Positions 1 through 64,000 of a stretch of 64,000 nucleotides of DNA are shown one piece after another. Position numbers and translations under genes: made by a program. Numbering within the stretch: the first letter of the stretch is position 1; each line of letters begins with the position of its first letter. The DNA lies in the IMG/VR virus record IMGVR_UViG_3300045988_166360, positions 1 to 64,000 of that record; one strand, written 5' to 3'. Under the pieces are notes generated by a model. It was given only the letters and a program-made list of their open reading frames with translations. It was not told the DNA's origin and ran no database searches. Source of the DNA: a virus.

Positions 1-38
1 GGATACCACGGATACCACGGATACCACGGATACCACGG
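1..38. repeat. Tandem 9-bp repeat (GGATACCAC)x4 at window edge; in frame with the downstream giant ORF it would encode (DTT)n
   Basis: Exact 9-mer periodicity read directly; frame of ORF 71..5806 stays open back to base 2. Confidence 0.9.
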
Positions 39-70
39 TTCCTGTAGCTAAAGAGGAAGCCAATAAGATT

Positions 71-3000
71 GTGGCTCCCGTACAGGAATTCCTGGACACG
101 GGCATGGGGAGACAGGAAGCAGAGGAAACCGTGGATGCCCTGACCGCAGGGACAGCTACGTTTGACCCCAACACGGGGGCCTGGTTAGCCCGCGGCTCCC
201 TTGAACAACGGGCGGAGAAGCTGGTGGTGCTTAATAGCATGACCAGCCCCACGGGACCCGTGGTTACTACGAACACCGGGGAGAGTATTGTCATGACCCC
301 GAACGCCAGTATGTATGCACCGAGTGCCAACCCCAAAGCGGAAGAGGCCCCTACTACCAAATGGGGGAACGCGGTCATGAGCCTGGGCTTGCCTCTGGAT
401 GGAAGCGGAGCCAATGGCATCAGCCTCTTGAATAAGGCAAGCACCCATGCCACCAAAGCTCAACAGAAAGCTATCGAAGGACTGGTGAAAGCCCTTAACG
501 CGGCGGGCCTTGACCTTGCGGTACGCATGAGCACTGCGAAGGACGGCAACCTTGCCCCGGCCATGATTACCTACAACATAGGTTCGGATGGGGAATTGTC
601 AGGTGGGGTTATTGACCTCTTCACCAACAGGGAGAACGCGGTGGAAGGCACTACGGGCACACTCATCCATGAAGCCATCCACCTTCTGGACAGGCATCTC
701 AGGAAGAACAACGCGGATTATGCCCGCGACATGGCCCATCTTCGTTCCGCGGTTGCCAACCGATTTAATGACATTCATGCCATCCTGCGGGAAGCTTATG
801 ACGGCAGTCTTGACCCAAATGAAATGAACGCTATCGCGGCGGTCATGAATGACATTGCCTACGGGCTCAGAGGGGCTGACGAATTTGCTTCTGTAGTGTT
901 CTCCAATCCCGTCATCAATTCCCTCGTGGCAGGCATCACCGGGAAGAACGCAGACATAAACATGCTTTCCCGGTACGCGGAAACCACGGGAGCCAGGAAG
1001 CCAATCCATACCCGCATCATTGACTGGTTGCGTAACTTGTTCCAGGAGATTCGGAATGAAATGAGTGATGCCCCGATACTTGAGGAATCGGAATGGAACG
1101 ATTATGTCCAGCGGGTTGCGGATGTTCGCCCGGACGGAGCATGGTACAGCATCGACCGACCTGAAACCTACGGGGTTAATGTCACAGACTACACCGGGAA
1201 TAAGTTGGGAGAAAACTATTTTAACCCAATGGCTTATGAAGGAGACCTGTCTCAGAAGCTAAGCTTCGGCGTGGCCGCGGAACTTGTGGGTTCAGCCTCC
1301 GGCAACTGGGCGACCGTGATTCGGAACGCATGGTACAGAGCCCGTCAGGATGAACTGGGTCTCAGCATTCCGTCCCCTCAGCAACGGCTGGTGTTGCAGG
1401 AACAAATGGTAAACCTGCAATCCGCGTATGAACGTGTGAATGAACGGTTGGGCAAAGTCAAAGAAGTGCTGAACAACTATGCGGTTTCAAACAACCTGTC
1501 CCCGGAAGCCCAGAAAAAACTGGCAACTTCCATTCTGAATACCGCGGGCAATCTGGACAATGACATTGAACCGGAAACCGTAGCCCGTATCAATAAGGAA
1601 ACCAATGCCGAAATCGCATCCCTTAAAGAAGCCCGCAACTATCGGATTAGCAGGGCCAAACAACATGTGCAGAACGTGGTCAACCGGAACGCTGAACTTG
1701 TCCGTGCGGCCAACCTCATGGCTAACACCAGCGAAGGACGCGCCTCCATCAATGACATGATTCGTTTGCTGAACGAAGTGAGCCGGGAAGGATATTCGGC
1801 CACGGTCAACGCGGAAGCAATGGCTCCCGATATGGACCAAAGGCTCACGGAATCCATGGGTTCCTTGGGTAACTTGGTCCAGAAGTTGGAGAATGAAGCT
1901 CTCGCTTCCCGGTACTATGCCCTGGCCCAAGACACCCGGAGTTACATCCTGAATCAGATAAACGGCGTAGAATCCCCCTTCACTCTGGATGAATTGCAGG
2001 AAGGATGGGAAACCCTGCGTGCCGATTATCTGCGAAAGGAGCTGTCTAAAAATATCAAGATTGCCAACATGCTTCAAAACATTAAGGAAGCAAAGGCTCA
2101 AGCGCGGGAATGGATTAAAGAAGCCAACGCGGAATACGCACAGGCCACGCGCCATTCGGGTGTTAAAGCGGATGGAACTGTAGTAGAACCCGGTATCGTA
2201 TGGAAGAAACGGGATGCCGCCCTGTTGGAAGCCCGAAGGAAGAAGCAGGCTGAATTCATGAAACGCAGAGAGGAAGCAGAAAAATACCTGCAATCCCAGG
2301 GAGTCATTGGAAAGCTTGTGTACAACGCTATTGTCGATGCACGCAAGGAAATCGCAGTCACTCAAAAAGTTATTGCCCAAATCACAGGGGACAGTAAAAT
2401 GGCTGACAATGCCCAGCGCATGGACTACCTGCACCGCACCTACTTTGCAGTCGGGAAATTTGGGCGAGACTATACGAAGGCTATGCGGGATATTATCAAC
2501 AACCCGTTCAGTTATGTGGCCAAAGAATATAAAGGTCTCACTCAACTCCTTAACGAAGCGGCAACCATCCACGCCGAAACTCACCAGCGGAATCTGGCCG
2601 AAGCCGTAAGCGGAGTCATTGACAACATGCAGGCACTTGCAACTCTTCATGATGAGCTGGGGCTTGAGCTGGTTGTGCCTGTGGCCAGAAGCAATTCCAA
2701 CAACAGGCTTCTGTTTAACGGGGTTGAAAAGAGTATGCACAGTGAGAACATTCTGGATTTCATTCATGAAAACTATGGCGAAATCCAGCTTGCCGCTGAC
2801 CTTAAGGACGGAGATAACATGTCGGACATCTACGATAAAGCCATGTCCATGATAGAACAGAGCGACAGGTATACTTCAAGGCGTGTGGCTAAGGTCAAAC
2901 AAAGGCTTCGCACAGAGGCTCAAGACCGCTATCTTGCCAGCCTTCTTCCTGAAGTCCCTGGGGAAACTATCCAGGACAAACTGGGCACCTTTGATTCCGG

Positions 3001-5806
3001 GGATGCCATGGCTCAAAGAATCCATCAGGTCCTTCCTCCGGTTTCAGTCAATGCCGTCAAGCAAATATGGAATGAACCCCATTTAAGCATTGAAGAAAAA
3101 CTGGATAATGTTGTGGACCTTCTCCGGGGGCAGGCTGAAATCCAGATGAACATCAATGGATTGGGCAACGTCATCAATGCCCAGGACCTTCAAGTGTTGG
3201 AGTACCCCAAACTGGCAAACCTGGCTATGGACCGGGCTAAAAAAGCTATTGATGAAGTCCTGTCTAAAAGGCGTAGCCGGGAGGATGTACTTGCCCAACG
3301 GAAACGTGAGCCGGAGTGGAAACGTAAAGCCATGCACGAACTCAGTGATACTACCATTGGTGAAGCTATTGGCGTATTGCAAAACACGGTCTCCCTTCAA
3401 TCCAAACTGGCAGTGAACCAGGCTCTTTCAAATGAGTACGCAACTCTGCTGAAAGACCAGGGGATAGTAGTGCCTGAAGACAGCATCGACCGCAATCCCT
3501 GGATGGAAGAAATCAAACTGAAAAACCAACGGAATGCTCTGAACGGATTATATGCCGCGCCGGAAGTGGTCCAGTCTATTTATAAAATCTACAGGCCAGC
3601 GGATGAAATCATGGAGTCTAATGATGATGCCTATAAGAAAGTACAGGACTACTGGAAACACCTGGGCAGAAGAAACGCGTTCCAGAGGGCATCAAACTAT
3701 GTCAACATGGCTACTCTTATTGCCAACCCTGGCTCCACTTTCCGAAACATGTATGGCACGGCGGCGCAGTTGCTTCATGCAGGTGCCATCCCCATTAAGG
3801 GCATTAAAGAGATTAGCTCCCTGGTGAAAGAGTGGGGCCAAATGCGACTGCTGTACAGGAAAGCTCAGGAAGGAGGCATTGGAGCAGAAGCGTCTGCTCA
3901 AAAGCTTCTTCAAGCCGAAGAAAACTATAACAAAAAACTGCAATACTGGCAGGAAATCGGCTTGCTTGATGCTGGGCAAATGGAGTTCCTTCGGAATGTT
4001 TGGAAACTGGAAGAGTACGCCAAGGTTCAGCAGGAACTGGAATCCGGGGACTTCGAGAATTCTTTCTACAACTTCGTGGAATCCCTAGAGAACAAACGTA
4101 CAGAGGAATCCCTTAAGGAAAAAGCAAAGGCCACAGCCAAGAAAGCAGTTAAGACAGCAGGGGCTCCTATTGACTGGATGAAACTGGCTTATGGCATGCC
4201 GGATGCCGCGGCTAAAATTGCCCTGTTTAGAAACCAGCAGGAGCTGAGCCGCGTGCAGTTAGGTATCCAGCTGGAACGAGCGAAAGCCAGTGACGAACCT
4301 AACGCCAGACAGCAGGCTCTTCTTCGTGCATTCGCGGATGGGAAACAGGCGTGGTCAGCTTATGTGGACAGGCACGCGGCCTCCAAAGTAAAGACCCTGC
4401 TCCCCACTGCAACCCGCACTCCCTCCTGGGTTAAGACGATGGGGGAATGGATGGCTCCTTACTTCATGTTCCAGTATCATACCTTCCAGTCCACTATGTA
4501 CAATGTCGGATATGGAATGGGGGAAATAAATGACGGGGTATGGGCAATCAACCACGGCAAGAAAAAAGAAGGGGCGTACCTTATATCCCGCGGCACCGGG
4601 AGATTCCTGGGTTCCGCGGCGGCCTTACTGGCTGTGCCTGCAATGTCGCGTTGGCTCTGGATTACGGTCCTTCATAATTTACTCGAAGATGACAAAGACA
4701 ATATTCAAGTGATAGATAATGAAACAGTGCTTCGCAAAATGGCTGAGTCAGGACTGTTTCCTACCTATGATAAATTTGGAGACCTGTTAGCCGTGATAGA
4801 CCGAGACAAGAATACCTTCTCGTATTTTAATTTGGACTATGTAAACCCCTTTAAGAACATAGTTAAATCCTTTAGCACGTTATGGAGACTGGCAGTAGAT
4901 TATGATGAGGACCGATGGTCTTCCAACCCCAAGGAAGAACTGCTTAACTTGTTAAAGACTACCGTTCTCGCTCCTTCCATGCTGGGGTCTACTCTGGTTG
5001 CATTGGCTGACGAAGAAAACTATCCTTACCAATATGCCACTGTAGGAGATGAAAATATTAAACCCCTTGAAGGGATTCTTAACGCTGTGGCTATTGCCGC
5101 AGGATTCGCCCCTCAAATGGGAGGGGAACACACCTGGACATTCGCAGAGCGCATGGCCAAAAAAGTAAATGATAACCTGCCGTTCTACAACTGGATAATT
5201 AAATCAGTTAGACAATTCGGTAGCAACTCACCGGACATAAGTGACAGAGCTTACCTTGCTCAAACAATGGGCACAGGCTTACGAAGGCCAATGGATTTAT
5301 CGGATGCCTGGTCCCGTGGTTTAAAGAACGCACAACGTGCGCTCAATGAAACCAAACGCATGTCTATTCTTAAGCCCAACTTCTATTCAAGAATAGATAA
5401 CAATGCCAACGTAGATTCTATTCTGGCAGAAGAACAGGAAGCAATCATCAGCCGCTATGTTGACATGGTAAACGCTTGCCGATTTGTCTATGCTCTAAGC
5501 AAAAGCCCCTCAAAACAAACCCCGGATACTTCTCTGAAAGTAGTTTTAGAGAAGTCAGGTGTAAGTGCCAAACAATTCAACGCGGCTTTGTCAGGGGTAA
5601 TTCCGGGAATAATCAGTAAGGAATCCGCTAAGGAGGCCATCAACCGCCTGAACCTTGAAAAAGAAAAGTCAAACCTTACCGACTCTGGACGAAAGGCCAT
5701 CGAAAAACAAATTGAACTCATTCTTCAGTTCGTGAAGAAGGGTTCCATTGATGTCAATGACAGAGCTCTAAGCCAAAAAGAAATCGAAGGAGCTCTTCAA
5801 CAGTAA
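71..5806 (+). CDS. Giant virion-associated protein (1911 aa), candidate ejected/internal or tape-measure-like protein with zincin-like HExxH motif (IHEAIH about aa 200) and extensive coiled-coil-like low-complexity; 5' end uncertain and may extend upstream of window
   Basis: Single uninterrupted 5.7-kb ORF on the same strand as the structural module; HEAIH motif seen in translation; no upstream in-frame stop in window; GTG at 71 or ATG at 104 are possible starts. Confidence 0.8.
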   Translation: MAPVQEFLDTGMGRQEAEETVDALTAGTATFDPNTGAWLARGSLEQRAEKLVVLNSMTSPTGPVVTTNTGESIVMTPNASMYAPSANPKAEEAPTTKWGNAVMSLGLPLDGSGANGISLLNKASTHATKAQQKAIEGLVKALNAAGLDLAVRMSTAKDGNLAPAMITYNIGSDGELSGGVIDLFTNRENAVEGTTGTLIHEAIHLLDRHLRKNNADYARDMAHLRSAVANRFNDIHAILREAYDGSLDPNEMNAIAAVMNDIAYGLRGADEFASVVFSNPVINSLVAGITGKNADINMLSRYAETTGARKPIHTRIIDWLRNLFQEIRNEMSDAPILEESEWNDYVQRVADVRPDGAWYSIDRPETYGVNVTDYTGNKLGENYFNPMAYEGDLSQKLSFGVAAELVGSASGNWATVIRNAWYRARQDELGLSIPSPQQRLVLQEQMVNLQSAYERVNERLGKVKEVLNNYAVSNNLSPEAQKKLATSILNTAGNLDNDIEPETVARINKETNAEIASLKEARNYRISRAKQHVQNVVNRNAELVRAANLMANTSEGRASINDMIRLLNEVSREGYSATVNAEAMAPDMDQRLTESMGSLGNLVQKLENEALASRYYALAQDTRSYILNQINGVESPFTLDELQEGWETLRADYLRKELSKNIKIANMLQNIKEAKAQAREWIKEANAEYAQATRHSGVKADGTVVEPGIVWKKRDAALLEARRKKQAEFMKRREEAEKYLQSQGVIGKLVYNAIVDARKEIAVTQKVIAQITGDSKMADNAQRMDYLHRTYFAVGKFGRDYTKAMRDIINNPFSYVAKEYKGLTQLLNEAATIHAETHQRNLAEAVSGVIDNMQALATLHDELGLELVVPVARSNSNNRLLFNGVEKSMHSENILDFIHENYGEIQLAADLKDGDNMSDIYDKAMSMIEQSDRYTSRRVAKVKQRLRTEAQDRYLASLLPEVPGETIQDKLGTFDSGDAMAQRIHQVLPPVSVNAVKQIWNEPHLSIEEKLDNVVDLLRGQAEIQMNINGLGNVINAQDLQVLEYPKLANLAMDRAKKAIDEVLSKRRSREDVLAQRKREPEWKRKAMHELSDTTIGEAIGVLQNTVSLQSKLAVNQALSNEYATLLKDQGIVVPEDSIDRNPWMEEIKLKNQRNALNGLYAAPEVVQSIYKIYRPADEIMESNDDAYKKVQDYWKHLGRRNAFQRASNYVNMATLIANPGSTFRNMYGTAAQLLHAGAIPIKGIKEISSLVKEWGQMRLLYRKAQEGGIGAEASAQKLLQAEENYNKKLQYWQEIGLLDAGQMEFLRNVWKLEEYAKVQQELESGDFENSFYNFVESLENKRTEESLKEKAKATAKKAVKTAGAPIDWMKLAYGMPDAAAKIALFRNQQELSRVQLGIQLERAKASDEPNARQQALLRAFADGKQAWSAYVDRHAASKVKTLLPTATRTPSWVKTMGEWMAPYFMFQYHTFQSTMYNVGYGMGEINDGVWAINHGKKKEGAYLISRGTGRFLGSAAALLAVPAMSRWLWITVLHNLLEDDKDNIQVIDNETVLRKMAESGLFPTYDKFGDLLAVIDRDKNTFSYFNLDYVNPFKNIVKSFSTLWRLAVDYDEDRWSSNPKEELLNLLKTTVLAPSMLGSTLVALADEENYPYQYATVGDENIKPLEGILNAVAIAAGFAPQMGGEHTWTFAERMAKKVNDNLPFYNWIIKSVRQFGSNSPDISDRAYLAQTMGTGLRRPMDLSDAWSRGLKNAQRALNETKRMSILKPNFYSRIDNNANVDSILAEEQEAIISRYVDMVNACRFVYALSKSPSKQTPDTSLKVVLEKSGVSAKQFNAALSGVIPGIISKESAKEAINRLNLEKEKSNLTDSGRKAIEKQIELILQFVKKGSIDVNDRALSQKEIEGALQQ

Positions 5807-5833
5807 ACAATATTAAAACCTTGACGTATAGGG

Positions 5834-5869
5834 GGCATGGGGAGTACACTTCCCCATGCCTTCTTTTCG
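5834..5869 (+). terminator. Stem-loop (10-bp stem GGCATGGGGA/TCCCCATGCC) followed by a U-rich tract; either a terminator after the giant gene or a start-codon-sequestering structure for the next ORF
   Basis: Inverted repeat read directly; ATG of ORF 5856 lies inside the 3' arm. Confidence 0.45.
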
Positions 5870-6467
5870 TATCATACCTAACCATGTCAAAGCAACCCCG
5901 CCTGGGGGATGGAAATTTATTGTCCCTGAATCCATGAGTGTTCGGTTGAAAGGTATTAAAATCGAAGGCCCCACACTTGAACAACTTCGAAAGAATGTAA
6001 CCCGGCTGTTCATAAATAACGGAGAACCTTTTCGTAATGAACAGTTTGAAGAAGCCTTGTGCTCCACTCTGCCTTTAGAATATTGCATGACTTGTGGAGA
6101 TAAGGGGATTGAATGGCGAGAATATGAGCCCATGTCCGCACGAAAAGTCCTGGCTTTCTTCGCCACCATGGTGTTATGGTATAGGCAAGGGCACCGATTT
6201 GTAAGCAGTGAAGAGGCCCAACGACGCTATGCTATTTGCAAACAATGCCCACGGGCAACCTCAACACCACCGCCCGGCTTGGACAAAGAAGGATGTGCAA
6301 CATGCGGAGCCGAAGGCGCGGGGAGAAAATTCTTAAAAGAGAAAACACAAAATCTTGTGGACCTTGCCAACGGGGAGCCTCCCTTATACTGCACCTTGTG
6401 TGGCTGTGACCTGACCGTAAAAGCCCACTTTGATATAGACTCTGACTGTTGGAAGAAAAAGCCTTGA
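5856..6467 (+). CDS. Cys-rich protein with four CxxC pairs (putative multi-zinc-ribbon protein); start may be the internal ATG at 5934
   Basis: ORF 203 aa; CMTCG, CKQCP, CATCG, CTLCGC motifs in translation. Confidence 0.55.
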   Translation: MPSFRIIPNHVKATPPGGWKFIVPESMSVRLKGIKIEGPTLEQLRKNVTRLFINNGEPFRNEQFEEALCSTLPLEYCMTCGDKGIEWREYEPMSARKVLAFFATMVLWYRQGHRFVSSEEAQRRYAICKQCPRATSTPPPGLDKEGCATCGAEGAGRKFLKEKTQNLVDLANGEPPLYCTLCGCDLTVKAHFDIDSDCWKKKP

Positions 6468-6483
6468 CAATAATAAACACACA

Positions 6484-6511
6484 AGCCCAGCAGGGAAATC
6501 CCTGCTGGGCT
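6484..6511. terminator. Strong bidirectional hairpin (13-bp stem AGCCCAGCAGGGA/TCCCTGCTGGGCT) between convergent genes
   Basis: Perfect inverted repeat between the stop of 5856..6467 (+) and the stop of 6601..6960 (-). Confidence 0.7.
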
Positions 6512-6600
6512 TGATGCTAAGAACCCAAACACTATAGTCCAAATAAAAAGACTATCGTTGCGGGATTTTTATATCATGTTATTATTTAAAGTGTCAACCT

Positions 6601-6960
6601 TTATTTTACGATATAGTTTTTATCCGTATAATCTTTCTTGAGTTTAGCAAGATGGGATTCGGCCTCTTCCCATTTACTTTTCAATTCCGATACTGTTATT
6701 TCGTACTCATAAATAGCTAAACGAATTGCGTCTTCCGCAGTGAGGAATATATCTTTATTAAAGATACCTGTATCTTGAGTTCGAAAATGATGATTGATAA
6801 AGTGCACTTCAACCTTTTTATTTCCTAAATTGTAGGAGATATAATCTACTTCTACCCCCAGAATGACAGGCCATCCAGCCTGAGATGATTTGATATATGC
6901 TGTACTTCCTTTGTGCAAAGGAATATTTTTGAGCTCTTCGATTTCAAAAGAAGTTTTCAT
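6601..6960 (-). CDS. Hypothetical protein (119 aa), early-block gene
   Basis: ORF in co-oriented minus-strand gene array. Confidence 0.6.
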   Translation of the reverse strand: MKTSFEIEELKNIPLHKGSTAYIKSSQAGWPVILGVEVDYISYNLGNKKVEVHFINHHFRTQDTGIFNKDIFLTAEDAIRLAIYEYEITVSELKSKWEEAESHLAKLKKDYTDKNYIVK

Positions 6961-7018
6961 TGTATTACTTTTTTAAATTTGTTGGTCTTTCCTGGCAACG
7001 CAAGTATAAGGCTAGAGG

Positions 7019-7519
7019 TTATTTAGATTCAAGAGTGGCAACAAGTTGCGTAATCATCCCAATACAAGCCTGCAATTCAGAAGCCGGATTAACGTCCGCT
7101 AATCTATCATGGGTCCAGATATTAAAAAGACGAACCAGTATTCTATCTTCCGCACAGTCTTTATAGCTTTTAGCCATCACCGTGCGTTGAAATTGTTTCA
7201 GAATAAGATGAAGCTCATAAGTTTCAAACACCTTAGCCCAGTTCTTAGAGTGATACTCTAAATACCACCGAGCTTTCTTAAGGTCTTCAACACGCTTCTT
7301 TTTATACCGGGAACGCATCAAATACTTTACGGCATTTCCCAAAGCAAAAGGAAGTTTGCCTGTAATCTCGATAGCTTCAATACCGCTGGGATGAGAAGTA
7401 TAATGAGAAGGATGATTAACCACATCGTTTGATGTATTATCTTTCTCCGGTAAATCTGCAAACGCCCTGGTCTTCACTCTACTAGACACTACGGTATTTA
7501 TTACTTCGTGTTCTTGCAT
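7019..7519 (-). CDS. DUF3310-like phage protein (NHPSHY...GIEAIE...ALGNAVKY motif family)
   Basis: Translation contains HPSHY and downstream conserved segments recalled from the DUF3310 family; recognition from memory only. Confidence 0.5.
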   Translation of the reverse strand: MQEHEVINTVVSSRVKTRAFADLPEKDNTSNDVVNHPSHYTSHPSGIEAIEITGKLPFALGNAVKYLMRSRYKKKRVEDLKKARWYLEYHSKNWAKVFETYELHLILKQFQRTVMAKSYKDCAEDRILVRLFNIWTHDRLADVNPASELQACIGMITQLVATLESK

Positions 7520-8102
7520 TTTGTGTAAGTGATTGATAAATTAAACGTTGTCTATATTTTTGTACAAGATAGTCTGCTTTTAAATAAACTTCGGCTGGGG
7601 GTAAGGCCCGCGGGCCGCGAGTGGTGGACCAATTATAACTGACTCGAACCAAAAACTTAAGAACTTTTTCAGCTATTTTTTTAGCCTCAGAAGAACTGCC
7701 TACCTGAGCAACCGCTACATAAGAAAACAATTGATATTTCGCAGGCCCCCCTACAACATAATAACGATTCTGGTTTTTTTTCCATAAAAGACTTTCTGCT
7801 TTCCTATTTTTAGCATACACGTTTATAAAATCACAAGCAAGGAAGCCTCCATAATCCAACTCCCTTGCACCTAAAGATTTTTTCTCCGAAAGCTTTGTGT
7901 CTTTCCACCTTTCATGTGCAGGCAGATAGCTTTTTAGGTTCTCTAAAAATGCTTCTCTTGCCTTACGTGCGTTTCGTAAATACCTGTACCGGATTAAAGC
8001 ACGGTATCTTGGAGTATCTGGAAAAGTCTTATATAAACCTTCACCGTAATAATATCGAAGAGACATCTTGTAGAATAGCAGGAATATAAATTCGAGAACC
8101 AC
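7482..8102 (-). CDS. Hypothetical basic protein (up to 206 aa; probable start at internal Met, about 8066)
   Basis: ORF overlapping both neighbours; Lys/Arg-rich. Confidence 0.45.
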   Translation of the reverse strand: MVLEFIFLLFYKMSLRYYYGEGLYKTFPDTPRYRALIRYRYLRNARKAREAFLENLKSYLPAHERWKDTKLSEKKSLGARELDYGGFLACDFINVYAKNRKAESLLWKKNQNRYYVVGGPAKYQLFSYVAVAQVGSSSEAKKIAEKVLKFLVRVSYNWSTTRGPRALPPAEVYLKADYLVQKYRQRLIYQSLTQNARTRSNKYRSV

Positions 8103-8730
8103 AGTCGGGGGTATCCTTAAAAGCCCAGGCTAAACCATATTTATCTTCCATACCTTTTCGAAGAGTATGGAAAAGACTTCGAATTTGAGGCTGAGCAGAA
8201 CTGTCCAAACGCATACGGAAGATATGTCTCCACTCCCGGAGGTTGGTAGTCACGGCAATGGTTGTAGCAGTACAGTTAGGGAGAAGACCGCGGGCTTCTT
8301 CAGGCGGCAATCCTTCTTTAATAAGGTTCTCATAAGAATCCACCATTGTCTGACACCTACCCTTGAACAACATGATAGGCGAAAAAGACAAGGAACGGTC
8401 TCCAAAGAACTGAGGCTTAACCAGTTGAATAGTTCCTTTCTTATTATAGTTCACATACCGCTGGGACTCCATGGAGAAAGCGCAGTGGCGGTGACGTACC
8501 AACTGATGGGTCACACTTCTATCTGTAGTCAGAACTGCGGAGATTGTAATATGTTCCAGCACACTTTCATGTCCCCGGTGGAGAATTTTAGACAAGAAAT
8601 CATGAGGGCTTCCTTTAGTCTCACTTTTATAACAAGTGCGCCCTGCTTTTTCTGCCATAGCTACTGCCTCAGAAACTGTCTCCTGACTAAGAGGAAGACG
8701 CACCTGCTGTTCAATCCATTCAATGTTCAT
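8041..8730 (-). CDS. thyX: Flavin-dependent thymidylate synthase ThyX
   Basis: Translation carries the ThyX signature RHRxxxxxxxSxRY (RHRHCAFSMESQRY) and a conserved N-terminal segment. Confidence 0.85.
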   Translation of the reverse strand: MNIEWIEQQVRLPLSQETVSEAVAMAEKAGRTCYKSETKGSPHDFLSKILHRGHESVLEHITISAVLTTDRSVTHQLVRHRHCAFSMESQRYVNYNKKGTIQLVKPQFFGDRSLSFSPIMLFKGRCQTMVDSYENLIKEGLPPEEARGLLPNCTATTIAVTTNLREWRHIFRMRLDSSAQPQIRSLFHTLRKGMEDKYGLAWAFKDTPDCGSRIYIPAILQDVSSILLR

Positions 8731-9016
8731 TGTTGTCTGTTCTGTTTAAGAGTTCTTTAAATCTTTCCTCAGCTTCCACAATGTTAGTGTAAGTCCACCC
8801 ATAACTCCCCCATTCTTCAGGACTGGGCAAATATTCGTCCCCTGCTTTAACTCCTGTGAAGTCATTGTCTTTCAACCGGGTTCGGACAAGAACAACTTCA
8901 TAATTCTTACGTACCCATTCGGGGCAAGTCTGTACATAAAGAGCTACGTTTCTTTTCCTTCTTATCAGAGTAAGTGTAAAGGGTTTTCTAATATATTTGT
9001 CAGGAATCTTTTTCAT
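8720..9016 (-). CDS. Hypothetical protein (98 aa)
   Basis: ORF in array. Confidence 0.55.
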   Translation of the reverse strand: MKKIPDKYIRKPFTLTLIRRKRNVALYVQTCPEWVRKNYEVVLVRTRLKDNDFTGVKAGDEYLPSPEEWGSYGWTYTNIVEAEERFKELLNRTDNNEH

Positions 9017-9045
9017 TTAGTGGTATTGTAAATTAAGTTTTTATG

Positions 9046-9300
9046 TTAATTCAAGCTTGAGGTTTCGTTTGGCTGAGGGATAATACCAGAAGTTACCGCA
9101 ATTTGTATTTCCTCTTTTATAATTTGCTCTAACTGAGAAGAAGGTTCAAATATCAGGTTAGCATAGAAACAACCAACATATCTGTCTATAGACATAGGGA
9201 TACCTTTCTTCTTAGCCGCCTTATAAAAAACGGGGATATACTCTTTGAGAAAACTTCGTACTAATTTTTCATGCTTCTGAATTAAAAATCTCTTCCTCAT
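9046..9300 (-). CDS. Hypothetical small protein (84 aa), paralog of 9330..9572
   Basis: Shared LKxxIPxxYKxAxKKGI...D.Y.G motif and near-identical 3' flank DNA with neighbour. Confidence 0.6.
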   Translation of the reverse strand: MRKRFLIQKHEKLVRSFLKEYIPVFYKAAKKKGIPMSIDRYVGCFYANLIFEPSSQLEQIIKEEIQIAVTSGIIPQPNETSSLN

Positions 9301-9329
9301 TTAATGGTATTATAAATTAAGATTTTATG

Positions 9330-9572
9330 TTAATCCAAGTTTTGAGGTCTTCTTAAAACAATGCCGGGACGTGGGATGTCCATCCTCTCTACTGCCCATT
9401 GGACTTCTTCCCGCACTATAGAATCAATAGCCTGGGCACCAAGTCTACCAACTGCAATCCCAATATAATTGTCCATAGTCAGGTCAATCCCCTTCTTCTG
9501 AGCCCTCTTATACCACAATGGGATATTCTTTTTAAGATAGTGTCGAATTAAATCCTCCTTCATACTTACCAT
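9330..9572 (-). CDS. Hypothetical small protein (80 aa), paralog of 9046..9300 (tandem duplication)
   Basis: Protein and flanking DNA similarity to neighbour. Confidence 0.6.
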   Translation of the reverse strand: MVSMKEDLIRHYLKKNIPLWYKRAQKKGIDLTMDNYIGIAVGRLGAQAIDSIVREEVQWAVERMDIPRPGIVLRRPQNLD

Positions 9573-10132
9573 TGAGTTATCACGGACACATTATGGCCTT
9601 GCCAGTGGTAATGCTTTTCCACCTTGCCCTCTTTATCCCTTGTCACCACGGAAACCGAGGTTCCATCCCCACCCGAGGCGACATCAAGGTCCGATACTTT
9701 GAGACCTTTAAATGTCCCCACGCCTTTACTGCCTACCATTACAGCACACCATTCATATTCGGCATCCACGAAAGCCGGGGAACCCGCGGGTTCACAGGAA
9801 GTAAAACATATAACAGCAACCAGGCCCAACAGGATAGCCAAAACCAACATACTGATTTTATGAGTTAAGTGCTTCATATATTTTCGGTGTCTTCTTCGTT
9901 TAAGTTTGAGTTGTTTTTTAATTCTTTTCCGATTGTTCTTAACCTGAAAGCGCACATTGTCCGGCAGAGGTTTAAGGTAAGGGCGCATCCTTTCCAGCTC
10001 GTAGAAAAACAGGAGAACATACCCGCAGGTAGCGCATACTATTTGTGGGTCAGAACCATCAGTAACCTGATAGGGGGCCCCACATATAGGACATACGAGG
10101 GAATCAGTTGAGGATGATTTTTGACTTGGCAT
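9566..10132 (-). CDS. Zinc-ribbon protein with C-terminal transmembrane helix (188 aa)
   Basis: CPICG...CATCG motif; hydrophobic segment ISMLVLAILLGLVAVICF. Confidence 0.55.
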   Translation of the reverse strand: MPSQKSSSTDSLVCPICGAPYQVTDGSDPQIVCATCGYVLLFFYELERMRPYLKPLPDNVRFQVKNNRKRIKKQLKLKRRRHRKYMKHLTHKISMLVLAILLGLVAVICFTSCEPAGSPAFVDAEYEWCAVMVGSKGVGTFKGLKVSDLDVASGGDGTSVSVVTRDKEGKVEKHYHWQGHNVSVITQW

Positions 10133-10694
10133 CTTCTACACGTTGTTGCAAAACTTCCTTGCTGATATAGGAGTATTCAGAAAGCTTCAACACTTTCTGG
10201 CTTACGACACTGGCCAGGACTGTAAAATACCTGAAGGTATTAAAGGGTTCCTTGGATTCCTTGGATTCCTTGGATTCCTTGGAATGATAGGAGACAAGCA
10301 TATGAACAGCCATAACAAGAACAATAGCACGGACTATCGTATTTGTATCTGTGTACATGGCACACGCTTTTCCTTCATTCTCAATTTCCTGAGTGAACAT
10401 GACATAATCCCGGAGTTGAGTGACATATTCCACCGCCTTTTCCAGCATAAATTTAATCCCTTGAACCGGGGGAGGCACGACTCCGGGGAACAGGGAAGCG
10501 GCATGTTCCCCAATCGCCACGGCTTTTTCAGCCACCTCTTCCGCAGAAGCATTTTTAGCCAAGCCGAAATCAGGGATGGATTCCCAAGCCAGTTCCAGTT
10601 CTGCCTTAAGCTTAATGAATTCCGGCTCTTTCATCTCCTGGGCCACCGCCTCTGTAACAGCGTCAAGGACAATTTCTTTTTTAATATCAGTCAT
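10104..10694 (-). CDS. Hypothetical protein (196 aa) containing a (KES)4 tripeptide repeat
   Basis: Translation KESKESKESKE encoded by the 9-bp tandem array at 10249-10288. Confidence 0.55.
   Translation of the reverse strand: MTDIKKEIVLDAVTEAVAQEMKEPEFIKLKAELELAWESIPDFGLAKNASAEEVAEKAVAIGEHAASLFPGVVPPPVQGIKFMLEKAVEYVTQLRDYVMFTQEIENEGKACAMYTDTNTIVRAIVLVMAVHMLVSYHSKESKESKESKEPFNTFRYFTVLASVVSQKVLKLSEYSYISKEVLQQRVEDAKSKIILN
10249..10288. repeat. Tandem 9-bp repeat (CCTTGGATT)x4, i.e. (AATCCAAGG)n on the coding strand
   Basis: Exact periodicity read directly; member of the GGAAYCC-core repeat family. Confidence 0.9.
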
Positions 10695-10699
10695 ACTTC

Positions 10700-11173
10700 T
10701 TAATCAATAAAATTCGGAACGACAAATACAGCGTCATGTGAGGCTCCTTTGTGAACCTCTGCCTCCTTCACTGTAATTTTCATCTGGTTTTCAACCAGAG
10801 AAAGGAGGACTAAAGAATCCCGGCTGAAAATCTGTTCTTCACCCGTTTCAATGTTCTTGCAAACAAACCCAGGTTTCCTGCCATTGGAGAACCTAACCAC
10901 CACATAATCCCTGCATCTAGATGTTTGATGAGCATACAGAAGGTATCGAACTACATCTCCTACTTCCAAATAGCGTAACGGAAGGTAAAGCATCCGGGTG
11001 AGGTCATATGGCTGAGCCATAATTAAAGAAGAAACCGGATTTGTTAAGGGCTTAACCAGATAGTTATGGTCTTTTTTCAAAAGGATTCCGGGATTTATTC
11101 CCTTGTAAAGAACAAGGTCTCCAACTTCCAGAGGGTTTATCTGGTCTATAAGTAATCTAAGATTTATACTCAT
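10700..11173 (-). CDS. Hypothetical protein (157 aa)
   Basis: ORF in array. Confidence 0.55.
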   Translation of the reverse strand: MSINLRLLIDQINPLEVGDLVLYKGINPGILLKKDHNYLVKPLTNPVSSLIMAQPYDLTRMLYLPLRYLEVGDVVRYLLYAHQTSRCRDYVVVRFSNGRKPGFVCKNIETGEEQIFSRDSLVLLSLVENQMKITVKEAEVHKGASHDAVFVVPNFID

Positions 11174-11337
11174 TTTCTTTTATATTTACGGTTAAGTATT
11201 ATATACTGTAGGAAAGCATCCCCTATGATATAGAATATCATCCCACACCAACAAAGGAGCAATACTGTACCAATGAAGAATAAAATGTCAATCATGAAAA
11301 CATTATAATTGAACAGGGAAGAGTAGGGGGCTTCCAG

Positions 11338-11907
11338 CTAGGCACGGAGGTTATCCTGTAGGGAACCACCCAGAGCAAGGCTTTCTATTTCTTCTTCCGT
11401 CACGTCATTTAGCCTGATAGCCAAAGCTTCTTCGGCAAAATCCACAAGCACTACCCCCTCCGGTTCCAGAAAGGCCGGGCGATATTTAACTTCCTGGGTC
11501 AAAGCGGGACGCGCCTTAAAGAGAGCGGCATAAAGGCTTGTGGAGTATCTGACCGCATTGATTCCCGGACGGCGGGGAGTATAATACAGAGTGGCGTATT
11601 TATGTTCCTTCCCGCGCTTTACAACGGGGGTTTCCAGCCGCATCACCATGACGCTTCTGTTCTTGTGGTCATTATGATAAATCACAGGCAATGTGATTTT
11701 GGATTTATCAAAAGAAGCCGGACCGAACCCGTAGCTTTCCAGCTCAAGGATAGCCGGAGTCCATGGGTTCCATGGGATAGTAAGTAGAGTTAGCGTATCT
11801 ACTATAAACAGAGGGTCAGAGGGTATCTTTTCTCCATAAATATCAGGATTCTTCTTTACATAGTCAGTAAGAAGCCATAGTTGTTGTGCCAGTGCGATAG
11901 ATTTCAT
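11338..11907 (-). CDS. Hypothetical protein (189 aa)
   Basis: ORF in array. Confidence 0.55.
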   Translation of the reverse strand: MKSIALAQQLWLLTDYVKKNPDIYGEKIPSDPLFIVDTLTLLTIPWNPWTPAILELESYGFGPASFDKSKITLPVIYHNDHKNRSVMVMRLETPVVKRGKEHKYATLYYTPRRPGINAVRYSTSLYAALFKARPALTQEVKYRPAFLEPEGVVLVDFAEEALAIRLNDVTEEEIESLALGGSLQDNLRA

Positions 11908-11944
11908 TCTAGTGTCAGGGGTTAAAGTTATATAAAGATTCTAA

Positions 11945-12292
11945 TCAATAGACCGCAGGAGATATACCATAATCTTCCAGTATGCGAGCGTTTAAACATG
12001 CCAAGTTCTGGTGTTTATACATGCGCTTTCGGCACATATGAATGGCAACCTCCATTAAAAACTGGGGAACAAACCAGAACAACACCAAAAACGTCCACAC
12101 GGAGAATGGTACGAAAGGTCCATATAAAATACTTATAAGAAGAATGGTACTACTGGAAATAAAACCCACTAAGCTCACAGCAAAAGAAAACCTGTCAAAA
12201 AGGCTCCACCAAAAATGGTATTTATCAGCCATTCTTATGTGCTTCAAATATCTGGCACGAGTCTCCAACATAGTAGTATCAAAAGAATTCAT
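11945..12292 (-). CDS. Small membrane protein (115 aa, 2 predicted TM helices)
   Basis: Hydrophobic stretches SLVGFISSSTILLISILYGPFVPFSVWTFLVLFWFV. Confidence 0.55.
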   Translation of the reverse strand: MNSFDTTMLETRARYLKHIRMADKYHFWWSLFDRFSFAVSLVGFISSSTILLISILYGPFVPFSVWTFLVLFWFVPQFLMEVAIHMCRKRMYKHQNLACLNARILEDYGISPAVY

Positions 12293-12314
12293 AGCGTAAT
12301 GTAAGGCTCTACGT

Positions 12315-12923
12315 TTAACGGAACACTACTTTAATTTCGGTTACATCCGAGTTCTCCTTCTTAGCAACAACTGTGCTGAACTTCACCATACAGGGGAGGA
12401 ACATTTTTTCAACTAGACGGCGTGCTTTAATAGATTTCTGTTTCAACGTTCCAGGTTTATCACAGTTCAACAACCGAAACTTCATGTAAGATAAACTCTG
12501 GTCAACCATAAAATCCACCGCACCCAGTTCATCCGCAACCTTAAGTCCCACGTCATTCCAGTTCTGGTTGATTACGGCTAAAAAAATATTAGCCCATTCA
12601 GTTGCATCTTTAAAGGACAAGGAGGCCACATCCAAAAGAGCCAGAGCCTGCCCGTTCCACTTCAACCTATAAAGACGGGTGACATATGAGGTAAGGGAAA
12701 TGCGTTGCAATTCAACGGCGTATGGTCTTCTATACGGTTTCACGAACGCCGAACCTTCCCCGTTCCAAACCTTCGAATTTTCAATCCGTACAGAATCTTC
12801 TTCCGCGTGTAAGGACAGGAAGGAAGGTTGAATCATGTTTACATAAGTAACCAACCTAACCCATTCAGTACGGGAAAGTTCTTCACGGGTTCTGCAATTA
12901 GTGTTTACTCGAAAAGCTTTCAT
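12315..12923 (-). CDS. Hypothetical protein (202 aa)
   Basis: ORF in array. Confidence 0.55.
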   Translation of the reverse strand: MKAFRVNTNCRTREELSRTEWVRLVTYVNMIQPSFLSLHAEEDSVRIENSKVWNGEGSAFVKPYRRPYAVELQRISLTSYVTRLYRLKWNGQALALLDVASLSFKDATEWANIFLAVINQNWNDVGLKVADELGAVDFMVDQSLSYMKFRLLNCDKPGTLKQKSIKARRLVEKMFLPCMVKFSTVVAKKENSDVTEIKVVFR

Positions 12924-12975
12924 GCGTTATATAGGTATTTAAATAATGCTTTAGTTTAGAATAAGTATCGTTATA

Positions 12976-14154
12976 TCAAATAAAAGAGGGCGGGTTAATA
13001 AGGGAAGTATCAATCGCAGGGTATAAAGAGCAAGTGCCGTTAGTAATGAGATACTTTGACCTGTCAGTAAGCAGGACTTCAAGACGTTGATTTACTCCCT
13101 GATAATGCTCATGGGCATCTAACCATTCTTTCAATAGACCTTGCAAGTACCTTTCACTCTTAGCACTGGTCAAAGCTACTTCCACCTTGTCAAGCTCATT
13201 CTTAATGTGGCATTCCTGTTCTTTCAGATTTTGCACCAAAACCTCCCGCCCTATGTCATCCGTTCGGAAACTAAAGGTACCTCGGCAAGTATAAAAAATA
13301 TCTGCGGGGAAAGAAATACGTTCAACAACTTCCGCAAATAGCGGGTCTCCTGTCTTACAAACGTTAATAATAAGAGCCAGCTCATTCACATCTACAAAAG
13401 TTTTAATATTATGCAAGGGGTATCTGTCCCGGAGAGCATCAAAAGTAGCAAGTTCAGAATGAAAGAAATGCTCAACCAAATAAGGGGTAAAGAAATTTCC
13501 TGCCAAATCCTTGACCTTATGGCGCAGAACGAGCATAAAAAGCCGGGAAATTTTTAATGCAATCCAGCGATTGATTAGATAATTTTGAGTGCGTTTGACA
13601 TCTCGAAGCATGCTTTCAACCGCATCACGACAACCCAGTATCTCGTTAGAATTAAGCTTATACAGAAAACGGTCCAACACATATGCACACGCCGTTTCTA
13701 CCTGCCACATATGATTATCAACATTCTTATGATTATCAACATTGAGAAAAGAAAACAGGTGTGTATAGAGAGAACTAGCTAAAGTTTTTCCCATACTGAT
13801 ATGAATGCCATAAATGGGCATGAAGCAGGAGGTTGCCAATGCTACACCATTTCTTCTGCGTATTTGTGCCTCCTTCTCGTCATACTCCCCTTTACAGTCT
13901 CCACAACTTGATGTATTGAACAGGAAAGCTTCCCGGACATCACCCGGGTAAGGATTGTCCAGATACTTCACAGGTTGGAGGCAATCCAAATCCCCGCAAA
14001 AATAAATGAGGGAAAGGGCGTTATCCTTGAAGCTTTTTATAAGTTTTACTGTAGTTATATTTTTCATACTTAAACAACTGTTGAATGTTAATGAATTAAC
14101 GGTTGTACTTAGGAATAGCGGTGTAATAACTATCTCTTTTATAGTGATAGGCAT
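12976..14154 (-). CDS. Hypothetical protein (up to 392 aa; alternative non-overlapping start at 14067); contains internal NVDNHKNVDNH duplication
   Basis: Longest ORF of the early block; 15-bp direct DNA repeat inside. Confidence 0.6.
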   Translation of the reverse strand: MPITIKEIVITPLFLSTTVNSLTFNSCLSMKNITTVKLIKSFKDNALSLIYFCGDLDCLQPVKYLDNPYPGDVREAFLFNTSSCGDCKGEYDEKEAQIRRRNGVALATSCFMPIYGIHISMGKTLASSLYTHLFSFLNVDNHKNVDNHMWQVETACAYVLDRFLYKLNSNEILGCRDAVESMLRDVKRTQNYLINRWIALKISRLFMLVLRHKVKDLAGNFFTPYLVEHFFHSELATFDALRDRYPLHNIKTFVDVNELALIINVCKTGDPLFAEVVERISFPADIFYTCRGTFSFRTDDIGREVLVQNLKEQECHIKNELDKVEVALTSAKSERYLQGLLKEWLDAHEHYQGVNQRLEVLLTDRSKYLITNGTCSLYPAIDTSLINPPSFI

Positions 14155-14917
14155 GAGGTGAAAAAATATCTTGAAGAAGGGAATCCTGTTTAATCATTTC
14201 CCGCTTGATTTTAATTGCCGACTGCACAATCTTTCTTAAAAGGCTTTCCTTTTGTAAATTATGCAGGGATTTAAGCGTTTCCTCAATTTTAGATTCCAGA
14301 TACTCAACATCTTTTTTAAGCTCAAGGATTATAGATTGCATAGCCTCTCCCTTGACAATACGGCGGCTTTCAGAATCCACAAGCTCTTTAAAGTCTAACG
14401 AAAAAGAAATGGACTCGTTCAAGGAAGAAGAAGCTATTCCAAAAAAGCGCAAATACTGCCTATTATACTCGCTAAATTCTACGTAACCTTTAAGCTTGGC
14501 TAATACTTCATGTTGTTGCGCCTGTTTTAAAGCTTCCTCCAAACAAACTTTAATCATTTTGTCCAGCTTAACATTGTACACTTTCCCTTCAAAAAAAGGA
14601 AGATTAGCAATAACTCGCTGAATAAAATCTACGGATGTAACGGCACAATAATAATAAACTAGCAAGTTTTGTCTTGAGTAAATTATATCATTCCAAAAAT
14701 TTCTCAAACAACTCCCTAATTCAGCCCATTCTTGAGCTCTAAACCCGTCAACAGGCTCTTCGTTAAACATGCACCATATTTCTTCCCTGACTTTGGAACG
14801 AGCGGCTTCACTTTTAGCAATATAATTTACTACTTCGGTATTCTTAGCGTATTTCATATTCATATTTATTCTTTTTCTATTGTTTATTATTTCTTCTATG
14901 TTAATATTTTTATTCAA
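14096..14917 (-). CDS. Hypothetical protein (273 aa)
   Basis: ORF in array. Confidence 0.55.
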   Translation of the reverse strand: MNKNINIEEIINNRKRINMNMKYAKNTEVVNYIAKSEAARSKVREEIWCMFNEEPVDGFRAQEWAELGSCLRNFWNDIIYSRQNLLVYYYCAVTSVDFIQRVIANLPFFEGKVYNVKLDKMIKVCLEEALKQAQQHEVLAKLKGYVEFSEYNRQYLRFFGIASSSLNESISFSLDFKELVDSESRRIVKGEAMQSIILELKKDVEYLESKIEETLKSLHNLQKESLLRKIVQSAIKIKREMIKQDSLLQDIFSPHAYHYKRDSYYTAIPKYNR

Positions 14918-15158
14918 CAGGGGAATGAATTTCCATTTCTTCTAAATAGTCTTCTTTATCTGGCACGAAAACTTCACCCCATTGAATATGTAAAGCTTCT
15001 TCGTCTTCGGTAAAGATTAAACTACCAGACATCCCACAACACGGGCATGTTTCAGCAGTAACAGGCACTAACCCCCTCCATTCACAATTTAAACAAGTTA
15101 CCGCATCCCCGTTTCCGGTAAAAATGCGCCCTAAGTTCAACATTTTTTCTTTGTTCAT
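14910..15158 (-). CDS. Small zinc-ribbon protein (82 aa)
   Basis: CLNCEW...CPCCG motif. Confidence 0.55.
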   Translation of the reverse strand: MNKEKMLNLGRIFTGNGDAVTCLNCEWRGLVPVTAETCPCCGMSGSLIFTEDEEALHIQWGEVFVPDKEDYLEEMEIHSPVE

Positions 15159-15184
15159 ATATATATATTATAATTAGTTTATAT

Positions 15185-15481
15185 TCAGGCGGGATTCATT
15201 CCTGCATCTTCCAGTATCAGGCAAAGGGGGTCAGACAGGTGCACACGAGAAACTACCCACTTATCTTTGTTGTGAAGATATTCCTCCGTCCTCATCCTTT
15301 TATAATGTGCATTTTGAAGCACTCCCTTCTGTTTAGCCAATACCAAAATCGCAGAATCAAATTCTGATGCAAATTTCGCAAGCTCTATCAATTCAGAATC
15401 CGCATCTTGTGACAATTGCAGAACATAAGGTTCTACCTGTTTGACTTTCCGAGCAAGTTGATTAAGGGTCATTTTGTACAT
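15185..15481 (-). CDS. Hypothetical protein (98 aa)
   Basis: ORF in array. Confidence 0.5.
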   Translation of the reverse strand: MYKMTLNQLARKVKQVEPYVLQLSQDADSELIELAKFASEFDSAILVLAKQKGVLQNAHYKRMRTEEYLHNKDKWVVSRVHLSDPLCLILEDAGMNPA

Positions 15482-15490
15482 AGTTAATAT

Positions 15491-15730
15491 TTAATCAAAA
15501 ATAACAGAAATGCCAATGTCACCAACTACAATATTAGCATCATATGAGGCTACGGCTTCCCGGACTACGGGCAAAATTACATCTACCACTGATGTGAAAA
15601 TATTTAAAATGCAGACATTGCAAGAGCGGAAACTTTTACCCTCAATGCTACGTATAAGTGGGTGCAAGTTTTGCTCATGTGCCGCTTTCCATATATTATC
15701 TGCTATAATAGCCATATTATTTTCTCTCAT
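15491..15730 (-). CDS. Hypothetical protein (79 aa)
   Basis: ORF directly downstream of conserved early promoter. Confidence 0.5.
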   Translation of the reverse strand: MRENNMAIIADNIWKAAHEQNLHPLIRSIEGKSFRSCNVCILNIFTSVVDVILPVVREAVASYDANIVVGDIGISVIFD

Positions 15731-15784
15731 AAGTATATTTCTTTCTATTAGTTTTTTGTTATTTATCCCTTGTGGGTTGTCTTC

Positions 15785-15840
15785 AACTTAGCAGATTTTG
15801 CTACCTTGTCAAATTATTTTTTAGATTGTATGACAAAAAC
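15785..15840 (-). promoter_or_regulatory. Early promoter, minus strand: TTGACA-N16-TAAGTT plus conserved upstream element (revcomp of TTGTCAAATTATTTTTTAGATTGTATGACAAA)
   Basis: Hexamers read on reverse complement: -35 at 15807-15812, -10 at 15785-15790; motif repeated at three other loci. Confidence 0.6.
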
Positions 15841-15849
15841 GGGGAACTT

Positions 15850-16428
15850 TTATACTGAAACAACTTCACAACCTATAATTACCACTCGGCAAAAGTCCTG
15901 ACAGTCTCCCTTAATTTCACGGATTGTAGAAAGAAGATGAATAAAATCGTCCGGTTTCTTGAACTTGACAAGTTGAGGGAAAAGAGTAGTACCCAGATTT
16001 ACCGCTCCAAAGTTGGATTGAAGATGTGCCCTAATACAACGCCGAAGCTCTTTATTCTTAATTGAACCTGTCATGACAATGGCATTTTTTCCCACATAGG
16101 AAGCCGACAAGTCTTCAAAAGAAGGGGAAACTCCTGCAAAGGCCCGCCGTGCAATGTTGCTCATGTTTTCCCATAAAGGGCGGCGACAATATACTAATCT
16201 GGTTCCCCGTCTTGAAGCTATTTCATTCCACCATTTACGGGAATTTATAATATCTAGAGGCATTTCCCAGTTTTCAACCTCCTGCAAATTATTGAGCCGG
16301 AAAGAAATAGATTCCATGGATACCGGGGCGGCAAATTTAACGTTGCCCTGCTGGTCAACTACAATCATATAAAATTGCCCCGTTTTAGATTCATAAACAA
16401 GAGCGTGTAATTTGTCAATCATATTCAT
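15850..16428 (-). CDS. Hypothetical protein (192 aa)
   Basis: ORF in array. Confidence 0.55.
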   Translation of the reverse strand: MNMIDKLHALVYESKTGQFYMIVVDQQGNVKFAAPVSMESISFRLNNLQEVENWEMPLDIINSRKWWNEIASRRGTRLVYCRRPLWENMSNIARRAFAGVSPSFEDLSASYVGKNAIVMTGSIKNKELRRCIRAHLQSNFGAVNLGTTLFPQLVKFKKPDDFIHLLSTIREIKGDCQDFCRVVIIGCEVVSV

Positions 16429-16464
16429 ATTTTATTTTCTAGTGATTTTTAAGGTTATATTCTT

Positions 16465-16839
16465 CTAAATATTTTTATTACTCAAAATTATCTGAATTAA
16501 AAAAGAAGCCTGACGCAAAGCCCTAGCTTGAACGTTTAGCCAAGATTCATTTCTGTTCGGAGGTTTGATGCCGCCTTTAGTTTTCTTAAGTTCCGAAAGA
16601 GTACACAAACGGTTAGCTATATCTGTATCATAAATTAAAGAGCACCCACTAAAAGAATAATGCTTCCAACTATCCGCACCATTTAACAAATATCTTTTTA
16701 GGCAGTTTAATTCTATAACTTTGCCGTCTTCAATATTTTCCGCTAACTCTTTAGCGTATAAAGTCACACCTTTCCCCCATGTGCTACGCGGGCACATAGC
16801 TTCCAACTCTTCCAATACTTTTTTTTGATTGTATATCAT
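16465..16839 (-). CDS. Hypothetical protein (124 aa)
   Basis: ORF in array. Confidence 0.5.
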   Translation of the reverse strand: MIYNQKKVLEELEAMCPRSTWGKGVTLYAKELAENIEDGKVIELNCLKRYLLNGADSWKHYSFSGCSLIYDTDIANRLCTLSELKKTKGGIKPPNRNESWLNVQARALRQASFLIQIILSNKNI

Positions 16840-16860
16840 ATCTATATTATATTTATTGAT

Positions 16861-17322
16861 TTACTTAATAAGACGCAAAGAAATTACTCTTACTTTTATA
16901 GGATTGCTTTCCCTCAACCATTCCTCCCTTTCTGATAGAATATAATTCTGTTTATGATTTTTAAATATCTTATTTACCGCTGAAAGTTGCCATTCCCTAC
17001 GGGTGTAGCGTGATTCTATCGGAAAAACTACTTCCAACCTAAATTCCGACAACTTACGAACCAATAAAACCTGCGATAATTTCTTTAATTCCTCCTTTAT
17101 ATTATCCGCAACTGTCTTTGAAGTTTTACCGGAAAAAATTTCCAACAAATCAGAAGCCGCCGCATAAAGTTCTTCACCGTCATCCCACACTTGACTAGCG
17201 GTTTGCCAGTGGCAAACATAACAACCCGCTTCATAATACATGCCAAGACCGGGTTCCGGCTCATAATCCATTACTTCTAAAAACCCGCCACAAAAAGGGC
17301 ATTTTAAATCTGTAACTTCCAT
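16861..17322 (-). CDS. Zinc-ribbon protein (153 aa)
   Basis: CPFCGG...CYVCHW motif. Confidence 0.55.
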   Translation of the reverse strand: MEVTDLKCPFCGGFLEVMDYEPEPGLGMYYEAGCYVCHWQTASQVWDDGEELYAAASDLLEIFSGKTSKTVADNIKEELKKLSQVLLVRKLSEFRLEVVFPIESRYTRREWQLSAVNKIFKNHKQNYILSEREEWLRESNPIKVRVISLRLIK

Positions 17323-17364
17323 AATTTTATAAATAGCTTTAATTTATTAGTCACTTCTGATTAG

Positions 17365-17652
17365 TCACTTCTTTTGGCTCCCAGTTGTCCGGTATCTTGT
17401 CTTCAAAAACCCCGCACGTTTTGCAAAGTAGGCTATTTCAGCTTGTGGACTAGTTGAAGTACGGGAAAAACGTTTATAAGTTAAATACAACCGAGAAGAC
17501 AAAGAATGAATTACTCCTATTGCGGTACCGTGAAGATATAAAACAGGGCCTTCACTACGCAAGGGAGACTTGCCCGTAATTTTAACGCATGCTAAATAAT
17601 CCGGCACTAGCTTTTCAATATATTTTCTCATAATTAGGTCTTTTCTATTCAA
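17365..17652 (-). CDS. Hypothetical protein (95 aa)
   Basis: ORF downstream of conserved early promoter. Confidence 0.5.
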   Translation of the reverse strand: MNRKDLIMRKYIEKLVPDYLACVKITGKSPLRSEGPVLYLHGTAIGVIHSLSSRLYLTYKRFSRTSTSPQAEIAYFAKRAGFLKTRYRTTGSQKK

Positions 17653-17684
17653 TTTGTTATCTCTTTCCTATATAGGATATTTTC

Positions 17685-17740
17685 AAACTATCAAATTTTA
17701 CTGCCTTGTCAAATTATTTTTCAAAGAGTATGACAAAATC
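17685..17740 (-). promoter_or_regulatory. Early promoter, minus strand: TTGACA-N16-TAGTTT plus conserved upstream element
   Basis: -35 at 17707-17712, -10 at 17685-17690 on reverse complement; same architecture as 15785-15840. Confidence 0.6.
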
Positions 17741-17780
17741 ACAACTTATTTATATAGAGCAACTTACAAAATCTAACAAT

Positions 17781-18332
17781 TTACAGATAGTCCACGCGGG
17801 AAAGGTATTTACTCCAATTCAGATTTTCCGGCTCTACCTCCTGACCTTTCACTTGTTGGAACGTCATATAAAGTACAACTCGATTTCCTTTAATATCAAA
17901 TCCAAGAGCACACCATTCATCTATGTATTCATCCCCGTCTTTTGCGTCTAAAATGCAACCGTCAAATACCCTGTCAGAAGGGTGCATGTGCTCAGAAGCA
18001 CAAAATACTTTACCTTCATACACAAACCCCCCGAACTTCTTTCGTAAGTCATTGAAATTCACGGATGAGGCCCCATATACAAAATGATTGTCATTATCCG
18101 CTACCACTTCCACTACATAGAGAGGGGAACCGAGAGCCTTGCCAAGCATGGCCTCCATGTACTCCACGGAAGAACGGGAGGGGATATAGACTAGCCACGC
18201 AGTGCCCCGCGGCCAGCAAATAAATTCACGGGTTAGGGCCCTTTGTGCACGCTTTTTAGCATTGCGCCCGTCCGCACCCTCGCTATTGAGATAACTCCAA
18301 AATACAACAACAATTTTTGCTTGCTTGTCCAT
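17781..18332 (-). CDS. Hypothetical protein (183 aa)
   Basis: ORF in array. Confidence 0.55.
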   Translation of the reverse strand: MDKQAKIVVVFWSYLNSEGADGRNAKKRAQRALTREFICWPRGTAWLVYIPSRSSVEYMEAMLGKALGSPLYVVEVVADNDNHFVYGASSVNFNDLRKKFGGFVYEGKVFCASEHMHPSDRVFDGCILDAKDGDEYIDEWCALGFDIKGNRVVLYMTFQQVKGQEVEPENLNWSKYLSRVDYL

Positions 18333-18342
18333 AACTTATTTT

Positions 18343-18650
18343 TCTGATTTGTTATTTTTTATATAGCGGCGGGGGAACCTTTCCCCGTTCGCATGACTTC
18401 ACTTTATCGCATTTTTTCAGCACGTCAACTATTTTTTTTATTTTGTATGACAAAGCTATAACCCCTTTATTTAGAGCTCTTTAGGTAGTCTAACATATGG
18501 AGGTCAAAAGCTGATTGCCGTTCCCGCCCCATACCTTCCCGCTTACGATATGAAGCGAGAAAATGACAGGGGGAGAAAAGAAAATTCCTACCTAAATAGT
18601 AGGAATTAGGAAGAAAAGAATGGGCCGCCGAAACGGGCGGCCCCAGTGAA
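18343..18650. repeat. Copy 1 of a 310-bp near-identical direct repeat (terminator hairpin plus early promoter TTGACG-N16-TAAAGT with -10 at 18401-18406)
   Basis: Near-identical to 19209-19520 except for a few indels and an inverted hairpin loop (GAAAC vs GTTTC). Confidence 0.9.
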
Positions 18651-18658
18651 GAGTTGAA

Positions 18659-19207
18659 CTATTCAATCAACCTCTTCACGCGCGCTTCCGCGTCCTCATA
18701 AGACGGACTCATGAACCGCCCGCCCTGATAAGTATCTAATGCACTCTTACTTAAATAGTTGATGTGTACATAAAAGCTCAAATAGGGCCGCCCGTGCCGT
18801 GCGTAGTTCCACCGTTCAGGGGCAAGTGACTCGTCCCAGGGCCTATCAGCAACGCGGCGAAAACCCGCCCTAACGTAGAGGTCATTGAGTTTTTCAGTAT
18901 CCAAGCACATCAGCCACGCCGCGCCGTGCGCTACCGCGTCACAGACTAGCCAGCCACCGAGTACAATGCTTTTTGGACTCTTGATAAGCGTAACTAGCTC
19001 TAACTCTTCCGTGACTGCGTACACTGCCACGGGCTCGGCGGGGGTGCCGATAAGGTGGCATTGAGCTTTTTTACGTGCGTACCAGTCACGAGACTGGATA
19101 TCTACCGCGCCGCGCGTGCCTTCATCAATGAGGCTACGCAGTTTTTCGGCGGCGGTCAGCCACTCGTCAATATTTTCCGTTCCGGCGTTGTATTGGTATC
19201 TCTTCAT
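18659..19207 (-). CDS. GC-rich moron gene flanked by direct repeats; weak GNAT-acetyltransferase-like motif (LYVRAGFRRV) (182 aa)
   Basis: ORF with markedly higher GC than its early-block neighbours; GNAT call is a weak motif-level guess. Confidence 0.5.
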   Translation of the reverse strand: MKRYQYNAGTENIDEWLTAAEKLRSLIDEGTRGAVDIQSRDWYARKKAQCHLIGTPAEPVAVYAVTEELELVTLIKSPKSIVLGGWLVCDAVAHGAAWLMCLDTEKLNDLYVRAGFRRVADRPWDESLAPERWNYARHGRPYLSFYVHINYLSKSALDTYQGGRFMSPSYEDAEARVKRLIE

Positions 19208-19208
19208 T

Positions 19209-19520
19209 TTTTCTGATTTGTTATTTTTTATATAGCGGCGGGGGAACCTTTCCCCGTTCGCATGACTTCACTTTATCGCATTTTTTCAGCACGTCAACTA
19301 TTTTTTTTATTTTGTATGACAAAGCTATAACCCCTTTATTTAGAGCTCTTTAGGTAGTCTAACATATGGAGGTCAAAAGCTGATTGCCGTTCCCGCCCCA
19401 TACCTTCCCGCTTACGATATGAAGCGAGAAAATGACAGGGGGGGGAGAAAAGAAAATTCCTACCTAAATAGTAGGAATCAGGAAGAAAAGAATGGGCCGC
19501 CCGTTTCGGCGGCCCCGGTG
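19209..19520. repeat. Copy 2 of the 310-bp terminator-promoter cassette (promoter -10 at 19270-19275, -35 at 19292-19297 on minus strand)
   Basis: See copy 1. Confidence 0.9.
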
Positions 19521-19522
19521 AA

Positions 19523-19951
19523 TTAAAGAATGCCCTGAAAAACCCGGTAGATTTTACCGCTTCCCGGCATGGTGCGGGGGTCATGCAGTGCGTAGGGGGT
19601 TAGTCCAAAAGGGCACCATGCGAGAAACTCACTGATTTCCAAGGATTTCAGGCAATCAACGGCATTGACGGCGGGGGAATCCGTAACTACGATTAAATCA
19701 CGCGCGCCCGCGCGGATAAGTTGGAAATTTTCATAAGTTTTTGAGTATCCGGGGGTTTGATACGCCGCCATTAACACTATCGCTTTATCAATTTCCGCGG
19801 GGGTCAGCTGATAAGATTTGACGCGGACTTCTGCGAGGCCCCATGATTCAACGGTCAACGTCCAAACCGTTTGATTGTCAATGCGTTCCCGTTCAACCTT
19901 CCAATTCAAATGCAGGTCTTCAATGTGCCCTTTCGTATGTACTGTCTTCAT
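19523..19951 (-). CDS. Hypothetical protein (142 aa), first gene of the leftward early array
   Basis: ORF immediately downstream of the leftward promoter at 20003-20030. Confidence 0.55.
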   Translation of the reverse strand: MKTVHTKGHIEDLHLNWKVERERIDNQTVWTLTVESWGLAEVRVKSYQLTPAEIDKAIVLMAAYQTPGYSKTYENFQLIRAGARDLIVVTDSPAVNAVDCLKSLEISEFLAWCPFGLTPYALHDPRTMPGSGKIYRVFQGIL

Positions 19952-20002
19952 TTTTAATGATTTCTATTGTTTTATTTCCCCCGGATTCCGGGGAACAGGG
20001 TC

Positions 20003-20030
20003 ATCATATCAGGGGCGGGGGCCTTGTCAA
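20003..20030 (-). promoter_or_regulatory. Leftward promoter TTGACA-N16-TATGAT at the edge of the control region
   Basis: Read on reverse complement: -35 at 20025-20030, -10 at 20003-20008. Confidence 0.55.
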
Positions 20031-20040
20031 CCCACGGTTT

Positions 20041-20076
20041 CCGCGGTATCCGTTGATTCCGCGGTATCCGTTGATT
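20041..20076. repeat. Direct 18-bp repeat (CCGCGGTATCCGTTGATT)x2
   Basis: Read directly. Confidence 0.9.
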
Positions 20077-20141
20077 CTTAGGTAGTTGTGATTGTGTCAT
20101 ACAAGATTTTCCGGGTTCCGTGGGCACAGGGGATTCCGTGG

Positions 20142-20196
20142 CTTCCGGGGGTTCCGGGGGTTCCGGGGGTTCCGGGGGTTCCGGGGGTTCCGGGGG
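20142..20196. repeat. Non-coding tandem 9-bp repeat (TTCCGGGGG)x6, i.e. (GGAACCCCC)n on the minus strand
   Basis: Read directly; same GGAAYCC-core family as the coding arrays. Confidence 0.9.
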
Positions 20197-20280
20197 TCAA
20201 CTTTTATACACCATACCTATACCCCTATGGGTATAAGAGTACAATATATAGGGCCCCCCCCCCTCAAACTGGTCAAATAT

Positions 20281-20380
20281 TTGACTATTTCGAAATCGAA
20301 ACAATTAAGAAAGGGTAACTGTTTCCTTTCTTAAATAGTTAAAGAACATTGACTATTTCGAAATCGAAACAATTAAGAAA
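20281..20380. repeat. Two exact 32-bp direct repeats (TTGACTATTTCGAAATCGAAACAATTAAGAAA) separated by a TTAAGAAAGG/CCTTTCTTAA hairpin
   Basis: Copies at 20281-20312 and 20349-20380. Confidence 0.9.
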
Positions 20381-20803
20381 TCTTAACTAATCGGCTCAAT
20401 TTTGCATTATATGTATTATGCGAAGTATGGAAGGGAAAAGCTTTAAGAATCAACAGGTTACGCTAAACAGGGTGCCAATAGGAAACAAACTGGGAAAAGG
20501 GGCGGCTGAATGTTAGAGCACCCGCGGAACCCACTGTTCCCCATACACTTAGGAAGAAACGGGCACCAAGAAATCAACGGAATCAGGGAATCAAAAGGAC
20601 ATTATGGAGACCGTCCGGGTTAGAGTTACTCGAACCTGACTTCTGGGAAAATCTGGAACTTTTTGAAAAATTTTTCAACCAAAAAAGACCAAATACCACC
20701 ACGGTTTCCAGGGCTCCGGGGAAGCAAAGTGGCCATTGTAAAAGATTAACTCAAATTTTTTCGGGGAAGACACGGGGCTAAATACCCCTTCTGGGCACAG
20801 AGG

Positions 20804-20828
20804 CTGTCAAGAAAAATCGACACGCGGC
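20804..20828. repeat. Copy A of the exact 24/25-bp element TGTCAAGAAAAATCGACACGCGGC (palindromic core TGTC-N10-GACA)
   Basis: Exact match to copies B and C with unrelated flanks. Confidence 0.9.
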
Positions 20829-20927
20829 GGGCTCGGGAGACAAACAGAGGTGAGGACTAAACAGTGAAGATAACGTAGGTGTTCTTAAACAACCTGCGGA
20901 CTAAAAACAGTCATGAAAGTATACAAA

Positions 20928-20967
20928 GTTCTAATCAGTTCTACCTGGTTCTACTGGGTTCTAATGC
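20928..20967. repeat. Four GTTCTA hexamers phased at exactly 10 bp (helical repeat)
   Basis: GTTCTAATCA GTTCTACCTG GTTCTACTGG GTTCTAATGC. Confidence 0.8.
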
Positions 20968-21106
20968 AACGAACCCCTGCTGAAACCCAAAGGGTTAAGA
21001 GGATTCAGGGTTAGAGTTACTCGAAGGTTCAGAAATAAAATCAAGTTACCGTCACAGTGACGATAAACTCCCTTCTGACTGACGACAACGTTTACAAACA
21101 GGAGGT

Positions 21107-21131
21107 CTGTCAAGAAAAATCGACACGCGGC
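21107..21131. repeat. Copy B of the 24/25-bp element TGTCAAGAAAAATCGACACGCGGC
   Basis: Exact match. Confidence 0.9.
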
Positions 21132-21158
21132 CTGGCTTCATTTTCATCCACTTCATGC

Positions 21159-21186
21159 TTGACAGAAGAGAAATTTCTGCTATAAA
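21159..21186 (+). promoter_or_regulatory. Near-consensus sigma70-like promoter TTGACA-N16-TATAAA inside the non-coding region
   Basis: -35 at 21159-21164, -10 at 21181-21186; no protein gene follows before the terminator at 21373. Confidence 0.6.
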
Positions 21187-21192
21187 AGCCTT

Positions 21193-21373
21193 CGGTTCTC
21201 GAAGAGGTCTGCCGGGGCTCACTCCCCCAACTGTAGACCCGCCCTTTACTCAGGTAGCCGCAACAGACAATGACGAGTAAAACTGTTGGCCGGGCAGACC
21301 TGGTGTCGGGTTCGAGAACCAAACTTCCATTGGATACCCCGGAGGTCGCGGCAACGGCTTCCGGGGTTTTTTG
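21193..21373 (+). ncRNA. Candidate small RNA 1 (about 180 nt) bounded by promoter 21159-21186 and intrinsic terminator 21337-21373
   Basis: Inferred from promoter plus terminator spacing; the only ORF here runs through the terminator. Confidence 0.4.
21337..21373 (+). terminator. Intrinsic terminator (stem CCCCGGAGG/CTTCCGGGG with one mismatch, followed by TTTTTT)
   Basis: Read directly. Confidence 0.6.
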
Positions 21374-21398
21374 TTGTCAAGAAAAATCGACACGCGGC
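21374..21398. repeat. Copy C of the 24/25-bp element TGTCAAGAAAAATCGACACGCGGC (directly abuts the terminator T-tract)
   Basis: Exact match. Confidence 0.9.
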
Positions 21399-21494
21399 AG
21401 AAACAAAAATCCGGGAGAGATTCCCGTAATGGCAAACCTCTCCCGGACAGAGTGACGAATAGTGAATAGTGAAGCGAATAGAAAGGAGGTGCTC

Positions 21495-21671
21495 ATGCAA
21501 AGAATCTTAACCAGAGCGGTTTCTGAATCCACGTCGCGTAGTGGCTTCAACAGGGGTTTTGCACAGGCAACGGCACCACCTTATCAGTCATTGAGTTTGT
21601 TGTCAAGGATATTGATTCCCGACCTGAGTTCTATAAAGAATCCCTTTTCCCGCAATGTTACCCTACCGTAA
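21495..21671 (+). CDS. Small ORF (58 aa) preceded by the only perfect Shine-Dalgarno sequence in the window (AAGGAGGTG at 21485-21493, 5-nt spacer)
   Basis: SD and ATG read directly; product is Ser-rich low complexity; could instead be an RNA element. Confidence 0.3.
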   Translation: MQRILTRAVSESTSRSGFNRGFAQATAPPYQSLSLLSRILIPDLSSIKNPFSRNVTLP

Positions 21672-21967
21672 CCGCGTTAATTGGGAAAAACGGGTTCGTG
21701 GTTCTGGGAGAAAAAACCACGCCGTTTTAATTAGGAGTAACTCTGTGAAAATAAAATTTAGGAATTTACAATGTTACCCAACCTTTCCACGCCTTTCCTA
21801 TTTCGTCTCCTTAGTTTGTCCGTCTCCCATCTTCAAAGCGGTTTTAGATAGGGGTAACATTGCAAGAACAGGAACAAATGGAAACATACACAATACAGAA
21901 ATCATCACATAAAGGAGAAACCCAAACAGAAAGTTGACAAGAGAAGGCAAGGAGGAACCCAAAAAAC

Positions 21968-21996
21968 TTGACTCAGAAAAAAGGTCATGATAACAT
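21968..21996 (+). promoter_or_regulatory. Sigma70-like promoter TTGACT-N17-TAACAT
   Basis: Read directly; about 110 nt upstream of the terminator at 22104. Confidence 0.4.
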
Positions 21997-22002
21997 CACT
22001 CA

Positions 22003-22146
22003 GGTTCTGTTCCTTAAAAGAGTATCAGACGAAAAAGGTTAAAATGTGTTCTGAGTCTTGTCAGGACAGGCCCATAATCGCGTTCATGGTTTCTGATTAG
22101 AGTCTGAGGGAGTCTATCCGAAAGGGTGAGGCTCCCTCAGTTTTTG
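22003..22146 (+). ncRNA. Candidate small RNA 2 (about 140 nt) ending at the strong intrinsic terminator
   Basis: Promoter plus terminator spacing; no plausible ORF. Confidence 0.35.
22104..22146 (+). terminator. Strong intrinsic terminator: perfect 9-bp stem CTGAGGGAG/CTCCCTCAG followed by TTTTT
   Basis: Read directly. Confidence 0.75.
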
Positions 22147-22339
22147 TAGTTAAAGAGGAAGCACATACACCAAACTCAAGCCCTAGCCCGAGAAGGCCCT
22201 TCCCTCATTGAAGCTAAACCAGTTATGCAATTTGTAGTTGAAAAAATAGTTTTGAAATAGTAGGCAAAAATTACGTCTAAACTACGCGTAAGTGACTGAT
22301 TATTAAATGCGGGCCTTTATTTGTAGTAAATAGTAGTAG

Positions 22340-22440
22340 AGAAAAAAATTGTATATATATATAATTTATAATATATAAAAAAAAAAAAAATAAAAAAAAT
22401 ATATTTACTGTATTACTATTTACTATTTAAAAAAAAAAGA
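22340..22440. repeat. AT-only low-complexity tract ((TA)n, A13, A8, A10) - candidate DNA-unwinding element or bend
   Basis: Read directly. Confidence 0.8.
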
Positions 22441-22736
22441 CAGTTAACCTGTTGAAAATCAACCTGTTATGAATAGTTTTACCAAAAACTATTTTTGAAC
22501 CCCCGGAGTCCAAGGAACCCCCGGAATCCACTCTCCGACATCATGTAACATGTTCGAGATTAGTGGCTTACAAAAATAGTTGTGACCTCCTTTCTGCTTC
22601 AACTACAAAACGTAATTTCTTCTATTTCAATGACTTCTCATCCACACACAGCTCTCATCTACCCGGGTGTAGTCCAGCAAAGAGCTGTCCTCACCCTCTG
22701 AATGTCAGTTTCAGATACAAACCTGACACTTTTCGC

Positions 22737-22765
22737 TTGACTTCCTCCACTTCGTCTGCTAAGGT
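22737..22765 (+). promoter_or_regulatory. Rightward promoter TTGACT-N17-TAAGGT; ATG of the first plus-strand gene lies 9 nt after the -10 (near-leaderless)
   Basis: Read directly. Confidence 0.5.
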
Positions 22766-22773
22766 CTCCTTCC

Positions 22774-23457
22774 ATGACCGAAACATCTAATCTGGACCTG
22801 AGCCACTACCGACAATACCTGCATATAGACCCCCAATACCTTTGGGACGAAAAAGAGCAATGCTTTCAGACCCGCAGTATGAGAGCCCAGGAATCCACGG
22901 ATTCCGTTGTGGCCTGCATTCTGAAAGTCTTTTGTGAATCCCCTCTCTATGTATCTCTCGAAAGACTGCATCGGCTCTTCTGTCTGATAAAAGGAAGAGA
23001 AGCGGACCCCACGGAATCCGCGGCCCTCAAGGAGCTTTTTCTTATTGCTTTTTATCCTGTAAGTGCTGAGCTTCGTCTCCCGACTTATTGCAGTTTTCAA
23101 TACGTGTGGAGCAAGGGCGGGTATGCAATGGCACATTATAGCGAACATCTCCGTTGGGAATTTAATAATGAATATGGCATCTACACCGACAAAGTTCTTC
23201 CTGTCAATAAGGTTCCTTTGTGCAATCTACTGGACATCAAACAGAAACGGTGCTATCCCATGCTTCTGGCCATCATCCATGAGCTGAACGGCAAATCCCT
23301 TGCCATACCCGAACTGCTCAGGAATCCTTATTTGTCGAAGTTCAGCAGGAATACCGTACTGAAACATGCCGAAGATGTATCAGCCCGGTATGGGCTTAAA
23401 ACATCGTCAGGCCGCCCTGCGGTTTTGAATTCCGACTGCAAAATTTTCTATTACTGA
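22774..23457 (+). CDS. Hypothetical protein (227 aa), first gene of the rightward arm
   Basis: ORF; start of co-oriented replication operon. Confidence 0.6.
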   Translation: MTETSNLDLSHYRQYLHIDPQYLWDEKEQCFQTRSMRAQESTDSVVACILKVFCESPLYVSLERLHRLFCLIKGREADPTESAALKELFLIAFYPVSAELRLPTYCSFQYVWSKGGYAMAHYSEHLRWEFNNEYGIYTDKVLPVNKVPLCNLLDIKQKRCYPMLLAIIHELNGKSLAIPELLRNPYLSKFSRNTVLKHAEDVSARYGLKTSSGRPAVLNSDCKIFYY

Positions 23458-23463
23458 TAAACC

Positions 23464-26328
23464 ATGACGACACAAAACAACAATACGCCGGAGGACGATT
23501 TGGAACTTACATTCACGTCACTCCGTCTTAGCCAGTTGCAGTTCAAAACAAAAGGCACGAAACTCGCCACAGCGGGAAGTTGCAACCATTCAATATCCAT
23601 TCCATTGAGGGACGTGCTTTGTCTCTTTAAAGGGGAGAAGATTACCAACCCGGAACTCATCCGGTTCTCCTATCAGGTGAAAATGTTCCAGGCAATGCAG
23701 AATCTGGTAGATGAAGAATCTCTTTGTCTCCCGCCCCTGTATACCCGGATATTAGCGCAATGGAAGAAGCTGGGCCTCACGCCGGGGGAACTAAAACCCT
23801 CGCTCCCTGCTGTTGTGCCCTCTGTTCAGTTCCTGGGCAAACCCGGTTTCTATGACTTTTCCGCAGGTTCCTGTTACTACACTAACCGCAGGCTTGTCTC
23901 CGTTGACGGAACTTCCTGGCGGCATACAGGTGTCTTCGGCATTGACGTGGACCTTAAGGAAAACCCGGAACATACTGCGGAGTCATTACTGGATGTGGCT
24001 CGCGCCAAACTCCCGGGCCTTGACGGCTTTCTGTTTGCCTATGTAAGTCCGAACCGGGGGCTTAAGATTTTCTTCCAGGTCTCTCATCAGAATCTGCAAC
24101 AGCTGAATCAGATGCCTCAGCTGGAAGGTGAAGAAGGAGAAGAGCTGGATGTAAAGCGTTTGGCCAATGAGCGTGCTTTCCTTCATAATGTCGTCTACTA
24201 CAAATTGGCTGATTATGTAGCTAAGGAAACGGGGTTTGTTCTGGACATGGCCTGCAAGGACCCGGCACGGATGCAGTTTCTCTATCTGGGAACCTTTATC
24301 CCCGGAACCCAAGGAACCCCCGGATTCCATGTAAGCAACATTGCCGAAGTAAAGGAAGCATACCTGAGAGATGCGAAGAATCGTCCAGTTAATTCGGAAC
24401 TCCCCAGCGTAGCTCCCGGTTCTCCTAAACCCAAAATTCTGGTGGATTTCATTCGTTGGCTTAAAGTCAATGAGTACCATGATACGGCCCAGGGCCTTGA
24501 GCAAATGGACTATGTTAAGGGTGATGGGTGCCTCTACGGCGAATGCCCTCAATGTCGTGGCGGGAGGTCTGAAGTCAGCACAAATCTTGACCTTAGATTT
24601 TATCCTCACCCACAGTATGCAAATCGTTCCTACTTCTATTGCTTCCATGCCAGTTGCCATGGTGCTAATCCCGATGTTGTGTCTGTCCAATGGCTCTTCA
24701 ATCAGTACCTTGCGGATATTGAGGCTGAAGTGGAAAAGAATCTGAATGTAGAAGTCTGGTGTCAGGACCCTTTGCTGATGAAATGTTTCATGCAGGGGTT
24801 GAGCCCTGTCAACTCCAACGCCTCAATACCTGATGTCAGCTCTGCGAAACTGCGTCGGCTGGATTACCCTTATGTTAAACAGTCCAAGACAGGGAAGCTG
24901 ATACCTCTTCTGACCGACAGGAATATTGGTCATCTTCTGCACTATGGACTTAATATCAGGGTGTTCCGTCGCATGAACACCCAAGAGCTTCTCCTTTTGG
25001 ATTTCAAGAACTGCAGGTGGTACGAAACCAACCCGGCTATTCTGTCCCAGATTTCCGGGTTCTGGCAGGAGGTGGTGCCGGGACAGGCTATTCCGGCGCA
25101 ACGCCTGATGGATGCGTTGCGTAATCTGGCGCAGAGCAACTACTATCACCCATTGGCAACATTCGCCAGTTCGCGCCCCTGGGATGCTCAGGACCGTCTT
25201 CGCAATTTCCTTGACTTCTTTGTCATGGACCAGACTGTGGAAATGCCCGAAGGCTGGACTCCTGACTCCTATAGGGATGCAGTCCTTACCACCTGGCTCA
25301 TCTATCTCTGGAAACGTGTCGCCATGCGTCTCGACCTAAACCCCACAGGCACCGTGAATCAAGGGTTCCCCCAGAACTATGTACCTGTGTTTTCCGGGAA
25401 GCAGGGTGTAGGTAAGACCAAAGCTACCGAATGGCTCTTCAATGGGTTGTCCATTGATAAAGCTCAGTCCATTGAAGGTTCAAACAGCGCAGACTCTACG
25501 GTTCAGATGTCCCGGCACTCTGTTATCGTACTCGACGAAATTGATGAGGAAGTATCTAATAAAGCCAAGCAGAGCAAGCTGAAACGGATTCTCACCGGAG
25601 AATCGGACAACTGCCGTATTGCTTATGGGTCTGCACCGTCAACCTATCACTATTGCGCCAGTGTCATAGGGTCCACCAACCAAAGCCAGTTCCTGCGGGA
25701 CAACTCCGGCTCCCGTCGTTATTATCCGCTTATTCTTGGTGAACGTCCGAAACCAAAAGAACCTCTGCCCGAAGGTGTAGATGTTAACTGGGATGCCGTT
25801 AAGAAGCTGTTCGAAATGGATAACCAGCAACTCTGGGCCCAGATTAAGTACATGGTGGATTCCGGGGAAGCTGATAAGTACAGCTGGTCGAAACTGGTTA
25901 AGGTTGGTGAATACGTAGCTTCGAATTACGCCAGTTGCCAGGGGGACGATACGGACCTGGTGAAATATCTGGTGCCCGTGGCTCTTAAGGATACGGATGT
26001 GTCGGGGGGCCGTTTGTCCAAAAAGATTCCCGGAAATTTTACAACCATGCGAAATGTCCTTGAATACGTGCGAGTTACCTGGGGTAACGGGTCCCGGCAG
26101 GAAGGCTGGGATGATAAGAATTTTGAGCGCGACCTTGCTCAAGCGTATGGGCGGGATTCCCTGATGAAGCATAGTGTCCGGCGTGAGTGTGACCCAGGTC
26201 CGGTTCAACGTTATTTCTTCCTGCCTGTTGACCTGTGGATGAAGGAAGCCAGCAGGGAAACAAAGGAGCGAATCTATGCACAGTACCCCCATATTGAGAA
26301 ATTGTCACAAACCTCGCTCGAAAGTTAA
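23464..26328 (+). CDS. Primase-helicase fusion: N-terminal archaeo-eukaryotic-type primase/polymerase domain (GIDVDL motif), Cys/His zinc-binding segment (CPQCRGG...CFHASCHG), C-terminal SF3/D5-like P-loop NTPase (GKQGVGKT Walker A; VIVLDEID Walker B)
   Basis: Motifs read in translation; 954 aa. Confidence 0.8.
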   Translation: MTTQNNNTPEDDLELTFTSLRLSQLQFKTKGTKLATAGSCNHSISIPLRDVLCLFKGEKITNPELIRFSYQVKMFQAMQNLVDEESLCLPPLYTRILAQWKKLGLTPGELKPSLPAVVPSVQFLGKPGFYDFSAGSCYYTNRRLVSVDGTSWRHTGVFGIDVDLKENPEHTAESLLDVARAKLPGLDGFLFAYVSPNRGLKIFFQVSHQNLQQLNQMPQLEGEEGEELDVKRLANERAFLHNVVYYKLADYVAKETGFVLDMACKDPARMQFLYLGTFIPGTQGTPGFHVSNIAEVKEAYLRDAKNRPVNSELPSVAPGSPKPKILVDFIRWLKVNEYHDTAQGLEQMDYVKGDGCLYGECPQCRGGRSEVSTNLDLRFYPHPQYANRSYFYCFHASCHGANPDVVSVQWLFNQYLADIEAEVEKNLNVEVWCQDPLLMKCFMQGLSPVNSNASIPDVSSAKLRRLDYPYVKQSKTGKLIPLLTDRNIGHLLHYGLNIRVFRRMNTQELLLLDFKNCRWYETNPAILSQISGFWQEVVPGQAIPAQRLMDALRNLAQSNYYHPLATFASSRPWDAQDRLRNFLDFFVMDQTVEMPEGWTPDSYRDAVLTTWLIYLWKRVAMRLDLNPTGTVNQGFPQNYVPVFSGKQGVGKTKATEWLFNGLSIDKAQSIEGSNSADSTVQMSRHSVIVLDEIDEEVSNKAKQSKLKRILTGESDNCRIAYGSAPSTYHYCASVIGSTNQSQFLRDNSGSRRYYPLILGERPKPKEPLPEGVDVNWDAVKKLFEMDNQQLWAQIKYMVDSGEADKYSWSKLVKVGEYVASNYASCQGDDTDLVKYLVPVALKDTDVSGGRLSKKIPGNFTTMRNVLEYVRVTWGNGSRQEGWDDKNFERDLAQAYGRDSLMKHSVRRECDPGPVQRYFFLPVDLWMKEASRETKERIYAQYPHIEKLSQTSLES

Positions 26329-26362
26329 GATTTTTTCTTGACAAAAATTATAAGAAGGTCAC

Positions 26363-26398
26363 AATGGGCCCGTCCTGCGGGTACGAGGCGGGCCCATT
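26363..26398 (+). terminator. GC-rich hairpin (AATGGGCCCG...CGGGCCCATT) after the primase gene; no U-tract, so weak terminator or processing site
   Basis: Inverted repeat read directly. Confidence 0.35.
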
Positions 26399-26451
26399 CA
26401 GCTTCCTCCTTACCCGCTGTTGAATACTAAAACGCCAACCAGCAATAAGAC

Positions 26452-26916
26452 ATGAATAGTGTAACCGAACCGAATGAACATGACATGACCCTGTACTCCG
26501 AAGATGGAGTTCCGGTCATTCGCATTCCCCGCCTCTGCCCCTACTGCCACCAAAGCCATGTGCAGTTTGAGACAGAAGTGTACTCATCCCAGACCGTGAT
26601 ATATCTGACCTGCCCTGTCTGTGGAATTTCGACTGCCCCTTATAAGCCGGGCCCGGAGGCTTCCGTAGTTACTGCCCAGTATTTTGTCATGAAGCAGTGG
26701 CTTCGGCAGATTGCCATGCTTCCGGCATTCATGCTGTTGCGCCCCGGGGACGACTTGCTTCTCAAGGACTCTGCTCACGTAACCGCAGTAACCACGCCGC
26801 TGGAATCTGACCATAATTTTCTGGTGATGGACAAGGAGGGCCGGGTCTTTATGATAGCTCCCTCTGACATTGACTCCGCGCTTAACGACCGCATCAAAAG
26901 AATCCTTAAACACTGA
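26452..26916 (+). CDS. Hypothetical protein with zinc ribbon (CPYCHQSH...CPVCG) (154 aa)
   Basis: ORF, motif. Confidence 0.55.
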   Translation: MNSVTEPNEHDMTLYSEDGVPVIRIPRLCPYCHQSHVQFETEVYSSQTVIYLTCPVCGISTAPYKPGPEASVVTAQYFVMKQWLRQIAMLPAFMLLRPGDDLLLKDSAHVTAVTTPLESDHNFLVMDKEGRVFMIAPSDIDSALNDRIKRILKH

Positions 26917-26920
26917 AACC

Positions 26921-27307
26921 ATGAACGACTTGATTGTTGCGCCCACAACCATTGCAGATTATATTGACCGGACTTTCAAACAGATGGGGCTGGTGGAATC
27001 TTCTTCCGACCTTCTCCGACACCTGCAATGGGAGATTGAAGAGTATAAGGACGCGGAAGGTTCTGACAGAGCCGCCGAGGCTTTTGATGTAGCCGTGCTT
27101 GCCGTGCGTCTCCTTCATGCCGTGCTGAATGAAGCGGAGGATTACAGTGCCGCCAATTACAGAGCGTTTGAGAAAGAGAATGAGATACGGAAGCGGATGC
27201 GTTATGCCCTCAAGTTTTTTAAGGAAAGGAGCGGTGAGAACCTCCCCGGGGCTACTCCCTACGAGTGCTATGCCGACGCGAAGAAACACCTTAACCAGAT
27301 GGACTGA
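26921..27307 (+). CDS. Hypothetical protein (128 aa; ORF opens at 26870 but first non-overlapping ATG is 26921)
   Basis: ORF tightly coupled to the polymerase gene. Confidence 0.5.
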   Translation: MNDLIVAPTTIADYIDRTFKQMGLVESSSDLLRHLQWEIEEYKDAEGSDRAAEAFDVAVLAVRLLHAVLNEAEDYSAANYRAFEKENEIRKRMRYALKFFKERSGENLPGATPYECYADAKKHLNQMD

Positions 27308-29211
27308 TGGAAAGTGCTACTGCTTTGTCTCTCCCGAAGGTGCCTGGCTATGACATGGAGATTACGGAGGACCAGACGAAACTGGCGGGCCCTGTCCTTG
27401 CGATTGACTTTGAAACTTTTTATGAAGGGGAATATTCCCTTAAACGAATGGACCCCCGGTCCTATTGCACCCACGAGAAGTTTGACGCATATGTCATGTC
27501 GGCCTACGATGGGAAGTATTGCTGGGTGGGGCATCCTAAAGAGTTTAACTGGGCAGAAACCACCAGAGATAAAATCATTGTTTCTTTCAACGCCAGCTTC
27601 GACTACGCCGTTTACCTGTTTGGACTGAAAGCCCCCGGAAGCCACGGAATCCCCTGTACCCCCGGATTCCGCACACCCTTCACTGCCTGGCTCTGTTCAC
27701 GCGCGGCCTCCAATTATCTGTCCATATATGGCTCACTGTCGGAGATAGTGCTTCGTTTATGGAACATTGCGGTCAGCAAGGAAGTCCGGGCCAGGGCAGA
27801 GGGCATCGACTTCCGTACCCTGGATGCGATTCCCGAAGATATGAAGGAATACGTGGCGGGCGACTCCTACTACTGTTACGCTGTCTGGGACAAGTTTGAG
27901 CGTTTCTGGCCGGAGCATGAACGCGAGTGTTGGCTGAACACCTGCATCATGGGATGGAGGGGCGTGCCGACCAGCCGCGCGGCTGTTGAGGAAGGACTGG
28001 AACTGCTGAAGGAGGCAAGGGAACAGTATAAGGAAGCCATCCCCCTGGAAAAGAAACTTTCCCTTCTCCAACTCCGCAAAGCCTGCCAGGATTTAAATAT
28101 CCCCCCTCCTGAAACAACCAGCAAGGCCAGTGAGAAATTTACGGACTGGCTTGAAACTTACGGAAAGCTTATTCCCTGGGTAAGCCTTTTGGGCAAGTAC
28201 CGGAGCGTCAACCGTCTTATTTCTCTGACGGAGCGCATGCTTTCCCGTGTCTATACCGACCATGAAGGGGTGGACCGGATTCCTTACACGCTTACCTACT
28301 GTGGAGCCAGTACGGGACGCTGGACAGCCGGAGGTGACAAATTAAACCTGCAACAGCTTAACCGGGATAAGGTTGGGGAGTTTAGCCAGCGGGAACTTAT
28401 TCAGGCACCTCCCGGGTATAAGCTGGTGGTCTGTGACTGGGCCGGGATTGAAGCCCGCCTCACTGCCTGGCTTTGCGGGCAGGAAAAAATTCTTGAAACC
28501 CTCCGCGCAGGTGAAAAGGACATCTATGCCGCTAACGCGAAAGGCTGGGGCCTTATCCCTGATTCGGTGACAGATTTCAAGGCATACTGCAAGGAGACCC
28601 CCGGGCAGGAAAATCTTCGCCAGCATGTGAAAGCCGGGGTGCTTGCCTGTGGTTTCAGTGCGGGATGGTCTGCGATTCAACGCACCAATCCGGGCATGGA
28701 CCGAAACCAGTGCCAGGCCATTGTCGATATGTACCGGAGCCGGAGCCCGGAGGTGGTCGCGTGGTGGCGGGAACTTGACGCACTGGCGGCCCGCGGCTAC
28801 CGGACTCCTTCCCACAGTTTTGCCCTCACCCTGCCCTCCGGGCGAAAGCTGTATTATCGTAACTGTTACAAGAAGCTTATCCAGCCCAAAGACGGGAGGC
28901 GGCCCTACTTCGCAACCTGTGTCAATTTCGGGAAAAAGACTTCCATTGTAAATACTAACCTGTTGAGCAACAACAATATCCAGGCTATTGCCCGCGACCT
29001 GATGGTTCGCGCTTTCAACAGATTCTGCAAGGAATTGCCCGGGGCCAGCCCGTGTCTTCTTGTCCATGACGAAGCTGTGGTTATGGTTCCCGCGGACAGC
29101 GCGGAGGAATACGCACAGCGGATTGAGGAAATCATGGAGGACACTCCCCAATGGGCGAACACCCTGCCTCTCCTTGCCGAACCGGAAATCATGGAGAAGT
29201 ATAGGAAATGA
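27307..29211 (+). CDS. Family A DNA polymerase with 3'-5' exonuclease domain
   Basis: Exo I (LAIDFETF), Exo II (NASFDYAV), pol motif A (DWAGIEARL), motif B (RQHVKAGVLACGFSAG), motif C (LVHDEAVV) in translation. Confidence 0.9.
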   Translation: MESATALSLPKVPGYDMEITEDQTKLAGPVLAIDFETFYEGEYSLKRMDPRSYCTHEKFDAYVMSAYDGKYCWVGHPKEFNWAETTRDKIIVSFNASFDYAVYLFGLKAPGSHGIPCTPGFRTPFTAWLCSRAASNYLSIYGSLSEIVLRLWNIAVSKEVRARAEGIDFRTLDAIPEDMKEYVAGDSYYCYAVWDKFERFWPEHERECWLNTCIMGWRGVPTSRAAVEEGLELLKEAREQYKEAIPLEKKLSLLQLRKACQDLNIPPPETTSKASEKFTDWLETYGKLIPWVSLLGKYRSVNRLISLTERMLSRVYTDHEGVDRIPYTLTYCGASTGRWTAGGDKLNLQQLNRDKVGEFSQRELIQAPPGYKLVVCDWAGIEARLTAWLCGQEKILETLRAGEKDIYAANAKGWGLIPDSVTDFKAYCKETPGQENLRQHVKAGVLACGFSAGWSAIQRTNPGMDRNQCQAIVDMYRSRSPEVVAWWRELDALAARGYRTPSHSFALTLPSGRKLYYRNCYKKLIQPKDGRRPYFATCVNFGKKTSIVNTNLLSNNNIQAIARDLMVRAFNRFCKELPGASPCLLVHDEAVVMVPADSAEEYAQRIEEIMEDTPQWANTLPLLAEPEIMEKYRK

Positions 29212-30572
29212 GCTGTCCTCTTAAACCATACCCGCCCCAGGTGGAGTGCATTGATGCCATGGTCAGGGCATTACGTGCCCGCGGCTTTGTTATCAACAAG
29301 TCCTGCACCGGGACGGGGAAGACTCTTGTCACTATCGAAACGGCCCGCATCCTGGGCCTCCGTCCTCTGGTTGTCTGTCCTGCCATTGTTGTCACCCAGT
29401 GGAAACGTGCCATGGAGGCGCAGGGTGTAGTTGATGCGGGCATCTATTCCTGGGAGAAAATCCGCAGGGGTAACACACCGTTTTACTCCAAGCCTCCACG
29501 GATTCCCCGTAGCCGTGTAGCCCTTGGCAGATGGACCCTTCCCGACAATTCGGTCCTTGTCCTGGATGAAAGCCACAAGGCCAAGACCTACCGGAGCCAG
29601 AGCAACATCATGGCATTGTCTGCCGCGGTCCAGAAGATTCCCTCCATCCTGCTTTCGGCCACTCCGTTCATTACCCCGTTGGACATGAGCGTCCCGGCAA
29701 CCTATGCCGGATGGATTAGGGACCCCCGGATTGGTTTCTGGATGTGGGCTGGACAGCAAGGATGTACCGAGTCTTTCTGGGGTGGATTGGAATTTAAGTT
29801 ATCCACTAGAACTCAATCCCTTATGGAGAACTTGAAACGTAAGCTGTTCGACGCGGGCGTTATGACGGAGATTGACAGGGAAAAGCTTGACACATTCTTT
29901 CCGAAAAACCGTATTGAATATCTGTCCGTAGACGTGGAGGTAGGGGGCATGAAAAGGATTAAGGCATTGCAGAAAGCCCTGGACAAGCTGGATAATGCCT
30001 GGGCCGAAAGCATTGAGCGAGCCAGTGAGAACGGTGTTGAACTTCCTGCGATAGTGGAGTTGCTTCGTCTTCGCCAGCAGTCGGAGCTCGCCAAGCTTCC
30101 CACAATGGCAGAAAAGGCGGTGGAGCTGTTGGAAAGCGGATATAGTGTCGCCATCTTTGTTTCGTTCCTTGACAGCATACAGACCCTTTCGGAGCTTATC
30201 TGTCAGAAAGCGGAGAAAGAAATGTTGTTTTCCGAAATCAGCGGAAGACTGACCGGAACGGAGAGGCAGGAGGAAGTTGATAAGTTTCAATCAAATAGAA
30301 CCCGTGTCGCTCTGGTTCAGATTAGCGCGGGCGGGACCGGAGTATCCCTCCATGACACGGATGGCAATTTCCCCCGGGCCGCTCTTATCTCTCCTGACTA
30401 CTCTATTCAAAATCTGTTGCAGGCCCAGGGGCGTATTGCCCGGTTGGGGGCCCGGTCCTCCACCATTCAATATATCGTGACTGCCGCGGATACCGTGGAA
30501 GAAAAAATCATTAAAGCACTCAACACTAAGGAAATTTGTTTTAACTCCCTTACACTCAATGACAGCGAATAA
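29208..30572 (+). CDS. SNF2/DEAD-DEAH-box family helicase
   Basis: Walker A CTGTGKT, DEAH-like LVLDESHKAK, motif VI QAQGRIARLG. Confidence 0.85.
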   Translation: MSCPLKPYPPQVECIDAMVRALRARGFVINKSCTGTGKTLVTIETARILGLRPLVVCPAIVVTQWKRAMEAQGVVDAGIYSWEKIRRGNTPFYSKPPRIPRSRVALGRWTLPDNSVLVLDESHKAKTYRSQSNIMALSAAVQKIPSILLSATPFITPLDMSVPATYAGWIRDPRIGFWMWAGQQGCTESFWGGLEFKLSTRTQSLMENLKRKLFDAGVMTEIDREKLDTFFPKNRIEYLSVDVEVGGMKRIKALQKALDKLDNAWAESIERASENGVELPAIVELLRLRQQSELAKLPTMAEKAVELLESGYSVAIFVSFLDSIQTLSELICQKAEKEMLFSEISGRLTGTERQEEVDKFQSNRTRVALVQISAGGTGVSLHDTDGNFPRAALISPDYSIQNLLQAQGRIARLGARSSTIQYIVTAADTVEEKIIKALNTKEICFNSLTLNDSE

Positions 30573-31794
30573 TAAAGTACCAGCGGATAATTCCGCGGAC
30601 ACTCACAGTAAATACAGCCCGAGTTCGATTGCCATGCTCGCAACCTGTCCGGGATATATTCCCCGCCCTATGACACAGGATGAAGAAGAGGATGAATTTT
30701 CCCCCTCTGCCGTGGGCACCCGAGTCCACGGAGCCCTGGAAACCCAGAACCCGGATATGCTTTTAACCCGGCATGAGCGTTCCCTTTATAACGCGGCCAA
30801 CAATATGCTGGGCATTTTGCGGGAAATGTTTACCAAAGAGGTGGGAACTGCGGAGTTCGAAGCACTGCCCGAACACAAGTTCCCCGGTATCCGTTTTAAC
30901 CCGGATGACCCGGAACAGACGGGGACTGCCGACGTTTTATTCCGACATGGAAATACCTCTATGATTGTGGACTACAAGATGGGCATTGTGCCCGTGTCCA
31001 ACCCCGAGGTTAATAGTCAGTTTATTTATTATGGGTTGTTGGAATTTGCAGAACGCCCTGAATGTGAAAGGATTATACTTGCAGTAATTCAACCGAGCCA
31101 GCAGGATGCGCTTAAGACCGCCGCCTTCTACCGGACGAAGGAATCACCGACATTTTCTTCCGACATGCCCACGGTATCCATGGATGCCGTGGAAGCCGTG
31201 GAATCCGTGGCTTCCGTGATTATGCGCCGCTGTAGGGATGCGGATAATCCGTATGCCTATTCTTCGTCGCCTCATGTCTGTCCCTACTGTGACCGACTGG
31301 CGACTTGTAAGAAGATTACCAGCATGGCCAGGAACTTCTCCCTTAAAGTATTGAAGGATAAGGAGTTAGCGGAAGGCATGATTGATAGTGTCGGGTCTGC
31401 CATGGATAACCCGGAAACCCTGGGTTCCCTTCTTTCCTTTGCAAGCATTATCAGCGAGGCGAATAAGGTGCATAAGGATTATGCCAAAACCCTGTTCTCC
31501 TGTGGGGTGGATGTCCCCGGCTGGAAGTACGCGAGCCGGGGAAGCACCGTTAAGGTGGACAATGATTCCTTCCGTGCCTACGTGGAACAATTTTTATCTC
31601 CGGAGGATATTCTGGACAACATATCCAGGCTCCCAGTCATGAAACTCCTGGACCTTCTGTTGGAGAAGTCCATGGAATCCGGGGTTTCCGGGAAGGATAA
31701 GAAGGCCGCTAAGGAATTACTGTTGAAGGAATTACAGGACCTGGGCATTGTACGTGAGGTGAAAGGCGCAATGGCTCTGTTAAAAATGAAATGA
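30559..31794 (+). CDS. PD-(D/E)XK nuclease of the Cas4/RecB-like family (phage exonuclease)
   Basis: DVLFRHGNTSMIVDYKMG core (D...D/E.K) and C-terminal Cys cluster CPYCDRLATC typical of Cas4-like FeS nucleases; alternative start at 30634. Confidence 0.6.
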   Translation: MTANNKVPADNSADTHSKYSPSSIAMLATCPGYIPRPMTQDEEEDEFSPSAVGTRVHGALETQNPDMLLTRHERSLYNAANNMLGILREMFTKEVGTAEFEALPEHKFPGIRFNPDDPEQTGTADVLFRHGNTSMIVDYKMGIVPVSNPEVNSQFIYYGLLEFAERPECERIILAVIQPSQQDALKTAAFYRTKESPTFSSDMPTVSMDAVEAVESVASVIMRRCRDADNPYAYSSSPHVCPYCDRLATCKKITSMARNFSLKVLKDKELAEGMIDSVGSAMDNPETLGSLLSFASIISEANKVHKDYAKTLFSCGVDVPGWKYASRGSTVKVDNDSFRAYVEQFLSPEDILDNISRLPVMKLLDLLLEKSMESGVSGKDKKAAKELLLKELQDLGIVREVKGAMALLKMK

Positions 31795-31908
31795 AAAATT
31801 GTTGACATTAGCGGAGATTCTGCTAAGGTTCCCCGCGTCGAGAGGTTAAGGGGGCGGTTCACTCGCTAAAGAAATTCCCCCGCATAGAATATAAGAATAC
31901 TTGAATAT

Positions 31909-32670
31909 ATGGCTACTGTAAGAAAATCTAATGACCCGGACATGCAGGATGAAGCTCTTGATTTGATGGAATGTCCTCGACAGGAGTTGGCTTCTATTAA
32001 CAACTATCAGTCTTTTGAAGGCGAAACGGATGCTTCCGACATCCAGATTCCTTATCTTAAACTGTGGCAAGCCTCTAGTGAGGAAGCTAAACTGGACAAC
32101 CCTGTAGGAAGTTTGGGTGCCTTTCTTCTCAACGGTCTCGTTGTCGCCGAGCGCAATAATCCCCTGGAATGTATTGTGCTGAAAGCTAAAAAGTGTTATC
32201 GGGAATTCATTCCTTTCAACGAGCGTCAGCCGGGAGTTTTTGCCAAGACCTGGAACACCAAGGAGGAATATGAGGCCGAAGGTTTTACCAAGGAACAGGT
32301 TAACCGCGCCCTGGCCATGTGGCTTCTGATTAAGAAGCCCGAAGGGATTAAGGATGCCTCTACTACCCAGGATGACCTTGATGCTCTCTTCACGATTGAC
32401 TTCATGGGCGACCAGTGGACCCTGGCCCGTTACACGCCGGAAGGCAACCAGTATACGGGTGTTGGTGCACCCTTCATCCAGTTCATGATGCTGAAAGGTG
32501 CCAAGACTGGTTCCCTTGCCTACCGTGTCCAGATTGGAGCACAGAGGGCGGTAAGCCGTGACGGCAAGCACAGCTACGCGAAAGCTTACCTTAAGTTCAA
32601 ACCCCATCCCGTGGAGGGCCAGGTGGAGGCTATTCAGGAGATGGGCCTCTTGTCCGCTGTGACCCAGTAG
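31909..32670 (+). CDS. Hypothetical protein (253 aa), position suggests a ssDNA-binding or annealing partner of the nuclease
   Basis: ORF between nuclease and resolvase; no motif recognised. Confidence 0.5.
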   Translation: MATVRKSNDPDMQDEALDLMECPRQELASINNYQSFEGETDASDIQIPYLKLWQASSEEAKLDNPVGSLGAFLLNGLVVAERNNPLECIVLKAKKCYREFIPFNERQPGVFAKTWNTKEEYEAEGFTKEQVNRALAMWLLIKKPEGIKDASTTQDDLDALFTIDFMGDQWTLARYTPEGNQYTGVGAPFIQFMMLKGAKTGSLAYRVQIGAQRAVSRDGKHSYAKAYLKFKPHPVEGQVEAIQEMGLLSAVTQ

Positions 32671-32802
32671 CCGATTTTCCCATCGACTTCGCTATTGTAT
32701 AATTGTTTTTGCTATTGGTTCTTGTACCCCCGCCCCGTTGGGAAACGCGGCGGGGGTTTTCTTTGCGCTTGACTCAGACATGTTTCTCCGGTATATTCCC
32801 GA

Positions 32803-33318
32803 ATGCAACTGGTAGCATGTGACCCCGGTGTCCACGGAGCCCTCGCTCTCGCGGATACCCGGCAAAAAAAAATATATGTGCAAAATATGCCGGAAGATAC
32901 TCGTGAACTGGAAGGGCTCCTGAACAAGCTACCCAGTCAAGGCGACCGCAGGCTTGTGATTGAGAAAATGAGCTATGCCATGAGTGGAGGCGGCAAGGTG
33001 AGCAATCCCCGAAGTTCCGGGCTCCTGGGTTATGCTACTGGGCGCGTTGTCGGATATGCCCTTGCCAGTGGTTACGAATTGACGGAAGTCCCCCCTGTCA
33101 AGTGGATGAGGGCTGTTGGAGCTTATGACAGCGGCCTTACCGCAAGGGACAGGACCCGATGGAAGAATAATCTGAAACAGATAGCTATTGAGAATTTCCC
33201 CGGAGTTAAGGTGACGCTACAGAATGCGGATGCCCTGCTCATCCTCCTGTGGGCTTTCCGTGAATTCAGCGGAGACCACAGTCTTACCATGGGCTCCTGG
33301 GAGATAGCCCGAATTTGA
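32803..33318 (+). CDS. RuvC-like Holliday junction resolvase
   Basis: N-terminal LVACDPGVHGALALAD and C-terminal DALLILLWA acidic motifs match the RuvC fold family. Confidence 0.65.
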   Translation: MQLVACDPGVHGALALADTRQKKIYVQNMPEDTRELEGLLNKLPSQGDRRLVIEKMSYAMSGGGKVSNPRSSGLLGYATGRVVGYALASGYELTEVPPVKWMRAVGAYDSGLTARDRTRWKNNLKQIAIENFPGVKVTLQNADALLILLWAFREFSGDHSLTMGSWEIARI

Positions 33319-33321
33319 AAC

Positions 33322-35157
33322 ATGGCCAGACATTTTACACGCTATGGGAGGCAATGGGAATTTGGAACCTCCGACCTGGATATTGAGCTTTGGTGCTTCA
33401 AATATGACTGGCCTGTAGAGAAAGGCGGCCTGGGACGGTACGGTCACGCGCATCACGCCATTGACTTGTTGTGGAATTATGAAGGGAGCCCCACACCTAT
33501 TATCTGGACCCCCTGGCTGGAACAGATGATTGAGACTGCATCCGTGCACGACGTATGTATTATGGGCGGCGGTTCTTCCAGCGGCAAGTCCCTGTCCATG
33601 GCTATCATGGCGTTGCTTTATTATCTTGCGGACCCCATTGATACTTTATGCCTTGTCACTTCTACAACTATTGAAGGCGCGAAAAAACGTATCTTCAAGG
33701 ATATTAAGAGGTTGTGGAGACAGGAATTTCCTGGACGGCTTGTTGATGGCAAGGGCCAGATTAAAGGCATCAATGAGGAAGGAAAGATTGATGATTCCCG
33801 CGGCATTGCCATTATTCCCTGTGCCAACGTAGGAGACCCGAGTTCCCGGTTCATTGGTATTAAAGCCAAGAATATGCACGTATTTTATGACGAGCTGTCG
33901 GAGCTTCCTATTGAATTGGTGGATGTTTGGAGGACCAACCTCATCACCAACCGTTCGGACACGCCTCCCACCCTGATGGCCGCGTCCAACCCCAAAAGCC
34001 GGACGGATGCTTTTGGGGTAATGGCTATGCCTAAAGATGGGTGGAACTCCGTGGATATTTTTGAAGAATATTCCTGGGAAACCCGCGACGGAATCTATAT
34101 CCGGTTTGATAATACCCAGAACCCGCGGATTAAATATCAGCGTGAGGATTGGAGTTTTTATACTCCTTTGAGTATTATCCAGCAAACTATTGACCAGTAT
34201 GGCGAGAACAGCCCGTTTGTCATGCGGTTCCATAAAGCCACTTTTTCTGATGATACGGAAGAAGGGGCTCTTTTGTCAGAAGCGGAAATTTATGGAAGCG
34301 GAGCCGATGCCATGCCTGTCTGGGGAGATGGAGAGCTTGTCACTATTGCAGGTCTTGACCCGGCCTATACTAACGGAGGCGACCAAACCTGCCTTAAGTT
34401 TGCGAAAGTAGGAAAGACGGTTGAAGGTCTTTGGGCTTGCGCGGTGACTCATACCTACCTGCTTAAATCTACTAAAGCCAAGGAAAAGCTGAGGCAACGA
34501 AACTTTGATATTGCCCAACAGGTAGGCGAGCTCCTGCGTGCCCATAATGTTCAAAGTAAATATCTGGCCGTTGACGTGACCGGAGGTACGGGTTTTATTG
34601 ATATTCTTGCCCAGCATGTGGGCACAGACTTCCAGACGGTAAGCTTTGCTGGAAAGGCAAGCAGTGTCCCTCTGGGCCTGCTTCAAAACCAGGAGGCATG
34701 CCAGCAGTATTCCAACAAGGTTTCTGAGTTGTGGGGTTGTGTCAAGTTGGCCATCAACGCCCGTCAGCTGTATGGGCTTGACCCGACAACGATTGTCGAA
34801 TTGAAGTCCCGGCTTTACACTATGAATGGAACCCGTATATCCATTGAACCCAAGGTAGCCATGAAGAAAAGAATCCACAAATCCCCGGATAACGCGGATG
34901 CGTTGGCTCTTATAGTACACGTCTGCCGGGGAATCATGGGACCTGACTTCGGTAAAATACGGCTTGACATCCAGAACCAGCAAGTGGTAAAACATGAAGA
35001 AGTTATCAAATATCGAACGGACGGCACCGCGTATATCGAAGCCCGGGATATTGGAAGGTATCTTGGCGGGTTTACTCCCGCGACTTCTGAAGACCGCCCG
35101 TTACAAGATGATTTTCGTGAAGAAGTGAATCAGGCAATGAGTATGTTATGGACCTAA
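33322..35157 (+). CDS. terL: Terminase large subunit
   Basis: Walker A-like IMGGGSSSGKS, ATPase coupling and C-terminal nuclease (VDVTGGTGFIDIL); size 611 aa. Confidence 0.8.
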   Translation: MARHFTRYGRQWEFGTSDLDIELWCFKYDWPVEKGGLGRYGHAHHAIDLLWNYEGSPTPIIWTPWLEQMIETASVHDVCIMGGGSSSGKSLSMAIMALLYYLADPIDTLCLVTSTTIEGAKKRIFKDIKRLWRQEFPGRLVDGKGQIKGINEEGKIDDSRGIAIIPCANVGDPSSRFIGIKAKNMHVFYDELSELPIELVDVWRTNLITNRSDTPPTLMAASNPKSRTDAFGVMAMPKDGWNSVDIFEEYSWETRDGIYIRFDNTQNPRIKYQREDWSFYTPLSIIQQTIDQYGENSPFVMRFHKATFSDDTEEGALLSEAEIYGSGADAMPVWGDGELVTIAGLDPAYTNGGDQTCLKFAKVGKTVEGLWACAVTHTYLLKSTKAKEKLRQRNFDIAQQVGELLRAHNVQSKYLAVDVTGGTGFIDILAQHVGTDFQTVSFAGKASSVPLGLLQNQEACQQYSNKVSELWGCVKLAINARQLYGLDPTTIVELKSRLYTMNGTRISIEPKVAMKKRIHKSPDNADALALIVHVCRGIMGPDFGKIRLDIQNQQVVKHEEVIKYRTDGTAYIEARDIGRYLGGFTPATSEDRPLQDDFREEVNQAMSMLWT

Positions 35158-35822
35158 AGAGCGCGTCACAAAACACTATCGCACCCGTCACTGCGGACTG
35201 CAATTGGCAAAACACGTTGTACCGCAAGGTGTTGGACATGTATAAAGCCGGAGCCCCGATATCTGTTATTTCGGAAATAACAGGATTGCCGGAGGATAAG
35301 ATTAACAAGCTGGTGGACCAGGTGCAACTTTCCCGGGAAGAATTAACCATCCGAAACCAGCTTCTCAACAGCTATACTCAAAACACTCAAGCCCGCATCC
35401 TGAAACGCCAGGAAGCTCGAACCAATATTGAGCTCAATATTGTAGAGAACATGAGTGAGCAGTATAAAGACCTGATGAACAGCGGGTTTAAGAAGGTGGC
35501 CAGCTTTATGGCAGACGCGGATATTTCGTCCCTTAAAGAAGTCCCTATGTTCTTGTCCATCATGGAACGGAGCCACGACCTGTGGGAACGGTTTAACGAA
35601 GCTATTGCCAAGCGTGACATGGATATGTTGGCTACGGTAATTAAACAGTTTGAGCTTGAGCAGACGGAGACGATTACCCAAATGGGGTTGCAGGGAGGCC
35701 CTATTGTTCTCAATAAAGACGGAACCCGGCCAGAGCTTAAGGAGGACAGTGCCAGCCGCACCATTACGCTCAAACTTAAAAAGAAGGGTGTAAAACCGGA
35801 AGAGGACCCGAATAATCGTTGA
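35148..35822 (+). CDS. Hypothetical protein with N-terminal helix-turn-helix (ISVISEITGLPEDKINKLV); possible small terminase or DNA-binding protein
   Basis: ORF overlapping terL stop; HTH-like segment. Confidence 0.45.
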   Translation: MDLKSASQNTIAPVTADCNWQNTLYRKVLDMYKAGAPISVISEITGLPEDKINKLVDQVQLSREELTIRNQLLNSYTQNTQARILKRQEARTNIELNIVENMSEQYKDLMNSGFKKVASFMADADISSLKEVPMFLSIMERSHDLWERFNEAIAKRDMDMLATVIKQFELEQTETITQMGLQGGPIVLNKDGTRPELKEDSASRTITLKLKKKGVKPEEDPNNR

Positions 35823-35846
35823 CATTTTTGATAAGGTTGTTATAGT
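35819..35846 (+). promoter_or_regulatory. Sigma70-like promoter TTGACA-N16-TATAGT; the ATG at 35854 is 7 nt after the -10, which predicts a leaderless mRNA
   Basis: Read directly. Confidence 0.6.
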
Positions 35847-35853
35847 CAGCGGC

Positions 35854-36684
35854 ATGGCTCGAGACGAAAATTTGCAAGAACTCTTCCGTCGATGGACTCC
35901 GGTTACGCTTATCAATCTGCCAGAGGAAATTCAAACTCCTGAAATTTTCCCCGATTACATGGGCCCTGAGAAGGACCCAGCCCCTGTCGGACATGTTAAG
36001 GGCCTTTTGACGGTTTTAGGTTATTCGCATGACCTTAAGAGACCTTACGTAGTTAAATGTGTTTGCGGAAACATTCTTAAGGCTTCGGTTCAGCAGGTCT
36101 CGCTTCAATATAAAATGGCCCAATATCTGTCACAGGACACTCTTTGTTGCGGCTGTTTCTGCCAGATTACGCGCACGGCTTATTTGATTCGCCTTCGGGT
36201 TGAAGCTTTACGTTCCTGGTGCCAGCAGATGGGGTCCTGGCTGGACGACCTCAACACTCTTCGGAGGTATGCCCGGAAATATAAAGTGGAAATCAGTAAG
36301 AATGTTGAACATAGAAAGCCTCTTCGTCAGATAGTGCGGATGGAATATGAGGATGACCCTTTGACTTTTGACCGCAGGGTTGAGCCTAAAATGATTGATG
36401 ACCAGGATATGTTCATGAAACTTATCGCCCCCAGCCCGGAGTATGAAAAATTTCTGAGGGAAATGGCTGATAAATTAGCGCATGAATATGAACCCTGGGC
36501 CGCCATTCCCATGGCAAGCCTTAGTGCGTATGCCAGTTACAAACGGGAATTGCCGGAATTTGATGCGGCCACCTTCATTAACTTTGTCAATTATCTCATT
36601 GACATGGAACAGAATTCAAGTAAAGTTGCTTCATCCGATGGCGAAGAAAACCAAAAAGACAGAAAATCGAAAAAAGGGAGCTAA
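35854..36684 (+). CDS. Hypothetical Cys-rich protein (276 aa)
   Basis: ORF; VKCVCGN...CCGCFCQ motif. Confidence 0.6.
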   Translation: MARDENLQELFRRWTPVTLINLPEEIQTPEIFPDYMGPEKDPAPVGHVKGLLTVLGYSHDLKRPYVVKCVCGNILKASVQQVSLQYKMAQYLSQDTLCCGCFCQITRTAYLIRLRVEALRSWCQQMGSWLDDLNTLRRYARKYKVEISKNVEHRKPLRQIVRMEYEDDPLTFDRRVEPKMIDDQDMFMKLIAPSPEYEKFLREMADKLAHEYEPWAAIPMASLSAYASYKRELPEFDAATFINFVNYLIDMEQNSSKVASSDGEENQKDRKSKKGS

Positions 36685-37192
36685 TCGAAAACCCACTTTA
36701 GGTTCTTCTGAGAATGTTAAGAACTTCCTTTCGGTGGCAAAAGACCCTGCGGTCTGGGACAAAGCCTGGGAATACCGTAATTATTTTCGTTCGTGGGTAA
36801 GCGCGGGCAAGCGTCCCATTTTAGAACCCAGAGGTTTTGAAGTAAATAACCCTCGTTATGATGTGGTTGGTACTCAACACCTTATGTGCCCTAAAGTTGT
36901 CAATAAGCCAGGAGTTCCGCATAAATATTTCCGCTTGTACATGTTTCAAAATTACCCTGGCTTCGTCAACCACATGGGTTCCAGGGAGGACCGCAAGTAC
37001 CCCTACTTCAATTTTTTGATGTATGAGCCTATTGTTGAGGCTCAGTTTTACTTCCGCTGGTATGCGTTCAGCGCATTGATGACCCACAGGGCTTTCAGCA
37101 TCCTGCCTCCGCAGGCAGTCCTGTCCTTAACCCAAGCTTCCGAAATGGACGCTTTAGTATATCCTGAAAACAAACTACACACTGTACTTTAA
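36638..37192 (+). CDS. Hypothetical protein with basic N-terminus (184 aa from internal ATG)
   Basis: ORF 36482..37192 trimmed to first ATG after the upstream gene's coding body. Confidence 0.5.
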   Translation: MAKKTKKTENRKKGANRKPTLGSSENVKNFLSVAKDPAVWDKAWEYRNYFRSWVSAGKRPILEPRGFEVNNPRYDVVGTQHLMCPKVVNKPGVPHKYFRLYMFQNYPGFVNHMGSREDRKYPYFNFLMYEPIVEAQFYFRWYAFSALMTHRAFSILPPQAVLSLTQASEMDALVYPENKLHTVL

Positions 37193-37194
37193 CT

Positions 37195-38109
37195 ATGGCT
37201 ACTATAGTAATCCCGTGTGAGCCTCGCGTGCTGGTCAACGGTACGCGGATTGCTCAAAACCTGCTTGACAGCGTAGCGGCTTCCAGCCGCCCTGACCATG
37301 AAGTCTGGCTTCTGCTTCCGTACCGGGCGAAAGCGGCGGCTGAGCCTATGCTTGACCTGTTGCGAAATCAGTTCCGGGACCTTCGGACTCTGGAACTTCT
37401 CACACCTGTCACTGACCCTTACAAACTGGTGACACATATGTTCGCACGTCTTCATCAGGCACTCACCTATGAAAATAATCTGAATGAACGTCCCATTATT
37501 TGGGTGTCCGAACGCGGCAATGAAACCTTCCTCCCCGGAGCCATTGATGCCCTGGATGCCGCGTTCTTCCGTAAAAAGTGTGACACGGTTGCGGGTAAGT
37601 ATTTTACTATCCCCGCTACGGAAACTTCTGCGGAATCTTTTACCCTGGATGGGACCTTTGTTATGTCCAGCCAACTGGCCAAGATTTATTCCCAGCGGGT
37701 TCCTTATGTTTCCGTGTCCTCTCATTTCCGGCTCTTCCTTGATAAAGTGCTGACGGAAAAATGCTACAACGTAGCGAACTGGGACGAGCTTATTCAAGTG
37801 GGCCCGGTGCCCACTACTGACGGTTTTGTTCTGCCGCAGGAATCAGAGCAAAGCTATGTGACTTCCCCTGTAGAAGTAAGCATTGCCAAATTCAGTGAAG
37901 AAACTGTTAAGATTCTGGGACAGAGCGAACAGACTGGCGGTCCGGTAAAAGCTCGTGAAGACCTTTCGGAAGCGGAAGGATTGAAACCTTCCACCCGTAT
38001 CGTTGTTCCGAAAGCGACCAAGCCCAAGTCTAAAAAAGCGGCTAAGGAAGACGCAGTTACTTCTGACGCAATTAAGCCGGAAGAAGACCCTGAATCCGAA
38101 TTCATTTAA
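37195..38109 (+). CDS. Hypothetical protein (304 aa) with Lys-rich C-terminus
   Basis: ORF. Confidence 0.6.
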   Translation: MATIVIPCEPRVLVNGTRIAQNLLDSVAASSRPDHEVWLLLPYRAKAAAEPMLDLLRNQFRDLRTLELLTPVTDPYKLVTHMFARLHQALTYENNLNERPIIWVSERGNETFLPGAIDALDAAFFRKKCDTVAGKYFTIPATETSAESFTLDGTFVMSSQLAKIYSQRVPYVSVSSHFRLFLDKVLTEKCYNVANWDELIQVGPVPTTDGFVLPQESEQSYVTSPVEVSIAKFSEETVKILGQSEQTGGPVKAREDLSEAEGLKPSTRIVVPKATKPKSKKAAKEDAVTSDAIKPEEDPESEFI

Positions 38110-38114
38110 TCGTT

Positions 38115-40394
38115 ATGCCTAAACCAGATTCCATTGCCCCGGTAGGGCCCGGAGTTATCGGCGTGGTTGACGAGAATGGCAACCTGCTGAAACGGCGGGT
38201 GCCTACCGCCGACCAGGCACGAGCTCTTTTATATTTCTGCCTCACCGCGGACCAGTTGTCCATGCAGGCCCGCACGGAAGCTCAGGCTGAACTTGACGGA
38301 CAACGCCCGTATGACCCGATGGCTTTGTCCGCAGTAGGACAGAACTACCGGACCAATTACAATTTCCGCACCATGCGGATTATCCGGGAAAAAGTGGCGG
38401 CCAGTTTGAGAGAGGTGTGGGACAGCCCTGAATTCATTTCAGTGCAAACCCGCTTCGGAGACGACTCCCGCAGACCTATTTATTCGGATATTCTGTCTTC
38501 CGAACTCACCCAGATGGTGAAGTCCATGCCGGGGTTCACCTCTATTATTACCGACCTCCTGCATTATTTTTCTTTCCATGGTTTCGGTCTTGCCTACTTT
38601 GAGGACCCCGACTCCTGGTTCTTTAAGGCAGGAAGCTTGAATGAATTTGCTTTTGAGCGCAAGGTTAAACCGGATAGCAGTACGCTGGAAGTGGTATTCG
38701 CCACGCGAACTCTGCGGGCTCATGAACTTTATGAGTATATCCGTGACCCCCAGACTGCGCGTGAAGCGGGCTGGGATGTGGAGGAAGTAATGAAAGTTCT
38801 TCGTACCGCCAGTTATAACCAGACTGTTCAGCCTCAGCGTATCTCCTGGGAAACGGAGAAGATGCTCAAGAACGGCGATTATACTTTGACGGATATTATT
38901 GGAACCAGCATTCCAATTTCCCACATGTGGGTTCGTGAATTCGACGGCACTGTCACCCATTCCATTTTCTTTGTCAACGGGAATGGCGGCAATGGCCAGG
39001 ATGTGAAGAGGGACCAGAACCGGGATGTGGATGACACCAAGTTCCTTTACACAAAGTATGGAGCTTATGACTCCATGGAACAGGCGTTTGTTCTTTTCCC
39101 CCTGGGCAGTAGCACCAACGGGGACATCCATGCTTTGCGCGGGTATGGGAACGACCTTCTTCCCCACACCAGAGTTATCGACAAACTGGTGAACCAGGCG
39201 ACGGATGCCGCTTTTCTGGGTATGTCTTTGAATGTGATGGCTTCCAATGAGACTTCCCGTCTCTCTGCCATGGTCAATCCGATGGGGGCTTACACTATCC
39301 TGGACCCCACGGTACAGTTGCAGACCAATGCCACGCCCAATCTGCAACAGGTTGCTTCCCTCCCCTTGACTTTGTTGCAAAGCCAGATTAGGGAACGTCT
39401 GGGTGAAATAGATGTCAACGCGGACGGAGGAATGGGCCGGACCCAACTGGAAGCGGAAATTCGAATGGGCAACGCAAGCAAGGTCAGCAACAATATCATG
39501 GACATGCTTTTGGAGCACTTGTCCACCCTTCTCCGTGAAATCGTTCGCCGCATTATCCGCAAGGACTATGACGAGGGGATTGCCGGGGCTAAGGAACGCC
39601 AGCGCATGATTGACCGCCTTGAGGAAGCCGGGGTTCCCGTGGAAGCCCTGTTTGCCATTGACCTGGATAGCGTTACAGCCCTGCCTCCCATTGGCGCGGG
39701 CAGTAAGGTAAGACGGACTCTGGCTCTCCGGCAGTGCCTCAACTATATGCAGTTCATGCCCCGGGCTGGGCAGGAACGTCTGATTCGTATGGCCATTGCC
39801 AACGAAACGAACGGACGCACGGCCCGCCTTCTCATGCCATTGAAGGATGACCCCAACCCCTCTGAAACGATTGCCGCATCCATTGCTTCCGTACAGAACA
39901 ATCAGCTTATGGCGGGACAGGAAGTTCCGGTTATGCCGAACGAAGACCACCGGACGCATGCCGAAGTGCATGCCAACTTTATTCTGTCTCTGGTCCCCGA
40001 TGCCCAGCTTACTCCTGAAGAAATGGCTCAACTTGCTCAGCCTCTGCAACTTTTGGTAAGCCAACTTGCTGGTCATATGGATTATCTACAGGCCAGTAAG
40101 GAAGTCGTTCCCGAATTTGAACAGTATGAAAAACTGGTCAAACGGTGTAACGAAATCATTACCAATGGCATGCGGGCCCTCGAAGCCATGCAGGCCAGGC
40201 AGAATGAAGAGCAGGGCCAGGAAGAAGGGCCTACGCCGGAACAAATGAAAGCCCAGGCCGACATCGAATTGAAGCGCATGAAGACGGAAGCGGAAATTAA
40301 ACTGGCTCAAGAAAAACAACAGGCAGAAATAGCGGCCAAGACTGTTGAAGCAAACGCCAAGGCCGCGGCAAACCTGGGAGGTACCAATGTCTAA
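38115..40394 (+). CDS. Putative portal protein (759 aa)
   Basis: Size and position between terL and scaffold/capsid genes; no motif-level proof. Confidence 0.5.
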   Translation: MPKPDSIAPVGPGVIGVVDENGNLLKRRVPTADQARALLYFCLTADQLSMQARTEAQAELDGQRPYDPMALSAVGQNYRTNYNFRTMRIIREKVAASLREVWDSPEFISVQTRFGDDSRRPIYSDILSSELTQMVKSMPGFTSIITDLLHYFSFHGFGLAYFEDPDSWFFKAGSLNEFAFERKVKPDSSTLEVVFATRTLRAHELYEYIRDPQTAREAGWDVEEVMKVLRTASYNQTVQPQRISWETEKMLKNGDYTLTDIIGTSIPISHMWVREFDGTVTHSIFFVNGNGGNGQDVKRDQNRDVDDTKFLYTKYGAYDSMEQAFVLFPLGSSTNGDIHALRGYGNDLLPHTRVIDKLVNQATDAAFLGMSLNVMASNETSRLSAMVNPMGAYTILDPTVQLQTNATPNLQQVASLPLTLLQSQIRERLGEIDVNADGGMGRTQLEAEIRMGNASKVSNNIMDMLLEHLSTLLREIVRRIIRKDYDEGIAGAKERQRMIDRLEEAGVPVEALFAIDLDSVTALPPIGAGSKVRRTLALRQCLNYMQFMPRAGQERLIRMAIANETNGRTARLLMPLKDDPNPSETIAASIASVQNNQLMAGQEVPVMPNEDHRTHAEVHANFILSLVPDAQLTPEEMAQLAQPLQLLVSQLAGHMDYLQASKEVVPEFEQYEKLVKRCNEIITNGMRALEAMQARQNEEQGQEEGPTPEQMKAQADIELKRMKTEAEIKLAQEKQQAEIAAKTVEANAKAAANLGGTNV

Positions 40395-40707
40395 TATCTG
40401 GCCCACCTATACTGAGGAAGCGTTCAGGACCAACCCGAAAGCCCAGGGTTCCCTGTTCGAATTGTTGCAGGACCCTGTGATGCAGGAGGCCCTTCTTATT
40501 ATCCAGTCTAAATTGAATGCGTCCCTTCCATCCACTGTAGAAGCGGCGGCTCTTGCCGGAGCCTATGCCGCGGGAGCTCAGGCCGTAATCTCCGGCCTCC
40601 ATAGACTGGCGCAACCCATGGAATCCACGGAAGCCCCGGTAGCCATGGAACCCGTGGCTACCGTGGAACGGAACGCCTGGATTAACTCACTTAAACCTAT
40701 TATCTAA
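40387..40707 (+). CDS. Hypothetical small protein (106 aa)
   Basis: ORF trimmed to ATG overlapping portal stop. Confidence 0.5.
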   Translation: MSNIWPTYTEEAFRTNPKAQGSLFELLQDPVMQEALLIIQSKLNASLPSTVEAAALAGAYAAGAQAVISGLHRLAQPMESTEAPVAMEPVATVERNAWINSLKPII

Positions 40708-40715
40708 ACTAATTT

Positions 40716-41924
40716 ATGTCAGACACTCAAAATCCCGCTATTGCGGAGGCCCCCGTGCCCAGGGCTATCGACTCAGCTGTTCGAGGAATCTTTGACCAGG
40801 TATTCAATACGCCTCCGGGTACTTCGGATTCTCCGGTACCCCCGGCCCCGGATGGGACGGTCATCCTTTCAGAGCAACCCCGAATTGCCCAGGAAGAAGT
40901 CCAACCCACCCCCGCTGTAGAAGAAATTAAAAATCCTAACGGAAATCCTGTTGAAGAAGTTAAGCCGGAAGAACCGGAAGAGGAAGAAACGGAGGAAGAA
41001 GAACAGGAGGAAACGGAAGAAGAGTCAGAAGAACAAAAGGGGAAGGACGAGGAAGAAACAACTCCCCCGGAAAGGAAAGCAAGCAAAGCCGCCAGCAAGG
41101 CTTTTGCCGAGATGCGGGTCCAGCTGAAAGGAGCCAAGAAGGAAATCCAGGAACTGAGACAGCAACTCGAAGAAGCTAAGTCCATCACCCCTGACAGCGA
41201 AGAACTGGAAGCTCTCCGCGAAATTGTCAAGGGTTATGCCTTTACCGCTACGGAGGAATATAAGACTCAGGTCACTAATCCGTACAATAAAGCCAATGCC
41301 CGGATTGGCGAACTGGCGCAAAGCGAAGGTGTCACTGTCGATATGGACCGGATGAATGAGGTTGCTCTTAATTCGGAACTGGATGCCTTCGATAAAGAAG
41401 AAGCCTATGAAACTATCGGAACGGATGCCGGACTGAGCGGGGCTTCCCTTTCCCGTTTTGTCCGCATGGCCAAAATCCGGGATGCCGCTATTGAAGCGCA
41501 CGGCAAGTTCCAGGCAGATGCTGACAAGTATGTGGAGGAACTGAAAGCCAGCAGGGGTAAAACCGCAGAAGGTGGCAAGTATGAAGTCAATCTTGACAAT
41601 TATACGTTGGAAGCCATGCGGGCGAGAGCCAAAGAGCTGGGGATTAACTCCGAAATTACAGAGGACAATCTCAAGCATGCACGCCATTTAGCCCACAAAA
41701 TCAACAACAGTTCTTTTATGGACGGAGCCCTTGCGGAAATCATGCAGAAGGAACTGCTGGAAGCTCGCGGACAGATTGAAGCCCTGGAAGCCAAGGTGAA
41801 AAAGCTTCGCAATGCCCGCCCCACTGCTGGGAAAGGAAGCCCTGAACCTCCTGAAAATCCCAAACCTACGGGGCCAGTAAGTGTGAATGATGTTATTCAC
41901 AGTGCTTTTGACTTGCTTCATTAA
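40716..41924 (+). CDS. Putative scaffolding protein (Glu-rich, coiled-coil, 402 aa)
   Basis: Acidic low-complexity stretch EEEETEEEEQEETEEESEE, heptad-like regions, position before capsid gene. Confidence 0.45.
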   Translation: MSDTQNPAIAEAPVPRAIDSAVRGIFDQVFNTPPGTSDSPVPPAPDGTVILSEQPRIAQEEVQPTPAVEEIKNPNGNPVEEVKPEEPEEEETEEEEQEETEEESEEQKGKDEEETTPPERKASKAASKAFAEMRVQLKGAKKEIQELRQQLEEAKSITPDSEELEALREIVKGYAFTATEEYKTQVTNPYNKANARIGELAQSEGVTVDMDRMNEVALNSELDAFDKEEAYETIGTDAGLSGASLSRFVRMAKIRDAAIEAHGKFQADADKYVEELKASRGKTAEGGKYEVNLDNYTLEAMRARAKELGINSEITEDNLKHARHLAHKINNSSFMDGALAEIMQKELLEARGQIEALEAKVKKLRNARPTAGKGSPEPPENPKPTGPVSVNDVIHSAFDLLH

Positions 41925-42138
41925 GCCTGGAATAAATATTTCTTGACATCTACCTGGAAATAATACAAAAAAGGTGCATCCAAAGCGGTGCATCTTTTTT
42001 GCTTTACCCGCGAGCAAACAAATATTTTCATTTCGCAGGCGTATCAATCCTGGTCCTGTCCCTGCCGTGACCGCCAAAGAACCCATCCAATTTATCCAAA
42101 CAAAGGAGCCGTTGCCGTAATCAACTAAAAAAAAACAA

Positions 42139-43395
42139 ATGGCTAATTCTCCTAACGACATTCAGGCCCAGGACCTCAAGTTGGTCACGATGACCAACCT
42201 TCTTAACGCCACTATGTACAGCACGTTTGCTCGTACTTCCCCCTGGAACTCCCAGATGATTATGTCTGGCGAGTGGACGGACGGCGTTGGTGACTCCGGG
42301 CGTATCGCAACCTTCGGTGCTACGGACCCCCGTCCCGAATGGATGAACATCAGTCTTAACTCTACTTCTGACCAGATTCCGATTACGGTCAATGACACGG
42401 GTGCTACTATCTACTCCTACAGCCGCTTCATTACGCGCCTGGCTTCCCAGAAACTGGACGTGCTTCGTATGCGCCAGTCCTGGCAGGCTCAGCAACAGGC
42501 CGAAAACGTGGTTAAGCAGTTGGTCCGAGCTGTGGGCAACACCTGGTCCCGTTTCTACCGTCAGAGCTACATCAACATTGCGTCCTACAAGCTTATCCCC
42601 ACGAAGGCGGGCATTGTCGGTCTCGATGTGGTAAGCAACGACATCAACTCCATGCCGGAAGTTAAGCCGGAAGCCGCGCTTAACGACAACCTGATGAACC
42701 AGGTATGGCAGGTCCTCATCAATGAAGGAGCAGGCGAATCCGCGGCTTTCATGGACCAGGGTTCCCCGGTGTTCCTGGCTTACACCTCCAAGGATACGGT
42801 TGACTTTATCCTGCGTGAAAACCAGATTATCCACAAGGACTGGAACTTTGCCGAAGCGGCTGAGGGTAAGGAAGCTACTCTGCTTCGCCAGCTTGGCGTG
42901 AAGTGGACGTACAAGGGCTTCACCTATATCGTGGACAACATGAACCCCCGCTATACTTTCGATGACACCAAGCCGACCGGGCAGAAGTGGGTGGAAGTTC
43001 CGCAGTACATCAAGTCCGAAACGGCTGTGGGTTCCCGTTATGTCCCGAACCCGGCTTACCTGAACGCGCCGTATGAGGACACCATTGTGTTCGTCAAGGA
43101 CGTGTACAAGTCTCTGGTTCCCCGTCCGGTTTCCGCTTATGGCCAGGCCAAGTGGGACCCCGTAACCTACGCGGGCGAACTGACCTGGGTAAACAACAAG
43201 GACAACAACGGCAACTATATGGGCACTCAGGGCCTGTTTATTGCCACGCTGTCTGCGGCCCCGATGCCTGTTTTCCCGCGTCACGGCGTTGTCATTCGTC
43301 ACATCCGCACGACTTCAGGTCGTGACCTGGTAGATGCGAATGGCCAGCCCATTGGTTCCCTGGTCAGCACTCCTTCCGCAGTTGCTGGTCTGTAA
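42139..43395 (+). CDS. Putative major capsid protein (418 aa)
   Basis: Position after scaffold; long A-rich leader; strong intrinsic terminator immediately downstream. Confidence 0.5.
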   Translation: MANSPNDIQAQDLKLVTMTNLLNATMYSTFARTSPWNSQMIMSGEWTDGVGDSGRIATFGATDPRPEWMNISLNSTSDQIPITVNDTGATIYSYSRFITRLASQKLDVLRMRQSWQAQQQAENVVKQLVRAVGNTWSRFYRQSYINIASYKLIPTKAGIVGLDVVSNDINSMPEVKPEAALNDNLMNQVWQVLINEGAGESAAFMDQGSPVFLAYTSKDTVDFILRENQIIHKDWNFAEAAEGKEATLLRQLGVKWTYKGFTYIVDNMNPRYTFDDTKPTGQKWVEVPQYIKSETAVGSRYVPNPAYLNAPYEDTIVFVKDVYKSLVPRPVSAYGQAKWDPVTYAGELTWVNNKDNNGNYMGTQGLFIATLSAAPMPVFPRHGVVIRHIRTTSGRDLVDANGQPIGSLVSTPSAVAGL

Positions 43396-43418
43396 TCTAA
43401 ACCCTTAACTCAGTAACC

Positions 43419-43457
43419 GGGGCGGGTGGGATATTCCTGCCCGCCCCATATTTTTTA
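43419..43457 (+). terminator. Intrinsic terminator (GGGGCGGG/CCCGCCCC stem followed by ATATTTTTT)
   Basis: Read directly. Confidence 0.7.
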
Positions 43458-43463
43458 AGTCAA

Positions 43464-43742
43464 ATGAAAATTGCTTACGACCCTGAAAAGTTCGGTGAAC
43501 TTAAACCCGGAGACGATGTGCAAGTCATGGGTGTTGGTGTAGTTTCCGACGACGGTAAATCCATTGAAATCGTTTCTATCGAAGACCAGGAACTGGATGA
43601 GAGTGACGAGGACGAGAAGGATGACGAGGAATCCGAGGAAGAAACCGAATCCCCTAAAAAAGTAACCGAAGAAGAAACGGATGAAGAACTGGCAGAAGGG
43701 GCAGACCTTGATGCCATTATTGCGTCCGGTTTTGGCAGATAA
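43464..43742 (+). CDS. Small highly acidic protein (92 aa, Asp/Glu-rich)
   Basis: ORF. Confidence 0.5.
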   Translation: MKIAYDPEKFGELKPGDDVQVMGVGVVSDDGKSIEIVSIEDQELDESDEDEKDDEESEEETESPKKVTEEETDEELAEGADLDAIIASGFGR

Positions 43743-43760
43743 ACTTTAAAGTTTTAGTAT

Positions 43761-44291
43761 ATGGCTTCCATCACTTTCCCCACGGCATCCCCGGTAACTT
43801 TGAATTCCGGGGAAGAATATACCACGGAAATCGCGGATAAGAGCGACTACATTCTTATGTTCACTTTGGACCGGGGTACTGGTTCCCTCCTGATTCAGAA
43901 CTCATCTACACTGGTAGATGGAACGGACGTGTTTAACCGCCCCCTGCTTCTGAAACAGTTGGATTCAGCCAGTGCCCCGAACATTAAAGCTACGGCTACT
44001 TTGGCCGAAGCGGTTATCACTCTTTCCGTAGTTAAAGCACCTGCTTCTGAATACGGAACTGTTTCATGCACTCCTGGCGTTAAACATCAAGTGAGCCTTT
44101 CCGTAGATTCAGCCGAACCGGAAACTTCTTCCGCGGTTATTTACTTCGGAGACTCTCTGGATGCCGCGGTTTCCTCTGTTTACGTGCATGACGGAGACCT
44201 CATTATTCCTCCTGAAGACAATGCAGTCGTTCCTCTCAACAGGGGAATTTTGCTTACCCCCCTTGTCGAACAAACTAAAGCTCAAGCTTAA
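43761..44291 (+). CDS. Hypothetical structural protein (176 aa)
   Basis: ORF. Confidence 0.55.
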   Translation: MASITFPTASPVTLNSGEEYTTEIADKSDYILMFTLDRGTGSLLIQNSSTLVDGTDVFNRPLLLKQLDSASAPNIKATATLAEAVITLSVVKAPASEYGTVSCTPGVKHQVSLSVDSAEPETSSAVIYFGDSLDAAVSSVYVHDGDLIIPPEDNAVVPLNRGILLTPLVEQTKAQA

Positions 44292-44310
44292 CCCTTAACA
44301 ATTTTAAATT

Positions 44311-45276
44311 ATGCCTGCAACCAATCTTCCCATTCCCGCAGAAAACGCCGCCATCAACCGCGGCGAACTGTACCAGCTTACGGGCCTCACCGCAAGCACC
44401 CGGTACCAGTTTGTAATCAGTTCTACTAAAAACCCTTCTGTCACAATCGCAAAAGAAGAAGCCCTGACCACTATCCAGGCACAGGGCAATTTTAACGGAA
44501 CCCCGTTTTATTTCACCACGGACGCTGGACAAACCTCAGCCTATTTGCTGGTGAACGCGCTGGAAGGAGCTGTTATTACGTTGAACATGAAGGCTGACCC
44601 CATCCCGTCTCCTTCTTCCGTTACGCTTCCCAATACGCTGGACCCCGACAAGTGGTACGTGGTGACGGGTTTGACCAACGGTGCCCTCTATGAACTGGCC
44701 GTAAGTTCCGATGCCCCGGTAACTGTGTTTTCCAAAACTGGAACCGCCCTGGCGACTGCGGTGGAAAATCCCCCGCTTATGACCCAGGCGGGCTCTATCC
44801 AGTTCCAGACTACGGGAACTTCCGCGTGGCTGTATGTGGACGGGGCTTTCCCGGCCAACGTCAGTCTGAAACCCTTCACTGGCGTGGTGGGTTCCGTGCC
44901 TCCCCAGGTTACTCAACTTAATTCGACCACCCTTACTGTAGCTCTTCAGGGCCCCGCTCCTGCCGGGTATTATTTCCTGGATGTTGTTACGGAAGCCGGG
45001 TCTAATGCCAATTCCGATGGAACCCTTACCACGAATGTAACTCCGACTTACCAGGCCTGGACAGGGTTGAAATCCGGGGCTATGCTGGAACCTTTGACTC
45101 CCGCCAACAGCAAAGTAACTGCGACGGATATTCAAGGACGCATGATGTTCAGTTCGGGAGCCGTTCTGGGTAGTGGCCAGAGCACGACGCTTGTCACTCT
45201 GACCGTACCAACCGGAGGCACTCCGCAGGAATTTAGCGGGACTGCCGTGGTCACTTTTGCCGGGAACATTTCTTAG
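44311..45276 (+). CDS. Hypothetical structural protein (321 aa), Thr/Ser-rich beta-type composition
   Basis: ORF. Confidence 0.55.
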   Translation: MPATNLPIPAENAAINRGELYQLTGLTASTRYQFVISSTKNPSVTIAKEEALTTIQAQGNFNGTPFYFTTDAGQTSAYLLVNALEGAVITLNMKADPIPSPSSVTLPNTLDPDKWYVVTGLTNGALYELAVSSDAPVTVFSKTGTALATAVENPPLMTQAGSIQFQTTGTSAWLYVDGAFPANVSLKPFTGVVGSVPPQVTQLNSTTLTVALQGPAPAGYYFLDVVTEAGSNANSDGTLTTNVTPTYQAWTGLKSGAMLEPLTPANSKVTATDIQGRMMFSSGAVLGSGQSTTLVTLTVPTGGTPQEFSGTAVVTFAGNIS

Positions 45277-45294
45277 CACCCAATCCATTTAACC

Positions 45295-45334
45295 TTGACA
45301 CACATGGACCCATTGACCTATAGTCAATGGGTCC
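45295..45334 (+). promoter_or_regulatory. Promoter TTGACA-N18-TATAGT overlapped by a perfect 12-bp inverted repeat GGACCCATTGAC-N5-GTCAATGGGTCC (operator, or a terminator hairpin for the upstream gene)
   Basis: Read directly. Confidence 0.55.
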
Positions 45335-45353
45335 GAACTTTTGAATTCTTTTT

Positions 45354-47132
45354 ATGGATATTAACGACTATATAAACGGGACTCCTATTGAGCCGGGGGT
45401 TACGTACAAACTGGGGAATGCGGATGCCAATACCGCGTGGACCCTGGTTTCCGACCGCCCGTGCCTCTTTAAGCTGTCAGCCACGGCACCCACGGATTCC
45501 GCGTGGTCCAATGTCACGGAGGAACAATATATCATTAACGGAGACGTTTCCAATCAGGTTATTGAAATCACGTCTCCCAATGGCAAGTATTTTGTCGTAG
45601 CCACCCATGACCAGGATTCCGCGGCTACCGTGGAATCCGCGTATGCTACGGTGTCTCTTAAGCCGTTGGGTTTCAATGTAGAGGACTCATATGAAACAAC
45701 TCCGTTGAATGGAGACGGCCCGGTAACTGAAGGCTTTTATAAGATTTCCAACCTTGAATCCGGCAAGCTTTATTCCTTCAACGTAACCCCCGACGCGGGC
45801 GGCCTTAAGGCTACCAATCCCTCGCCGGAGTATGCTTTCTCCCTGTTCAGCGTAGATGGAAGCAACAATCCCAAGGCATTACTGGCCGCAGGGATTACGG
45901 AATGCCAGCTGGTATTTGTAGCCACGGAATCCACGGCAGTGCTGAACCTGTCCTCCACGCTTCCCGACAGCGAGTTTTTTGTCTGCATCCGAAATTTTAG
46001 TTTAGGCTCTGGTGGTTCCGGGTTCGACCCTTCTTCTGACCAGAGTATCACCGGAGCCTGGACCTTCTCCAATATTACCGTACCTACTCCCACGGCCTCT
46101 GGACAAGCGGCTAACAAGGGTTACGTGGATTCGAACTTCGTTTCGAAGTCTAATAATGAAACTATTGCAGGTGTTAAGACTTTTTCTTCGCCGCCTGTAG
46201 TTCCCAGTCCGACTGCGAATAATCAGGCCGCGCCGAAAAGCTATGTCGATTCCGCAGTAGATTCTGTTCACGAGTTTGACCCCGCAGAAGCCCAAAACAT
46301 TACCGGGTCTTGGAGCTTTTCGGATGGATTGACCAGAACCACAAAAGCATCCCCTGCAAATACAGATATCATGAATAAGGAAATGAGTGATGCTGTATAT
46401 GTACCTAAAGCGGGGGATTCTACTGTAGAGGGCACTAAAACCTTTTCCGGTTCAATTACCTTAGCTAATGAGGCTCCACTTGTTTTAGGGACAGGAACGG
46501 AGGCCGTAAAAATTTCGGGGTCAGGAACCGGGTCTGCTGTTATTGAAGGAGGCAACGATGCAACTTTGGATGTAGCTGTTCCCGTATCATTACAGGAAAC
46601 CGTAGCGATAACCAAGTTTACTTCAGATATATCTGAAATACCTTCTGCTCAGTCTCCGGTTACTCTGTGGGAACTTCAGAGCTTGAACGACGGTTGTTTG
46701 ATAACTCAAACAATCCCTAGCGGGAATCTCACTCTTACGGCTAAGGCATTTACTTCTGGTATAACTATTCAAAATAATGGATGGGCTATTACCAATAGTG
46801 CAGGACAATGCAACGGAGGTTACATTTTTCGAGGGGGAGTTACTTTTAGTCAAACTATTACAGTAGCTCAAACTGCTACCTTTAATGGTTCGGTAACGTT
46901 AGGCAACTCAGCCAAGATTTCTGGCCCTACACTGGACGAGTCGGCTATTTCTGACACGACATATATCCCTGTAGGCAACTCTGACCAGAAATATATCAAG
47001 TATAAGGAACTGACTAAAGCAGATTACGATGCTTTAGAAACGAAAAGCAATTCAACTATTTACTTTTTAACTGACCAGACTATGTGGGCTATCGGCACCA
47101 AGGAATTGGTGACTTCCGATATGCCCGCTTGA
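45354..47132 (+). CDS. Tail fibre protein (592 aa) with phage tail-fibre repeat-like segments (KGYVDS..., KSYVDSAVDSV)
   Basis: Repeated xYVDs motifs characteristic of tail-fibre repeats; Ser/Thr/Gly-rich. Confidence 0.6.
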   Translation: MDINDYINGTPIEPGVTYKLGNADANTAWTLVSDRPCLFKLSATAPTDSAWSNVTEEQYIINGDVSNQVIEITSPNGKYFVVATHDQDSAATVESAYATVSLKPLGFNVEDSYETTPLNGDGPVTEGFYKISNLESGKLYSFNVTPDAGGLKATNPSPEYAFSLFSVDGSNNPKALLAAGITECQLVFVATESTAVLNLSSTLPDSEFFVCIRNFSLGSGGSGFDPSSDQSITGAWTFSNITVPTPTASGQAANKGYVDSNFVSKSNNETIAGVKTFSSPPVVPSPTANNQAAPKSYVDSAVDSVHEFDPAEAQNITGSWSFSDGLTRTTKASPANTDIMNKEMSDAVYVPKAGDSTVEGTKTFSGSITLANEAPLVLGTGTEAVKISGSGTGSAVIEGGNDATLDVAVPVSLQETVAITKFTSDISEIPSAQSPVTLWELQSLNDGCLITQTIPSGNLTLTAKAFTSGITIQNNGWAITNSAGQCNGGYIFRGGVTFSQTITVAQTATFNGSVTLGNSAKISGPTLDESAISDTTYIPVGNSDQKYIKYKELTKADYDALETKSNSTIYFLTDQTMWAIGTKELVTSDMPA

Positions 47133-47190
47133 TGTGGGGGGGGGAGCTATTCCCCCCCCCCCACGGAACTAATTTACTGCAACAAAAGAC

Positions 47191-47679
47191 ATGAATAACT
47201 ACACCCATTTTGCATATCTCACCAGCGCAGAAACCAAGGGTATTGTGGCCCCGGTTGTAGCGTTGCCCGCCGAAGCCCCGGAAGGGTTTTATAAGATTAA
47301 ACTTTGGTTTGGCCCTGAAACTTCTTCTAGTGCTGGTTCTCAACCCTGTGATATTTGGATTACTACTACCTCTAGTAGCGTTTCCTTGCCTGACATCTCT
47401 TCAAATACGAGCAATTTAAGTGTTTCTCTAAATAGAGCCTCCCAGCTGTTAGTGAAAGGGTTGGATGGCAATATTTATACCTGTGGTTTTACCTCAATGG
47501 AGAGGTTTACTTATCCAGCCGACTCTGAACTGATAGGGGGAGAACTGCATGTTTACCATACTGCTTCTACTCCCGGTTCGGTGAAGTTGAGCTTTAAGGC
47601 ATCCTCCGCCGAAGAAGAGCATGACGTAGTACGAGTGGCATTCTTCCAAATTAGTGGCCCTGTAAATCAATCTGAATAA
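47191..47679 (+). CDS. Hypothetical protein (162 aa)
   Basis: ORF. Confidence 0.55.
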   Translation: MNNYTHFAYLTSAETKGIVAPVVALPAEAPEGFYKIKLWFGPETSSSAGSQPCDIWITTTSSSVSLPDISSNTSNLSVSLNRASQLLVKGLDGNIYTCGFTSMERFTYPADSELIGGELHVYHTASTPGSVKLSFKASSAEEEHDVVRVAFFQISGPVNQSE

Positions 47680-47695
47680 GTTCTAAGGAGAAATC

Positions 47696-48124
47696 ATGTA
47701 TATAAAATTTATCAACCTTACGGCACAATCTACTAACGAAACAGATATTGCCACCCTACCAGCCGAAGCTCCTTCTGGATGGTATGAAGTAGAGATTCCT
47801 GGGGGAGTTGCTTCCTATGCGTACAACGTTCAAGCGCATGGTCAAGGTTCCGGTGCTTATCAAGATTCCTTTCTTTCGATTCTTTATCAAGCAAACCCCT
47901 GCCTTCTTTTGTCAGGTGCAAGTTTGAGTGTTTTGTCTTCGAACTATGACTCCGAAACCAACTCCGTTATGTGGTCTGTGCCGAACGGAACTACTTTGGT
48001 TCAAATGAGATGCTTCTTCAAGCATGTTCAAGGAACAGAAACGCCTTTGGTTTCCTTGATGGGGCTTAATGTTTTTACTTCGGGAAACTATGTGAAAACC
48101 GTTATAGTTCGTCAATTAGCTTAG
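47696..48124 (+). CDS. Hypothetical protein (142 aa)
   Basis: ORF. Confidence 0.55.
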   Translation: MYIKFINLTAQSTNETDIATLPAEAPSGWYEVEIPGGVASYAYNVQAHGQGSGAYQDSFLSILYQANPCLLLSGASLSVLSSNYDSETNSVMWSVPNGTTLVQMRCFFKHVQGTETPLVSLMGLNVFTSGNYVKTVIVRQLA

Positions 48125-48129
48125 TTTTT

Positions 48130-48486
48130 ATGAACTCTTTCATAACTATTATTTATCCAGATTTGGGTAATTTTAATCTTGCCACAATTTTTTTACTTGG
48201 AAAAGACGATTCCGGCAATGTGCTGTCTTCTTCCTGGGAGCTGTCGGACTTGTCGGAAAGTCAAAGAGAAGCTTATAACACTCTGGTGGAAGCTATCAAA
48301 TCAGAACAGGAGCTTTGGACTGTCAGCCAGGGGTGGATTTATCCCGGGTATAAAGACGGAACATTGACTGAATTGATTCTAAAATTAGAAGCCGTTTCTG
48401 ATTCAGGAAACCGTTTCCTTCTGCCCGACAGGACTACTTCGGACCCTGCCTATCTTAATTTGTACTCTTCATTTATAGCCTCATGA
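48130..48486 (+). CDS. Hypothetical protein (118 aa)
   Basis: ORF. Confidence 0.55.
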   Translation: MNSFITIIYPDLGNFNLATIFLLGKDDSGNVLSSSWELSDLSESQREAYNTLVEAIKSEQELWTVSQGWIYPGYKDGTLTELILKLEAVSDSGNRFLLPDRTTSDPAYLNLYSSFIAS

Positions 48487-48584
48487 CCTTAAAGGAATTG
48501 CTTGAACTACTTACAAACCGCCGAAAATGAAAAAAGGAAAAGGTAAAGGAAAAGGTAAAGGGTGCGGTAAATAACGCACGTCAA

Positions 48585-48614
48585 CCCCGGAGGGCATCCC
48601 CTCCGGGGTTTTTG
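48585..48614 (+). terminator. Intrinsic terminator (CCCCGGAGGG/CCCTCCGGGG followed by TTTTTG)
   Basis: Read directly. Confidence 0.7.
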
Positions 48615-48668
48615 TCATACAGAAATAATAATGTTGACAAAAAGCAATTGTCAGATAAATTGAGAGAC

Positions 48669-48995
48669 ATGGAGTACGACTCTACATCTAAAAATATTGT
48701 GGTAGTTCAAGACTTAACCAATGGTCTTGGGCATATTATTGAGAGTAATAATAACAAAGAATCCGGTACAAAGAAGCGGGCTTATGTTGAATTTCCTTCA
48801 GCCCCACTTCCAGTGCCTTTGCCCTCCATGAGTTGGAATGAAGCTGATAAGACGGAAGAAGCTTTTCGTATCACCCGACTTCATGACTCTTCATTAGCCC
48901 CAGACCAGGAACTTTCAGAGTCAGAATCACAAATTAAGGAAGAAGTGAAATGGACTACTGAATGGGCAAAGGAACAATTGAATGAACAAAATTAA
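48669..48995 (+). CDS. Hypothetical protein (108 aa from ATG 48669; preceded by TTGACA-N16-TAAATT at 48634-48661, which predicts a leaderless start)
   Basis: ORF track start at 48612 is a TTG inside the terminator T-tract and was rejected. Confidence 0.5.
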   Translation: MEYDSTSKNIVVVQDLTNGLGHIIESNNNKESGTKKRAYVEFPSAPLPVPLPSMSWNEADKTEEAFRITRLHDSSLAPDQELSESESQIKEEVKWTTEWAKEQLNEQN

Positions 48996-49404
48996 AATGA
49001 AAATACAAAATAGACTATTCCAAAAAGGGGACACGGTGCGGTTCATAAATCAAGGGAGGATTCTCTCTCCACCGTTCGATTATGATAAAACGTATACAGT
49101 AACCCAAAAGGAAACAGAAACTGGGATAGTATATATTGATGGCTGTGGCATTTCATACGCCCTGCTGGAAGTGGTCGAGCCCGTTGAAAATATTTATCCT
49201 CTTGTATTTCATGAGGCAGTAAAATATCTGATGGAAGGACATATTCTGGAAAGATTGTCGCCTGTAAGTGAGGCTAAATTTCAGATACGTATGATTGATG
49301 GTCACATTCAAAGCAGAGACAGTGAATCTACTGATGACATAGATTGGTGCCCTTGTGTGCTCGATGACGAAGATGTTATGTCCAGGTGGAAAATTGTTGA
49401 CTAA
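48982..49404 (+). CDS. Small protein of a tandem paralog family (QKGDTVRF motif) (140 aa)
   Basis: Shares K(G/K)DxVR(Y/F) segment with the next two ORFs. Confidence 0.55.
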   Translation: MNKIKMKIQNRLFQKGDTVRFINQGRILSPPFDYDKTYTVTQKETETGIVYIDGCGISYALLEVVEPVENIYPLVFHEAVKYLMEGHILERLSPVSEAKFQIRMIDGHIQSRDSESTDDIDWCPCVLDDEDVMSRWKIVD

Positions 49405-49422
49405 TTAACTAATTGAAACACA

Positions 49423-49986
49423 ATGAAGAGAGAAAATTGTAAACCAGGAACCGAAGTATTTATTCCAGGAACTGTACTTTCAAATGATAATTACCCGTCA
49501 ACTCCCATAGAAGTGGTCCTGCAAAGGGGACCTGATGCTTGCACAATGTATTTTTCCCCGGATGTTTTGAAGCTGAAAGACCTTTTTCCGAAAAGAAAGT
49601 TTTATAAAAAGGATAAGGTGCGGTATATGCCCAGCGGACGAGAATGTTATATCGTACCTCCAAAAACGGATAAGATATATGAAGTAGTTTCTAATGAAGA
49701 TTCGGATGGCTGGATTTATATAAAAGGCCCTGATTTTAATAACTGTGTCAAATGGTTTGACTTGGAGCTTATTGAACCCGCTGAATCCTTCGAAGACGTT
49801 TCTTCTTTTTCAGTATTAAAATATGAAGACGCTTATTTTCGTGTAGGGCGTGAGGGGCGTTATGTCTATGAAATTTGGTTTGGCCCCAGAGTAGACAGCC
49901 CCCTTACTGAAGAGGATGCTCGCCAGAAAGCACAGGAACTTTGTGATGAATTAAATCGCAAATATAATAAGAAGTTAAATAATTAA
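49423..49986 (+). CDS. Small protein of tandem paralog family (187 aa)
   Basis: N-terminal 78 aa alignable with 49993..50229 (CKPGT.VF...PIEV...KRKF.K.DKVRY). Confidence 0.6.
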   Translation: MKRENCKPGTEVFIPGTVLSNDNYPSTPIEVVLQRGPDACTMYFSPDVLKLKDLFPKRKFYKKDKVRYMPSGRECYIVPPKTDKIYEVVSNEDSDGWIYIKGPDFNNCVKWFDLELIEPAESFEDVSSFSVLKYEDAYFRVGREGRYVYEIWFGPRVDSPLTEEDARQKAQELCDELNRKYNKKLNN

Positions 49987-49992
49987 ATTACT

Positions 49993-50229
49993 ATGAACCG
50001 TAAAGAATGTAAGCCCGGCACGAAAGTATTTGTTGAAGCTGTTATTCTTCAGGATAAGGGAGGAACAACCTGCCCTATTGAAGTGTGCATAAAGTTCTTG
50101 CCTAATACCAGTGGCCCAGTATGTTGGGTTAATCCTGAGCAATTATTTCTGATAGAAAATTTTCCAAAGAAAAGAAAGTTTCGTAAAGGAGATAAGGTAA
50201 GATATAAATCCTCGTATGGTTTGTTCTAA
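49993..50229 (+). pseudogene. Truncated third paralog (78 aa) of the same family, possibly decaying
   Basis: Aligns to the N-terminus of 49423..49986 and stops abruptly after KVRYKSSYGLF. Confidence 0.4.
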
Positions 50230-50302
50230 TTATCTTGGTTATTGTTTATGCCTGCTTGTATCTTATAGACAGGTTTAAATAAGTTCCTCTAAAATAATAT
50301 TC

Positions 50303-50330
50303 TTGACAAACCGAAACAGAGAACTATAAT
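50303..50330 (+). promoter_or_regulatory. Perfect consensus sigma70-type promoter TTGACA-N16-TATAAT
   Basis: Read directly; 27 nt upstream of ATG 50358. Confidence 0.7.
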
Positions 50331-50357
50331 TCTTCAAACTTCTAACCATAATCAATT

Positions 50358-50942
50358 ATGAATCTAAATAAGGTAGTACCTTCATGCTCTCATTGCCGTT
50401 ACAGCGATTTAACTGCTGAAACTTTTCCATGTTCAACTTGTTCTGACGAGTATGAACATTTCACACCAAAACCCGAATGCACTTCCTGTATCCACGGTAG
50501 CCGTTCATCCGGGGAACCTGCCTGCTCGGTATGCAATGATACGAAGGGAGAAGCAACCTCCGTCTGCAATGACTGTGAATATAACGGCACACCCCGTCTT
50601 ACTTACCCCTGTACACGCTGTATGGCTAATCCTTTCAACATTGCTCTACAGAAAAGCGCGGAGGCTGGTTATCAAAAATTCGTGGATGAAATGAATTCCC
50701 GTCCGACCCCCTGTATTTGCGGAAAGGACCCGGAATATGTAGAAACAGTTATTTATCCCGGAGAGGTCCACCGCTATGTGGTCTGCAATGGCGACTGCCC
50801 CGTACCCCATTCTCTGTCGGTCCACGGCGGCAATAGCCGGGAGGAAACCATTGGACGATGGAACACTTTTATTTTTAATCTTAAACAGAACAAAGAATTA
50901 TATGTATACAGCAAACATACCCCTTTACGTCAAGCAGGTTAA
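50358..50942 (+). CDS. Cys-rich protein with at least 8 CxxC pairs (tandem zinc ribbons) (194 aa)
   Basis: CSHC, CSTC, CTSC, CSVC, CNDC, CTRC, CICG, CNGDC in translation. Confidence 0.6.
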   Translation: MNLNKVVPSCSHCRYSDLTAETFPCSTCSDEYEHFTPKPECTSCIHGSRSSGEPACSVCNDTKGEATSVCNDCEYNGTPRLTYPCTRCMANPFNIALQKSAEAGYQKFVDEMNSRPTPCICGKDPEYVETVIYPGEVHRYVVCNGDCPVPHSLSVHGGNSREETIGRWNTFIFNLKQNKELYVYSKHTPLRQAG

Positions 50943-50946
50943 ACAA

Positions 50947-51135
50947 ATGCGTAAACTTCTTCAGAATAGCTTCGGCTTATCCTGGGAAGAACTTGCGTGC
51001 ATGACAGATTCCGAAGTCGAAGAAACCCTGGCTTCCCTGGGATACGTTCTTGTCAAAAACTTTTCGGCAGGAAATGATACCCTGTATGTAGTTCCCAAGA
51101 GTATGCTTGAAAACGTTTACGCTCTGACTCGATGA
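50947..51135 (+). CDS. Small hypothetical protein (62 aa from internal ATG)
   Basis: ORF 50776..51135 trimmed to avoid overlap. Confidence 0.4.
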   Translation: MRKLLQNSFGLSWEELACMTDSEVEETLASLGYVLVKNFSAGNDTLYVVPKSMLENVYALTR

Positions 51136-51226
51136 TTACAGATGCCCCCCCTCTGGTTTATATTCTTCTCACTCTAAGTTTTTGTATTTCTTATTACCTG
51201 TACTCTAAAAATCCTGACCTCTTTAC

Positions 51227-51706
51227 ATGAAAAATCAAAGCCAACTCATCAAACACCCCGGACTCAAGTATCCCCGGAAGCCACGGAACAGCACACCCCC
51301 TGTACAGAAAATCCCACACGGATACCTTTCAACACAGGAAATCGCGGATGCCGTGGGAAGAACTCCTACATGTATTCTTACTACACTGGAACGCCGTAAA
51401 GTGCCTAAAGTACGTTTCGGAAGGGTTGTGTACTGGGACGGAGAACTTGCCCGAGAGTATATCAGGGAAGTCGATGCTGACGTGTATGACCATATGCCTA
51501 ACGGATATATTGACATAGAAAGCGCGTTGGAACTTACCGGATTCAAAAGTGCCGCTTATTTATCCACCCTGTTCAAGAGAGGGAAAGTGCGCCGTATCCG
51601 GTACCGGGATGACATGGGAGCCGGAAGAAAGACGAGGTTCGCGTACAATGTTCTTGACCTGGAAACTCTTTTGAGTTTAAATTCTGACCCGGAGGACCAT
51701 GACTAA
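51227..51706 (+). CDS. DNA-binding protein with two excisionase/MerR-type helix-turn-helix repeats (159 aa)
   Basis: Two repeats ...EIADAVGRTPTCILTTLERRKVPKVRFG... and ...ESALELTGFKSAAYLSTLFKRGKVRRIRY... resembling HTH_17. Confidence 0.5.
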   Translation: MKNQSQLIKHPGLKYPRKPRNSTPPVQKIPHGYLSTQEIADAVGRTPTCILTTLERRKVPKVRFGRVVYWDGELAREYIREVDADVYDHMPNGYIDIESALELTGFKSAAYLSTLFKRGKVRRIRYRDDMGAGRKTRFAYNVLDLETLLSLNSDPEDHD

Positions 51707-52055
51707 GAGTATCTTCACTACCCAAAGAACGCTTCATCCGCGGATGGGGGCACAGGAAAGGCTGTTAGGGATTTTAACAAACCTGGAACTGTTCGGTGTT
51801 GATTTTTCTTTGTCTTCTCTCAGGATTCTTTTGGCCCTTCACGGAAGCGGGGGTACCGCGAAACTAACGGCAAAACAGTTATCCCTTCAGCTAAGCCTGT
51901 CCACCTCGAACATTTCTTATCACCTCAACAAGCTTCTGGATTATGGCCATGTGGAGAAGGTAACGGACAGCGACCCCCAGCAATACCAGCTCACGGCACG
52001 GGGGAGGAACCTCTGCCGTGACATCTTCAAACCCCAAGAATACATCAACAAATGA
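51699..52055 (+). CDS. ArsR/MarR-type winged-helix transcriptional regulator (118 aa)
   Basis: LTAKQLSLQLSLSTSNISYHLNKLLDYGHVEKV matches the ArsR-family recognition helix pattern. Confidence 0.5.
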   Translation: MTKSIFTTQRTLHPRMGAQERLLGILTNLELFGVDFSLSSLRILLALHGSGGTAKLTAKQLSLQLSLSTSNISYHLNKLLDYGHVEKVTDSDPQQYQLTARGRNLCRDIFKPQEYINK

Positions 52056-52474
52056 CTCAAGAAGAAATTGAAAAGGTAGCCGAACGGCTTTATGCTTTGA
52101 CGGATTCCAGGATTCTATGGAATGACCTGGACGACGAAGGCCGGAAACCCTACGTCAATCTGGCAGACAGCCTGGTGGACAAAAGACCCGAAATTTTGGC
52201 AGAACTGGTATCTAAGTATTGTGTCGATTTCGGAATGCCCAGCAAGTACAAGGCGGTTGTCGCTGGGATTATTTCCGGGATTCTTACTGCGGTCCTGGCC
52301 CTGACGGGCTTTTCCGTAACAGGCTGTTCTTCTGTCGAGGTGACAGAAGGCGAAGCCGTCCTGTGCAAAGACGGCTCCTGCCTGGTACTAACCCCTGGAC
52401 ATATCTCCTATTCCCAGGCCCAGCCGGAAACGGACGTGCCTCCGGTTGTCCAGGTAAAACCCAACAAGAAGTGA
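52052..52474 (+). CDS. Membrane-anchored protein (one TM helix VAGIISGILTAVLALTGFSV) (140 aa)
   Basis: ORF, hydrophobic segment. Confidence 0.5.
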   Translation: MTQEEIEKVAERLYALTDSRILWNDLDDEGRKPYVNLADSLVDKRPEILAELVSKYCVDFGMPSKYKAVVAGIISGILTAVLALTGFSVTGCSSVEVTEGEAVLCKDGSCLVLTPGHISYSQAQPETDVPPVVQVKPNKK

Positions 52475-52475
52475 C

Positions 52476-53429
52476 ATGACCGACAACGAGGTTCAATATT
52501 CCGAGTTACCCTCTGCCCCGGACCTCTTTAATCATCCGGTACCCACGGTTCCCGTGGGTACCGAATTGTTTAATGACACGCCTCCGTTCGATTCTCTTCC
52601 TGACCCCATTGCCCCGGTTTATGGGGATAGTGACGTGGGAGTACAGGTTTCGCGTCCTTACAATGACGACCCGTTGTTTCGGAATTACCCGGAAAACATG
52701 TTCGCCATTGTTTATGACCCTGAGTCTATTAACGGCCCCAGTGTAAAATATGTGGCCGGAGTTATTATTGAGGGCAACAATGTTATCCAAATCGGAGGGA
52801 CTCCGGGGTCTCTGCAAAACGTAATGAGCAACGAGCATGCTCCTTTGGATGACAATATTACCTGGTATTTGAATGTACAGAGTGACAGGTCTGCTTCTAC
52901 CGTCAGCAGTACAAAGGACCCGCTGGCAGACTTTTGGGTTCCTCTGGCCAAGATAACCAAAGGATGCAACGGTTATATTCAACAGTTGCACCGGGGGGCT
53001 GTCTTTCTCTCTACGTCCGCTTATGGTTTTGAAGTTCAGTTGGAGTTCAATGAACAAGGGACCCGGACGGGGATTAAAGTGCGTCCCGGTATCGTCATGT
53101 TGAATGGAAAGTCCCTGGGGAAATTCCCTGAAACCTTACAGGATGAGCCCTGGTATTACTCTGCCTTTACTCAGGATGGTCCGGTATATTTAAGACTTAC
53201 CCTAGACGACCATAGTATGGTAACGGGCTCCGCTATTGAATTTGAGTTAGCGACCCCTAAAATATACAATCTAGTCATAGGTGCCGAGCAAAAAGAGGAC
53301 CCTCCATTTACCTACTCTTTTTTATTAGCAGATATTAAAGAAAAACAAGTCACTCAGTATCTGCTGGGTACGGTCCAGTTACCTGTAGGTGGTGGTACTT
53401 TCTTCCCATATGGTGCTATCGATGAATAA
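52476..53429 (+). CDS. Hypothetical structural or receptor-interaction protein (317 aa)
   Basis: ORF preceding glycosylation cassette. Confidence 0.55.
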   Translation: MTDNEVQYSELPSAPDLFNHPVPTVPVGTELFNDTPPFDSLPDPIAPVYGDSDVGVQVSRPYNDDPLFRNYPENMFAIVYDPESINGPSVKYVAGVIIEGNNVIQIGGTPGSLQNVMSNEHAPLDDNITWYLNVQSDRSASTVSSTKDPLADFWVPLAKITKGCNGYIQQLHRGAVFLSTSAYGFEVQLEFNEQGTRTGIKVRPGIVMLNGKSLGKFPETLQDEPWYYSAFTQDGPVYLRLTLDDHSMVTGSAIEFELATPKIYNLVIGAEQKEDPPFTYSFLLADIKEKQVTQYLLGTVQLPVGGGTFFPYGAIDE

Positions 53430-53486
53430 TAAATCCCCCATTGCTATGTCTGTCAGGGGGAGTTTATGAAAATATAAAACAACATC

Positions 53487-54224
53487 ATGGTTAGGGTTTA
53501 TTTATTTACTTATGCAAAAGATGCAAACCCTGCGTTAGCCTGCGTTCGCTGTCTTCGAAATACGTTGCCTGAAGCTTGGATTACTGTTGTAGATGATGCT
53601 TCTGCTCCTTGTTCTTCCGATTTTATAAGACAATGTTTTCAGTTGGGGGTTTTTTCTTACATGCAAAGCACCTTTCCTCGAAATGGAAACTTGAAAGGGG
53701 ATAGATGTATTAAAGGCATTCTGTCCACGTTGGTTCAAAATTCAAACGAAGATGACGTTATCATAAAGATTGACTCTGATACTTTGTTACTGTCTCCTGC
53801 TCCTATAGAACGAATGCGGAACTTGGAGGCAGATGGCTTCGGAGCCAGTTCTTTATTCCGTCCTTTCGCGGGATTATGCTATGGCTTTACACAAAAAGCA
53901 TTAAAACTTTTACATGAAAAAACATATCTATTACCGTCTTCCTCTACGATAGAAGAAGATTTATGGATTGGAAAATTGATTTTTTTACAAAAGTTAAATA
54001 TGGCTATAGACAGGCCATGGACTCCCGTACATACTCAAGGACGGTGGACTGCCTATAACTGGCCATATTCTCCTGTCTTAGAACTATATCGCTCTTTGGA
54101 CGTAGTAACGTTTGGAACTTTTGAAGGAATCCCCTCTGTAGATAAAAACCATGTGGCAAACAAAATGAACGCTTTAATAGACTTGGTATATGGACCTGGC
54201 AATAATACCTGCAAAGCATCATAG
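53487..54224 (+). CDS. GT-A fold glycosyltransferase, family 2-like (245 aa)
   Basis: N-terminal WITVVDDASAP (compare VIVVDDGS of GT2) and DxD-like IKIDSDTLL. Confidence 0.5.
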   Translation: MVRVYLFTYAKDANPALACVRCLRNTLPEAWITVVDDASAPCSSDFIRQCFQLGVFSYMQSTFPRNGNLKGDRCIKGILSTLVQNSNEDDVIIKIDSDTLLLSPAPIERMRNLEADGFGASSLFRPFAGLCYGFTQKALKLLHEKTYLLPSSSTIEEDLWIGKLIFLQKLNMAIDRPWTPVHTQGRWTAYNWPYSPVLELYRSLDVVTFGTFEGIPSVDKNHVANKMNALIDLVYGPGNNTCKAS

Positions 54225-54795
54225 TTCAGAAGTCCCTTATAAAAACTTTCGGGCTCTATGGAGGGAGCCTCTTTTTTTACATTCCGTGAGGTATGCAGTA
54301 AAAGAAGGTGTACCCTGTGTAGTTTCTACGGACAGCGAAATTATTAAAGGTTTATGTCGTCGAAATAATATCCCTTACCTCCATGAAGAAGTAGATGATT
54401 CTAATATCCTGAATTGTGTAACTCAAGTAGTTAAAAAAGAAAAAGTGGATAGGTGGATTCTTTTACAACCTACAAGCCCGATACGCCCCCCCTCTCTGCT
54501 TAAGAAGTTATTGAGTAAGAATAATGAAAATATTATGACGGTTCAAAAAATATATCTCCATGGTAAACTGGGAAGCCGTTTTATACATAAAACTCGAAGG
54601 CAGGAATCCTCTGAAATCTTATATCAATTCAACGGAAGTATTTTAATAGGGAGTTATGACATGGTAATGAAGGAACAGACCCTATTCAAAAACCCTTTAA
54701 TGGTAGAACAGAGGGGACTATATAACTATCAAATAGACTATCTTGAAGATTTTGAACACCTGGAAAGGTATGGAAATTTGCATTGTGGGGAATAA
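54190..54795 (+). CDS. Acylneuraminate (CMP-NeuAc)/CMP-Kdo synthetase-family cytidylyltransferase (201 aa)
   Basis: AIIPAK....YKN, PLF.HSV, VVSTDSE, ILLQPTSPIR, NGSILIG segments align with NeuA/KdsB conserved blocks; the glycine-rich P-loop is atypical (HHSSEV). Confidence 0.65.
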   Translation: MDLAIIPAKHHSSEVPYKNFRALWREPLFLHSVRYAVKEGVPCVVSTDSEIIKGLCRRNNIPYLHEEVDDSNILNCVTQVVKKEKVDRWILLQPTSPIRPPSLLKKLLSKNNENIMTVQKIYLHGKLGSRFIHKTRRQESSEILYQFNGSILIGSYDMVMKEQTLFKNPLMVEQRGLYNYQIDYLEDFEHLERYGNLHCGE

Positions 54796-55285
54796 AAAGC
54801 CCAGTCAGGATTTTACCCAGGAAATAAATTCCGCAGACCAGGTTGTTCGAGTCAGTAAAATGGATTATCTAGATACTAGGTTGATAGGTTCTCGAACTGA
54901 TGAACTGTATCTGGAACCAAACATGGTGTGGCATTCTTATTCGCCAGAGGTTAGAAAATTATCTCTACTGCCCCGCATACCTTTAATTCATATTAGAGAA
55001 TCCTGGTGGAACCGGGTAGGAGAACACCTGCTTAAACAAAAGTGGATTAACAAAGGCCAAGTTAGAATAATTCCTAAAAGCAGGGAATTGGTTATGCCGG
55101 GATGCACTACATTGGCAATAGCTGTATATGATATTTCATTAAGATTCCCCGAAGCCAAATTACTTTTAACTGGGGCAGACATAGGGGAAGAAAGAAGAAA
55201 AATATTTTGGATTCATGTTTCCGGTGGAGAGGTGGAATTTTTGAATAGACTTATTTCAGAAGGAAGACTGAGGGTGTTGGGATAA
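54743..55285 (+). CDS. GT42 (Campylobacter CstII-type) sialyltransferase-like protein (180 aa)
   Basis: ICIVGNKKPS...EIN...DQVVRVSKMD resembles the CstII N-terminal IIAGNGPSL..EID...FDVFRCN; GCTTLAIAV...LLLTGADI resembles SGVYMCAVAIALGYKEIYLSGIDF. Confidence 0.55.
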   Translation: MKILNTWKGMEICIVGNKKPSQDFTQEINSADQVVRVSKMDYLDTRLIGSRTDELYLEPNMVWHSYSPEVRKLSLLPRIPLIHIRESWWNRVGEHLLKQKWINKGQVRIIPKSRELVMPGCTTLAIAVYDISLRFPEAKLLLTGADIGEERRKIFWIHVSGGEVEFLNRLISEGRLRVLG

Positions 55286-55365
55286 TGATTGCGGGAATAT
55301 ACAGAAAATGTATATTCCCGCAATCGTTTTATGAGAATGACACGGAAAACGCTTGATGGATTTTT

Positions 55366-56088
55366 ATGGCCAGTAATAATAACCCCATGTCCGAAACACA
55401 ACCTAACCATGAGTTTGATGATTTTGTTTTCATCATTTTTGCGTACAACTCTACCCTGGACTGGCCGGAGCGTGAGCCTCTGCTTGTTCACTATTCTGTC
55501 AATTATCTGCTCAACCACGGAATCCCCGGAACCCGTATTACCGTTCTGGCCAATGACCTGTCGGTATGTTCCTGGGCAAACCAGCAGGGAATGAAGTTTA
55601 TCCAGCTTAAAGCCACAAACCGTAAAACGATTACGGAAGCTATATCCTCCATAATGGGGGAGAATCCGTGGAAGAATATCATATGTCTCAACACCGTATT
55701 TCCTGTGCGTGAAGCGGACCTCCTGTCTTTGATGTGCAGTCAAATCAGGACGGAAAAACAACGGCTCTTTCTCACTGCTCACATGGGAGCCCACCACCAG
55801 AAGGAAGATAACACAGTAACTTGGGATACTGTATTGAACGGAAGTATCTTGGGCTTTCGTCACGACTCTGATATTAAATCCATCTTCCATCCCGATACAT
55901 TGTATCCTGTGCATCACAATGCTGAATGCGGGAATTATAACATCTGCTACAGATACCAGTATATGAAGGAACCCCTGGAATCCGCGGTTGCCGTGGGTTA
56001 CAAAATGTCCGCATGGACTGCGCCCTGCCCATCAGAATATCCCCGCAGGGTGGAAATAAAGCTGGACAAGGACACAGCTACCCACTAA
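55366..56088 (+). CDS. Second, divergent cytidylyltransferase-like protein (KdsB/NeuA fold; degenerate N-terminal P-loop FIIFAYN) (240 aa)
   Basis: REPLLVHYSVNYLLNHG..RITVLAND..V..WANQQG parallels KdsB [37 protein letters not shown]. Confidence 0.45.
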   Translation: MASNNNPMSETQPNHEFDDFVFIIFAYNSTLDWPEREPLLVHYSVNYLLNHGIPGTRITVLANDLSVCSWANQQGMKFIQLKATNRKTITEAISSIMGENPWKNIICLNTVFPVREADLLSLMCSQIRTEKQRLFLTAHMGAHHQKEDNTVTWDTVLNGSILGFRHDSDIKSIFHPDTLYPVHHNAECGNYNICYRYQYMKEPLESAVAVGYKMSAWTAPCPSEYPRRVEIKLDKDTATH

Positions 56089-56098
56089 CCTGACTCGC

Positions 56099-56554
56099 AT
56101 GAACAACTCCAACTTATATTTTGATGGGACTCTGGGAAGGTTCATCAGGAAAGAAATCTATGACCAGGTTAGCGTAGACAGCAACCTGATTGCCCTGCAG
56201 GGTCTGGCCTGCGGAGAATTGACCGTAGGGGCAGGATTCAATAATCGCCTGAAGCTGTACATTTCCCATGCCTCCGGCCTGGATTTAAGCACGTCCCAAA
56301 GTGTTTCCTTTGATATGGTGACAAAGGTGGCTCCTTATAACCAGGGCAACTTGCCCATATATACGGTAGTCGATACGACTGGCGCGTACATATCTAAACC
56401 CGCAGGGACTTCCGACGTATGCCTTTTCTCTACAAACATTATTGAGTTTGACCCGGAGAAATATCCAAGAGGCACCTATTGGATGGAAATTTCTCTCAAC
56501 TGTACAGGGAGAGTATGGTGCAACACTTTTCCCATTCTTTTTCACATCATTTAA
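56099..56554 (+). CDS. Hypothetical protein (151 aa)
   Basis: ORF. Confidence 0.55.
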   Translation: MNNSNLYFDGTLGRFIRKEIYDQVSVDSNLIALQGLACGELTVGAGFNNRLKLYISHASGLDLSTSQSVSFDMVTKVAPYNQGNLPIYTVVDTTGAYISKPAGTSDVCLFSTNIIEFDPEKYPRGTYWMEISLNCTGRVWCNTFPILFHII

Positions 56555-56559
56555 CCAAC

Positions 56560-56940
56560 ATGAAATTAGACCTCAACAGAATACTGAAACTTTATCCGCT
56601 CCTTAAAATCCTCCACTACCAGACAAAGGAAGGCTTTCATCATGAAAAATATGATGAAGCATTCGATGACCTGGGGGAACTTGCGGACAAATTTATTGAA
56701 ACCTACATGGGGCTGAATGGACGGGACTGGATTGCAGGTTCCCTCCCCATGCCCAAACTTGTAGAACCCAACACCCGGAACTGCGTTGCAAGATACCGCA
56801 TGGACATCATTGACGACCTTATCCCCTATCTCTACCAGATGGCTCGAGGACATAAGGCCCTGAACAAATTGGCAGAAGATTTTGACGAAGCCGCCCACGG
56901 AATCCTTGGTCTCCTGGAAAACTTCAGCAATGGCCAATAA
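56560..56940 (+). CDS. Hypothetical protein (126 aa from internal ATG)
   Basis: ORF 56479..56940 trimmed to first non-overlapping ATG. Confidence 0.5.
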   Translation: MKLDLNRILKLYPLLKILHYQTKEGFHHEKYDEAFDDLGELADKFIETYMGLNGRDWIAGSLPMPKLVEPNTRNCVARYRMDIIDDLIPYLYQMARGHKALNKLAEDFDEAAHGILGLLENFSNGQ

Positions 56941-56945
56941 AGGTT

Positions 56946-57437
56946 ATGCCCTGTGTGTATAATAAAGCAGAGTTTTACATGGCCAATGACGGCCCGGAAA
57001 GCAACTCTGAAATCATATCCCAGGTTCTGCCACGCATGGACGGGATACTTTCCCGAGCCCGCTCCATGACTTGGGGCATGATTAGCTATTCCCTGTCCAG
57101 GACAAATAATCCTTTCGGCATTGCGCTCGAACATATGCGGGTAGGCTTCGCCGCACGAACCGTATCCCTGCCGGATGTTACGGGTGTGTGTGATGTGTCC
57201 CATTGGATAATTATGGAAACGGTCCCCCTTTCTTTCGAGGACTTCCGTTGTATTTTCAGGATTCTGGAACCCACGGTATCCCCGGATGAACTGCACGATT
57301 ATCTCCTGCATAATCAATGGTACACTCCTTCCAAAGAAATCCAACTGGACAACGACATGATTACCCTGTTCCACTGGGAACTGGGCTACCCTGAAAACGA
57401 ACGAATCAACCCACTGAAAAATGACACAGAACAATAA
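56946..57437 (+). CDS. Hypothetical protein (163 aa)
   Basis: ORF. Confidence 0.55.
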   Translation: MPCVYNKAEFYMANDGPESNSEIISQVLPRMDGILSRARSMTWGMISYSLSRTNNPFGIALEHMRVGFAARTVSLPDVTGVCDVSHWIIMETVPLSFEDFRCIFRILEPTVSPDELHDYLLHNQWYTPSKEIQLDNDMITLFHWELGYPENERINPLKNDTEQ

Positions 57438-58161
57438 AATCAAAAAGATTCAACAGCTGGTAGGCGTAACTGCTGACGGCATTATAGGCCCTAAAACCAT
57501 TGACGCAATTCTTAAGCGGTTGACTTCGGATTCCATGGGTACCGGGGAATCCGTGGATGCTTATGAAATCCGTAACCGGATGGCCGCTAAAATCCTGAAC
57601 ATGGAAGACTATAAAATTACGGGGCCAGAATCCCTGCGGGTTACGCGCCTCCCCTCCGGTGATGGAGGCGGCACCCGGGAAATCGCAGGTATCTGCGACG
57701 GGATTGAACCGGAAGTGTTTAACCGGATTAAATCTCTGCTGGACAAGGGACTGCGGGAAGAAGCATGGGAGGACTGCCTCAGCTATGTACTTGAGAATAC
57801 GGCCACCATTGCAAGCTATTTTCCGAATTATGGTTTTGGCTACGAATTCATGGTGCGCGACCTGGCCTTTAACATGGGCAATGCCGGAGCTATCAAAGTT
57901 ATCCAGGGCATGGCCAACCGTGAGGGCACTGACGAGATTGCAGTGGATGGGAAGTGGGGCATTAAAACGCAGACAGCTTTGCTGGGGCTGACCTCAACCC
58001 TGCCCGAAGACTACGTGGTTAATGCTCTGGACAAAGCGGCCCGAACCCGTTACCAAAGTATTGTGGATGCCAATCCCGTCAAGGAAAAATTCCTCAAGGG
58101 GTGGCTCAACAGATGCGACGACCGCCTGGCTTTTGCTAATACTCTTGTGTCAAGCAAATAA
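57421..58161 (+). CDS. Peptidoglycan-binding-domain protein, endolysin candidate (GH108-like with PG_binding motifs) (246 aa)
   Basis: IQQLVGVTADGIIGPKTIDAI and DGKWGIKTQTALLG match the PG_binding_1/3 pattern lQ..lG...DG.iG..T..a; GDGGGTREIAGI resembles the GH108 DPGG.TkyGI block. Confidence 0.5.
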   Translation: MTQNNKIKKIQQLVGVTADGIIGPKTIDAILKRLTSDSMGTGESVDAYEIRNRMAAKILNMEDYKITGPESLRVTRLPSGDGGGTREIAGICDGIEPEVFNRIKSLLDKGLREEAWEDCLSYVLENTATIASYFPNYGFGYEFMVRDLAFNMGNAGAIKVIQGMANREGTDEIAVDGKWGIKTQTALLGLTSTLPEDYVVNALDKAARTRYQSIVDANPVKEKFLKGWLNRCDDRLAFANTLVSSK

Positions 58162-58217
58162 TTCTTTACACAGAGAAACGCGTTTAGTATCATGGCGGCG
58201 GGGTTAATCCTGCCGCC

Positions 58218-58592
58218 ATGTTTTTATTTGCTTTACTAGGCGTGGATGTTGGTGTCTGGACAATGTTCCTGACCCGCATTGTGGAGGAAATGAGCCCCGC
58301 GTACCTGGTGTTCGTGGGGCTCATTTTCGTGGCGGTTAAACTGGGGTACAAATATCTTAGCAAAAAAATTGATTTTACCTTGGACAAGGAAAAGTCATTT
58401 TTGGTCTTGCTTCAAGAGGCTCTACATGTTATCTCCGAACTGGATGAAACTCTCGACCAACTGCATGGGAAAGTTGATGCTCTCCGAAGCGACCATGAAG
58501 AGCTACTGGAACTACTCAGACAACAAAACATAACCAATGAAATTCCTGTCAAAACTATTTCAAAACCTCGAAAACCAAAAAACAGTCTGTGA
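58218..58592 (+). CDS. Holin-like protein (two N-terminal TM helices plus C-terminal coiled coil) (124 aa)
   Basis: FLFALLGVDVGVWTMFL and AYLVFVGLIFVAV hydrophobic helices; adjacent to lysin candidate. Confidence 0.45.
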   Translation: MFLFALLGVDVGVWTMFLTRIVEEMSPAYLVFVGLIFVAVKLGYKYLSKKIDFTLDKEKSFLVLLQEALHVISELDETLDQLHGKVDALRSDHEELLELLRQQNITNEIPVKTISKPRKPKNSL

Positions 58593-59049
58593 TAAACTGG
58601 CCACAGACCTGAACTGCTTAAGCAAAGAGTTGAGTCAATGCAGAAAACGCATTGCTGAAAGAAACCGATTCTATGCTACGCTTCCCATTGGGTGTGAAGA
58701 GGAAATGAAACTGCCCAGGAACCAGTGGGCATACTTCCTAAAAGGGAAAGTGGGGATTAAATACGTAGGGGAAAACCTTACCAGTTCCGTTACCTATGTC
58801 AAAACAAGGGAGGAAGTTAAAATCCCCAGGATTATTGACAGTGAACGGTCCCACAAACTCTATGTTATTTCTGGATATGTTATTGACAGGACTACAAATC
58901 TGACATATTCTGAAGGCGAATCAATTTCTTTTTTGAGGGGAGAACCCATGTCCCTGACCATTTACGGTTATGTCAGGATGACCTGGACTCCCCCGCTTCC
59001 CGGCTCAACACTTCCGTTCTTCCATTCGAATCATGCCTCTAATTCCTAA
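58537..59049 (+). CDS. Hypothetical protein (170 aa; real start probably downstream of the overlap)
   Basis: ORF. Confidence 0.45.
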   Translation: MKFLSKLFQNLENQKTVCDKLATDLNCLSKELSQCRKRIAERNRFYATLPIGCEEEMKLPRNQWAYFLKGKVGIKYVGENLTSSVTYVKTREEVKIPRIIDSERSHKLYVISGYVIDRTTNLTYSEGESISFLRGEPMSLTIYGYVRMTWTPPLPGSTLPFFHSNHASNS

Positions 59050-61915
59050 TACTGGTGCATCCAGCCCGCAACCGCCGATAATTCCAATAGGGACCACGGA
59101 CAGTTCGTGGCGCAACGGCCATGACCCGGACCGCCCCATGGGGGAACCCATTATCAATTTTCCCTATGCCGTAGTTAAGAACGTCATGTTCTTCGTGGAA
59201 CGGATTGTCAAAAATCCTAATGAACTGTCTGCCGAACTGGGGACTCCCTACAACCCCACTGCCGGGACCACCTTCCTCCCGTACATGCGGGAAGCGGTCC
59301 TGGTCCATGTGGAACCCGTAGCGGAAGACGCGCGTCGGCATATCTATCGGTTCTACTACATGGTGCCTCCCCAGGAGCAGTTCAAATACAACATCCAGGA
59401 TATGAAAAAAATTCAGGATGGGTATACGCTTAAGGACACGGCGGCGAACGGGAAGTTTATGAGCAGTGCGGCAGATGCCGACGACTTGAAAGATTTCTAC
59501 GAGATTACCCGGGAATGGGTGGAACCCACGGATTCCGCGTACACCCCGTTAGCCCTTGGTTCCTTTGACCCCAGCAACGAGAAGCTTGACCCTGACTTCT
59601 ATGACTTGCACGATTTCACGGGCTACGATGCCCAGCTGGTTTATGAAGAAGTAGGAAAATTTGAGGAAGACTACCTCAACAAATATTTCCGAAAAGTGTT
59701 GCGCGTGTATAAAACTCTCCCCGGTCCTGTTGTCAAGGAGTTCATGCCCAACAATATGTGGGTAAAGGGGGACACTGTATGGGAAAACGGCGGCCCCGGA
59801 ACTTCTGTTCCCGAAAACGAATGGGTGTCTCAAAACGCTATCAAACTTTCCCGCGAAGTGTGGGCCGCCCCTCTGTGGGAAGGGGAAGGCGGGCCGGAAC
59901 CTGGACAGGCGCGCATCCCCCATATGCCTACGGAAGAATTCGGGGAACAGCCCATCAGCACGGGGTGGGACAAGGGTTCCTACCCCAGCCTTCAGATGTA
60001 CACTATTGTGTCCATGTTCAAGCGCAATTCATCCATTGTGGAAAAGGAACAGCAGAACAGCCTTTCCGGCAACTGTTGCAACCCCGACTCCCGGTTCGTG
60101 CGCTGTATCAACACCACAGTGACGACCAGCCAGTCAGTGGACTGGACGGCCAACGGGGACCTTCCATCCATTGAACCCCCGGACCCCAGTGAGAACTGTA
60201 GCCAATGGAGGGTGGATAGTAGTGTGGTAGTCCGAGAAGGGTATAGCCAGAAGGAAACCCGGAAGCAATGCACTACGTATAAACAGATTGACGAGTTCTG
60301 GGAATCCCAGTTCGACCGGATTACGAACCAGGTTTATCCGGTGCTTCGCAAAATCGTGCACGACCCCTCCACCGACTTCGACACGGTATGGCAGGAAGAA
60401 GGGTTCAAAAAATACACGGATGCCGTGGGTAATGTTTACTACGGGCGCAAGCTGGAAAACCCGACAATCGAAGTTCCGGTTTCCATCCCCGACACCCCCT
60501 GGACCCAGCTGACTTATTCCCTGAACGATTTTACCGCTTCGGAGGACAACCCCAGCCCGAGCGGCATGCTCACCAATTTCAGTACGGTCAACCCCTGGAA
60601 CAGCCCCAGTTATCCGAACTACGCCGGAACCTTCGCGTTCAACTGCGAATATACTTCCAACAATACCGGGGATGACAGGGGCACCGTGGTTTCCATCAAC
60701 TTCAAAGGAAACCGCTGGTGGCCTATGTATATTCAAAACAGCTACCCCACTTCGGAGTCTCCGGGAACAATTACTAATTCACCGCACTACGTGAACATTA
60801 ACCCTGACGGTCCCTGGTACACCCAGAACGGCCAGTACAAAGTCAGAGGGGAACTTTTCATAACTGACACCCTGTATGCCGAAGGGGTCACTGGCCAGAC
60901 CTGGACTTTCCCCATAGGTTATATGGACGGTTCAGGTGTGTACCAGCGCAACAATTCCTATAACCCGGAAATGAAATTTACCGTAGGAGCTTTGCCTACG
61001 GGAATCAGCAACGCTTACCTGGACGTGGAGTTGGGCCAGTTGAATCTTCATTGCTGGATTGAAAACCCAGACAACTCTAATATCACCGGGACTATTCCCA
61101 TACTCCTGAACGGCACAAAAATATTTGACATCGAAGTTTCCGGTGTAGTCAGTACCGGGAACGAACCTCCGAACGTAAGCAGTTCAAGGCTCGCCAAAGC
61201 CGACTATACGGACGGGACCTACGTCCTCAAATCCGAAGTCGTTAATAAGCTGGACATGACGTTCAACTGCCAACGGTTCCCTTACTGGCAGTTTGGAGTA
61301 ACTATAGCCAGCTTAAACGGCAATACCTATAAACGGGAAACAAGCACCGAAGTGTCCCGTGTAGTCCTCCGGCAGTGGGTGAACCCCTGCTACGCTGTGG
61401 ATAGCTACATGCAGGTTCCCGGTATTGGATATTACCGGAAATATACCACCACCATGAACTACAGTTTCCCGCCAGTCCTGGGAAGCGTCATGTGGATGCC
61501 GTGGAACACCCGGCCCGATATGTCCGGGAAAGGAGGCGGCCAATACTTCCCTACGACAACCATGTCTCAGGACTCCTATTCAGGCCCCTGCACGGCAATT
61601 GTGGAAGAACTGTTCAGCCCGGATGGTTCCTGGCCGAACACCTGGGGCCTGGGAACAACTCCGCAGTATATTACCAACAGCGGGTATTTCTCCACGCCGT
61701 TGGTGGATTTCCGTCTCCCAGCCTGCCTCCACCCTAACCTGAACTTTGTCGTGACAATCGGAAACCAGGATGCCAAATGGCAACCCGGCCAATTCACATG
61801 CACCTTCCCTTCCACCTCTGTGACCACCTGGCAACCCGTAACTTCCTACTACGCGTCCCCGTGGAACGGCGGCATGCTGTGCAAGAAAGTAACCATCTAT
61901 CCTCCAACCGCATAA
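59033..61915 (+). CDS. Large tail protein, receptor-binding or tail-spike candidate (960 aa, Trp/Tyr/Asn/Gly-rich)
   Basis: Size, composition, position after lysis genes in the tail region. Confidence 0.6.
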   Translation: MPLIPNTGASSPQPPIIPIGTTDSSWRNGHDPDRPMGEPIINFPYAVVKNVMFFVERIVKNPNELSAELGTPYNPTAGTTFLPYMREAVLVHVEPVAEDARRHIYRFYYMVPPQEQFKYNIQDMKKIQDGYTLKDTAANGKFMSSAADADDLKDFYEITREWVEPTDSAYTPLALGSFDPSNEKLDPDFYDLHDFTGYDAQLVYEEVGKFEEDYLNKYFRKVLRVYKTLPGPVVKEFMPNNMWVKGDTVWENGGPGTSVPENEWVSQNAIKLSREVWAAPLWEGEGGPEPGQARIPHMPTEEFGEQPISTGWDKGSYPSLQMYTIVSMFKRNSSIVEKEQQNSLSGNCCNPDSRFVRCINTTVTTSQSVDWTANGDLPSIEPPDPSENCSQWRVDSSVVVREGYSQKETRKQCTTYKQIDEFWESQFDRITNQVYPVLRKIVHDPSTDFDTVWQEEGFKKYTDAVGNVYYGRKLENPTIEVPVSIPDTPWTQLTYSLNDFTASEDNPSPSGMLTNFSTVNPWNSPSYPNYAGTFAFNCEYTSNNTGDDRGTVVSINFKGNRWWPMYIQNSYPTSESPGTITNSPHYVNINPDGPWYTQNGQYKVRGELFITDTLYAEGVTGQTWTFPIGYMDGSGVYQRNNSYNPEMKFTVGALPTGISNAYLDVELGQLNLHCWIENPDNSNITGTIPILLNGTKIFDIEVSGVVSTGNEPPNVSSSRLAKADYTDGTYVLKSEVVNKLDMTFNCQRFPYWQFGVTIASLNGNTYKRETSTEVSRVVLRQWVNPCYAVDSYMQVPGIGYYRKYTTTMNYSFPPVLGSVMWMPWNTRPDMSGKGGGQYFPTTTMSQDSYSGPCTAIVEELFSPDGSWPNTWGLGTTPQYITNSGYFSTPLVDFRLPACLHPNLNFVVTIGNQDAKWQPGQFTCTFPSTSVTTWQPVTSYYASPWNGGMLCKKVTIYPPTA

Positions 61916-61919
61916 TCTC

Positions 61920-62657
61920 ATGGCGTTCATTACTAAATCCTATTTGACGTATCGAAATGTATGCGACGAATTGTGTATGCTCATTACCAATACGCCGCCC
62001 TCCAAAACCAATGTTGACTTCCGCAGGATTCTAAAAGAAGCCCAGAACCTCCTGCTTAACGAAGCCACGGTATCCCCGGATTCCATGGCAACTCTTGACT
62101 TCGAAGGGATTGAACGGGACGGAACCATATCCTTGCCGGAAGAATATGACAGTATCGTTGAGGCATGGACTCCGGGGGGCCAGAGGTACAACATTGTTGA
62201 CCGGGCCATGTTCGAATCCAACACCTGGTTCCGTAGCGAGTACCCCCGCAGGCCGCACGGTTCCCCTCCCCTCATGGTGGACATGGGGCTAAATGACAAA
62301 AACCTCCGCACCTATGCCGTACTGTCTGGTAGCAATGGCATTAACGACCAGAACAACACCATGACCGTGACCGCGCGTTGCGCCCTCCGCGGGCTGTCCC
62401 TGAATGTTTATGACGACAGCGCATGGGAAGATGAAGAGGTCCGCATTTATCCGGGATGTCTTCCCGCCCTCAAGGCCATGATGCTGTCCGTAGTCTACAA
62501 TGAACAGGGCAATACCCAGATGGGCACGGACAGTTACGGACTGGCAGTCAAATACCTGAACGACCATCTTCGCAAATACCGTCAGGGCACCTATCAGGCA
62601 CCCAACATTATTCAAGTGGGTGGCCTGATGCAGAGCCCCGGACTTAATCTCATGTAA
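61920..62657 (+). CDS. Hypothetical structural protein (245 aa)
   Basis: ORF. Confidence 0.55.
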   Translation: MAFITKSYLTYRNVCDELCMLITNTPPSKTNVDFRRILKEAQNLLLNEATVSPDSMATLDFEGIERDGTISLPEEYDSIVEAWTPGGQRYNIVDRAMFESNTWFRSEYPRRPHGSPPLMVDMGLNDKNLRTYAVLSGSNGINDQNNTMTVTARCALRGLSLNVYDDSAWEDEEVRIYPGCLPALKAMMLSVVYNEQGNTQMGTDSYGLAVKYLNDHLRKYRQGTYQAPNIIQVGGLMQSPGLNLM

Positions 62658-62662
62658 CCCTT

Positions 62663-63748
62663 ATGGCAACTCAATCTACAGCTACAAGTAATGAAGGGAA
62701 GAACCCCGTAACCAAGTCTCCGCGGCAGAAGATTACTGAAGAAGTTCTGCCCAAGGTAAACCCCGACGTGCCGCTTCGCCCCAGCTCCAACAACGACCCG
62801 AACAAACCTGTCGATGCTAAGGCATTGAACGAAGTGGCCGCGGCCAACAGCAACCACGGAATCCAGAGACCTCCGGGAACCCCGGAAAGGCCCAGCGCGG
62901 CCTACTGGGCCAGCAAGGGAATCACGGAACCCACGGTTCCAGGTGCCGCGGACCCGAACAGCAGAGCCTATGCGGAAGCCCAGCGGGCCAGTTACCAAAA
63001 ACTCATAGCCCAGGGGCCGACCGCAGAGGACAGGCTTCTCATGAGGGGCGTGGACCAGAATGTAAGCAGAGGGCAGATGCCTGTAATCAGAGGACCTGAA
63101 CCCGCCGTACCCACGGGACCCACGGTACCCACGGGACCCGGGGGTCGAACTTCCGCGTCTTCGAATCTGACCTTCGGGGACTTCAGTGCGAAAATGAAGA
63201 ATGACCTCCCCCCGGAACAGTATAAACTTTTCCAGTCCCTGTCTCCCGCTGTACAAACAAACCTATACAACAGGTTTAAAGCGCAACAGATTAGACAGAT
63301 GGGAACCACGGGAACCACGGGAACCACGGGAACCACGGGAACCACGGGAACCACGGGAACCGTGGGGGCCTTGCCTGCCGGGGGTTCTCCCATACCTACG
63401 GCAGAAACAACCCCGCTGGGACGGGATGAAAAAATGCTGAATGTTCTGCGGGACTCTACAGCAGACCCGCAAGCCAGGGCTCAAGCCAAAGCCTATCTGA
63501 CGGTCAAGACCATGTATGCCCAGAAAGGAAAATACGCAAACGAAATTAAAGCCCTGGAACGAGGTGCCCGCGCTTACCGTAAACAACTGGACAATATGTT
63601 CAAAAATACTTTGAACCGAAGGGACCCGCGGTACCAACAACAGTATGACCACCTAAGATTGCTGAGGAAGAACAACCCGCAGGCGAAACTTATCATGTAC
63701 ACGGAACTGTTGAAGAGGCCGGAGTTTGCTTCTCTTAGATTCAAATAA
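62663..63748 (+). CDS. Low-complexity structural protein with (PTG)3 and (GTT)7 tripeptide repeats and basic C-terminus (361 aa)
   Basis: Repeats encoded by the 9-bp tandem arrays at 63107-63139 and 63301-63363. Confidence 0.6.
   Translation: MATQSTATSNEGKNPVTKSPRQKITEEVLPKVNPDVPLRPSSNNDPNKPVDAKALNEVAAANSNHGIQRPPGTPERPSAAYWASKGITEPTVPGAADPNSRAYAEAQRASYQKLIAQGPTAEDRLLMRGVDQNVSRGQMPVIRGPEPAVPTGPTVPTGPGGRTSASSNLTFGDFSAKMKNDLPPEQYKLFQSLSPAVQTNLYNRFKAQQIRQMGTTGTTGTTGTTGTTGTTGTVGALPAGGSPIPTAETTPLGRDEKMLNVLRDSTADPQARAQAKAYLTVKTMYAQKGKYANEIKALERGARAYRKQLDNMFKNTLNRRDPRYQQQYDHLRLLRKNNPQAKLIMYTELLKRPEFASLRFK
63107..63139. repeat. Tandem 9-bp repeat (CCCACGGGA/CCCACGGTA)x3 to 4
   Basis: Read directly. 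Confidence 0.85.
63301..63363. repeat. Tandem 9-bp repeat (GGGAACCAC)x7
   Basis: Read directly; encodes GTTGTTGTT... Confidence 0.9.
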
Positions 63749-63863
63749 TTCCACGACCGGAGAGTGAAGTATTTTCACTTGACGTTAGCCCCCGCTTTGA
63801 TAGACTTAGGCAGTCCCCAAAGCGGGGGCGCATTATATTAGCAACCAAACATTTAAGCAGATG

Positions 63864-64000
63864 GCCATTGATTTTACTAAAGCCAGCCTGACGGATTGGG
63901 ACCTGGATTCCGAACGTGCAGAACGACGGGAGGCCCGCGCCGCAGAAAAGCATGCCGCATGGCAACAGACACAGGAACAGAAAGCCCTGGACCGCCAGGC
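63864..64000 (+). CDS. 5' end of a further plus-strand gene (truncated by window end)
   Basis: ORF open to end of window. Confidence 0.4.

Follow-up and report, generated by a model that had tools for sequence, protein, structure and literature searches.

The genome of this uncultured human-gut phage, of which we analysed a window of 64,000 nucleotides, raises the question of how some 40 short arrays, all built from one degenerate 9-base repeat, (CC-RY-GG-N-W-N)n, came to lie in mutually unrelated genes and in non-coding DNA, and whether they matter as DNA or only through the peptides they encode. The five tandem arrays listed in the original prediction were all recovered by TRF, at the expected places or within a few bases of them (Table 1). 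They had been assigned a shared GGAAYCC / CCACGG core; one core is indeed common to them, but CCNNGG, recurring strictly every 9 bp, describes it better, and the full lattice reads CC-(RY/CC/GG)-GG-N-W-N, with at least two in-register units at 41 loci in the window. The two-unit pattern (CCNNGGNNNCCNNGG) has 69 matches in the window versus 1.4 in dinucleotide shuffles, the three-unit form 28 versus 0.0, and the GGAAYCCRCGG motif put forward earlier 9 versus 0.15 expected. Core-to-core distances peak at 9, 18 and 27 bp only, and only for RY, CC or GG cores; the NN positions are biased to RY. Some of the dispersed copies proposed earlier are weak, with 1.5-2 units or units out of register (45487-45510, 55517-55540, 59520-59545 and 62862-62900), and the one at 62037-62062 is not a copy, the real run adjoining it at 62065-62088. 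The runs at 32823 (DPGxHG) and 31400 correspond to protein motifs that all relatives conserve, and are therefore probably coincidental look-alikes of the lattice.

Table 1. Repeat arrays of the 9-bp lattice and the associated promoter-like site in the window.
Feature	Position	Strand	Sequence or peptide	Details
(CCACGGATA)n array, giant ORF	1..38	+	(TTD)n	In frame, phase 1; TRF period 9, at least 4.2 copies (a lower bound, the array meeting the window start), 100% matches
(CCAAGGAAT)4 array, ORF 10104-10694	10250..10282	- (sense)	(SKE)4	Phase 1; TRF 10248-10283, 4.0 copies
Two-unit putative hairpin	19979..19993	-	CCCCGGAATCCGGGG	2 complementary units, 6-bp stem; from sequence and locus list
Promoter-like site	20030-20003	-	TTGACA-16-TGnTATGAT	Promoter scan; near-consensus
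Promoter-proximal non-coding array	20032..20082	-	AATCAACGGATACCGCGG x2 plus AAACCGTGGG	18-bp unit; TRF
Distal non-coding array	20103..20197	-	(CCCCGGAAC)6 then CCCCGGAAG CCACGGAAT CCCCTGTGC CCACGGAAC	Minus-strand sequence; TRF 20113-20197, period 9, 9.4 copies, 84% matches
Non-coding 3-unit array	22501..22524	+	CCCCGGAGT CCAAGGAAC CCCCGGAAT	Adjoins AT-rich tract 22352-22429
VapE-type primase-helicase array	24300..24332	+	IPGTQGTPGFH	Phase 2
DNA polymerase A (PolA) array	27633..27665	+	APGSHGIPCTPG	Phase 2
PD-(D/E)XK/DUF2800 exonuclease array	31169..31219	+	PTVSMDAVEAVESVASV	Six units, phase 1
Second exonuclease array	31670..31693	+	SMESGVSG	2-3 units, lineage-specific
Array at C-terminus of ORF 40345-40707	40616..40666	+	PMESTEAPVAMEPVATVE	Six units
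Three arrays, tail/baseplate-like protein 45354-47132	45481-45522, 45610-45651, 45922-45936	+		N-terminal part; protein domains BppL_N, Phage_tail_C
Array in ORF 55366-56088	55973..55996	+	PLESAVAV	Three units, phase 1
Array in PG_binding_3 protein 57421-58161	57524..57556	+		Four units, phase 1
Array in ORF 61920-62657	62065..62088	+	ATVSPDSM	Three units, phase 1
First array in ORF 62663-63748	63102..63143	+	PAVPTGPTVPTGPGG	Five units; TRF 63109-63139, 3.4 copies
Second array in ORF 62663-63748	63306..63383	+	(CCACGGGAA)6-7 then degenerate units; (GTT)7	TRF 63301-63361, 6.8 copies

A constraint on DNA had been argued from copies read in all frames and on both strands. This argument is wrong, as one frame dominates: among the 41 loci with at least two perfect units, read in the gene's own direction, 28 are in the phase NCC-NNG-GNN, 4 in phase 2 and 2 in phase 0, and 7 are non-coding. 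The dominant phase, NCC-NNG-GNW in the sense direction, accounts for 28 of the 34 coding loci and reads [STPA]-x-[EDVGA], and GGAAYCCRCGG occurs nine times on the plus strand and never on the minus strand. The conclusion itself, that the constraint acts on DNA and not on the peptide alone, is supported by synonymous shuffling, by codon choice within arrays, by a preference for A or T (W) at the third synonymous site, and by the symmetry of base frequencies. When synonymous codons were shuffled with the proteins held fixed, 5.6 two-unit matches were obtained versus 56 observed and, with the perfect arrays masked, 4.9 versus 41 (maximum 10 in 300 shuffles). All three third-codon positions of the unit are specified, as C, G and W: arrays use NCC in 84% and NNG in 80% of cases, versus 39% and 39% for isolated tripeptides of the same classes elsewhere, and the third codon ends in A or T in 86% of cases versus 55% (p=3e-8). 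Single-position base frequencies on the sense strand are reverse-complement symmetric (p=0.53 and 0.89), whereas control tripeptides lack this symmetry (p=9e-8). These four observations already contradict the alternative that nothing acts at the DNA level and that the pattern is a by-product of ordinary low-complexity linkers of the type [S/T/P/A]-x-[D/E], together with the codon usage of the phage and tandem duplication in the recent past; the over-use of methionine (ATG) as the middle codon and the existence of non-coding arrays count against it as well. Although Ser, Thr, Pro and Ala are most often encoded by NCC, and unrelated viruses show the same DNA pattern, in the same phase, where they carry perfect repeats of the types (VEP)n, (TEP)n and (MEP)n, we consider this by-product explanation very improbable.

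By comparison with related genomes, the repeat family is peculiar to this phage lineage and turns over rapidly. In IMG/VR, 43 of the 61 matches to the three-unit pattern fall in this clade, and two-unit matches number 3-14 per 22 kb in relatives with 85-91% TerL identity and 0-2 in those with 56-61%; array number and position change quickly between close relatives. Copy-number variation in multiples of 9, looked for among related phages as the original prediction had suggested, was seen, and the differences between strains at arrays are 9-bp indels and lattice-preserving substitutions. The (GTT)7 array has approximately 7, 6 and 10 copies in three strains (contig L264 ends inside it), and its neighbour at 63102..63143 has three strain alleles separated by a 9-bp indel and many substitutions, with nearly all CC/GG cores intact, the exception being an edge unit, CTACGG, in L039. 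A 9-bp indel also separates strains at 57524..57556, three alleles of one unit (GT, GC, AC) occur in the exonuclease array at 31169..31219, and (STD)n runs of 2-7 copies occupy the primase linkers of relatives. At the position of the 24300..24332 array, relatives keep IPGTPGTP. Several independent assemblies end at the 1..38 array (Logan contigs L265-L270), whose orthologue in L041 comprises 7 imperfect units with other spacers. The array at 10250..10282 has the same copy number in the 6 close strains with spanning contigs, and contig L270 ends inside it. The array at 62065..62088 is found in all relatives, a conservation that is not specific to the array since the whole neighbourhood is highly conserved.

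Besides slippage, there is evidence of DNA copying between loci. An inverted repeat (I1) links 20103-20151, in the distal non-coding array, to 27632-27680 in PolA, with 84% identity over 49 nt; it includes an off-lattice unit, CCCCTGT, that PolA requires for a conserved Cys, and its 25-nt exact core has P=0.003 (unit shuffling) and 0.017 under two lattice-preserving nulls. The peptide of the PolA array is conserved in relatives while its lattice spelling occurs only in this lineage, and the orthologous non-coding array in L277 is without the PolA-like part; PolA was likely the donor. A direct repeat (D1) joins the non-coding 22501-22530 to primase positions 24300-24329 (90% over 30 nt), and CGGAACCCCCGCAAGCGACGGA, a 22-nt exact stretch that contains off-lattice units, is common to a primase linker (L019) and an array on an unrelated locus anchored to gene 62663 (L065); a 19-nt copy in L058 is taken to sit at the position of the giant-protein array. 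We read these matches as copying from a primase linker into the giant protein. Clear donor-recipient cases number two or three only. At 31169, 40616, 27633 and 31670, the lattice has overwritten the ordinary sequence of relatives without changing its length. The direct evidence is for copying between arrays and slippage, not for a binding protein.

The reading that we favour, with a probability of roughly 45%, is that the arrays form one lineage-specific, self-propagating repeat family, moved by slippage and by short-patch copying in either orientation and filtered by protein tolerance. Replication slippage would expand and contract arrays, and short-patch copying, through gene conversion or through template switching with the 9-bp lattice as microhomology, would seed and homogenise them, with protein selection retaining only in-register copies in the tolerated phase NCC-NNG-GNW ([S/T/P/A]-x-[E/D/V/G/A]) and in poorly constrained segments. 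Because the lattice is its own reverse complement, a patch copied either way would stay in frame, which would explain both the spread and the symmetry.

Hypervariability between strains, together with invariant positions that are C and G and variable positions that are A-rich, is also what DGR-type targeted hypermutation might produce, with a template like (CCAAGGAAT)n, such as the stable (CCAAGGAAT)4 array at 10250-10282, giving rise to CCNNGGNNT units through adenine-specific copying errors. Yet the scanned ORFs of the window include no reverse transcriptase, the targets are dozens of arrays in unrelated genes rather than one VR/TR pair, and the NN bias to RY is not predicted by mutagenesis of A. 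The NN and spacer positions moreover drift at about the third-position rate, approximately neutrally and not faster, and of all the explanations weighed here we give this one the least credence.

The core positions behave differently: at synonymous core sites, the rate of change is about half that of the same codons elsewhere (identity 0.81 versus 0.65), with Fisher p=0.008 in L041, 0.002 in L025, 1e-5 in L042 and 2e-4 in L066; the same comparison was not significant for L003, L004 and L013. Copying and slippage alone leave this unexplained, as they do the intact CC/GG positions of old heterogeneous arrays such as that at 40616, whose 6 perfect cores carry 6 different NN/spacer combinations. 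The slower change could be due to concerted evolution, and purifying selection on a binding site would look alike. The latter belongs to a second explanation, that the units, each approximately TCC-RY-GGA with an added W, are tandem boxes recognised by a DNA-binding protein with two-fold symmetry, from phage or host. The arrays in the spacer, a divergent promoter or origin-like region, would be its primary operators or iterons, and the genic arrays extra sites selected where the protein sequence tolerates them. The strict 9-bp register and the symmetric base frequencies, with dyad axes of the position weight matrix at RY and at W, are consistent with such a lattice, and the window encodes a MarR/ArsR-type winged-helix protein (51699-52055) as well as a Zn-ribbon protein (9566-10132). 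The 2.6-kb non-coding spacer, 4% of the window, also has more than its share of arrays, with 5 of the 41 loci; one of them abuts the -35 hexamer of the promoter-like site and is 100% identical in L277, a relative whose left arm is 87% identical overall. This conservation counts against pure copying and slippage, and the promoter-proximal array may additionally be a regulatory site. Spacerless, contiguous head-to-tail boxes in either orientation upstream of promoters are familiar from the 8-bp metboxes of MetJ and the 7-bp heptads of the omega protein; here, unlike in those systems, most copies lie inside genes and array number is unstable. The motif is not linked to any regulator, CCRYGG cores that stand alone show no enrichment in the window, and full units are sense-biased (GGAAYCCRCGG, 9 versus 0). 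The distal non-coding array, which no ORF with a start codon covers, ranges from 2 units in L277 to 10 here (a 54-bp, 6-unit difference), arrays turn over rapidly between close relatives, and the off-lattice hitch-hiker units copied between loci indicate copying rather than convergent selection. A binding lattice is accordingly possible, but less probable than a self-propagating family. Of the other roles suggested earlier, a recombination signal is likewise possible. Arrays coincide with recombination breakpoints only modestly more often than expected (17% of comparisons in the top decile versus 10%), a result that weighs against our favoured reading. Nothing points to a packaging signal, and against a modification site, the approximately 60 ORFs scanned yielded neither a methyltransferase nor another modification enzyme.

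The sense bias would also fit an action on mRNA, the CCNNGGA(A/U) units being bound by an RNA-binding protein (a CsrA-like binder of GGA, for instance) or forming local hairpins that set the pace of translation where domains meet. Almost every coding array is written in the sense direction and in one phase; compared with dinucleotide shuffles, the heterogeneous arrays fold better, with z between -2.2 and -4.5; and CCCCGGAATCCGGGG, which we infer to form an RNA hairpin, closely follows the promoter-like site, at the 5' end predicted for a leftward (early) transcript. However, the arrays do not outperform permutations that preserve the lattice (P=0.2 and 0.65), no folding is seen for perfect arrays, GGA is present in only about half of the units, and the largest of the non-coding arrays are situated upstream of that site. 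An RNA motif would not need reverse-complement symmetric base frequencies either, and we hold this explanation to be improbable.

Among known systems, collagen-like repeats of phages differ in copy number and may help modules to be exchanged. Such 9-bp (Gly-X-Y) repeats are described as separating domains in phage antireceptor/tail-fibre genes, e.g. in Streptococcus thermophilus phages (PMC5601072, citing Duplessis and Moineau 2001). They share with our arrays an in-frame 9-bp period that separates domains or variable regions of phage proteins; here two arrays flank a cassette in 62663-63748. They differ in that Gly recurs every third residue here only in (GTT)7 and (PTG)n, 28 of 34 coding loci reading [STPA]-x-[EDVGA], and in that our arrays extend to replication enzymes and non-coding DNA and follow synonymous-site rules. 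Mycobacterium tuberculosis has a polymorphic GC-rich repetitive sequence (PGRS) that is polymorphic between strains and read in frame. Its 9-bp consensus, CGGCGGCAA, occurs at many loci (PMC3914561). PGRS is likewise a multi-locus family of tandem 9-bp units, but in long arrays within one paralogous family (PE_PGRS), whereas here short arrays of 2-10 units are scattered over unrelated genes of a phage of 68 kb, in a lattice with reverse-complement symmetry. DNA uptake sequences, with their reading-frame biases and placement at poorly conserved residues (PMC2817400), and HIP1, a cyanobacterial palindrome of still unknown function whose sites are conserved both inside ORFs and between them (PMC5861425), are also DNA-level motifs far above expectation inside genes. 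Those are single words spread genome-wide, unlike the phased tandem lattice of variable copy number described here, with its unenriched isolated cores.

If the arrays are a self-propagating family, their likely consequences would lie in the proteins that host them. In the AlphaFold2 (AF2) model of the exonuclease, the array at 31169..31219 falls in coil plus helix 210-226 (block mean pLDDT 83 and 66), and because it overlaps this predicted helix, a description of the arrays as disordered linkers would not hold in general. In protein 62663-63748, both arrays fall in segments with pLDDT<50 (63102..63143 in residues 125-167 and 63306..63383 in 214-251) and flank a swapped helical cassette; the homology breakpoint of relatives falls at the first of them, and distant relatives show a homology discontinuity at 57524..57556. 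The arrays would be likely to supply the phage with linkers of variable length and sequence, and with small patches of homology at module boundaries.

The five tandem arrays of 9-bp units listed in the original prediction are all present where it placed them, and their common denominator is a CCNNGG core recurring every 9 bp within a degenerate lattice, CC-(RY, CC or GG)-GG-N-W-N, that is symmetric under reverse complementation. The pattern CCNNGGNNNCCNNGG is matched 69 times, compared to 1.4 times in dinucleotide shuffles, and its three-unit form 28 times compared to 0.0; there are 28 runs of at least three units and 41 loci with at least two perfect units in register. Distances between CCNNGG words peak only at 9, 18 and 27 bp (49, 23 and 15 pairs over a background of ∼2), with no peaks at 3, 6, 12 or 15 bp, and they do so only when the two bases between CC and GG (NN) are RY, CC or GG. 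The consensus reads GG-A-W-T-CC-R-Y-GG, with A or T at the spacer centre in 89 of the 99 unique units, and the motif GGAAYCCRCGG, proposed earlier as enriched, occurs 9 times where 0.15 are expected. Single lattice words lack any genome-wide enrichment, CCRYGG being no commoner outside arrays than other CCNNGG words. The dinucleotide and synonymous shuffles and the spacing test rule out chance or composition as the source of the lattice. A resemblance to the DnaA box (ATCCAC within GGAATCCACGG) was dropped, on reasoning only, since a DnaA box would not accommodate the GT, CC and AT variants of the core. Putative G-quadruplex potential was noted for (GGGAACCAC)7 and (GGGGGTTCC)6.

The window covers most of the genome of one uncultured phage, in which leftward genes (5813-19951) and rightward genes (from ∼22563) diverge from a non-coding spacer (see table). 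Besides the ThyX and DUF3310 genes of the early block, no nucleotide-modification genes were seen. Comparison with the related contig L041 indicates that ∼3.7 kb are absent between positions 64000 and 1, and that the giant protein spanning the window ends has ∼3200 aa. No GenBank phage was matched by megablast, or by tblastn with TerL, and PolA identity to GenBank phages is at most 27.5%; IMG/VR, ENA and Logan all contain many related contigs (68-73 kb), one of them labelled "human gut metagenome". Strains that are 97-98% identical to the right of position 26326, the end of the primase gene, have no detectable similarity to its left, and this left arm (1-26326) is a mosaic replacement. No relatives of it were found in IMG/VR, and its only matches are short Logan and ENA contigs and one 87% identical relative from metagenome contigs (L277). 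The leftward gene block also holds a 97-nt intergenic repeat (15742-15838 and 17642-17738, 73% identity), possibly representing repeated promoter or regulatory regions, and an intergenic duplication (18339-18650 and 19208-19522; 244 nt at 98% and 82 nt at 90%) in which the loop of a GC-rich hairpin is inverted between the copies (GGGCCGCCGAAACGGGCGGCCC versus GGGCCGCCCGTTTCGGCGGCCC).

Features of the phage genome and of its non-coding spacer
Feature	Position	Strand	Remark
Giant ORF spanning window ends	63863-64000 and 2-5806		no Pfam family
DUF3310 protein	7019-7519	minus	early block
ThyX (Thy1 family)	8041-8730	minus	early block
Zn-ribbon protein	9566-10132		
Non-coding spacer	19952-22562		2.6 kb, between divergent operons
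Promoter-like site TTGACA-16-TGnTATGAT	20030-20003	minus	predicted, near-consensus sigma-70 type
Six-copy array (CCCCGGAAC)6			tandem array of the lattice
C9 run	near 20255		in spacer
40-nt repeat, two copies	20281, 20349		in spacer
25-nt CTGTCAAGAAAAATCGACACGCGGC, three copies	20804, 21107, 21374		in spacer
Intrinsic terminator	21336-21367		in spacer
AT/poly-A tract	22352-22429		in spacer
VapE-type primase-helicase	23464-26328		
Family-A DNA polymerase (PolA)	27307-29211		
Large terminase (TerL)	33322-35157		
MarR-type winged-helix (wHTH) protein	51699-52055		
Helicase, PD-(D/E)XK/DUF2800 exonuclease, tail/baseplate-like proteins			encoded in window

Several lines of evidence point to a constraint on the DNA rather than on the peptide, as had been predicted. 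When codons were permuted within each gene with the protein sequence fixed, two-unit matches dropped from 56 observed to 5.6, and with the perfect arrays masked from 41 to 4.9 (maximum 10 in 300 shuffles). Tripeptides of the type [STPA][TVMAPG][DEGAV] use NCC and NNG codons in 84% and 80% of cases within arrays versus 39% and 39% when isolated, and the third codon ends in A or T in 86% of array units versus 55% elsewhere (p=3e-8), so that all three wobble positions of the unit are specified. Base frequencies on the sense strand are reverse-complement symmetric (N3 versus the complement of N4, p=0.53; N7 versus the complement of N9, p=0.89), those of control tripeptides are not (p=9e-8), and arrays are present in non-coding DNA as well. 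The codon choice, the A/T wobble rule and the symmetry rule out codon usage or peptide alone as the cause, and explanations based on the RNA level, on the peptide only, or on a diversity-generating retroelement (DGR) are disfavoured because of the symmetry, the shuffles and the lack of a reverse transcriptase. For the latter, Pfam scans of ∼60 ORFs gave no hit to an RVT family, and the missing ∼3.7 kb, judged from L041, appear to lie inside the giant ORF; in contrast to a DGR, no reverse transcriptase was seen near a template repeat, and instead of a single variable repeat differing only at template adenines the phage shows 41 loci in unrelated genes, with NN biased to RY and variable positions evolving at the neutral rate. 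Single-strand folding of heterogeneous arrays is better than in dinucleotide shuffles (z -2.2 to -4.5) and no better than in permutations that preserve the lattice (P=0.2 and 0.65), which rejects extra selection for hairpins and makes hairpin potential a property of the lattice itself.

The original claim of copies in every reading frame proved wrong, since 28 of the 34 coding loci are read, relative to the direction of their own gene, as NCC-NNG-GNN (phase 1), four in phase 2 and two in phase 0, and full units are biased to the sense strand. An element acting at the DNA level would show such a frame bias if protein tolerance decided where it persists, and a bias of this kind has been reported for uptake sequences (PMC2817400). 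Modelling of protein 62663-63748 by AlphaFold2 (mean pLDDT 57.5) puts its two arrays in segments with pLDDT below 50 (125-167 and 214-251), where they flank a helical module (171-213) that is swapped as a cassette between relatives. This protein is extremely diverse: public data contain more than 200 clusters of it at 90% identity (343-386 aa), and at both array positions other relatives have different low-complexity repeats, (QATATPR)n and (STASKG)n among them. In the exonuclease, whose model has a mean pLDDT of 61.7, the array at 31169 spans a coil and helix 210-226 (block mean pLDDT 83 and 66), so arrays do not always sit in disordered linkers.

Among strains of 96-99% identity, arrays vary in length by multiples of 9, in line with the original prediction: the (GTT)n array at 63306 has ∼7, 6 or 10 copies, and 9-bp indels occur at 57524 and 63102. 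The latter array has three alleles with many differing positions, in which nearly all CC/GG cores are intact except for an edge unit CTACGG in one relative (L039), and one unit of array 31169 has three alleles (GT, GC and AC). The distal non-coding array (20103-20197) has 2 units in L277 versus 10 here, a difference of 54 bp. In more distant relatives, ordinary sequence of equal length stands at the positions orthologous to arrays 31169, 40616, 27633 and 31670. The runs at 32823 and 31400 are conserved protein motifs that probably match the lattice by coincidence. Conservation of array 62065 was rejected as a specific signal because its whole neighbourhood is conserved. Several independent Logan and ENA assemblies (L264-L270 and L274) stop inside the arrays at 1-38, ∼20158 and 63306-63365; assemblies thus tend to break at these arrays, which may be longer than the contigs show.

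Compared with relatives of 80-89% identity, NN (0.76 identical) and spacer positions (0.66-0.72) inside arrays have diverged about like third codon positions outside arrays (0.64-0.66), while core sites are at 0.81 when synonymous and 0.94 when non-synonymous. Measured against identical codon types elsewhere in the genes (matched-codon Fisher test), synonymous core sites are significantly more conserved in 5 of 10 relatives (L041, L025, L042, L047 and L066), with no significant excess in the others (L003, L004, L013, L001 and L039).

Sequence is also shared between loci. At the left of the distal non-coding array, positions 20103-20151 form an inverted copy (49 nt, 84%) of the PolA array 27632-27680, complete with an off-lattice unit CCCCTGT that encodes part of what PolA requires for a conserved Cys. 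The match has an exact core of 25 nt, and 299 of 300 unit-shuffled sets gave a shorter one (P=0.003; P=0.017 by resampling); as the segment is missing from L277, it was recently acquired in the lineage of the window. Identity is 90% between the second non-coding array (22501-22530) and the primase array 24300-24329. Among relatives, a primase linker (L019) and an array on an unrelated locus (L065) have in common an exact string of 22 nt that includes off-lattice units, and a 19-nt version of it lies in L058 at a position that we assign to the giant-protein array. Matches between arrays are found in both orientations. A role of arrays as general recombination breakpoints was rejected, as only a modest excess was seen (17% of comparisons in the top decile); a homology discontinuity is clear at arrays 63102/63306, 57524, 40616 and 31670.

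The most economical account of the arrays is a lineage-specific repeat family. Slippage would drive it, together with short-patch copying from array to array in either orientation, and the tolerance of the proteins would filter which copies persist. Copying without length change would explain the overwriting of orthologous sequence and copying in both orientations the reverse-complement symmetry; owing to that symmetry, inverted patches stay in frame. The observed variation and matches demonstrate part of this mechanism, namely slippage and copying between loci. The distribution of the lattice follows the lineage: two-unit matches number 3-14 per 22 kb in relatives with 85-91% TerL identity, and 0-2, about background, at 56-61%, where no different 9-bp motif was seen in the sister clade. 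Across all IMG/VR, CCRYGGAAYCCRYGGAAYCCRYGG matched 61 stretches, of which 43 lie on contigs of the phage's own clade, the remainder being perfect (VEP)n, (TEP)n or (MEP)n repeats of unrelated viruses in equal phase. Among the matches listed from a scan of bacterial genomes, soil and marine bacteria (many high-GC) dominate and no gut genus appears; several MAGs of Gemmatimonadales, Gammaproteobacteria, Marinobacter and Oceanisphaera (L141, L153, L157, L165 and L172) have multiple three-unit matches on single contigs, which suggests that a similar lattice exists in repeat families of separate origin.

What the repeat family leaves partly unexplained is the slower change of the CC/GG cores and a perfectly conserved array near a promoter-like site. 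A serious rival is that a dyad-symmetric DNA-binding protein reads the lattice. As in iteron or operator arrays, contiguous short repeats lie in a promoter or origin region: arrays 20032-20195 are directly upstream of the promoter-like site, and array 22501-22524 lies beside an AT-rich tract. The array 20032-20082 abuts the -35 hexamer, and both are 100% identical in L277; just downstream of the site is a two-unit hairpin, CCCCGGAATCCGGGG. If functional, the predicted promoter, which is conserved in L277, suggests a host with the canonical sigma-70 promoter type. No tRNA or known RNA family was found in the spacer (Rfam included) and no match to its 23-nt repeat in IMG/VR; the spacer possibly represents an origin or several RNAs of no known family. 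The only candidate binders of the arrays are the wHTH and the Zn-ribbon proteins. The repeat-family and binding-protein accounts are compatible and not mutually exclusive. Combining them, many genes would carry a strand-symmetric 9-bp "lattice code" in their synonymous positions and in others under loose constraint. A dimeric DNA-binding protein would read this code to control early genes, to support the origin or to organise the genome, and the code would also serve as substrate for orientation-independent patch copying. To this reading we give roughly one chance in four; if true, coding linkers would be protein spacers, protein-binding DNA and recombination patches at once.

Contiguous operator boxes are one known class with which the family can be compared. 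Collagen-like 9-bp repeats divide the domains of phage antireceptors (PMC5601072), multi-locus 9-bp repeats form the PGRS of M. tuberculosis (PMC3914561), and uptake sequences (PMC2817400) and HIP1 (PMC5861425) are over-represented words inside genes. Unlike in collagen-like Gly-X-Y, Gly does not occupy every third residue across the phage family: it does so only in the (TTG)n repeat at 63306-63365 and partly at 63102-63143, whereas the third residue is E, D, V, A or G in phase-1 loci and the four phase-2 loci encode x-P/H-G. With over-represented words the lattice shares the codon-aware excess and the conservation of synonymous sites. With contingency loci it shares copy-number variation between close strains (63306, 57524, 63102 and 20103-20197), but not on/off switching by frameshift or promoter spacing, as the 9-bp unit always keeps the frame and the variable non-coding array sits upstream of the -35 and not between -35 and -10. 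The family belongs to none of the four classes of collagen-like repeats, PGRS, uptake sequences/HIP1 and contiguous operator boxes, differing from all of them by combining a phased tandem lattice, synonymous-site rules and reverse-complement symmetry, and by its spread across unrelated genes while confined to one lineage.

The feature is thus real, unusual and lineage-specific, and relates to known dispersed in-frame repeats. If it is only a self-propagating family, it would be a clean small-genome case of a DNA-level drive, by slippage and short-patch copying in both orientations, shaping phage protein linkers and mosaic boundaries, and would explain fixed assembly breaks in an abundant gut phage clade. 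Should it prove to be a binding code, protein sequence and a protein-binding lattice would share bases genome-wide, a rare example of dense dual coding, and the code would offer a handle on regulation in an uncultured gut phage lineage for which no GenBank phage relatives were found.

Follow-up and report, generated by a model that had tools for sequence, protein, structure and literature searches.

The window (the whole 64-kb stretch of phage DNA analysed) contains at 19952-22773, between two divergent gene arms, a conserved non-coding region, hereafter the hub, which most likely holds a replication origin, early promoters and two or more genes for small regulatory RNAs. We consider that there is a somewhat better than even chance that the hub is an origin and regulation region with accessory small-RNA cassettes, conserved as an architecture throughout its phage family. 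Its anatomy, its conservation and its absence of coding were established by computation. No gene lies within it in the 64-kb window, the flanking genes beginning at 19951 (-) and 22774 (+), and its longest ORF has 85 aa. When the hub ORFs were scanned against PHROG families, no meaningful family was found, the sole weak matches being to the translated 9-mer repeat. A Shine-Dalgarno-like box precedes just one hub ORF, that from ATG 21495, which is disrupted in relatives (GTG-TGA in L031 and a 2-nt indel in L045), and substitutions in relatives are spread evenly over the three codon positions (26/25/26). On these grounds the hub is non-coding, as an earlier note on this DNA had proposed when it described a gene-free span. 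Block D, where the Shine-Dalgarno-like box is found, is 76-78% identical in L031, L045 and L188.

A gene-free hub of 2.5-3.5 kb was found, among the related contigs, in every member of the family, which consists of uncultured human-gut phages with otherwise tightly packed genomes of ~70 kb; the hub between divergent arms described earlier is thus real and conserved in these contigs. Its family-wide parts are a sigma70-like promoter directed leftward, TTCCGGG arrays that are G-rich (possible G-quadruplexes) and a 16-bp palindrome; block A beside an IHF-consensus site, block B and one to four same-strand copies of TGTCAAGNAAAATCGACAYGCGGC; and a TA/A-rich tract with lineage-specific short repeats inverted across it and a second IHF-consensus site. 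The cassettes between the 24-mers vary by lineage, and the two in the window are promoter-terminator small-RNA units. Almost all elements listed in the earlier note were recovered (Table 1), including three copies of the 24/25-mer spaced by ~270-300 bp (20804, 21107, 21374), four GTTCTA hexamers phased at 10 bp, two 18-mers (2.2 copies), two exact 32-bp repeats (20281 and 20349) around a hairpin, the A/T low-complexity tract flanked by inverted arms, and both promoter-terminator units.

Table 1. Features of the hub and a candidate RNA target, in window coordinates (dot, no strand)
Feature	Position	Strand	Remark
Leftward early promoter TTGACA-16-TGnTATGAT	20003..20030	-	Serves 142-aa gene (19523-19951)
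18-mer TTCCGCGGTATCCGTTGA, 2.2 copies	20039..20077	.	Abuts -35 box of leftward promoter
9-mer array GGGTTCCGG, 9.4 copies	20113..20197	+	~6 copies near-perfect
Palindrome ATACCC-CTAT-GGGTAT, operator-like	20219..20234	.	Sole exact copy in window
Two repeats TTGACTATTTCGAAATCGAAACAATTAAGAAA, 32 nt exact within 40-nt 93% pair	20281..20388	+	Bracket hairpin 20307-20332
Block A	20399..20491	+	30-mer, then IHF-consensus site, then conserved stretch ACAGGGTGYCARTRGGAAACA
Block A 30-mer GCATTATATGTATTATGCGAAGTATGGAAG	20404-20433	+	Invariant or single substitutions in 27 aligned sequences
IHF-consensus site AATCAACAGGTTA in block A	20448-20460	+	Position kept across lineages
Block B ACCACCACGGTTTCC, GGCTCCGGGG, CAAATTTTTT, CCTTCTGG	20678..20803	+	Conserved family-wide; runs into first 25-mer
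25-mer copy 1, CTGTCAAGAAAAATCGACACGCGGC	20804..20828	+	25/25 match
Cassette X	20829..21106	+	Window lineage only; GTTCTA x4 and quasi-palindrome
GTTCTA x4 in cassette X	20928, 20938, 20948, 20958 (span 20928-20963)	+	Exact 10-bp period
Quasi-palindrome TTAGAGTTACTCGAA	21011-21025; second copy 20620-20634
25-mer copy 2, CTGTCAAGAAAAATCGACACGCGGC	21107..21131	+	25/25; sRNA1-cassette homology to L031, L045 begins here
sRNA1 unit	21159..21373	+	Predicted RNA ~180 nt, ~21193-21373
sRNA1 promoter TTGACA-16-TATAAA	21159-21186	+	Kept in relatives
sRNA1 intrinsic terminator	21336-21373	+	13-bp stem + T6; kept in relatives
25-mer copy 3, CTGTCAAGAAAAATCGACACGCGGC	21374..21398	+	24/25; immediately 3' of sRNA1 terminator
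Block D, non-coding	21477..21544	+	Not a gene; Shine-Dalgarno-like box AAAGGAGG at 21482-21489
Degenerate fourth 25-mer TGTCAAGGATATTGATTCCCGAC	21601..21623	+	Aligns with fourth copy of L031, L045
CAATGTTACCC x2 and inverted GGGTAACATTG	21653, 21769; inverted 21852 (span 21643..21872)	.
sRNA2 unit	21968..22146	+	Predicted RNA ~145 nt, ~22003-22146
sRNA2 promoter TTGACT-17-TGaTAACAT	21968-21996	+	Hexamers kept, spacer diverges
sRNA2 loop seed CGTTCATGGTTTC	22081-22093	+	In hairpin loop
sRNA2 terminator	~22106-22146	+
Origin-like core	22231..22630	.	TA/A-rich tract with flanking motif copies
AAATAGT copies, left of tract	22244, 22255, 22328
TA/A-rich tract	22340-22440	.	Between inverted arms 22324-22345 and 22404-22425
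ACTATTT copies, right of tract	22415, 22422, 22488
Second IHF-consensus site AATCAACCTGTTA	22457-22469	+	Position kept across lineages
Two GAACCCCCGGA units	22497-22530	+	Inverted relative to left array
Rightward promoter TTGACT-17-TAAGGT	22737..22765	+	Ends 8 nt before ATG 22774
Candidate sRNA2 target GAAACCATGAACG	26915..26927	+	Spans ATG 26921 of 128-aa gene; outside hub

A generic consensus scan of the hub gave promoter-like (6 vs 4.6 expected) and terminator-like (7 vs 4.6 expected) sites at numbers not above chance, and particular sites were therefore taken as real because they are conserved in relatives and not from the scan counts. Across the relatives the promoter hexamers are kept while the spacers drift, and the promoter-terminator pairs, whose terminators are also kept, are conserved as units in other lineages, as the earlier note had anticipated. 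Shine-Dalgarno sites precede only 5 of 59 genes, a scarcity that suggests a Bacteroidota-like host, and one would not expect sigma70-type hexamers to function there, which is in tension with our promoter calls.

At the left edge, the leftward promoter matches 11/12 consensus positions and has an extended -10, and L003 carries TTGACG-17-TAAATT at its position; the 142-aa protein downstream gave no informative match in a fold search. The adjacent 18-mer array is 100% conserved in L118, and its opposite strand reads TCAACGGATACC, similar to an ATCAAC motif in block A. Of the earlier claim of six 9-mers the array stood and the count did not, there being ~9 units (9.4), ~6 of them near-perfect. A (G5-TTCC)x6 G-quadruplex motif spans 20147-20196 inside this array, which is reduced to ~3.5 units in L118, and potential G-quadruplex arrays occur at the matching place in L003, L031, L065 and L118. 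The 9-mer unit belongs to a CCNNGG motif with a 9-bp period found genome-wide, and the array is the densest instance of this dispersed motif. The reported C11 tract proved to be C10 (20254-20263) and is absent from a close, 92%-identical relative (L118 comparison), and the palindrome is placed 162-196 nt left of block A in ~49 family loci. The segment with the 40-nt repeat pair (starting at 20281 and 20349) reaches a fold z-score of -5.8 on both strands, which indicates symmetry at the DNA level; it is conserved in L118, and in the majority lineage iteron-like arrays (19-mer x7 and 21-mer x4) occupy its place.

Blocks A and B are conserved family-wide. Block A is 75-87% identical in all family loci and shows no excess RNA structure, and its IHF-like site is inverted in L031/L045 types with its position kept. 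From block A to block B the fold z-scores are ~0 on both strands, suggesting that these blocks act at the DNA level. Four IHF-consensus matches occur in the window, two of them within the hub, the consensus being that of E. coli.

The 24/25-mer is a signal kept almost unchanged throughout the phage family. Its family consensus always lies on the primase strand in 1-4 copies per hub, and many relatives carry only one or two. In the window the copies are spaced by 303 and 267, the ends of the element (TGTC...GACA) form a weak dyad, and no further CTGTCAAGAAAAATCGACACGCGGC was found elsewhere in the 64 kb, allowing up to 3 mismatches. The earlier note had offered the 24-mers as binding sites of the AEP primase-helicase, a proposal that we disfavour: the site hardly varies between lineages that share only 27-64% identity in this enzyme, the copies are neither tandem nor phased, and often there are only one or two of them. 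Judged by sequence, the 24-mer is probably not the site of this enzyme.

Whole cassettes appear to come and go between these elements. The window, L031 and L188 differ by insertions or deletions of exactly one 25-mer plus cassette, L031 and L045 lack cassette X by such a clean indel, and L118 has it, its GTTCTA array intact. The sRNA1 cassette ceases to be homologous to L031 and L045 at the 3' end of 25-mer copy 3, and the CAATGTTACCC motif and its inverted copy are retained in L031 and L188. The sRNA1 unit is 89-91% identical in L031, L045, L110, L130 and L156, compared with ~72-78% for neighboring genes in the same relatives. Neither L188 nor the majority lineage has it, and we now regard it as an accessory cassette and not as a fixed part of the hub; because of these absences, its high identity could reflect recent cassette transfer rather than constraint. 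The RNA-fold check suggested by the earlier note was favorable for both units, which fold better than shuffled sequences and show some compensatory base changes. For sRNA1, the body (21192-21322) has a fold z of -3.10, none of 200 shuffles folding as well, and a helix that reads GCCC/GGGU in one form and ACUC/GAGU in another differs by one compensatory pair and a wobble change, covariation that carries little statistical weight as it comes from 3-4 lineages only.

The sRNA2 unit (fold z = -3.05) is conserved in three lineages, being 75-77% identical in L031, L110 and L156 and also present in L188. When four sequences are aligned, compensatory changes affect 8 of 39 pairs and the seed lies within a hairpin loop, this covariation likewise carrying little statistical weight with 3-4 lineages only. 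The conserved loop YCAUGGUUU is complementary to start codons of replication-arm genes, namely that of the primase-helicase (9 nt) and that of the gene at 26921, just upstream of the DNA polymerase gene. The latter complement is perfect over 13 nt in the window; the L031 lineage has 11 nt of it and L188 has 8+3 nt, the match in L188 weakening without a compensating change. By shuffling, P(longest match >= 13) = 0.066.

A replication origin is plausible and, from sequence features, would be best placed at the TA/A-rich tract, in a core that adjoins the replication module. The short motif flanking the tract is particular to each lineage and stands in direct orientation on one side and inverted on the other, and the same flank geometry is built from AAGGACC/GGTCCTT in L003 and TGGAACA/TGTTCCA in L045 (10.3 kb), where GGAACA occurs 4/4 left of the tract and TGTTCC 6/9 right of it. 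Thus, of the earlier origin or partition-site claim, the origin part holds as plausible, given the lineage-specific repeats around the tract, and the partition part does not, no partition genes having been found among the genes scanned. No DnaA-box cluster was found, no replication initiator was identified among the candidates (the predicted model of a 227-aa protein, with pLDDT 42, was too poor to use), and cumulative GC skew, proposed earlier for locating the origin, marks the strand switch only, giving no precise origin position. In the Logan assembly of this phage there is a break at 22434, within the tract, and block 22457..22530 is 70% conserved in L002, L004 and L005. The rightward promoter lies so close to its gene that the mRNA would be nearly leaderless; L045 has TTGACA-17-TAAGGT at the aligned place and L003 has TTGACA-17-TATCAT immediately before its ATG.

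From these features we infer hub transcription, origin firing, protein binding and RNA targeting as follows. Divergent sigma70-like promoters at the hub edges would start early transcription, the left one preceded by tandem arrays that are likely protein-binding (18-mer x2 and G-rich 9-mer x9) and the right one producing the nearly leaderless mRNA of the replication arm. The TA/A-rich tract may serve as the DNA-unwinding element, with an IHF-like bending site just to its right, and the lineage-specific repeats flanking it are probably where each lineage's own initiator would bind, whether this is the product of the first rightward gene, itself lineage-specific, or the SF3-type primase-helicase, or the two together. 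Block A (30-mer and IHF-like site), block B and the 24/25-mer would operate at the DNA level and be read by a lineage-invariant factor, either of the host or a highly conserved phage factor, and the 24/25-mers may also mark joints of cassette gain and loss. The two cassettes of this phage would be small-RNA genes, each with its own promoter and intrinsic terminator: sRNA1 a Y-shaped structured RNA, and sRNA2 an RNA whose loop could pair across the start codons of the 26921 gene and the primase-helicase, which would keep ribosomes from these starts in a genome that makes no use of Shine-Dalgarno sequences.

It is possible, although we consider it unlikely, that the hub is chiefly an array of exchangeable non-coding RNA cassettes with the 24/25-mer as a functional junction, the origin being secondary or elsewhere. 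The element could then be a recombination site or hot spot for swapping small-RNA cassettes, in line with lineage breakpoints that coincide with 25-mers, differences made of whole 25-mer plus cassette units, and L188, which joins an L031-like left half to a window-like right half with other cassettes between its three 25-mers. However, any 25-bp direct repeat allows unequal crossing-over without being a dedicated site, and the scan of the genes turned up no recombinase or integrase. It could also be an RNA-level signal at a transcript edge (processing, protein loading or anti-termination): it is strictly strand-specific and sits directly after or before terminator-bearing units, its 3'-half variants are A-to-G (GACA to GGCA or GACG), which would preserve U-G pairs in a + strand UGUC/GACA hairpin, and the majority lineage has other promoter-terminator units sharing the terminator stem CCCCGGAGG/CTTCCGGGG. 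Yet this putative hairpin is no longer than 4 bp and lacks covariation at the outer positions. Many relatives have a single copy of the element, and inter-copy cassettes go down to 91 nt with no recognisable RNA gene. The junction reading would also leave the AT tract with its lineage-specific inverted repeats unexplained. That slippage and duplication in a change-tolerant region produced the repeats as by-products, with only the edge promoters functional, seems to us very improbable: the variable 9-mer copy number, the missing C10 tract and scan counts near shuffle expectation agree with it, but the block A 30-mer and the 24-mer are almost invariant where proteins share 25-64% identity, the promoter-terminator pairs are conserved as units, and all lineages of these tightly packed genomes retain the 2.5-3.5 kb gene-free span.

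A dedicated factor (phage RNA polymerase, sigma factor, repressor or activator) might use the 24/25-mers as one to four operators or promoters that time the switch to the replication genes by rightward transcription, a reading that we regard as rather improbable. The motif, contiguous over ~24 bp, strand-specific and near-invariant in one to four copies, resembles single-subunit RNA-polymerase promoters or long operators, every copy is directed at the replication arm, and its weak dyad is of the kind seen in dimer operators. Nevertheless, Pfam, PHROGs and PDB sequence searches revealed no RNA polymerase or sigma domain in the large proteins, the DxDGD motif was not found, the element is confined to the hub and missing before other gene blocks, and hub-adjacent candidate regulators are 25-27% identical across lineages in contrast to the invariant site. 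Spacing to start sites is not fixed, since a good sigma70-like promoter begins 28 nt downstream of copy 2 whereas copy 3 immediately follows a terminator. Less probable still is that a linear genome has its physical ends, or a packaging signal (cos/pac, terminal repeats), in the hub, with the repeats serving terminase recognition and not replication. Many independent ~70 kb assemblies do end within the hub, 100-640 nt left of block A or at the AT tract, and IHF-like sites stand beside repeated boxes, an arrangement that resembles lambda cosB. However, the break points are scattered, in tandem arrays or the low-complexity A/T run, as expected from assembly failure and not from a fixed end; the window sequence is continuous through the hub, the terminase genes are 11 kb off (~33.3 kb), and the loci examined have no terminal duplication.

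The gene-free span 19952-22773 between the leftward and rightward gene arms (the hub) makes up about 4% of the genome, and the earlier claim that it lacks plausible protein genes was borne out: its longest ORF has 85 aa, and the hub ORFs that were scanned have no real protein-family match (none to PHROG families). A hidden gene at ATG 21495, preceded by a strong Shine-Dalgarno-like box, was rejected because the ORF is interrupted in relatives and coding is not conserved, and the long ORFs in the hubs of relatives were dismissed as genes because their variation is spread evenly over the three codon positions. A conserved gene-free stretch of such size is unusual in phage genomes, which are tightly packed. 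Among relatives drawn from IMG/VR, ENA and JGI human-gut metagenomes, and Logan assemblies (typical contigs 69-71 kb), compared as the earlier note had proposed, every one that extends far enough shows 2.5-3.5 kb free of genes between these two arms, and these regions share a common order of elements (see table). All six elements that the earlier note had listed lie where it had placed them, with two small corrections (the C run and the number of 9-mer units). Promoter and terminator scans with generic consensus sequences performed no better than on shuffled sequences; the listed promoters and terminators are credible because they are conserved in relatives. Rfam searches at the gathering threshold gave no match in the window or in six related loci, and the E-value mode returned a single, spurious lncRNA match (E = 1.6); a tRNA/tmRNA scan found none. 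The hub is thus real and more general than could be known from one genome, and its earlier interpretation is partly right: small RNAs together with an origin remain the best reading, a partition site is unsupported, and the 24-mer is probably not a primase-helicase site.

Features of the hub and of other regions of the window, with their place in the order shared by the family
Feature	Position in window	Place in shared order	Remarks
Tandem CCACGGATA copies	6-38		at least three, at window start; same 9-bp motif family; upstream of GTG start assigned to 1911-aa ORF
Genome-wide 9-bp motif, examples	10250-10282, 22886-22905, 27633-27672, 31169-31210, 40616-40666, 45481-45640, 57533-57556, 63101-63143, 63301-63368		
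Duplicated intergenic modules	18401-18643, 19270-19515		about 870 nt apart
82-aa ORF	19336-19584		overlaps terminators; probably not a gene
Leftward sigma70-like promoter		1	TTGACA-16-TGnTATGAT; in L003 (majority lineage) TTGACG-17-TAAATT
TTCCGGG-type arrays		2	right of leftward promoter
(G5-TTCC)x6	20147-20196		G-quadruplex motif
Palindrome ATACCC-N4-GGGTAT		3	fixed distance from block A
Block A	20399-20491	4	near-invariant 30-mer at 20404-20433
Variable TTCC-rich stretch		5	
Block B	20678-20803	6	
IHF-consensus matches in hub	20448, 22457		
24/25-mers	20804, 21107, 21374	7	copies 1 to 3
Variable cassettes	20829-21106 (cassette X)	8	
sRNA1 promoter	21159-21186		TTGACA-16-TATAAA
sRNA1 terminator	21336-21373		13-bp stem + T6
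sRNA2 unit	21968-22146		promoter TTGACT-17-TGaTAACAT
sRNA2 terminator	~22106-22146		hairpin of ~16 bp + T5
TAnnTTTG boxes	22247 (+), 22490 (+), 22578 (-)		
Arms of inverted repeat	22324-22345, 22404-22425		flank the A/T tract
TA/A-rich tract	22342-22401	9	pure A/T 60-mer
DnaA-box match	22638		8 of 9 positions
Conserved block with GAACCCCCGGA units		10	right of TA/A-rich tract
Sigma70-like promoter		11	ends 2-8 nt before first rightward ATG
First rightward gene			227-aa orphan, opens rightward arm
Primase-helicase			954 aa; BT4734-like N-terminal domain + VapE/D5-type helicase; rightward arm
128-aa gene	26921		proposed sRNA2 target
Remaining rightward arm			family-A DNA polymerase, helicase, exonuclease, large terminase subunit, structural genes
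G and C runs	47136-47162		directly after 592-aa tail-protein gene (45354-47132)

The leftward arm (5.8-19.95 kb), which faces the rightward one, consists of small genes, ThyX and DUF3310 being recognisable there. Two of its intergenic regions are duplicated modules standing before paralogous genes of 183 and 182 aa, each with two tandem terminators and an identical TTGACG-16-TAAAGT promoter; the 142-aa gene adjoining the hub accordingly forms a monocistronic unit. In the rightward arm, a run of at least eight G is followed close by with about 11 C behind the tail-protein gene, which may form a G/C hairpin terminator. At the nucleotide level the hub matches neither INPHARED phages nor PLSDB plasmids; no match turned up for the terminase, and the identity of the polymerase to those of cultured phages does not exceed 27.5%. 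Judged from these comparisons, this is a phage family without a cultured relative; it recurs in human-gut metagenome assemblies of many independent projects. A literature search on intergenic origins of gut phages gave no description of it, and a contig scan for a host or prophage copy with an 18-mer of block A gave chance matches only. Only 5 of the 59 predicted genes have a Shine-Dalgarno-like sequence and leaders are A-rich, a scarcity that suggests a Bacteroidota-like host or translation style. The conserved TTGACA/TATAAT-type promoters of the hub, present also in the left arm, are in conflict with such a style, and Bacteroides-type TAnnTTTG boxes are not enriched upstream of late genes. 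Three of these -7 boxes lie around the A/T tract, two of them pointing into it, one per side; they are part of AAAAATAGTTTTGA / AAAACTATTTTTGA repeats.

The case for an origin centers on this tract, the most A/T-rich 60-mer of the window, which lies between inverted arms and has AAATAGT to its left and ACTATTT to its right. TA-rich tracts occur at the equivalent place in L003, L031 and L045 (related loci), and L003 has the same geometry with AAGGACC/GGTCCTT and L045 with TGGAACA/TGTTCCA, the left-hand copies of the motif being direct and the right-hand ones inverted in each; in the 10.3 kb of L045, all four GGAACA copies lie left of the tract and six of the nine TGTTCC copies right of it. In layout, these flanking repeats are as expected of an origin, being clustered putative initiator sites beside a candidate unwinding element. 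The first rightward gene adjoins the tract and also varies from lineage to lineage; for the 227-aa protein, none of the other lineages yielded a homologue. One layout beside replication genes, built with a different motif in each of three lineages, is what an origin co-evolving with its initiator would be expected to show, and the arrangement resembles, by analogy, origins served by SF3 helicases. The cumulative GC skew, proposed earlier as a way of placing the origin, did not locate it, as only the strand switch is visible. DnaA boxes do not cluster in the hub, which has the single match in the table. A partition site, the other possibility raised for the region, could draw on the repeat arrays, which are present, but neither the flanking genes nor the left arm showed a partition protein family. 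The hub interrupts many assemblies, and the Logan contig of the window's own phage starts at 22434; the breaks are scattered in tandem arrays or the A/T run, a pattern more readily explained by failed assembly than by a fixed genome end. A candidate origin of this kind could be used for replicons or for reading replication activity from metagenome coverage.

Blocks A and B form a second conserved unit of the hub. The 30-nt stretch of block A is invariant or carries single substitutions in 27 aligned sequences, including lineages whose primase-helicases are only about 30% identical to that of the window. A structured RNA from block A to block B was rejected on fold z-scores of about 0, with no excess folding on either strand, and on alifold, which favoured neither strand; because of this lack of RNA folding, we read the unit as a putative DNA-level platform for protein binding. 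A sigma-54 promoter in block A was also rejected, the required GG at -24 not being conserved (the position varies between C and T). The E. coli IHF consensus WATCAANNNNTTR, which may not be that of the host, has four matches in the window, two of them in the hub, and most lineages have matches at these two relative positions (one of them inverted in the L031 and L045 types). Such positional recurrence is good evidence for a predicted bending-protein site.

The two small-RNA units predicted in the earlier note both have the promoters described there, with hexamers conserved and spacers diverged in relatives, the sigma70-like consensus being one that may not be the host's; both terminators persist in relatives, the sRNA2 stem showing a compensatory change. 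The sRNA1 unit is 89-91% identical in three other lineages, including hexamers and terminator, and the nearby genes are 72-78% identical (DNA); part of this high identity may reflect recent transfer. Its body is predicted to fold into a three-way junction closed by a 9-bp stem (z = -3.10; none of 200 shuffles folds as well), and one helix changes from GCCC/GGGU to ACUC/GAGU, giving 1 compensatory pair among 53 in an alignment of four sequences from few independent lineages. Neither L188 nor the majority (L003-type) lineage has it, and it is therefore accessory; its complements in the phage are not above chance (P = 0.77). The sRNA2 unit is present in the window, L188 and the L031 type, and has a fold z-score of about -3.1, with 8 of 39 predicted pairs maintained by two-sided changes (again four sequences and few independent lineages). 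Its conserved loop YCAUGGUUU is complementary to AAACCAUG, and the complement spans the start codon of the 128-aa gene over 13 nt (the L031 type has 11 nt, L188 8+3 nt), with a further 9-nt complement at the primase-helicase start. Judged by length alone, the 13-mer has P = 0.066 in a shuffle test; its position at the start codon and the presentation of the predicted seed in a loop raise interest. Pairing of sRNA2 with this start codon is put forward as a hypothesis, and stays one because L188 shows no compensating change in the pairing. Two further short units of promoter and terminator, with the same terminator stem, occur in the majority lineage, so that small-RNA units appear to be a general feature of the hub whose content varies. 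Targets for the L003 small RNAs were sought and rejected, as the 12-13-nt complements in the L003 primase gene are not kept in L004. The hub thus offers two new predicted small RNAs, one with a proposed target, together with promoter and terminator parts.

At the left edge of the hub, the repeat arrays reported next to the leftward promoter are in place, although the C11 tract is 10 bases long and a 92%-identical relative lacks it, and the 9-mer array counts about nine units rather than six. The 18-mer pair abuts the -35 box of this promoter and the 9-mer array lies 83-167 bp upstream of it. The array includes one of only two plus-strand G-quadruplex motifs in 64 kb (at least four runs of three or more G, loops of 1-7 nt), and the predicted potential is found at the corresponding position in other lineages, although their unit numbers differ. 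CCNNGG-NNN-CCNNGG, with its 9-bp period (units such as GGAATCCAC and GGATTCCGT), occurs throughout the genome: codon-block shuffles predict about 2 matches outside the hub, and 58 are present there; GGAWTCC is found 44 times against 11 expected. In genes, 46 of 54 CCNNGG matches are in one reading frame (xCC-NNG-GNN), encoding peptides such as ESTDSV, MESTEAPVAMEPV and TGTTGTT. The hub array is the densest, non-coding instance of this genome-wide motif, whose orientation flips within the hub. The four phased GTTCTA hexamers lie on one helix face and are unchanged in L118.

The 24/25-mer (core TGTC-N10-GACA, consensus TGTCAAGNAAAATCGACAYGCGGC) is found only in the hub and always on the primase strand, in one to four copies per hub with spacings of 91-379 nt (303 and 267 in the window). 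That it is a binding site of the primase-helicase, as had been suggested, is improbable in view of its copy number, its spacing and its near-invariance against primases of 27-64% identity; because it is far more conserved than the primase-helicase or the adjoining 142-aa protein (25-27%), a lineage-specific initiator is an unlikely reader. The repeats are neither tandem nor phased, unlike iterons, and a promoter for a phage RNA polymerase was rejected as no such polymerase was found among the large proteins. The motif keeps no fixed distance to promoters, copy 2 preceding the -35 box of sRNA1 by 28 nt and copy 3 abutting the sRNA1 terminator. As a lambda-type nut site it would offer only a 4-bp UGUC/GACA stem with a 10-nt loop and flanks that do not covary, and no N-like protein was identified. 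CRISPR arrays have regular repeats of 23-50 nt, spacers of 26-72 nt and cas genes nearby; the spacings here are far longer, and the scanned genes have no cas domains. Lineages differ by clean units of one 25-mer plus a cassette (X in the window, Y in L031 and L045, another sequence replacing the sRNA1 cassette in L188), so that the motif is at least a recombination joint, and its invariance implies an added function, putatively as a DNA site or RNA signal. It is conceivable, though improbable, that the hub serves as a dedicated platform on which non-coding RNA cassettes can be exchanged, and that the strand-specific 24-nt junction, kept nearly constant throughout this family of abundant human-gut phages, delimits small-RNA and other non-coding units swapped between lineages. 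This is a minority reading, more novel than that of an origin with small RNAs; if true, each phage would carry its own set of regulatory RNAs beside a common origin.

The hub of L188 (1-2480, Logan ERR13950694) is a recombinant, with a left part 88% identical to the L031 lineage and a right part (sRNA2, A/T tract, 230-aa gene and primase) 84% identical to the window; behind its first 25-mer, a GTGTATNRAG-type tandem array stands in place of sRNA1. After the 25-mers, majority-lineage hubs have a non-coding block of about 1.4 kb (L003 1233-2647, L065 6359-7818 and some 39 further loci); its identity is 88% between genomes with primase genes that are unalignable at the DNA level. Its apparent ORFs of 100-270 aa vary equally at the three codon positions, and an internal duplicated module ends in GGCGCGTTCTAGGGYAGGACCCTYGATTAAATTC; it has no Rfam match. 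A large non-coding RNA is one possible reading of this block, and a dense region of protein binding is another; sequences 91% alike on average were uninformative input for a covariation test of RNA structure. Some conserved factor must recognise the block A 30-mer and the 24-mer, both of which can be used as markers to find members of the family, and the hub as a whole gives concrete, testable handles in a gut phage family that lacks a cultured relative.

Among known systems, integron attC cassettes and CRISPR arrays also have same-strand conserved copies of about 25 nt separating units that differ between relatives. However, the hub units are non-coding and of 91-379 nt, far longer than CRISPR spacers and unlike ORF cassettes, and the hub has neither cas genes nor an integrase, only 1-4 repeat copies and no extended imperfect symmetry of the attC type. 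If the cassette idea holds, the hub would function much as an integron does, with RNA genes in place of protein genes, and would give phages a new means of diversifying their regulatory RNAs. The omega heptads of pSM19035 and parC of plasmid R1 are contiguous short-repeat operator/centromere arrays, and like them the hub has about nine contiguous short repeats just upstream of a promoter; it differs in that no ParA/ParM/ParR-like or ribbon-helix-helix protein was detected, and in that the 9-bp unit is scattered through coding regions genome-wide and the array is also a G-quadruplex motif. Iteron origins of lambda and plasmid type with IHF sites (ori-lambda, pSC101 and P1 oriR) share with the hub repeats, an IHF-consensus site (an E. 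coli consensus, which may not be the host's) and an A/T-rich tract in a non-coding region beside replication genes, whereas the hub has no phased tandem iteron block at the window's A/T tract and no DnaA-box cluster, its tandem arrays lying 2 kb away beside the leftward promoter.

A further likeness is to origins such as the SV40 large-T core origin and the papillomavirus E1 origin, whose initiators are SF3 helicases, and to P4 ori/crr, used by the alpha primase-helicase. In these, as predicted for the hub, an A/T-rich unwinding tract has short recognition repeats opposed on its flanks; SF3-type origins, like the hub, adjoin the gene of a primase/SF3-type (D5/VapE-like) helicase, and P4 likewise has a second conserved cis region about 2 kb away (blocks A and B in the hub). 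The repeats themselves are unlike the P4 octamers or GAGGC pentamers and differ between lineages; the likeness is one of layout. Lambda OOP, P22 sar, P1/P7 c4 and P4 CI RNA are phage-encoded antisense or trans-acting small RNAs, which, like the predicted hub RNAs, are short, have their own promoter and intrinsic terminator and lie in an early control region; a loop complementary to translation start regions, as in sRNA2, would correspond to the mode of action of c4 and sar. Unlike them, the hub units are not antisense to an overlapping gene but lie in a gene-free region 0.7-5 kb from their candidate targets, and they are lineage-dependent accessory cassettes without sequence or Rfam similarity to known families. 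Although the elements of the hub have no known homologues, the kind of region that they appear to form, a putative origin combined with an early-control region carrying regulatory RNAs, is a known one.

Follow-up and report, generated by a model that had tools for sequence, protein, structure and literature searches.

Genome organization of the phage

The DNA analyzed here (64,000 nucleotides; hereafter designated the window) covers the greater part of the genome of a member of an uncultured phage family of human gut origin, with genomes of ~70–72 kb. The left-arm genes (6601–19951), including that for ThyX (8041–8730), lie on the minus strand, whereas the right-arm genes (22774–63748), which serve replication, packaging, virion structure, and lysis, lie on the plus strand; in many cases a gene overlaps or directly adjoins the one before it. 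Both arms lack Shine-Dalgarno (SD) sequences, with A-rich upstream regions in the left arm and with unstructured, A/T-rich, and G-poor starts in the right arm. A non-coding hub contains an SD-like motif followed by a 58-codon ORF (21495–21671, plus strand).

Depletion of SD complementarity at translation starts

The energy of duplex formation with the anti-SD was scored over positions −20 to −1 for 65 starts, for random sites, and for internal ATGs. The mean value was −1.9 kcal/mol at the starts, as compared with −3.7 kcal/mol at random sites and −4.0 kcal/mol upstream of internal ATGs, the starts being significantly weaker than both (p = 2e-9 and 4e-12, respectively; Mann–Whitney). Moreover, values of −6 kcal/mol or lower were reached by 8% of the starts versus 19–21% of the controls, indicating that SD-like sequence is depleted rather than merely absent, and the same depletion was seen in six relatives. 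The near-total absence of SDs noted in a preliminary description of this DNA is thus confirmed. Its statement that no well-supported gene has a recognizable SD holds in general but is slightly overstated: the best SD-like site before a real gene (AAGGAG, 5 nt from the ATG of gene 47696–48124; site 47685–47698, plus strand) reaches −9.1 kcal/mol, and a GGAGG stands 3 nt ahead of the start of gene 51699.

The upstream regions were A-rich, as had also been described (A, 0.31–0.55 against a background of 0.26), and poor in G (0.03–0.20 against 0.24). The folding energy of positions −20 to +20 averaged −2.0 kcal/mol for the starts and −6.0 kcal/mol for random sites (p = 2e-20). No alternative purine motif was enriched upstream of the starts, the enriched words being of the TAA/TTAA/AATA type only. 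These results show that SD pairing is not used for translation of the phage, which takes the route of unstructured start regions instead. Initiation that relies on a local lack of RNA structure at the start instead of an SD has been described (Scharff et al. 2011, PMC3121790); among SD-scarce lineages, CCUCC is retained in Bacteroidota, Mollicutes, and Akkermansia (PMC10783764). The phage resembles such systems in its lack of anti-SD complementarity, its A/U-rich and G-poor upstream regions, and the very weak folding at its starts. The positions of A appear to differ, however, from those in Bacteroides phage B40-8: A reaches 0.61–0.67 at −3, −6, and −11 to −14 in B40-8, whereas the peaks in the window, which start-site errors could blur, lie at −5, −10/−11, and −20/−21 (0.46–0.55), with 0.38 at −3.

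σ70-type promoters

Composites of the σ70-like form TTGACN-15..18-TAnnnT numbered 24 in the window, as compared with 7.9 ± 2.8 in shuffled sequences (threefold; z = 5.9), and were likewise enriched in the six relatives (z = 3.8–7.4). The Bacteroidetes composite (TTTG-N17–21-TAnnTTTG) occurred once in the window, with 1.4 expected, and in none of the six relatives. The reverse was found in the positive controls B40-8 (FJ008913) and Parabacteroides phage PM116P4 (OP172826), cultured Bacteroidales phages that are also gut phages with SD-less genes: they contained 6 (0.9 expected, z = 5.3) and 8 (0.2 expected, z = 18.5) Bacteroidetes composites, respectively, and showed no enrichment of the σ70 composite. 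No similarity between their terminase or capsid and those of the phage family was detectable. The conserved boxes of the family consist of complete TTGACA and TATAGT/TATATT hexamers and lack the TTTG half. We conclude that the promoter type of the phage is not that of Bacteroidetes. The left-arm promoter (20003–20030, minus strand; TTGACA-16-(TG)TATGAT), for example, agrees with the consensus at 11 of 12 positions and has an extended −10; it would give a ~45-nt SD-less leader before ATG 19951 and exemplifies a leadered SD-less gene.

An ordinary Bacteroidales host, for which the absence of SDs would be a known trait of Bacteroidota with nothing more to explain, retains a modest chance of being the true one. 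It would agree with the human gut origin, the resemblance of the SD depletion to that of B40-8, the BT4734-like domain at the N-terminus of the phage primase, and the many weak PolA and primase matches to Bacteroides phages. SD-independence in combination with a σ70 promoter code, rather than one of the Bacteroidetes −33/−7 type, nevertheless argues against Bacteroidales. The Bacteroidetes composite so strongly enriched in both cultured controls is absent as a signature from the window and the six relatives, the conserved boxes lack its TTTG half, the A peaks of B40-8 appear not to be reproduced, and no sigma factor was found among ~60 ORFs scanned.

Promoters adjoining the start codon

Five σ70 promoters stop 5–8 nt short of an ATG that opens a long ORF, with gaps between the −10 and the ATG of 5, 8, 5, 7, and 7 nt at 5856, 22774, 32803, 35854, and 48669, respectively. 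Three of them (22737, 35819, and 48634) had been pointed out earlier, with a distance of 7–9 nt; their sequences are present, with gaps of 8, 7, and 7 nt, and the promoters at 5821 (ATG 5856) and 32769 (ATG 32803) bring the total to five. The start codon is ATG at all five sites and at all homologous starts in relatives, and in four of the five cases it is the earliest possible start of the ORF. By our estimates, ~0.05 such adjacencies would be expected by chance for randomly placed promoters, and ~0.6 if 16 promoters were spread across the 100 nt upstream of genes.

At four of the five sites, the boxes and their distance from the ATG are preserved in relatives even though the spacers have changed in sequence. 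Thus, the promoter of gene 32803–33318 (32769–32805, plus strand; TTGACT-17-TATATT-5-ATG) appears as TTGAC(T/C)-17-TATA(T/G)T-5-ATG with diverged spacers in five relatives (L004, L006, L017, L021, and L025) whose proteins are 72–87% identical. For gene 35854–36684 (35819–35856, plus strand; TTGACA-16-TATAGT-7-ATG), 13 distinct relatives (54–67% amino acid identity) with differing spacers retain both hexamers, with 6–7 nt left before the ATG. The promoter of gene 48669–48995 (48634–48671, plus strand; TTGACA-16-TAAATT-7-ATG), which directly follows an intrinsic terminator, corresponds to TTGACA-16-TATGTT-7-ATG with another spacer in relative L073 (~67% amino acid identity). The first right-arm gene (22774–23457) has TTGACT-17-TAAGGT-8-ATG (22737–22776, plus strand) with a weak −10 (TAAGGT); it is predicted to be leaderless, or its 8-nt gap may leave a leader of 1–2 nt. 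The counterpart in L051 reads TTGACA-17-CATGGT-8-ATG, and the first gene of L041, non-homologous to 22774, is preceded by TTGACA-17-TATCAT-6-ATG. The candidate promoter of ORF 5856–6467 (5821–5858, plus strand; TTGACG-18-TACACT-5-ATG) comes from the window sequence alone.

Because the boxes and the ATG distance are retained at four sites while spacers and proteins diverge, as would be expected of leaderless promoters, the leaderless transcripts predicted in the preliminary description are strongly supported by comparison. At least five operons are predicted to begin directly at AUG. It seems highly improbable that these genes are instead served by upstream promoters of long operons, with the adjoining boxes being weak internal or non-functional ones. 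Genes 32803 and 35854 do lie within a co-oriented array, so that long-leader read-through transcripts must also exist. However, terminator-like hairpins with T-runs lie directly upstream of the 32769 and 48634 sites, and both the conservation of the exact distance amid diverging spacers and the observation of five arrangements, against ~0.05–0.6 by chance, speak for leaderless initiation.

Known leaderless mRNAs, such as that of lambda cI from PRM (PMC10491246) and those abundant in mycobacteria (PMC4633059) and Caulobacter (PMC4117421), share with these sites a −10 a few nt before the ATG, an AUG start, and no need of an SD. The phage differs in that five or more operon heads in a single genome share this arrangement, which is conserved family-wide, and in that its leadered genes are also SD-less, whereas those of mycobacteria and lambda use SDs.

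An SD-like motif in the non-coding hub

The SD-like 13-mer TAGAAAGGAGGTG (21479–21491, plus strand) is a perfect complement of the long-type 16S rRNA 3′ tail GAUCACCUCCUUUCUA (tail sequence from PMC5427494). It is unique in the window, where ~0.01 such 13-nt matches would be expected by chance, and its duplex with the anti-SD has an energy of −16 kcal/mol. The perfect SD reported earlier, AAGGAGGTG, lies within this 13-mer and is indeed the sole copy in 128 kb (both strands); its true position is 21483–21491, two bases off the 21485–21493 given before. Every relative has the core TAGAAAGGAG at the syntenic place in its hub, always on the same strand and nowhere outside the hub, and the conserved motif, TAGAA(A)GGAG, complements the last 10–13 nt of long-type 16S rRNA. 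The main clade of the family carries three copies in the same orientation; in the copy TAGAAGGCGGG, complementarity to the anti-SD is interrupted. In this clade, TTGACG-17-AACTAT ends 12–14 nt upstream of the motif; no convincing promoter was found upstream of it in the window itself.

The 58-codon ORF exists as described, and GGAGG-5nt-ATG is an ideal geometry for initiation. It is intact in the strain variants L077 and L078 and was called by gene callers on 5 contigs. Nevertheless, a real, lineage-specific gene for a 58-residue protein (21495–21671) driven by the SD at 21483–21491 is very unlikely. The next relatives do not preserve the frame: in L051, a GTG and a 2-nt indel lead into another frame of 33 codons, and L056 has GTG-TGA at the position of the ORF. 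The only homologue of the peptide among 5.8 billion proteins was a 98%-identical strain variant, and the excess of third-position changes among the strain-level substitutions (3 of 4) was not significant (p ~ 0.11). Moreover, the main clade retains the motif without a usable start, since what follows it is either GTG after 1 nt or one of the variants ATG/ACG/AGG after 2 nt, and a 1-nt indel among main-clade sequences at the hub excludes coding there. The ORF is therefore not conserved and probably not a protein gene. Of the two options considered in the preliminary description, an SD-driven small gene or a motif functioning at the RNA level, the latter is favored by the conserved core, whereas frame, length, and peptide are not conserved. 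As judged from the relatives, the motif is a conserved non-coding element and not the ribosome-binding site of a conserved protein.

Alternatively, the motif might load ribosomes on a short ORF whose product is irrelevant (a leader peptide, start-stop, or minigene), in which case translation itself would govern what becomes of the hub RNA or how it folds, or would tie up ribosomes. The window, L051, and L056, which make up the three lineages of the window's clade, all have a start 4–6 nt after GGAGG (ATG in the first, GTG in the other two), that of L056 is a start-stop, and ORF lengths of 58, 33, and 1 or 9 codons are as expected if only initiation matters. We consider this reading unlikely, since none of the three motif copies in the main clade is followed by a conserved start at a suitable distance, the window shows neither a downstream gene nor an attenuator-like terminator coupled to the ORF, and this would be the sole SD-dependent initiation in an SD-avoiding genome.

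Conservation and structure of the hub

The central hub is 93–98% identical among genomes whose flanking hub is 34–72% identical, and the non-coding hub region of the motif is conserved as much as essential genes. A hairpin adjoining the motif shows compensatory AU↔GC changes at two pairs, found in 2 of 8 sequences and possibly arising from a single event; the motif is unpaired in the consensus fold, with moderate predicted accessibility (0.4–0.8). In the window, a 16S-tail-like segment, GCACCACCTT (21573–21582, plus strand), can pair with AAGGAGGTGC at 9 of 10 positions, and this helix appears in both the MFE and centroid folds of 21440–21700; the fold shows no stability above shuffles (z = +1.0), and no equivalent pairing partner of the motif is conserved in relatives. 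Rfam gave no match at the gathering score or E ≤ 1 in the window hub and only chance-level miRNA matches in L041, and no tRNA or tmRNA was found.

The motif lies among iteron-like repeats (a 25-nt TGTCAAG... repeat in three copies and tandem 9-mers), about 900 nt from an AT-only tract. Together with the three same-orientation copies in the main clade, the TAGAAGGCGGG copy, and the want of an identified upstream promoter in the window, these surroundings would suit a motif that acts as DNA, such as a polypurine tract or a protein-binding site of an origin or control region, with only incidental likeness to an SD. Such a role appears decidedly unlikely in view of the perfect 13-nt match to the 16S tail, the exact coincidence of the conserved core with the segment that would pair with the terminal CUCCUUUCUA, the RNA-type compensatory changes in the neighboring hairpin, and the strand specificity of the motif copies. 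The motif is probably a 30S-binding RNA site.

A joint explanation

We favor, as fairly probable, a joint explanation that combines σ70 transcription, SD-free and leaderless translation, and a non-coding SD-like hub motif. Host-type RNA polymerase would read the whole genome from σ70-consensus promoters (TTGACA-16/17-TAnnnT), transcripts would end at intrinsic terminators, and overlapping or abutting genes would be translationally coupled. In at least five units, the −10 box 5–8 nt before the ATG would place the transcript start at or beside the A of AUG; leaderless mRNAs are bound directly by 70S ribosomes. In hub transcripts, the motif would bind the 16S 3′ tail in the 30S subunit without productive initiation, and the bound 30S subunit may protect the RNA from 5′ exonucleases, like STAB-SD and polypurine 5′ stabilizers; otherwise, the motif may load ribosomes onto a meaningless mini-ORF.

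Precedents are the STAB-SD of cry3A mRNA and the polypurine 5′ stabilizer (Agaisse & Lereclus 1996; Hue et al. 1995; reviewed in PMC4113751, cited in PMC3997798). Such elements are taken to keep a 30S subunit bound to the RNA, which blocks 5′ exonuclease (RNase J) and extends the half-life of the transcript; the known cases are RNase J1-dependent mRNAs of Firmicutes that otherwise use SDs. The hub motif is similarly a perfect SD-like (GAAAGGAGG-type) 16S complement, apparently far from any used start codon; in contrast, it lies in the non-coding hub of an SD-avoiding genome, its 5′-proximal position is predicted in the main clade only, and stabilization would follow here by analogy. With regard to non-initiation, it has no conserved ORF or peptide, yet starts stand 4–6 nt downstream in the window's clade.

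More speculatively, and with little likelihood, the phage may keep its own mRNAs SD-free by means of leaderless starts, translational coupling, and unstructured starts, while the hub yields one to three conserved RNA elements with a perfect complement of the 16S 3′ tail that act as a sponge or decoy for the anti-SD in 30S subunits of the host. Translation would then tilt to the SD-independent phage messages, or ribosomes would shield the hub RNAs. To our knowledge, no regulator of this kind, a virus-encoded RNA directed at the anti-SD, has yet been described.

Candidate host

We infer that the host is a gut bacterium with SD-independent initiation and a conventional σ70 promoter code. The ribosome of Bacteroidota occludes the anti-SD, and if the host did the same, the 30S-binding role of the motif would fail. 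The earlier proposal that promoter type and SD-independence constrain host assignment proved useful in that the Bacteroidetes signature is absent; two scans of genome contigs gave no host link. By analogy, Akkermansia is a plausible leading candidate, being among the SD-scarce organisms that retain CCUCC (PMC10783764). Counting against it, the G+C content of the phage family, 47–52%, is below that of A. muciniphila.

Depletion of SD sequences at gene starts

When the best duplex of the -20 to -1 region with the 3' end of 16S rRNA was computed for 65 confident starts, the duplex with the anti-SD was weaker at starts (mean -1.9 kcal/mol) than at random positions (-3.7 kcal/mol, p = 2e-9) or upstream of internal ATGs (-4.0 kcal/mol, p = 4e-12 versus the 65 starts). 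Values of -6 kcal/mol or lower were reached at 8% of starts versus 19–21% of controls, indicating that SD-like sequence is depleted, not merely absent. The near-total absence of SD sequences noted in the preliminary description is thus borne out by the scoring of annotated starts that it had proposed, and the depletion extends to six relatives with terminase identity down to 56%; the observation holds and has solid statistics behind it. The further statement that none of the well-supported genes has a recognisable SD is slightly overstated, since plausible SDs precede genes 47696 (AAGGAG-5 nt-ATG) and 51699 (GGAGG-3 nt-ATG).

Upstream of the starts, G falls to 0.03–0.20 and A rises to 0.31–0.55, and the words enriched there in de novo k-mer counts were A/T-rich only (TAA, TTAA, AATA). 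An alternative, host-specific SD was rejected, because no enriched purine motif able to match an unusual anti-SD was found. The folding energy of the -20 to +20 region was -2.0 kcal/mol at starts versus -6.0 kcal/mol at random sites (p = 2e-20). Such a pattern is the signature of initiation that proceeds independently of SDs at unstructured start regions (PMC3121790). Translational coupling is also likely, given that at 23 of the 62 same-strand junctions the two genes overlap or are no more than 10 nt apart.

Promoters and predicted leaderless starts

The sigma70 composite TTGACN-15..18-TAnnnT occurs 24 times, versus 7.9 ± 2.8 in shuffles (z = 5.9), mostly in intergenic positions and oriented with the genes. 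Five composites, all on the plus strand, end 5–8 nt upstream of the ATG of a long ORF, namely, those at 5821 (ATG at 5856), 22737 (22774), 32769 (32803), 35819 (35854), and 48634 (48669). The promoters at 22737, 35819, and 48634, from which leaderless transcripts had been predicted, are exactly as described earlier, and those at 5821 and 32769 raise their number from three to five. As estimated from the counts, chance would give about 0.05 such adjacencies with random placement of promoter-like sites, and about 0.6 if 16 promoters were spread evenly across the 100 nt before genes.

Comparison with related phage contigs provides a stronger argument for leaderless starts than these chance estimates. 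For the gene at 35854, 13 different relatives (54–67% protein identity) retain TTGACA together with TATAGT or TATATT, with a spacer of 16–17 nt, unrelated in sequence, and a gap of 6–7 nt to the ATG. Five variants of the gene at 32803 keep TTGAC(T/C)-17-TATA(T/G)T-5-ATG, and the arrangement at 22774 is retained in L051, a contig of the window's own clade. The first right-arm gene of the relative L041, which is non-homologous, has its own TTGACA-17-TATCAT-6-ATG, and the homologue of the gene at 48669 in the relative L073 has TTGACA-16-TATGTT-7-ATG with a different spacer. Conservation of boxes and distances over diverged spacers is the footprint predicted for a functional leaderless promoter, and the leaderless reading of these predicted transcript starts is well supported by it. 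Other units are leadered yet SD-less; the left-arm promoter 20030–20003 (minus strand), for example, has a predicted leader of ~45 nt. In the more distant L071, the leader is 10–15 nt long. A phage-encoded sigma factor or RNAP was considered as the source of the promoter pattern, and none was found in Pfam/PHROG scans of ~60 ORFs.

Since SD-free translation and leaderless mRNAs are both already known, most of the finding amounts to a clear further instance and not a new principle. Its value lies in conserved sequence-level evidence that leaderless operon heads recur in a prevalent family of uncultured human-gut phages. Less ordinary are the motif complementary to the anti-SD in a genome that avoids SDs and the way in which promoter and translation signals are combined.

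Regulatory cassettes are duplicated in the left arm at 18339–18650 and 19208–19522 (244 nt at 98% plus 82 nt at 90% identity); each contains TTGACG-16-TAAAGT, a terminator-like hairpin, and the same A-rich 5' UTR, and they precede different genes (17781–18332 and 18659–19207). A further 97-nt repeat pair (15742–15838 and 17642–17738) lies ahead of two other genes.

An SD-like motif in the non-coding hub

The perfect SD reported for the hub, the 2.7-kb non-coding region (20.0–22.77 kb) between the two arms, is AAGGAGGTG, which is indeed unique in the window on both strands; its position is 21483–21491, two bases before the 21485–21493 of the preliminary description. Extended to TAGAAAGGAGGTG (21479–21491), the motif is perfectly complementary over 13 nt to the long-type 16S tail GAUCACCUCCUUUCUA, a tail present in B. 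subtilis and absent from E. coli (PMC5427494). About 0.01 matches of 13 nt to the 16S tail are expected in the window.

The hub was recovered from about 20 IMG/VR and Logan relatives by a 27-mer identical in all, plus 44 metagenome contigs; the comparison covers relatives other than the more distant L026 group, whose contigs end at the hub. In every hub recovered, TAGAAAGGAG occupies the syntenic position, and the sequence around it is alignable within clades only. Motifs of the family TAGAA(A)GG[AC]G are specific to the hub and to the strand, with one copy each in the window, L051, and L056, which belong to one clade, and three in the main clade. The sampling of the window's clade comprises the window, L051, L056, L077, and L078. 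Among main-clade genomes the central hub is 93–98% identical, on a par with the primase and polymerase genes, and the flanking hub shows only 34–72% identity.

The 58-codon ORF behind the motif (21495–21671) is present exactly as described, and it had been proposed that this is a small SD-driven gene or that the motif functions at the RNA level. Judged from the relatives, the ORF is not conserved: in L051, the start codon is GTG instead of ATG and the frame is displaced by a 2-nt indel (33 codons), and in L056 the ORF start reads GTG-TGA. In the main clade, GTG stands 1 nt after the motif with a 1-nt indel polymorphism further downstream, and the ATG following the second motif copy varies to ACG or AGG. 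When 5.8 billion proteins were searched with the ORF product, the sole match was a strain variant of 98% identity. The small-gene reading is thus disfavoured relative to a conserved non-coding motif. As a caveat, among close strains 3 of the 4 substitutions in the ORF fall at third codon positions (p about 0.11). The motif may also load ribosomes on a meaningless short ORF, given that a start codon lies 4–6 nt after GGAGG in all three lineages of the window's clade.

The conclusion is that the motif is a conserved non-coding element which, as part of an RNA, most probably engages the 3' tail of 16S rRNA; the main alternative is an action at the DNA level, in an origin or control region. In the modelled consensus fold, the motif would be single-stranded beside a hairpin in which two pairs show AU<->GC compensation. 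The closest precedent for such an element is the STAB-SD or polypurine 5' stabiliser of Firmicutes (PMC4113751). That the sole anti-SD-complementary sequence of the genome is a conserved non-coding motif suggests that an RNA might contact the 3' tail of the ribosomal RNA with no protein made.

A conserved helix sequestering the motif was rejected, as the window helix is no stabler than chance and its partners vary by lineage. The window motif can pair with the 16S-tail-like GCACCACCTT at 21573–21582 in a fold no better than shuffles, and the relatives contain no conserved pairing partner of this kind. Likewise rejected was a GGGGUCCG/CGGACC hairpin that would follow copy two of the motif in the main clade, because variants do not maintain it. 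No known RNA family or tRNA-like element was found in the hub, and the 64-kb window contains no tRNAs or Rfam matches.

In the strain variant L077, an A-to-T change at the equivalent of window position 21482 turns TAGAAAGGAGG into TAGTAAGGAGG and yields a perfect SD of the E. coli type, UAAGGAGGUG; seen only once, the change could be a polymorphism or a sequencing error. At 22585–22595 (plus strand), 180 nt before the right arm's first gene, ACCTCCTTTCT reproduces 11 nt of the 16S 3' tail itself; L051 does not conserve this copy, and with a chance expectation of about 0.2 it is probably fortuitous.

Other elements of the hub

The hub contains three copies of a 25-nt direct repeat, CTGTCAAGAAAAATCGACACGCGGC (20804–20828, 21107–21131, and 21374–21398; spacings of 303 and 267 nt), with a degenerate copy near 21603. 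The pattern TGTCAAGMAAAATCGACAYGYGGC, with internal TGTC...GACA symmetry, is conserved family-wide, in 44 contigs from human-gut metagenomes, and the repeat could be an iteron or operator. The 27-mer ATTATATGTATTATGCGAAGTATGGAA at 20409–20435 recurs without a difference in 18 IMG/VR contigs, although their proteins have only 55–90% identity to those of the window, and this ultra-conserved block is followed by a second conserved one, AAACAGGGTGCCAATAGGAAAC. The segment 22340–22430 is a pure A/T low-complexity tract of TA repeats and A23, at or near which many independent assemblies of relatives stop; it is a putative DNA-unwinding element or genome terminus and a likely cause of fragmented contigs. 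Tandem repeats lie at 20039–20077 and 20113–20197 (an 18-bp unit × 2.2 and the 9-bp unit GGGTTCCGG × 9.4), and runs like GGTTCCGGG are found in relatives' hubs and at a few right-arm sites. An sRNA-like unit (21968–22146), from the sigma70 promoter TTGACT-17-TAACAT at 21968 to an intrinsic terminator at 22110–22146, is conserved in L051; its place in the main clade is taken by a tandem pair of ~75-nt units, both of which have TTGACA-16-TATAGT and a terminator (L041, 2705–2945).

Host

Genes free of SDs in a phage of the gut point to Bacteroidales, but the promoter test speaks against such a host. In the window, the Bacteroidetes composite TTTG-N17-21-TAnnTTTG is no commoner than expected by chance (1 versus 1.4 expected), and it is absent from six relatives, in contrast to its strong enrichment in the cultured control phages B40-8 of Bacteroides (6 versus 0.9, z = 5.3) and PM116P4 of Parabacteroides (8 versus 0.2, z = 18.5), neither of which is enriched for the sigma70 composite. 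As had been anticipated, promoter type and SD-independence together constrain the host, the combination setting this family apart from cultured Bacteroidales phages. SD-free genes with sigma70-consensus promoters would narrow the host to a few gut lineages having both traits, Akkermansia being the obvious one. Akkermansia is listed among the few non-Bacteroidota "SD-scarce" organisms that retain CCUCC in a survey of SD usage (PMC10783764), and the G+C content of the phage family (47–52%) compares with 49–60% for predicted Akkermansia phages (PMC13184272), making it a reasonable candidate host. The exact 27-mer hub anchor and the terminase profile gave no match in 185,579 species genomes, and no literature was found describing the Akkermansia phage isolates of the NCBI taxonomy. 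To our knowledge, very few Akkermansia phages have been characterised.

Phage genome and relatives

The 64-kb window is the bulk of a tailed-phage genome. The left arm (about 6.6–20 kb, minus strand) includes ThyX, and the right arm (from 22,774, plus strand) carries the replication, packaging, structural, and lysin genes, encoding a VapE-type primase-helicase with a BT4734-like N-domain, family A DNA polymerase, helicase, PD-(D/E)XK nuclease, large terminase, structural proteins, MarR-like and CMP-sugar cytidylyltransferase-like proteins, and a PG_binding_3 lysin. Megablast of 9 kb of the window against GenBank phages and tblastn of the terminase and putative capsid against cultured phages gave no match; among those searched, none of the cultured phages shows a relationship in DNA sequence or through these proteins. 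PolA and primase matched many unrelated phages at only ~25% and are thus uninformative on the host. Dozens of relatives of 64–72 kb in IMG/VR, Logan, and ENA, together with the 44 contigs retrieved with the conserved hub motif, many labelled "human gut metagenome", define a prevalent, uncultured family of human-gut phages. Gene 48982 has no relatives in IMG/VR.

The G+C content is uneven (36–41% in the left arm, 6000–18000, versus 50–54% in the replication/structural arm, 24000–46000), and the most A-rich start regions are those of the left arm. A giant ORF of about 3,200–3,300 aa runs from 63.8 kb to the window end and over 71–5806, both ends of the ORF lying in the window owing to permutation of the sequence; it is also present in the relatives L073 (from 17365) and L074 (from 19654). 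The giant protein has no recognisable domain, and its 1,911-aa C-terminal part has no Pfam or PHROG match. Mosaicism is seen at a junction at 26326 (versus L001, L003, and L025): contigs 80–98% identical to the window from 26.3 kb on differ in the upstream early module (first gene and primase), and the L026-group primase has only ~20–25% identity.
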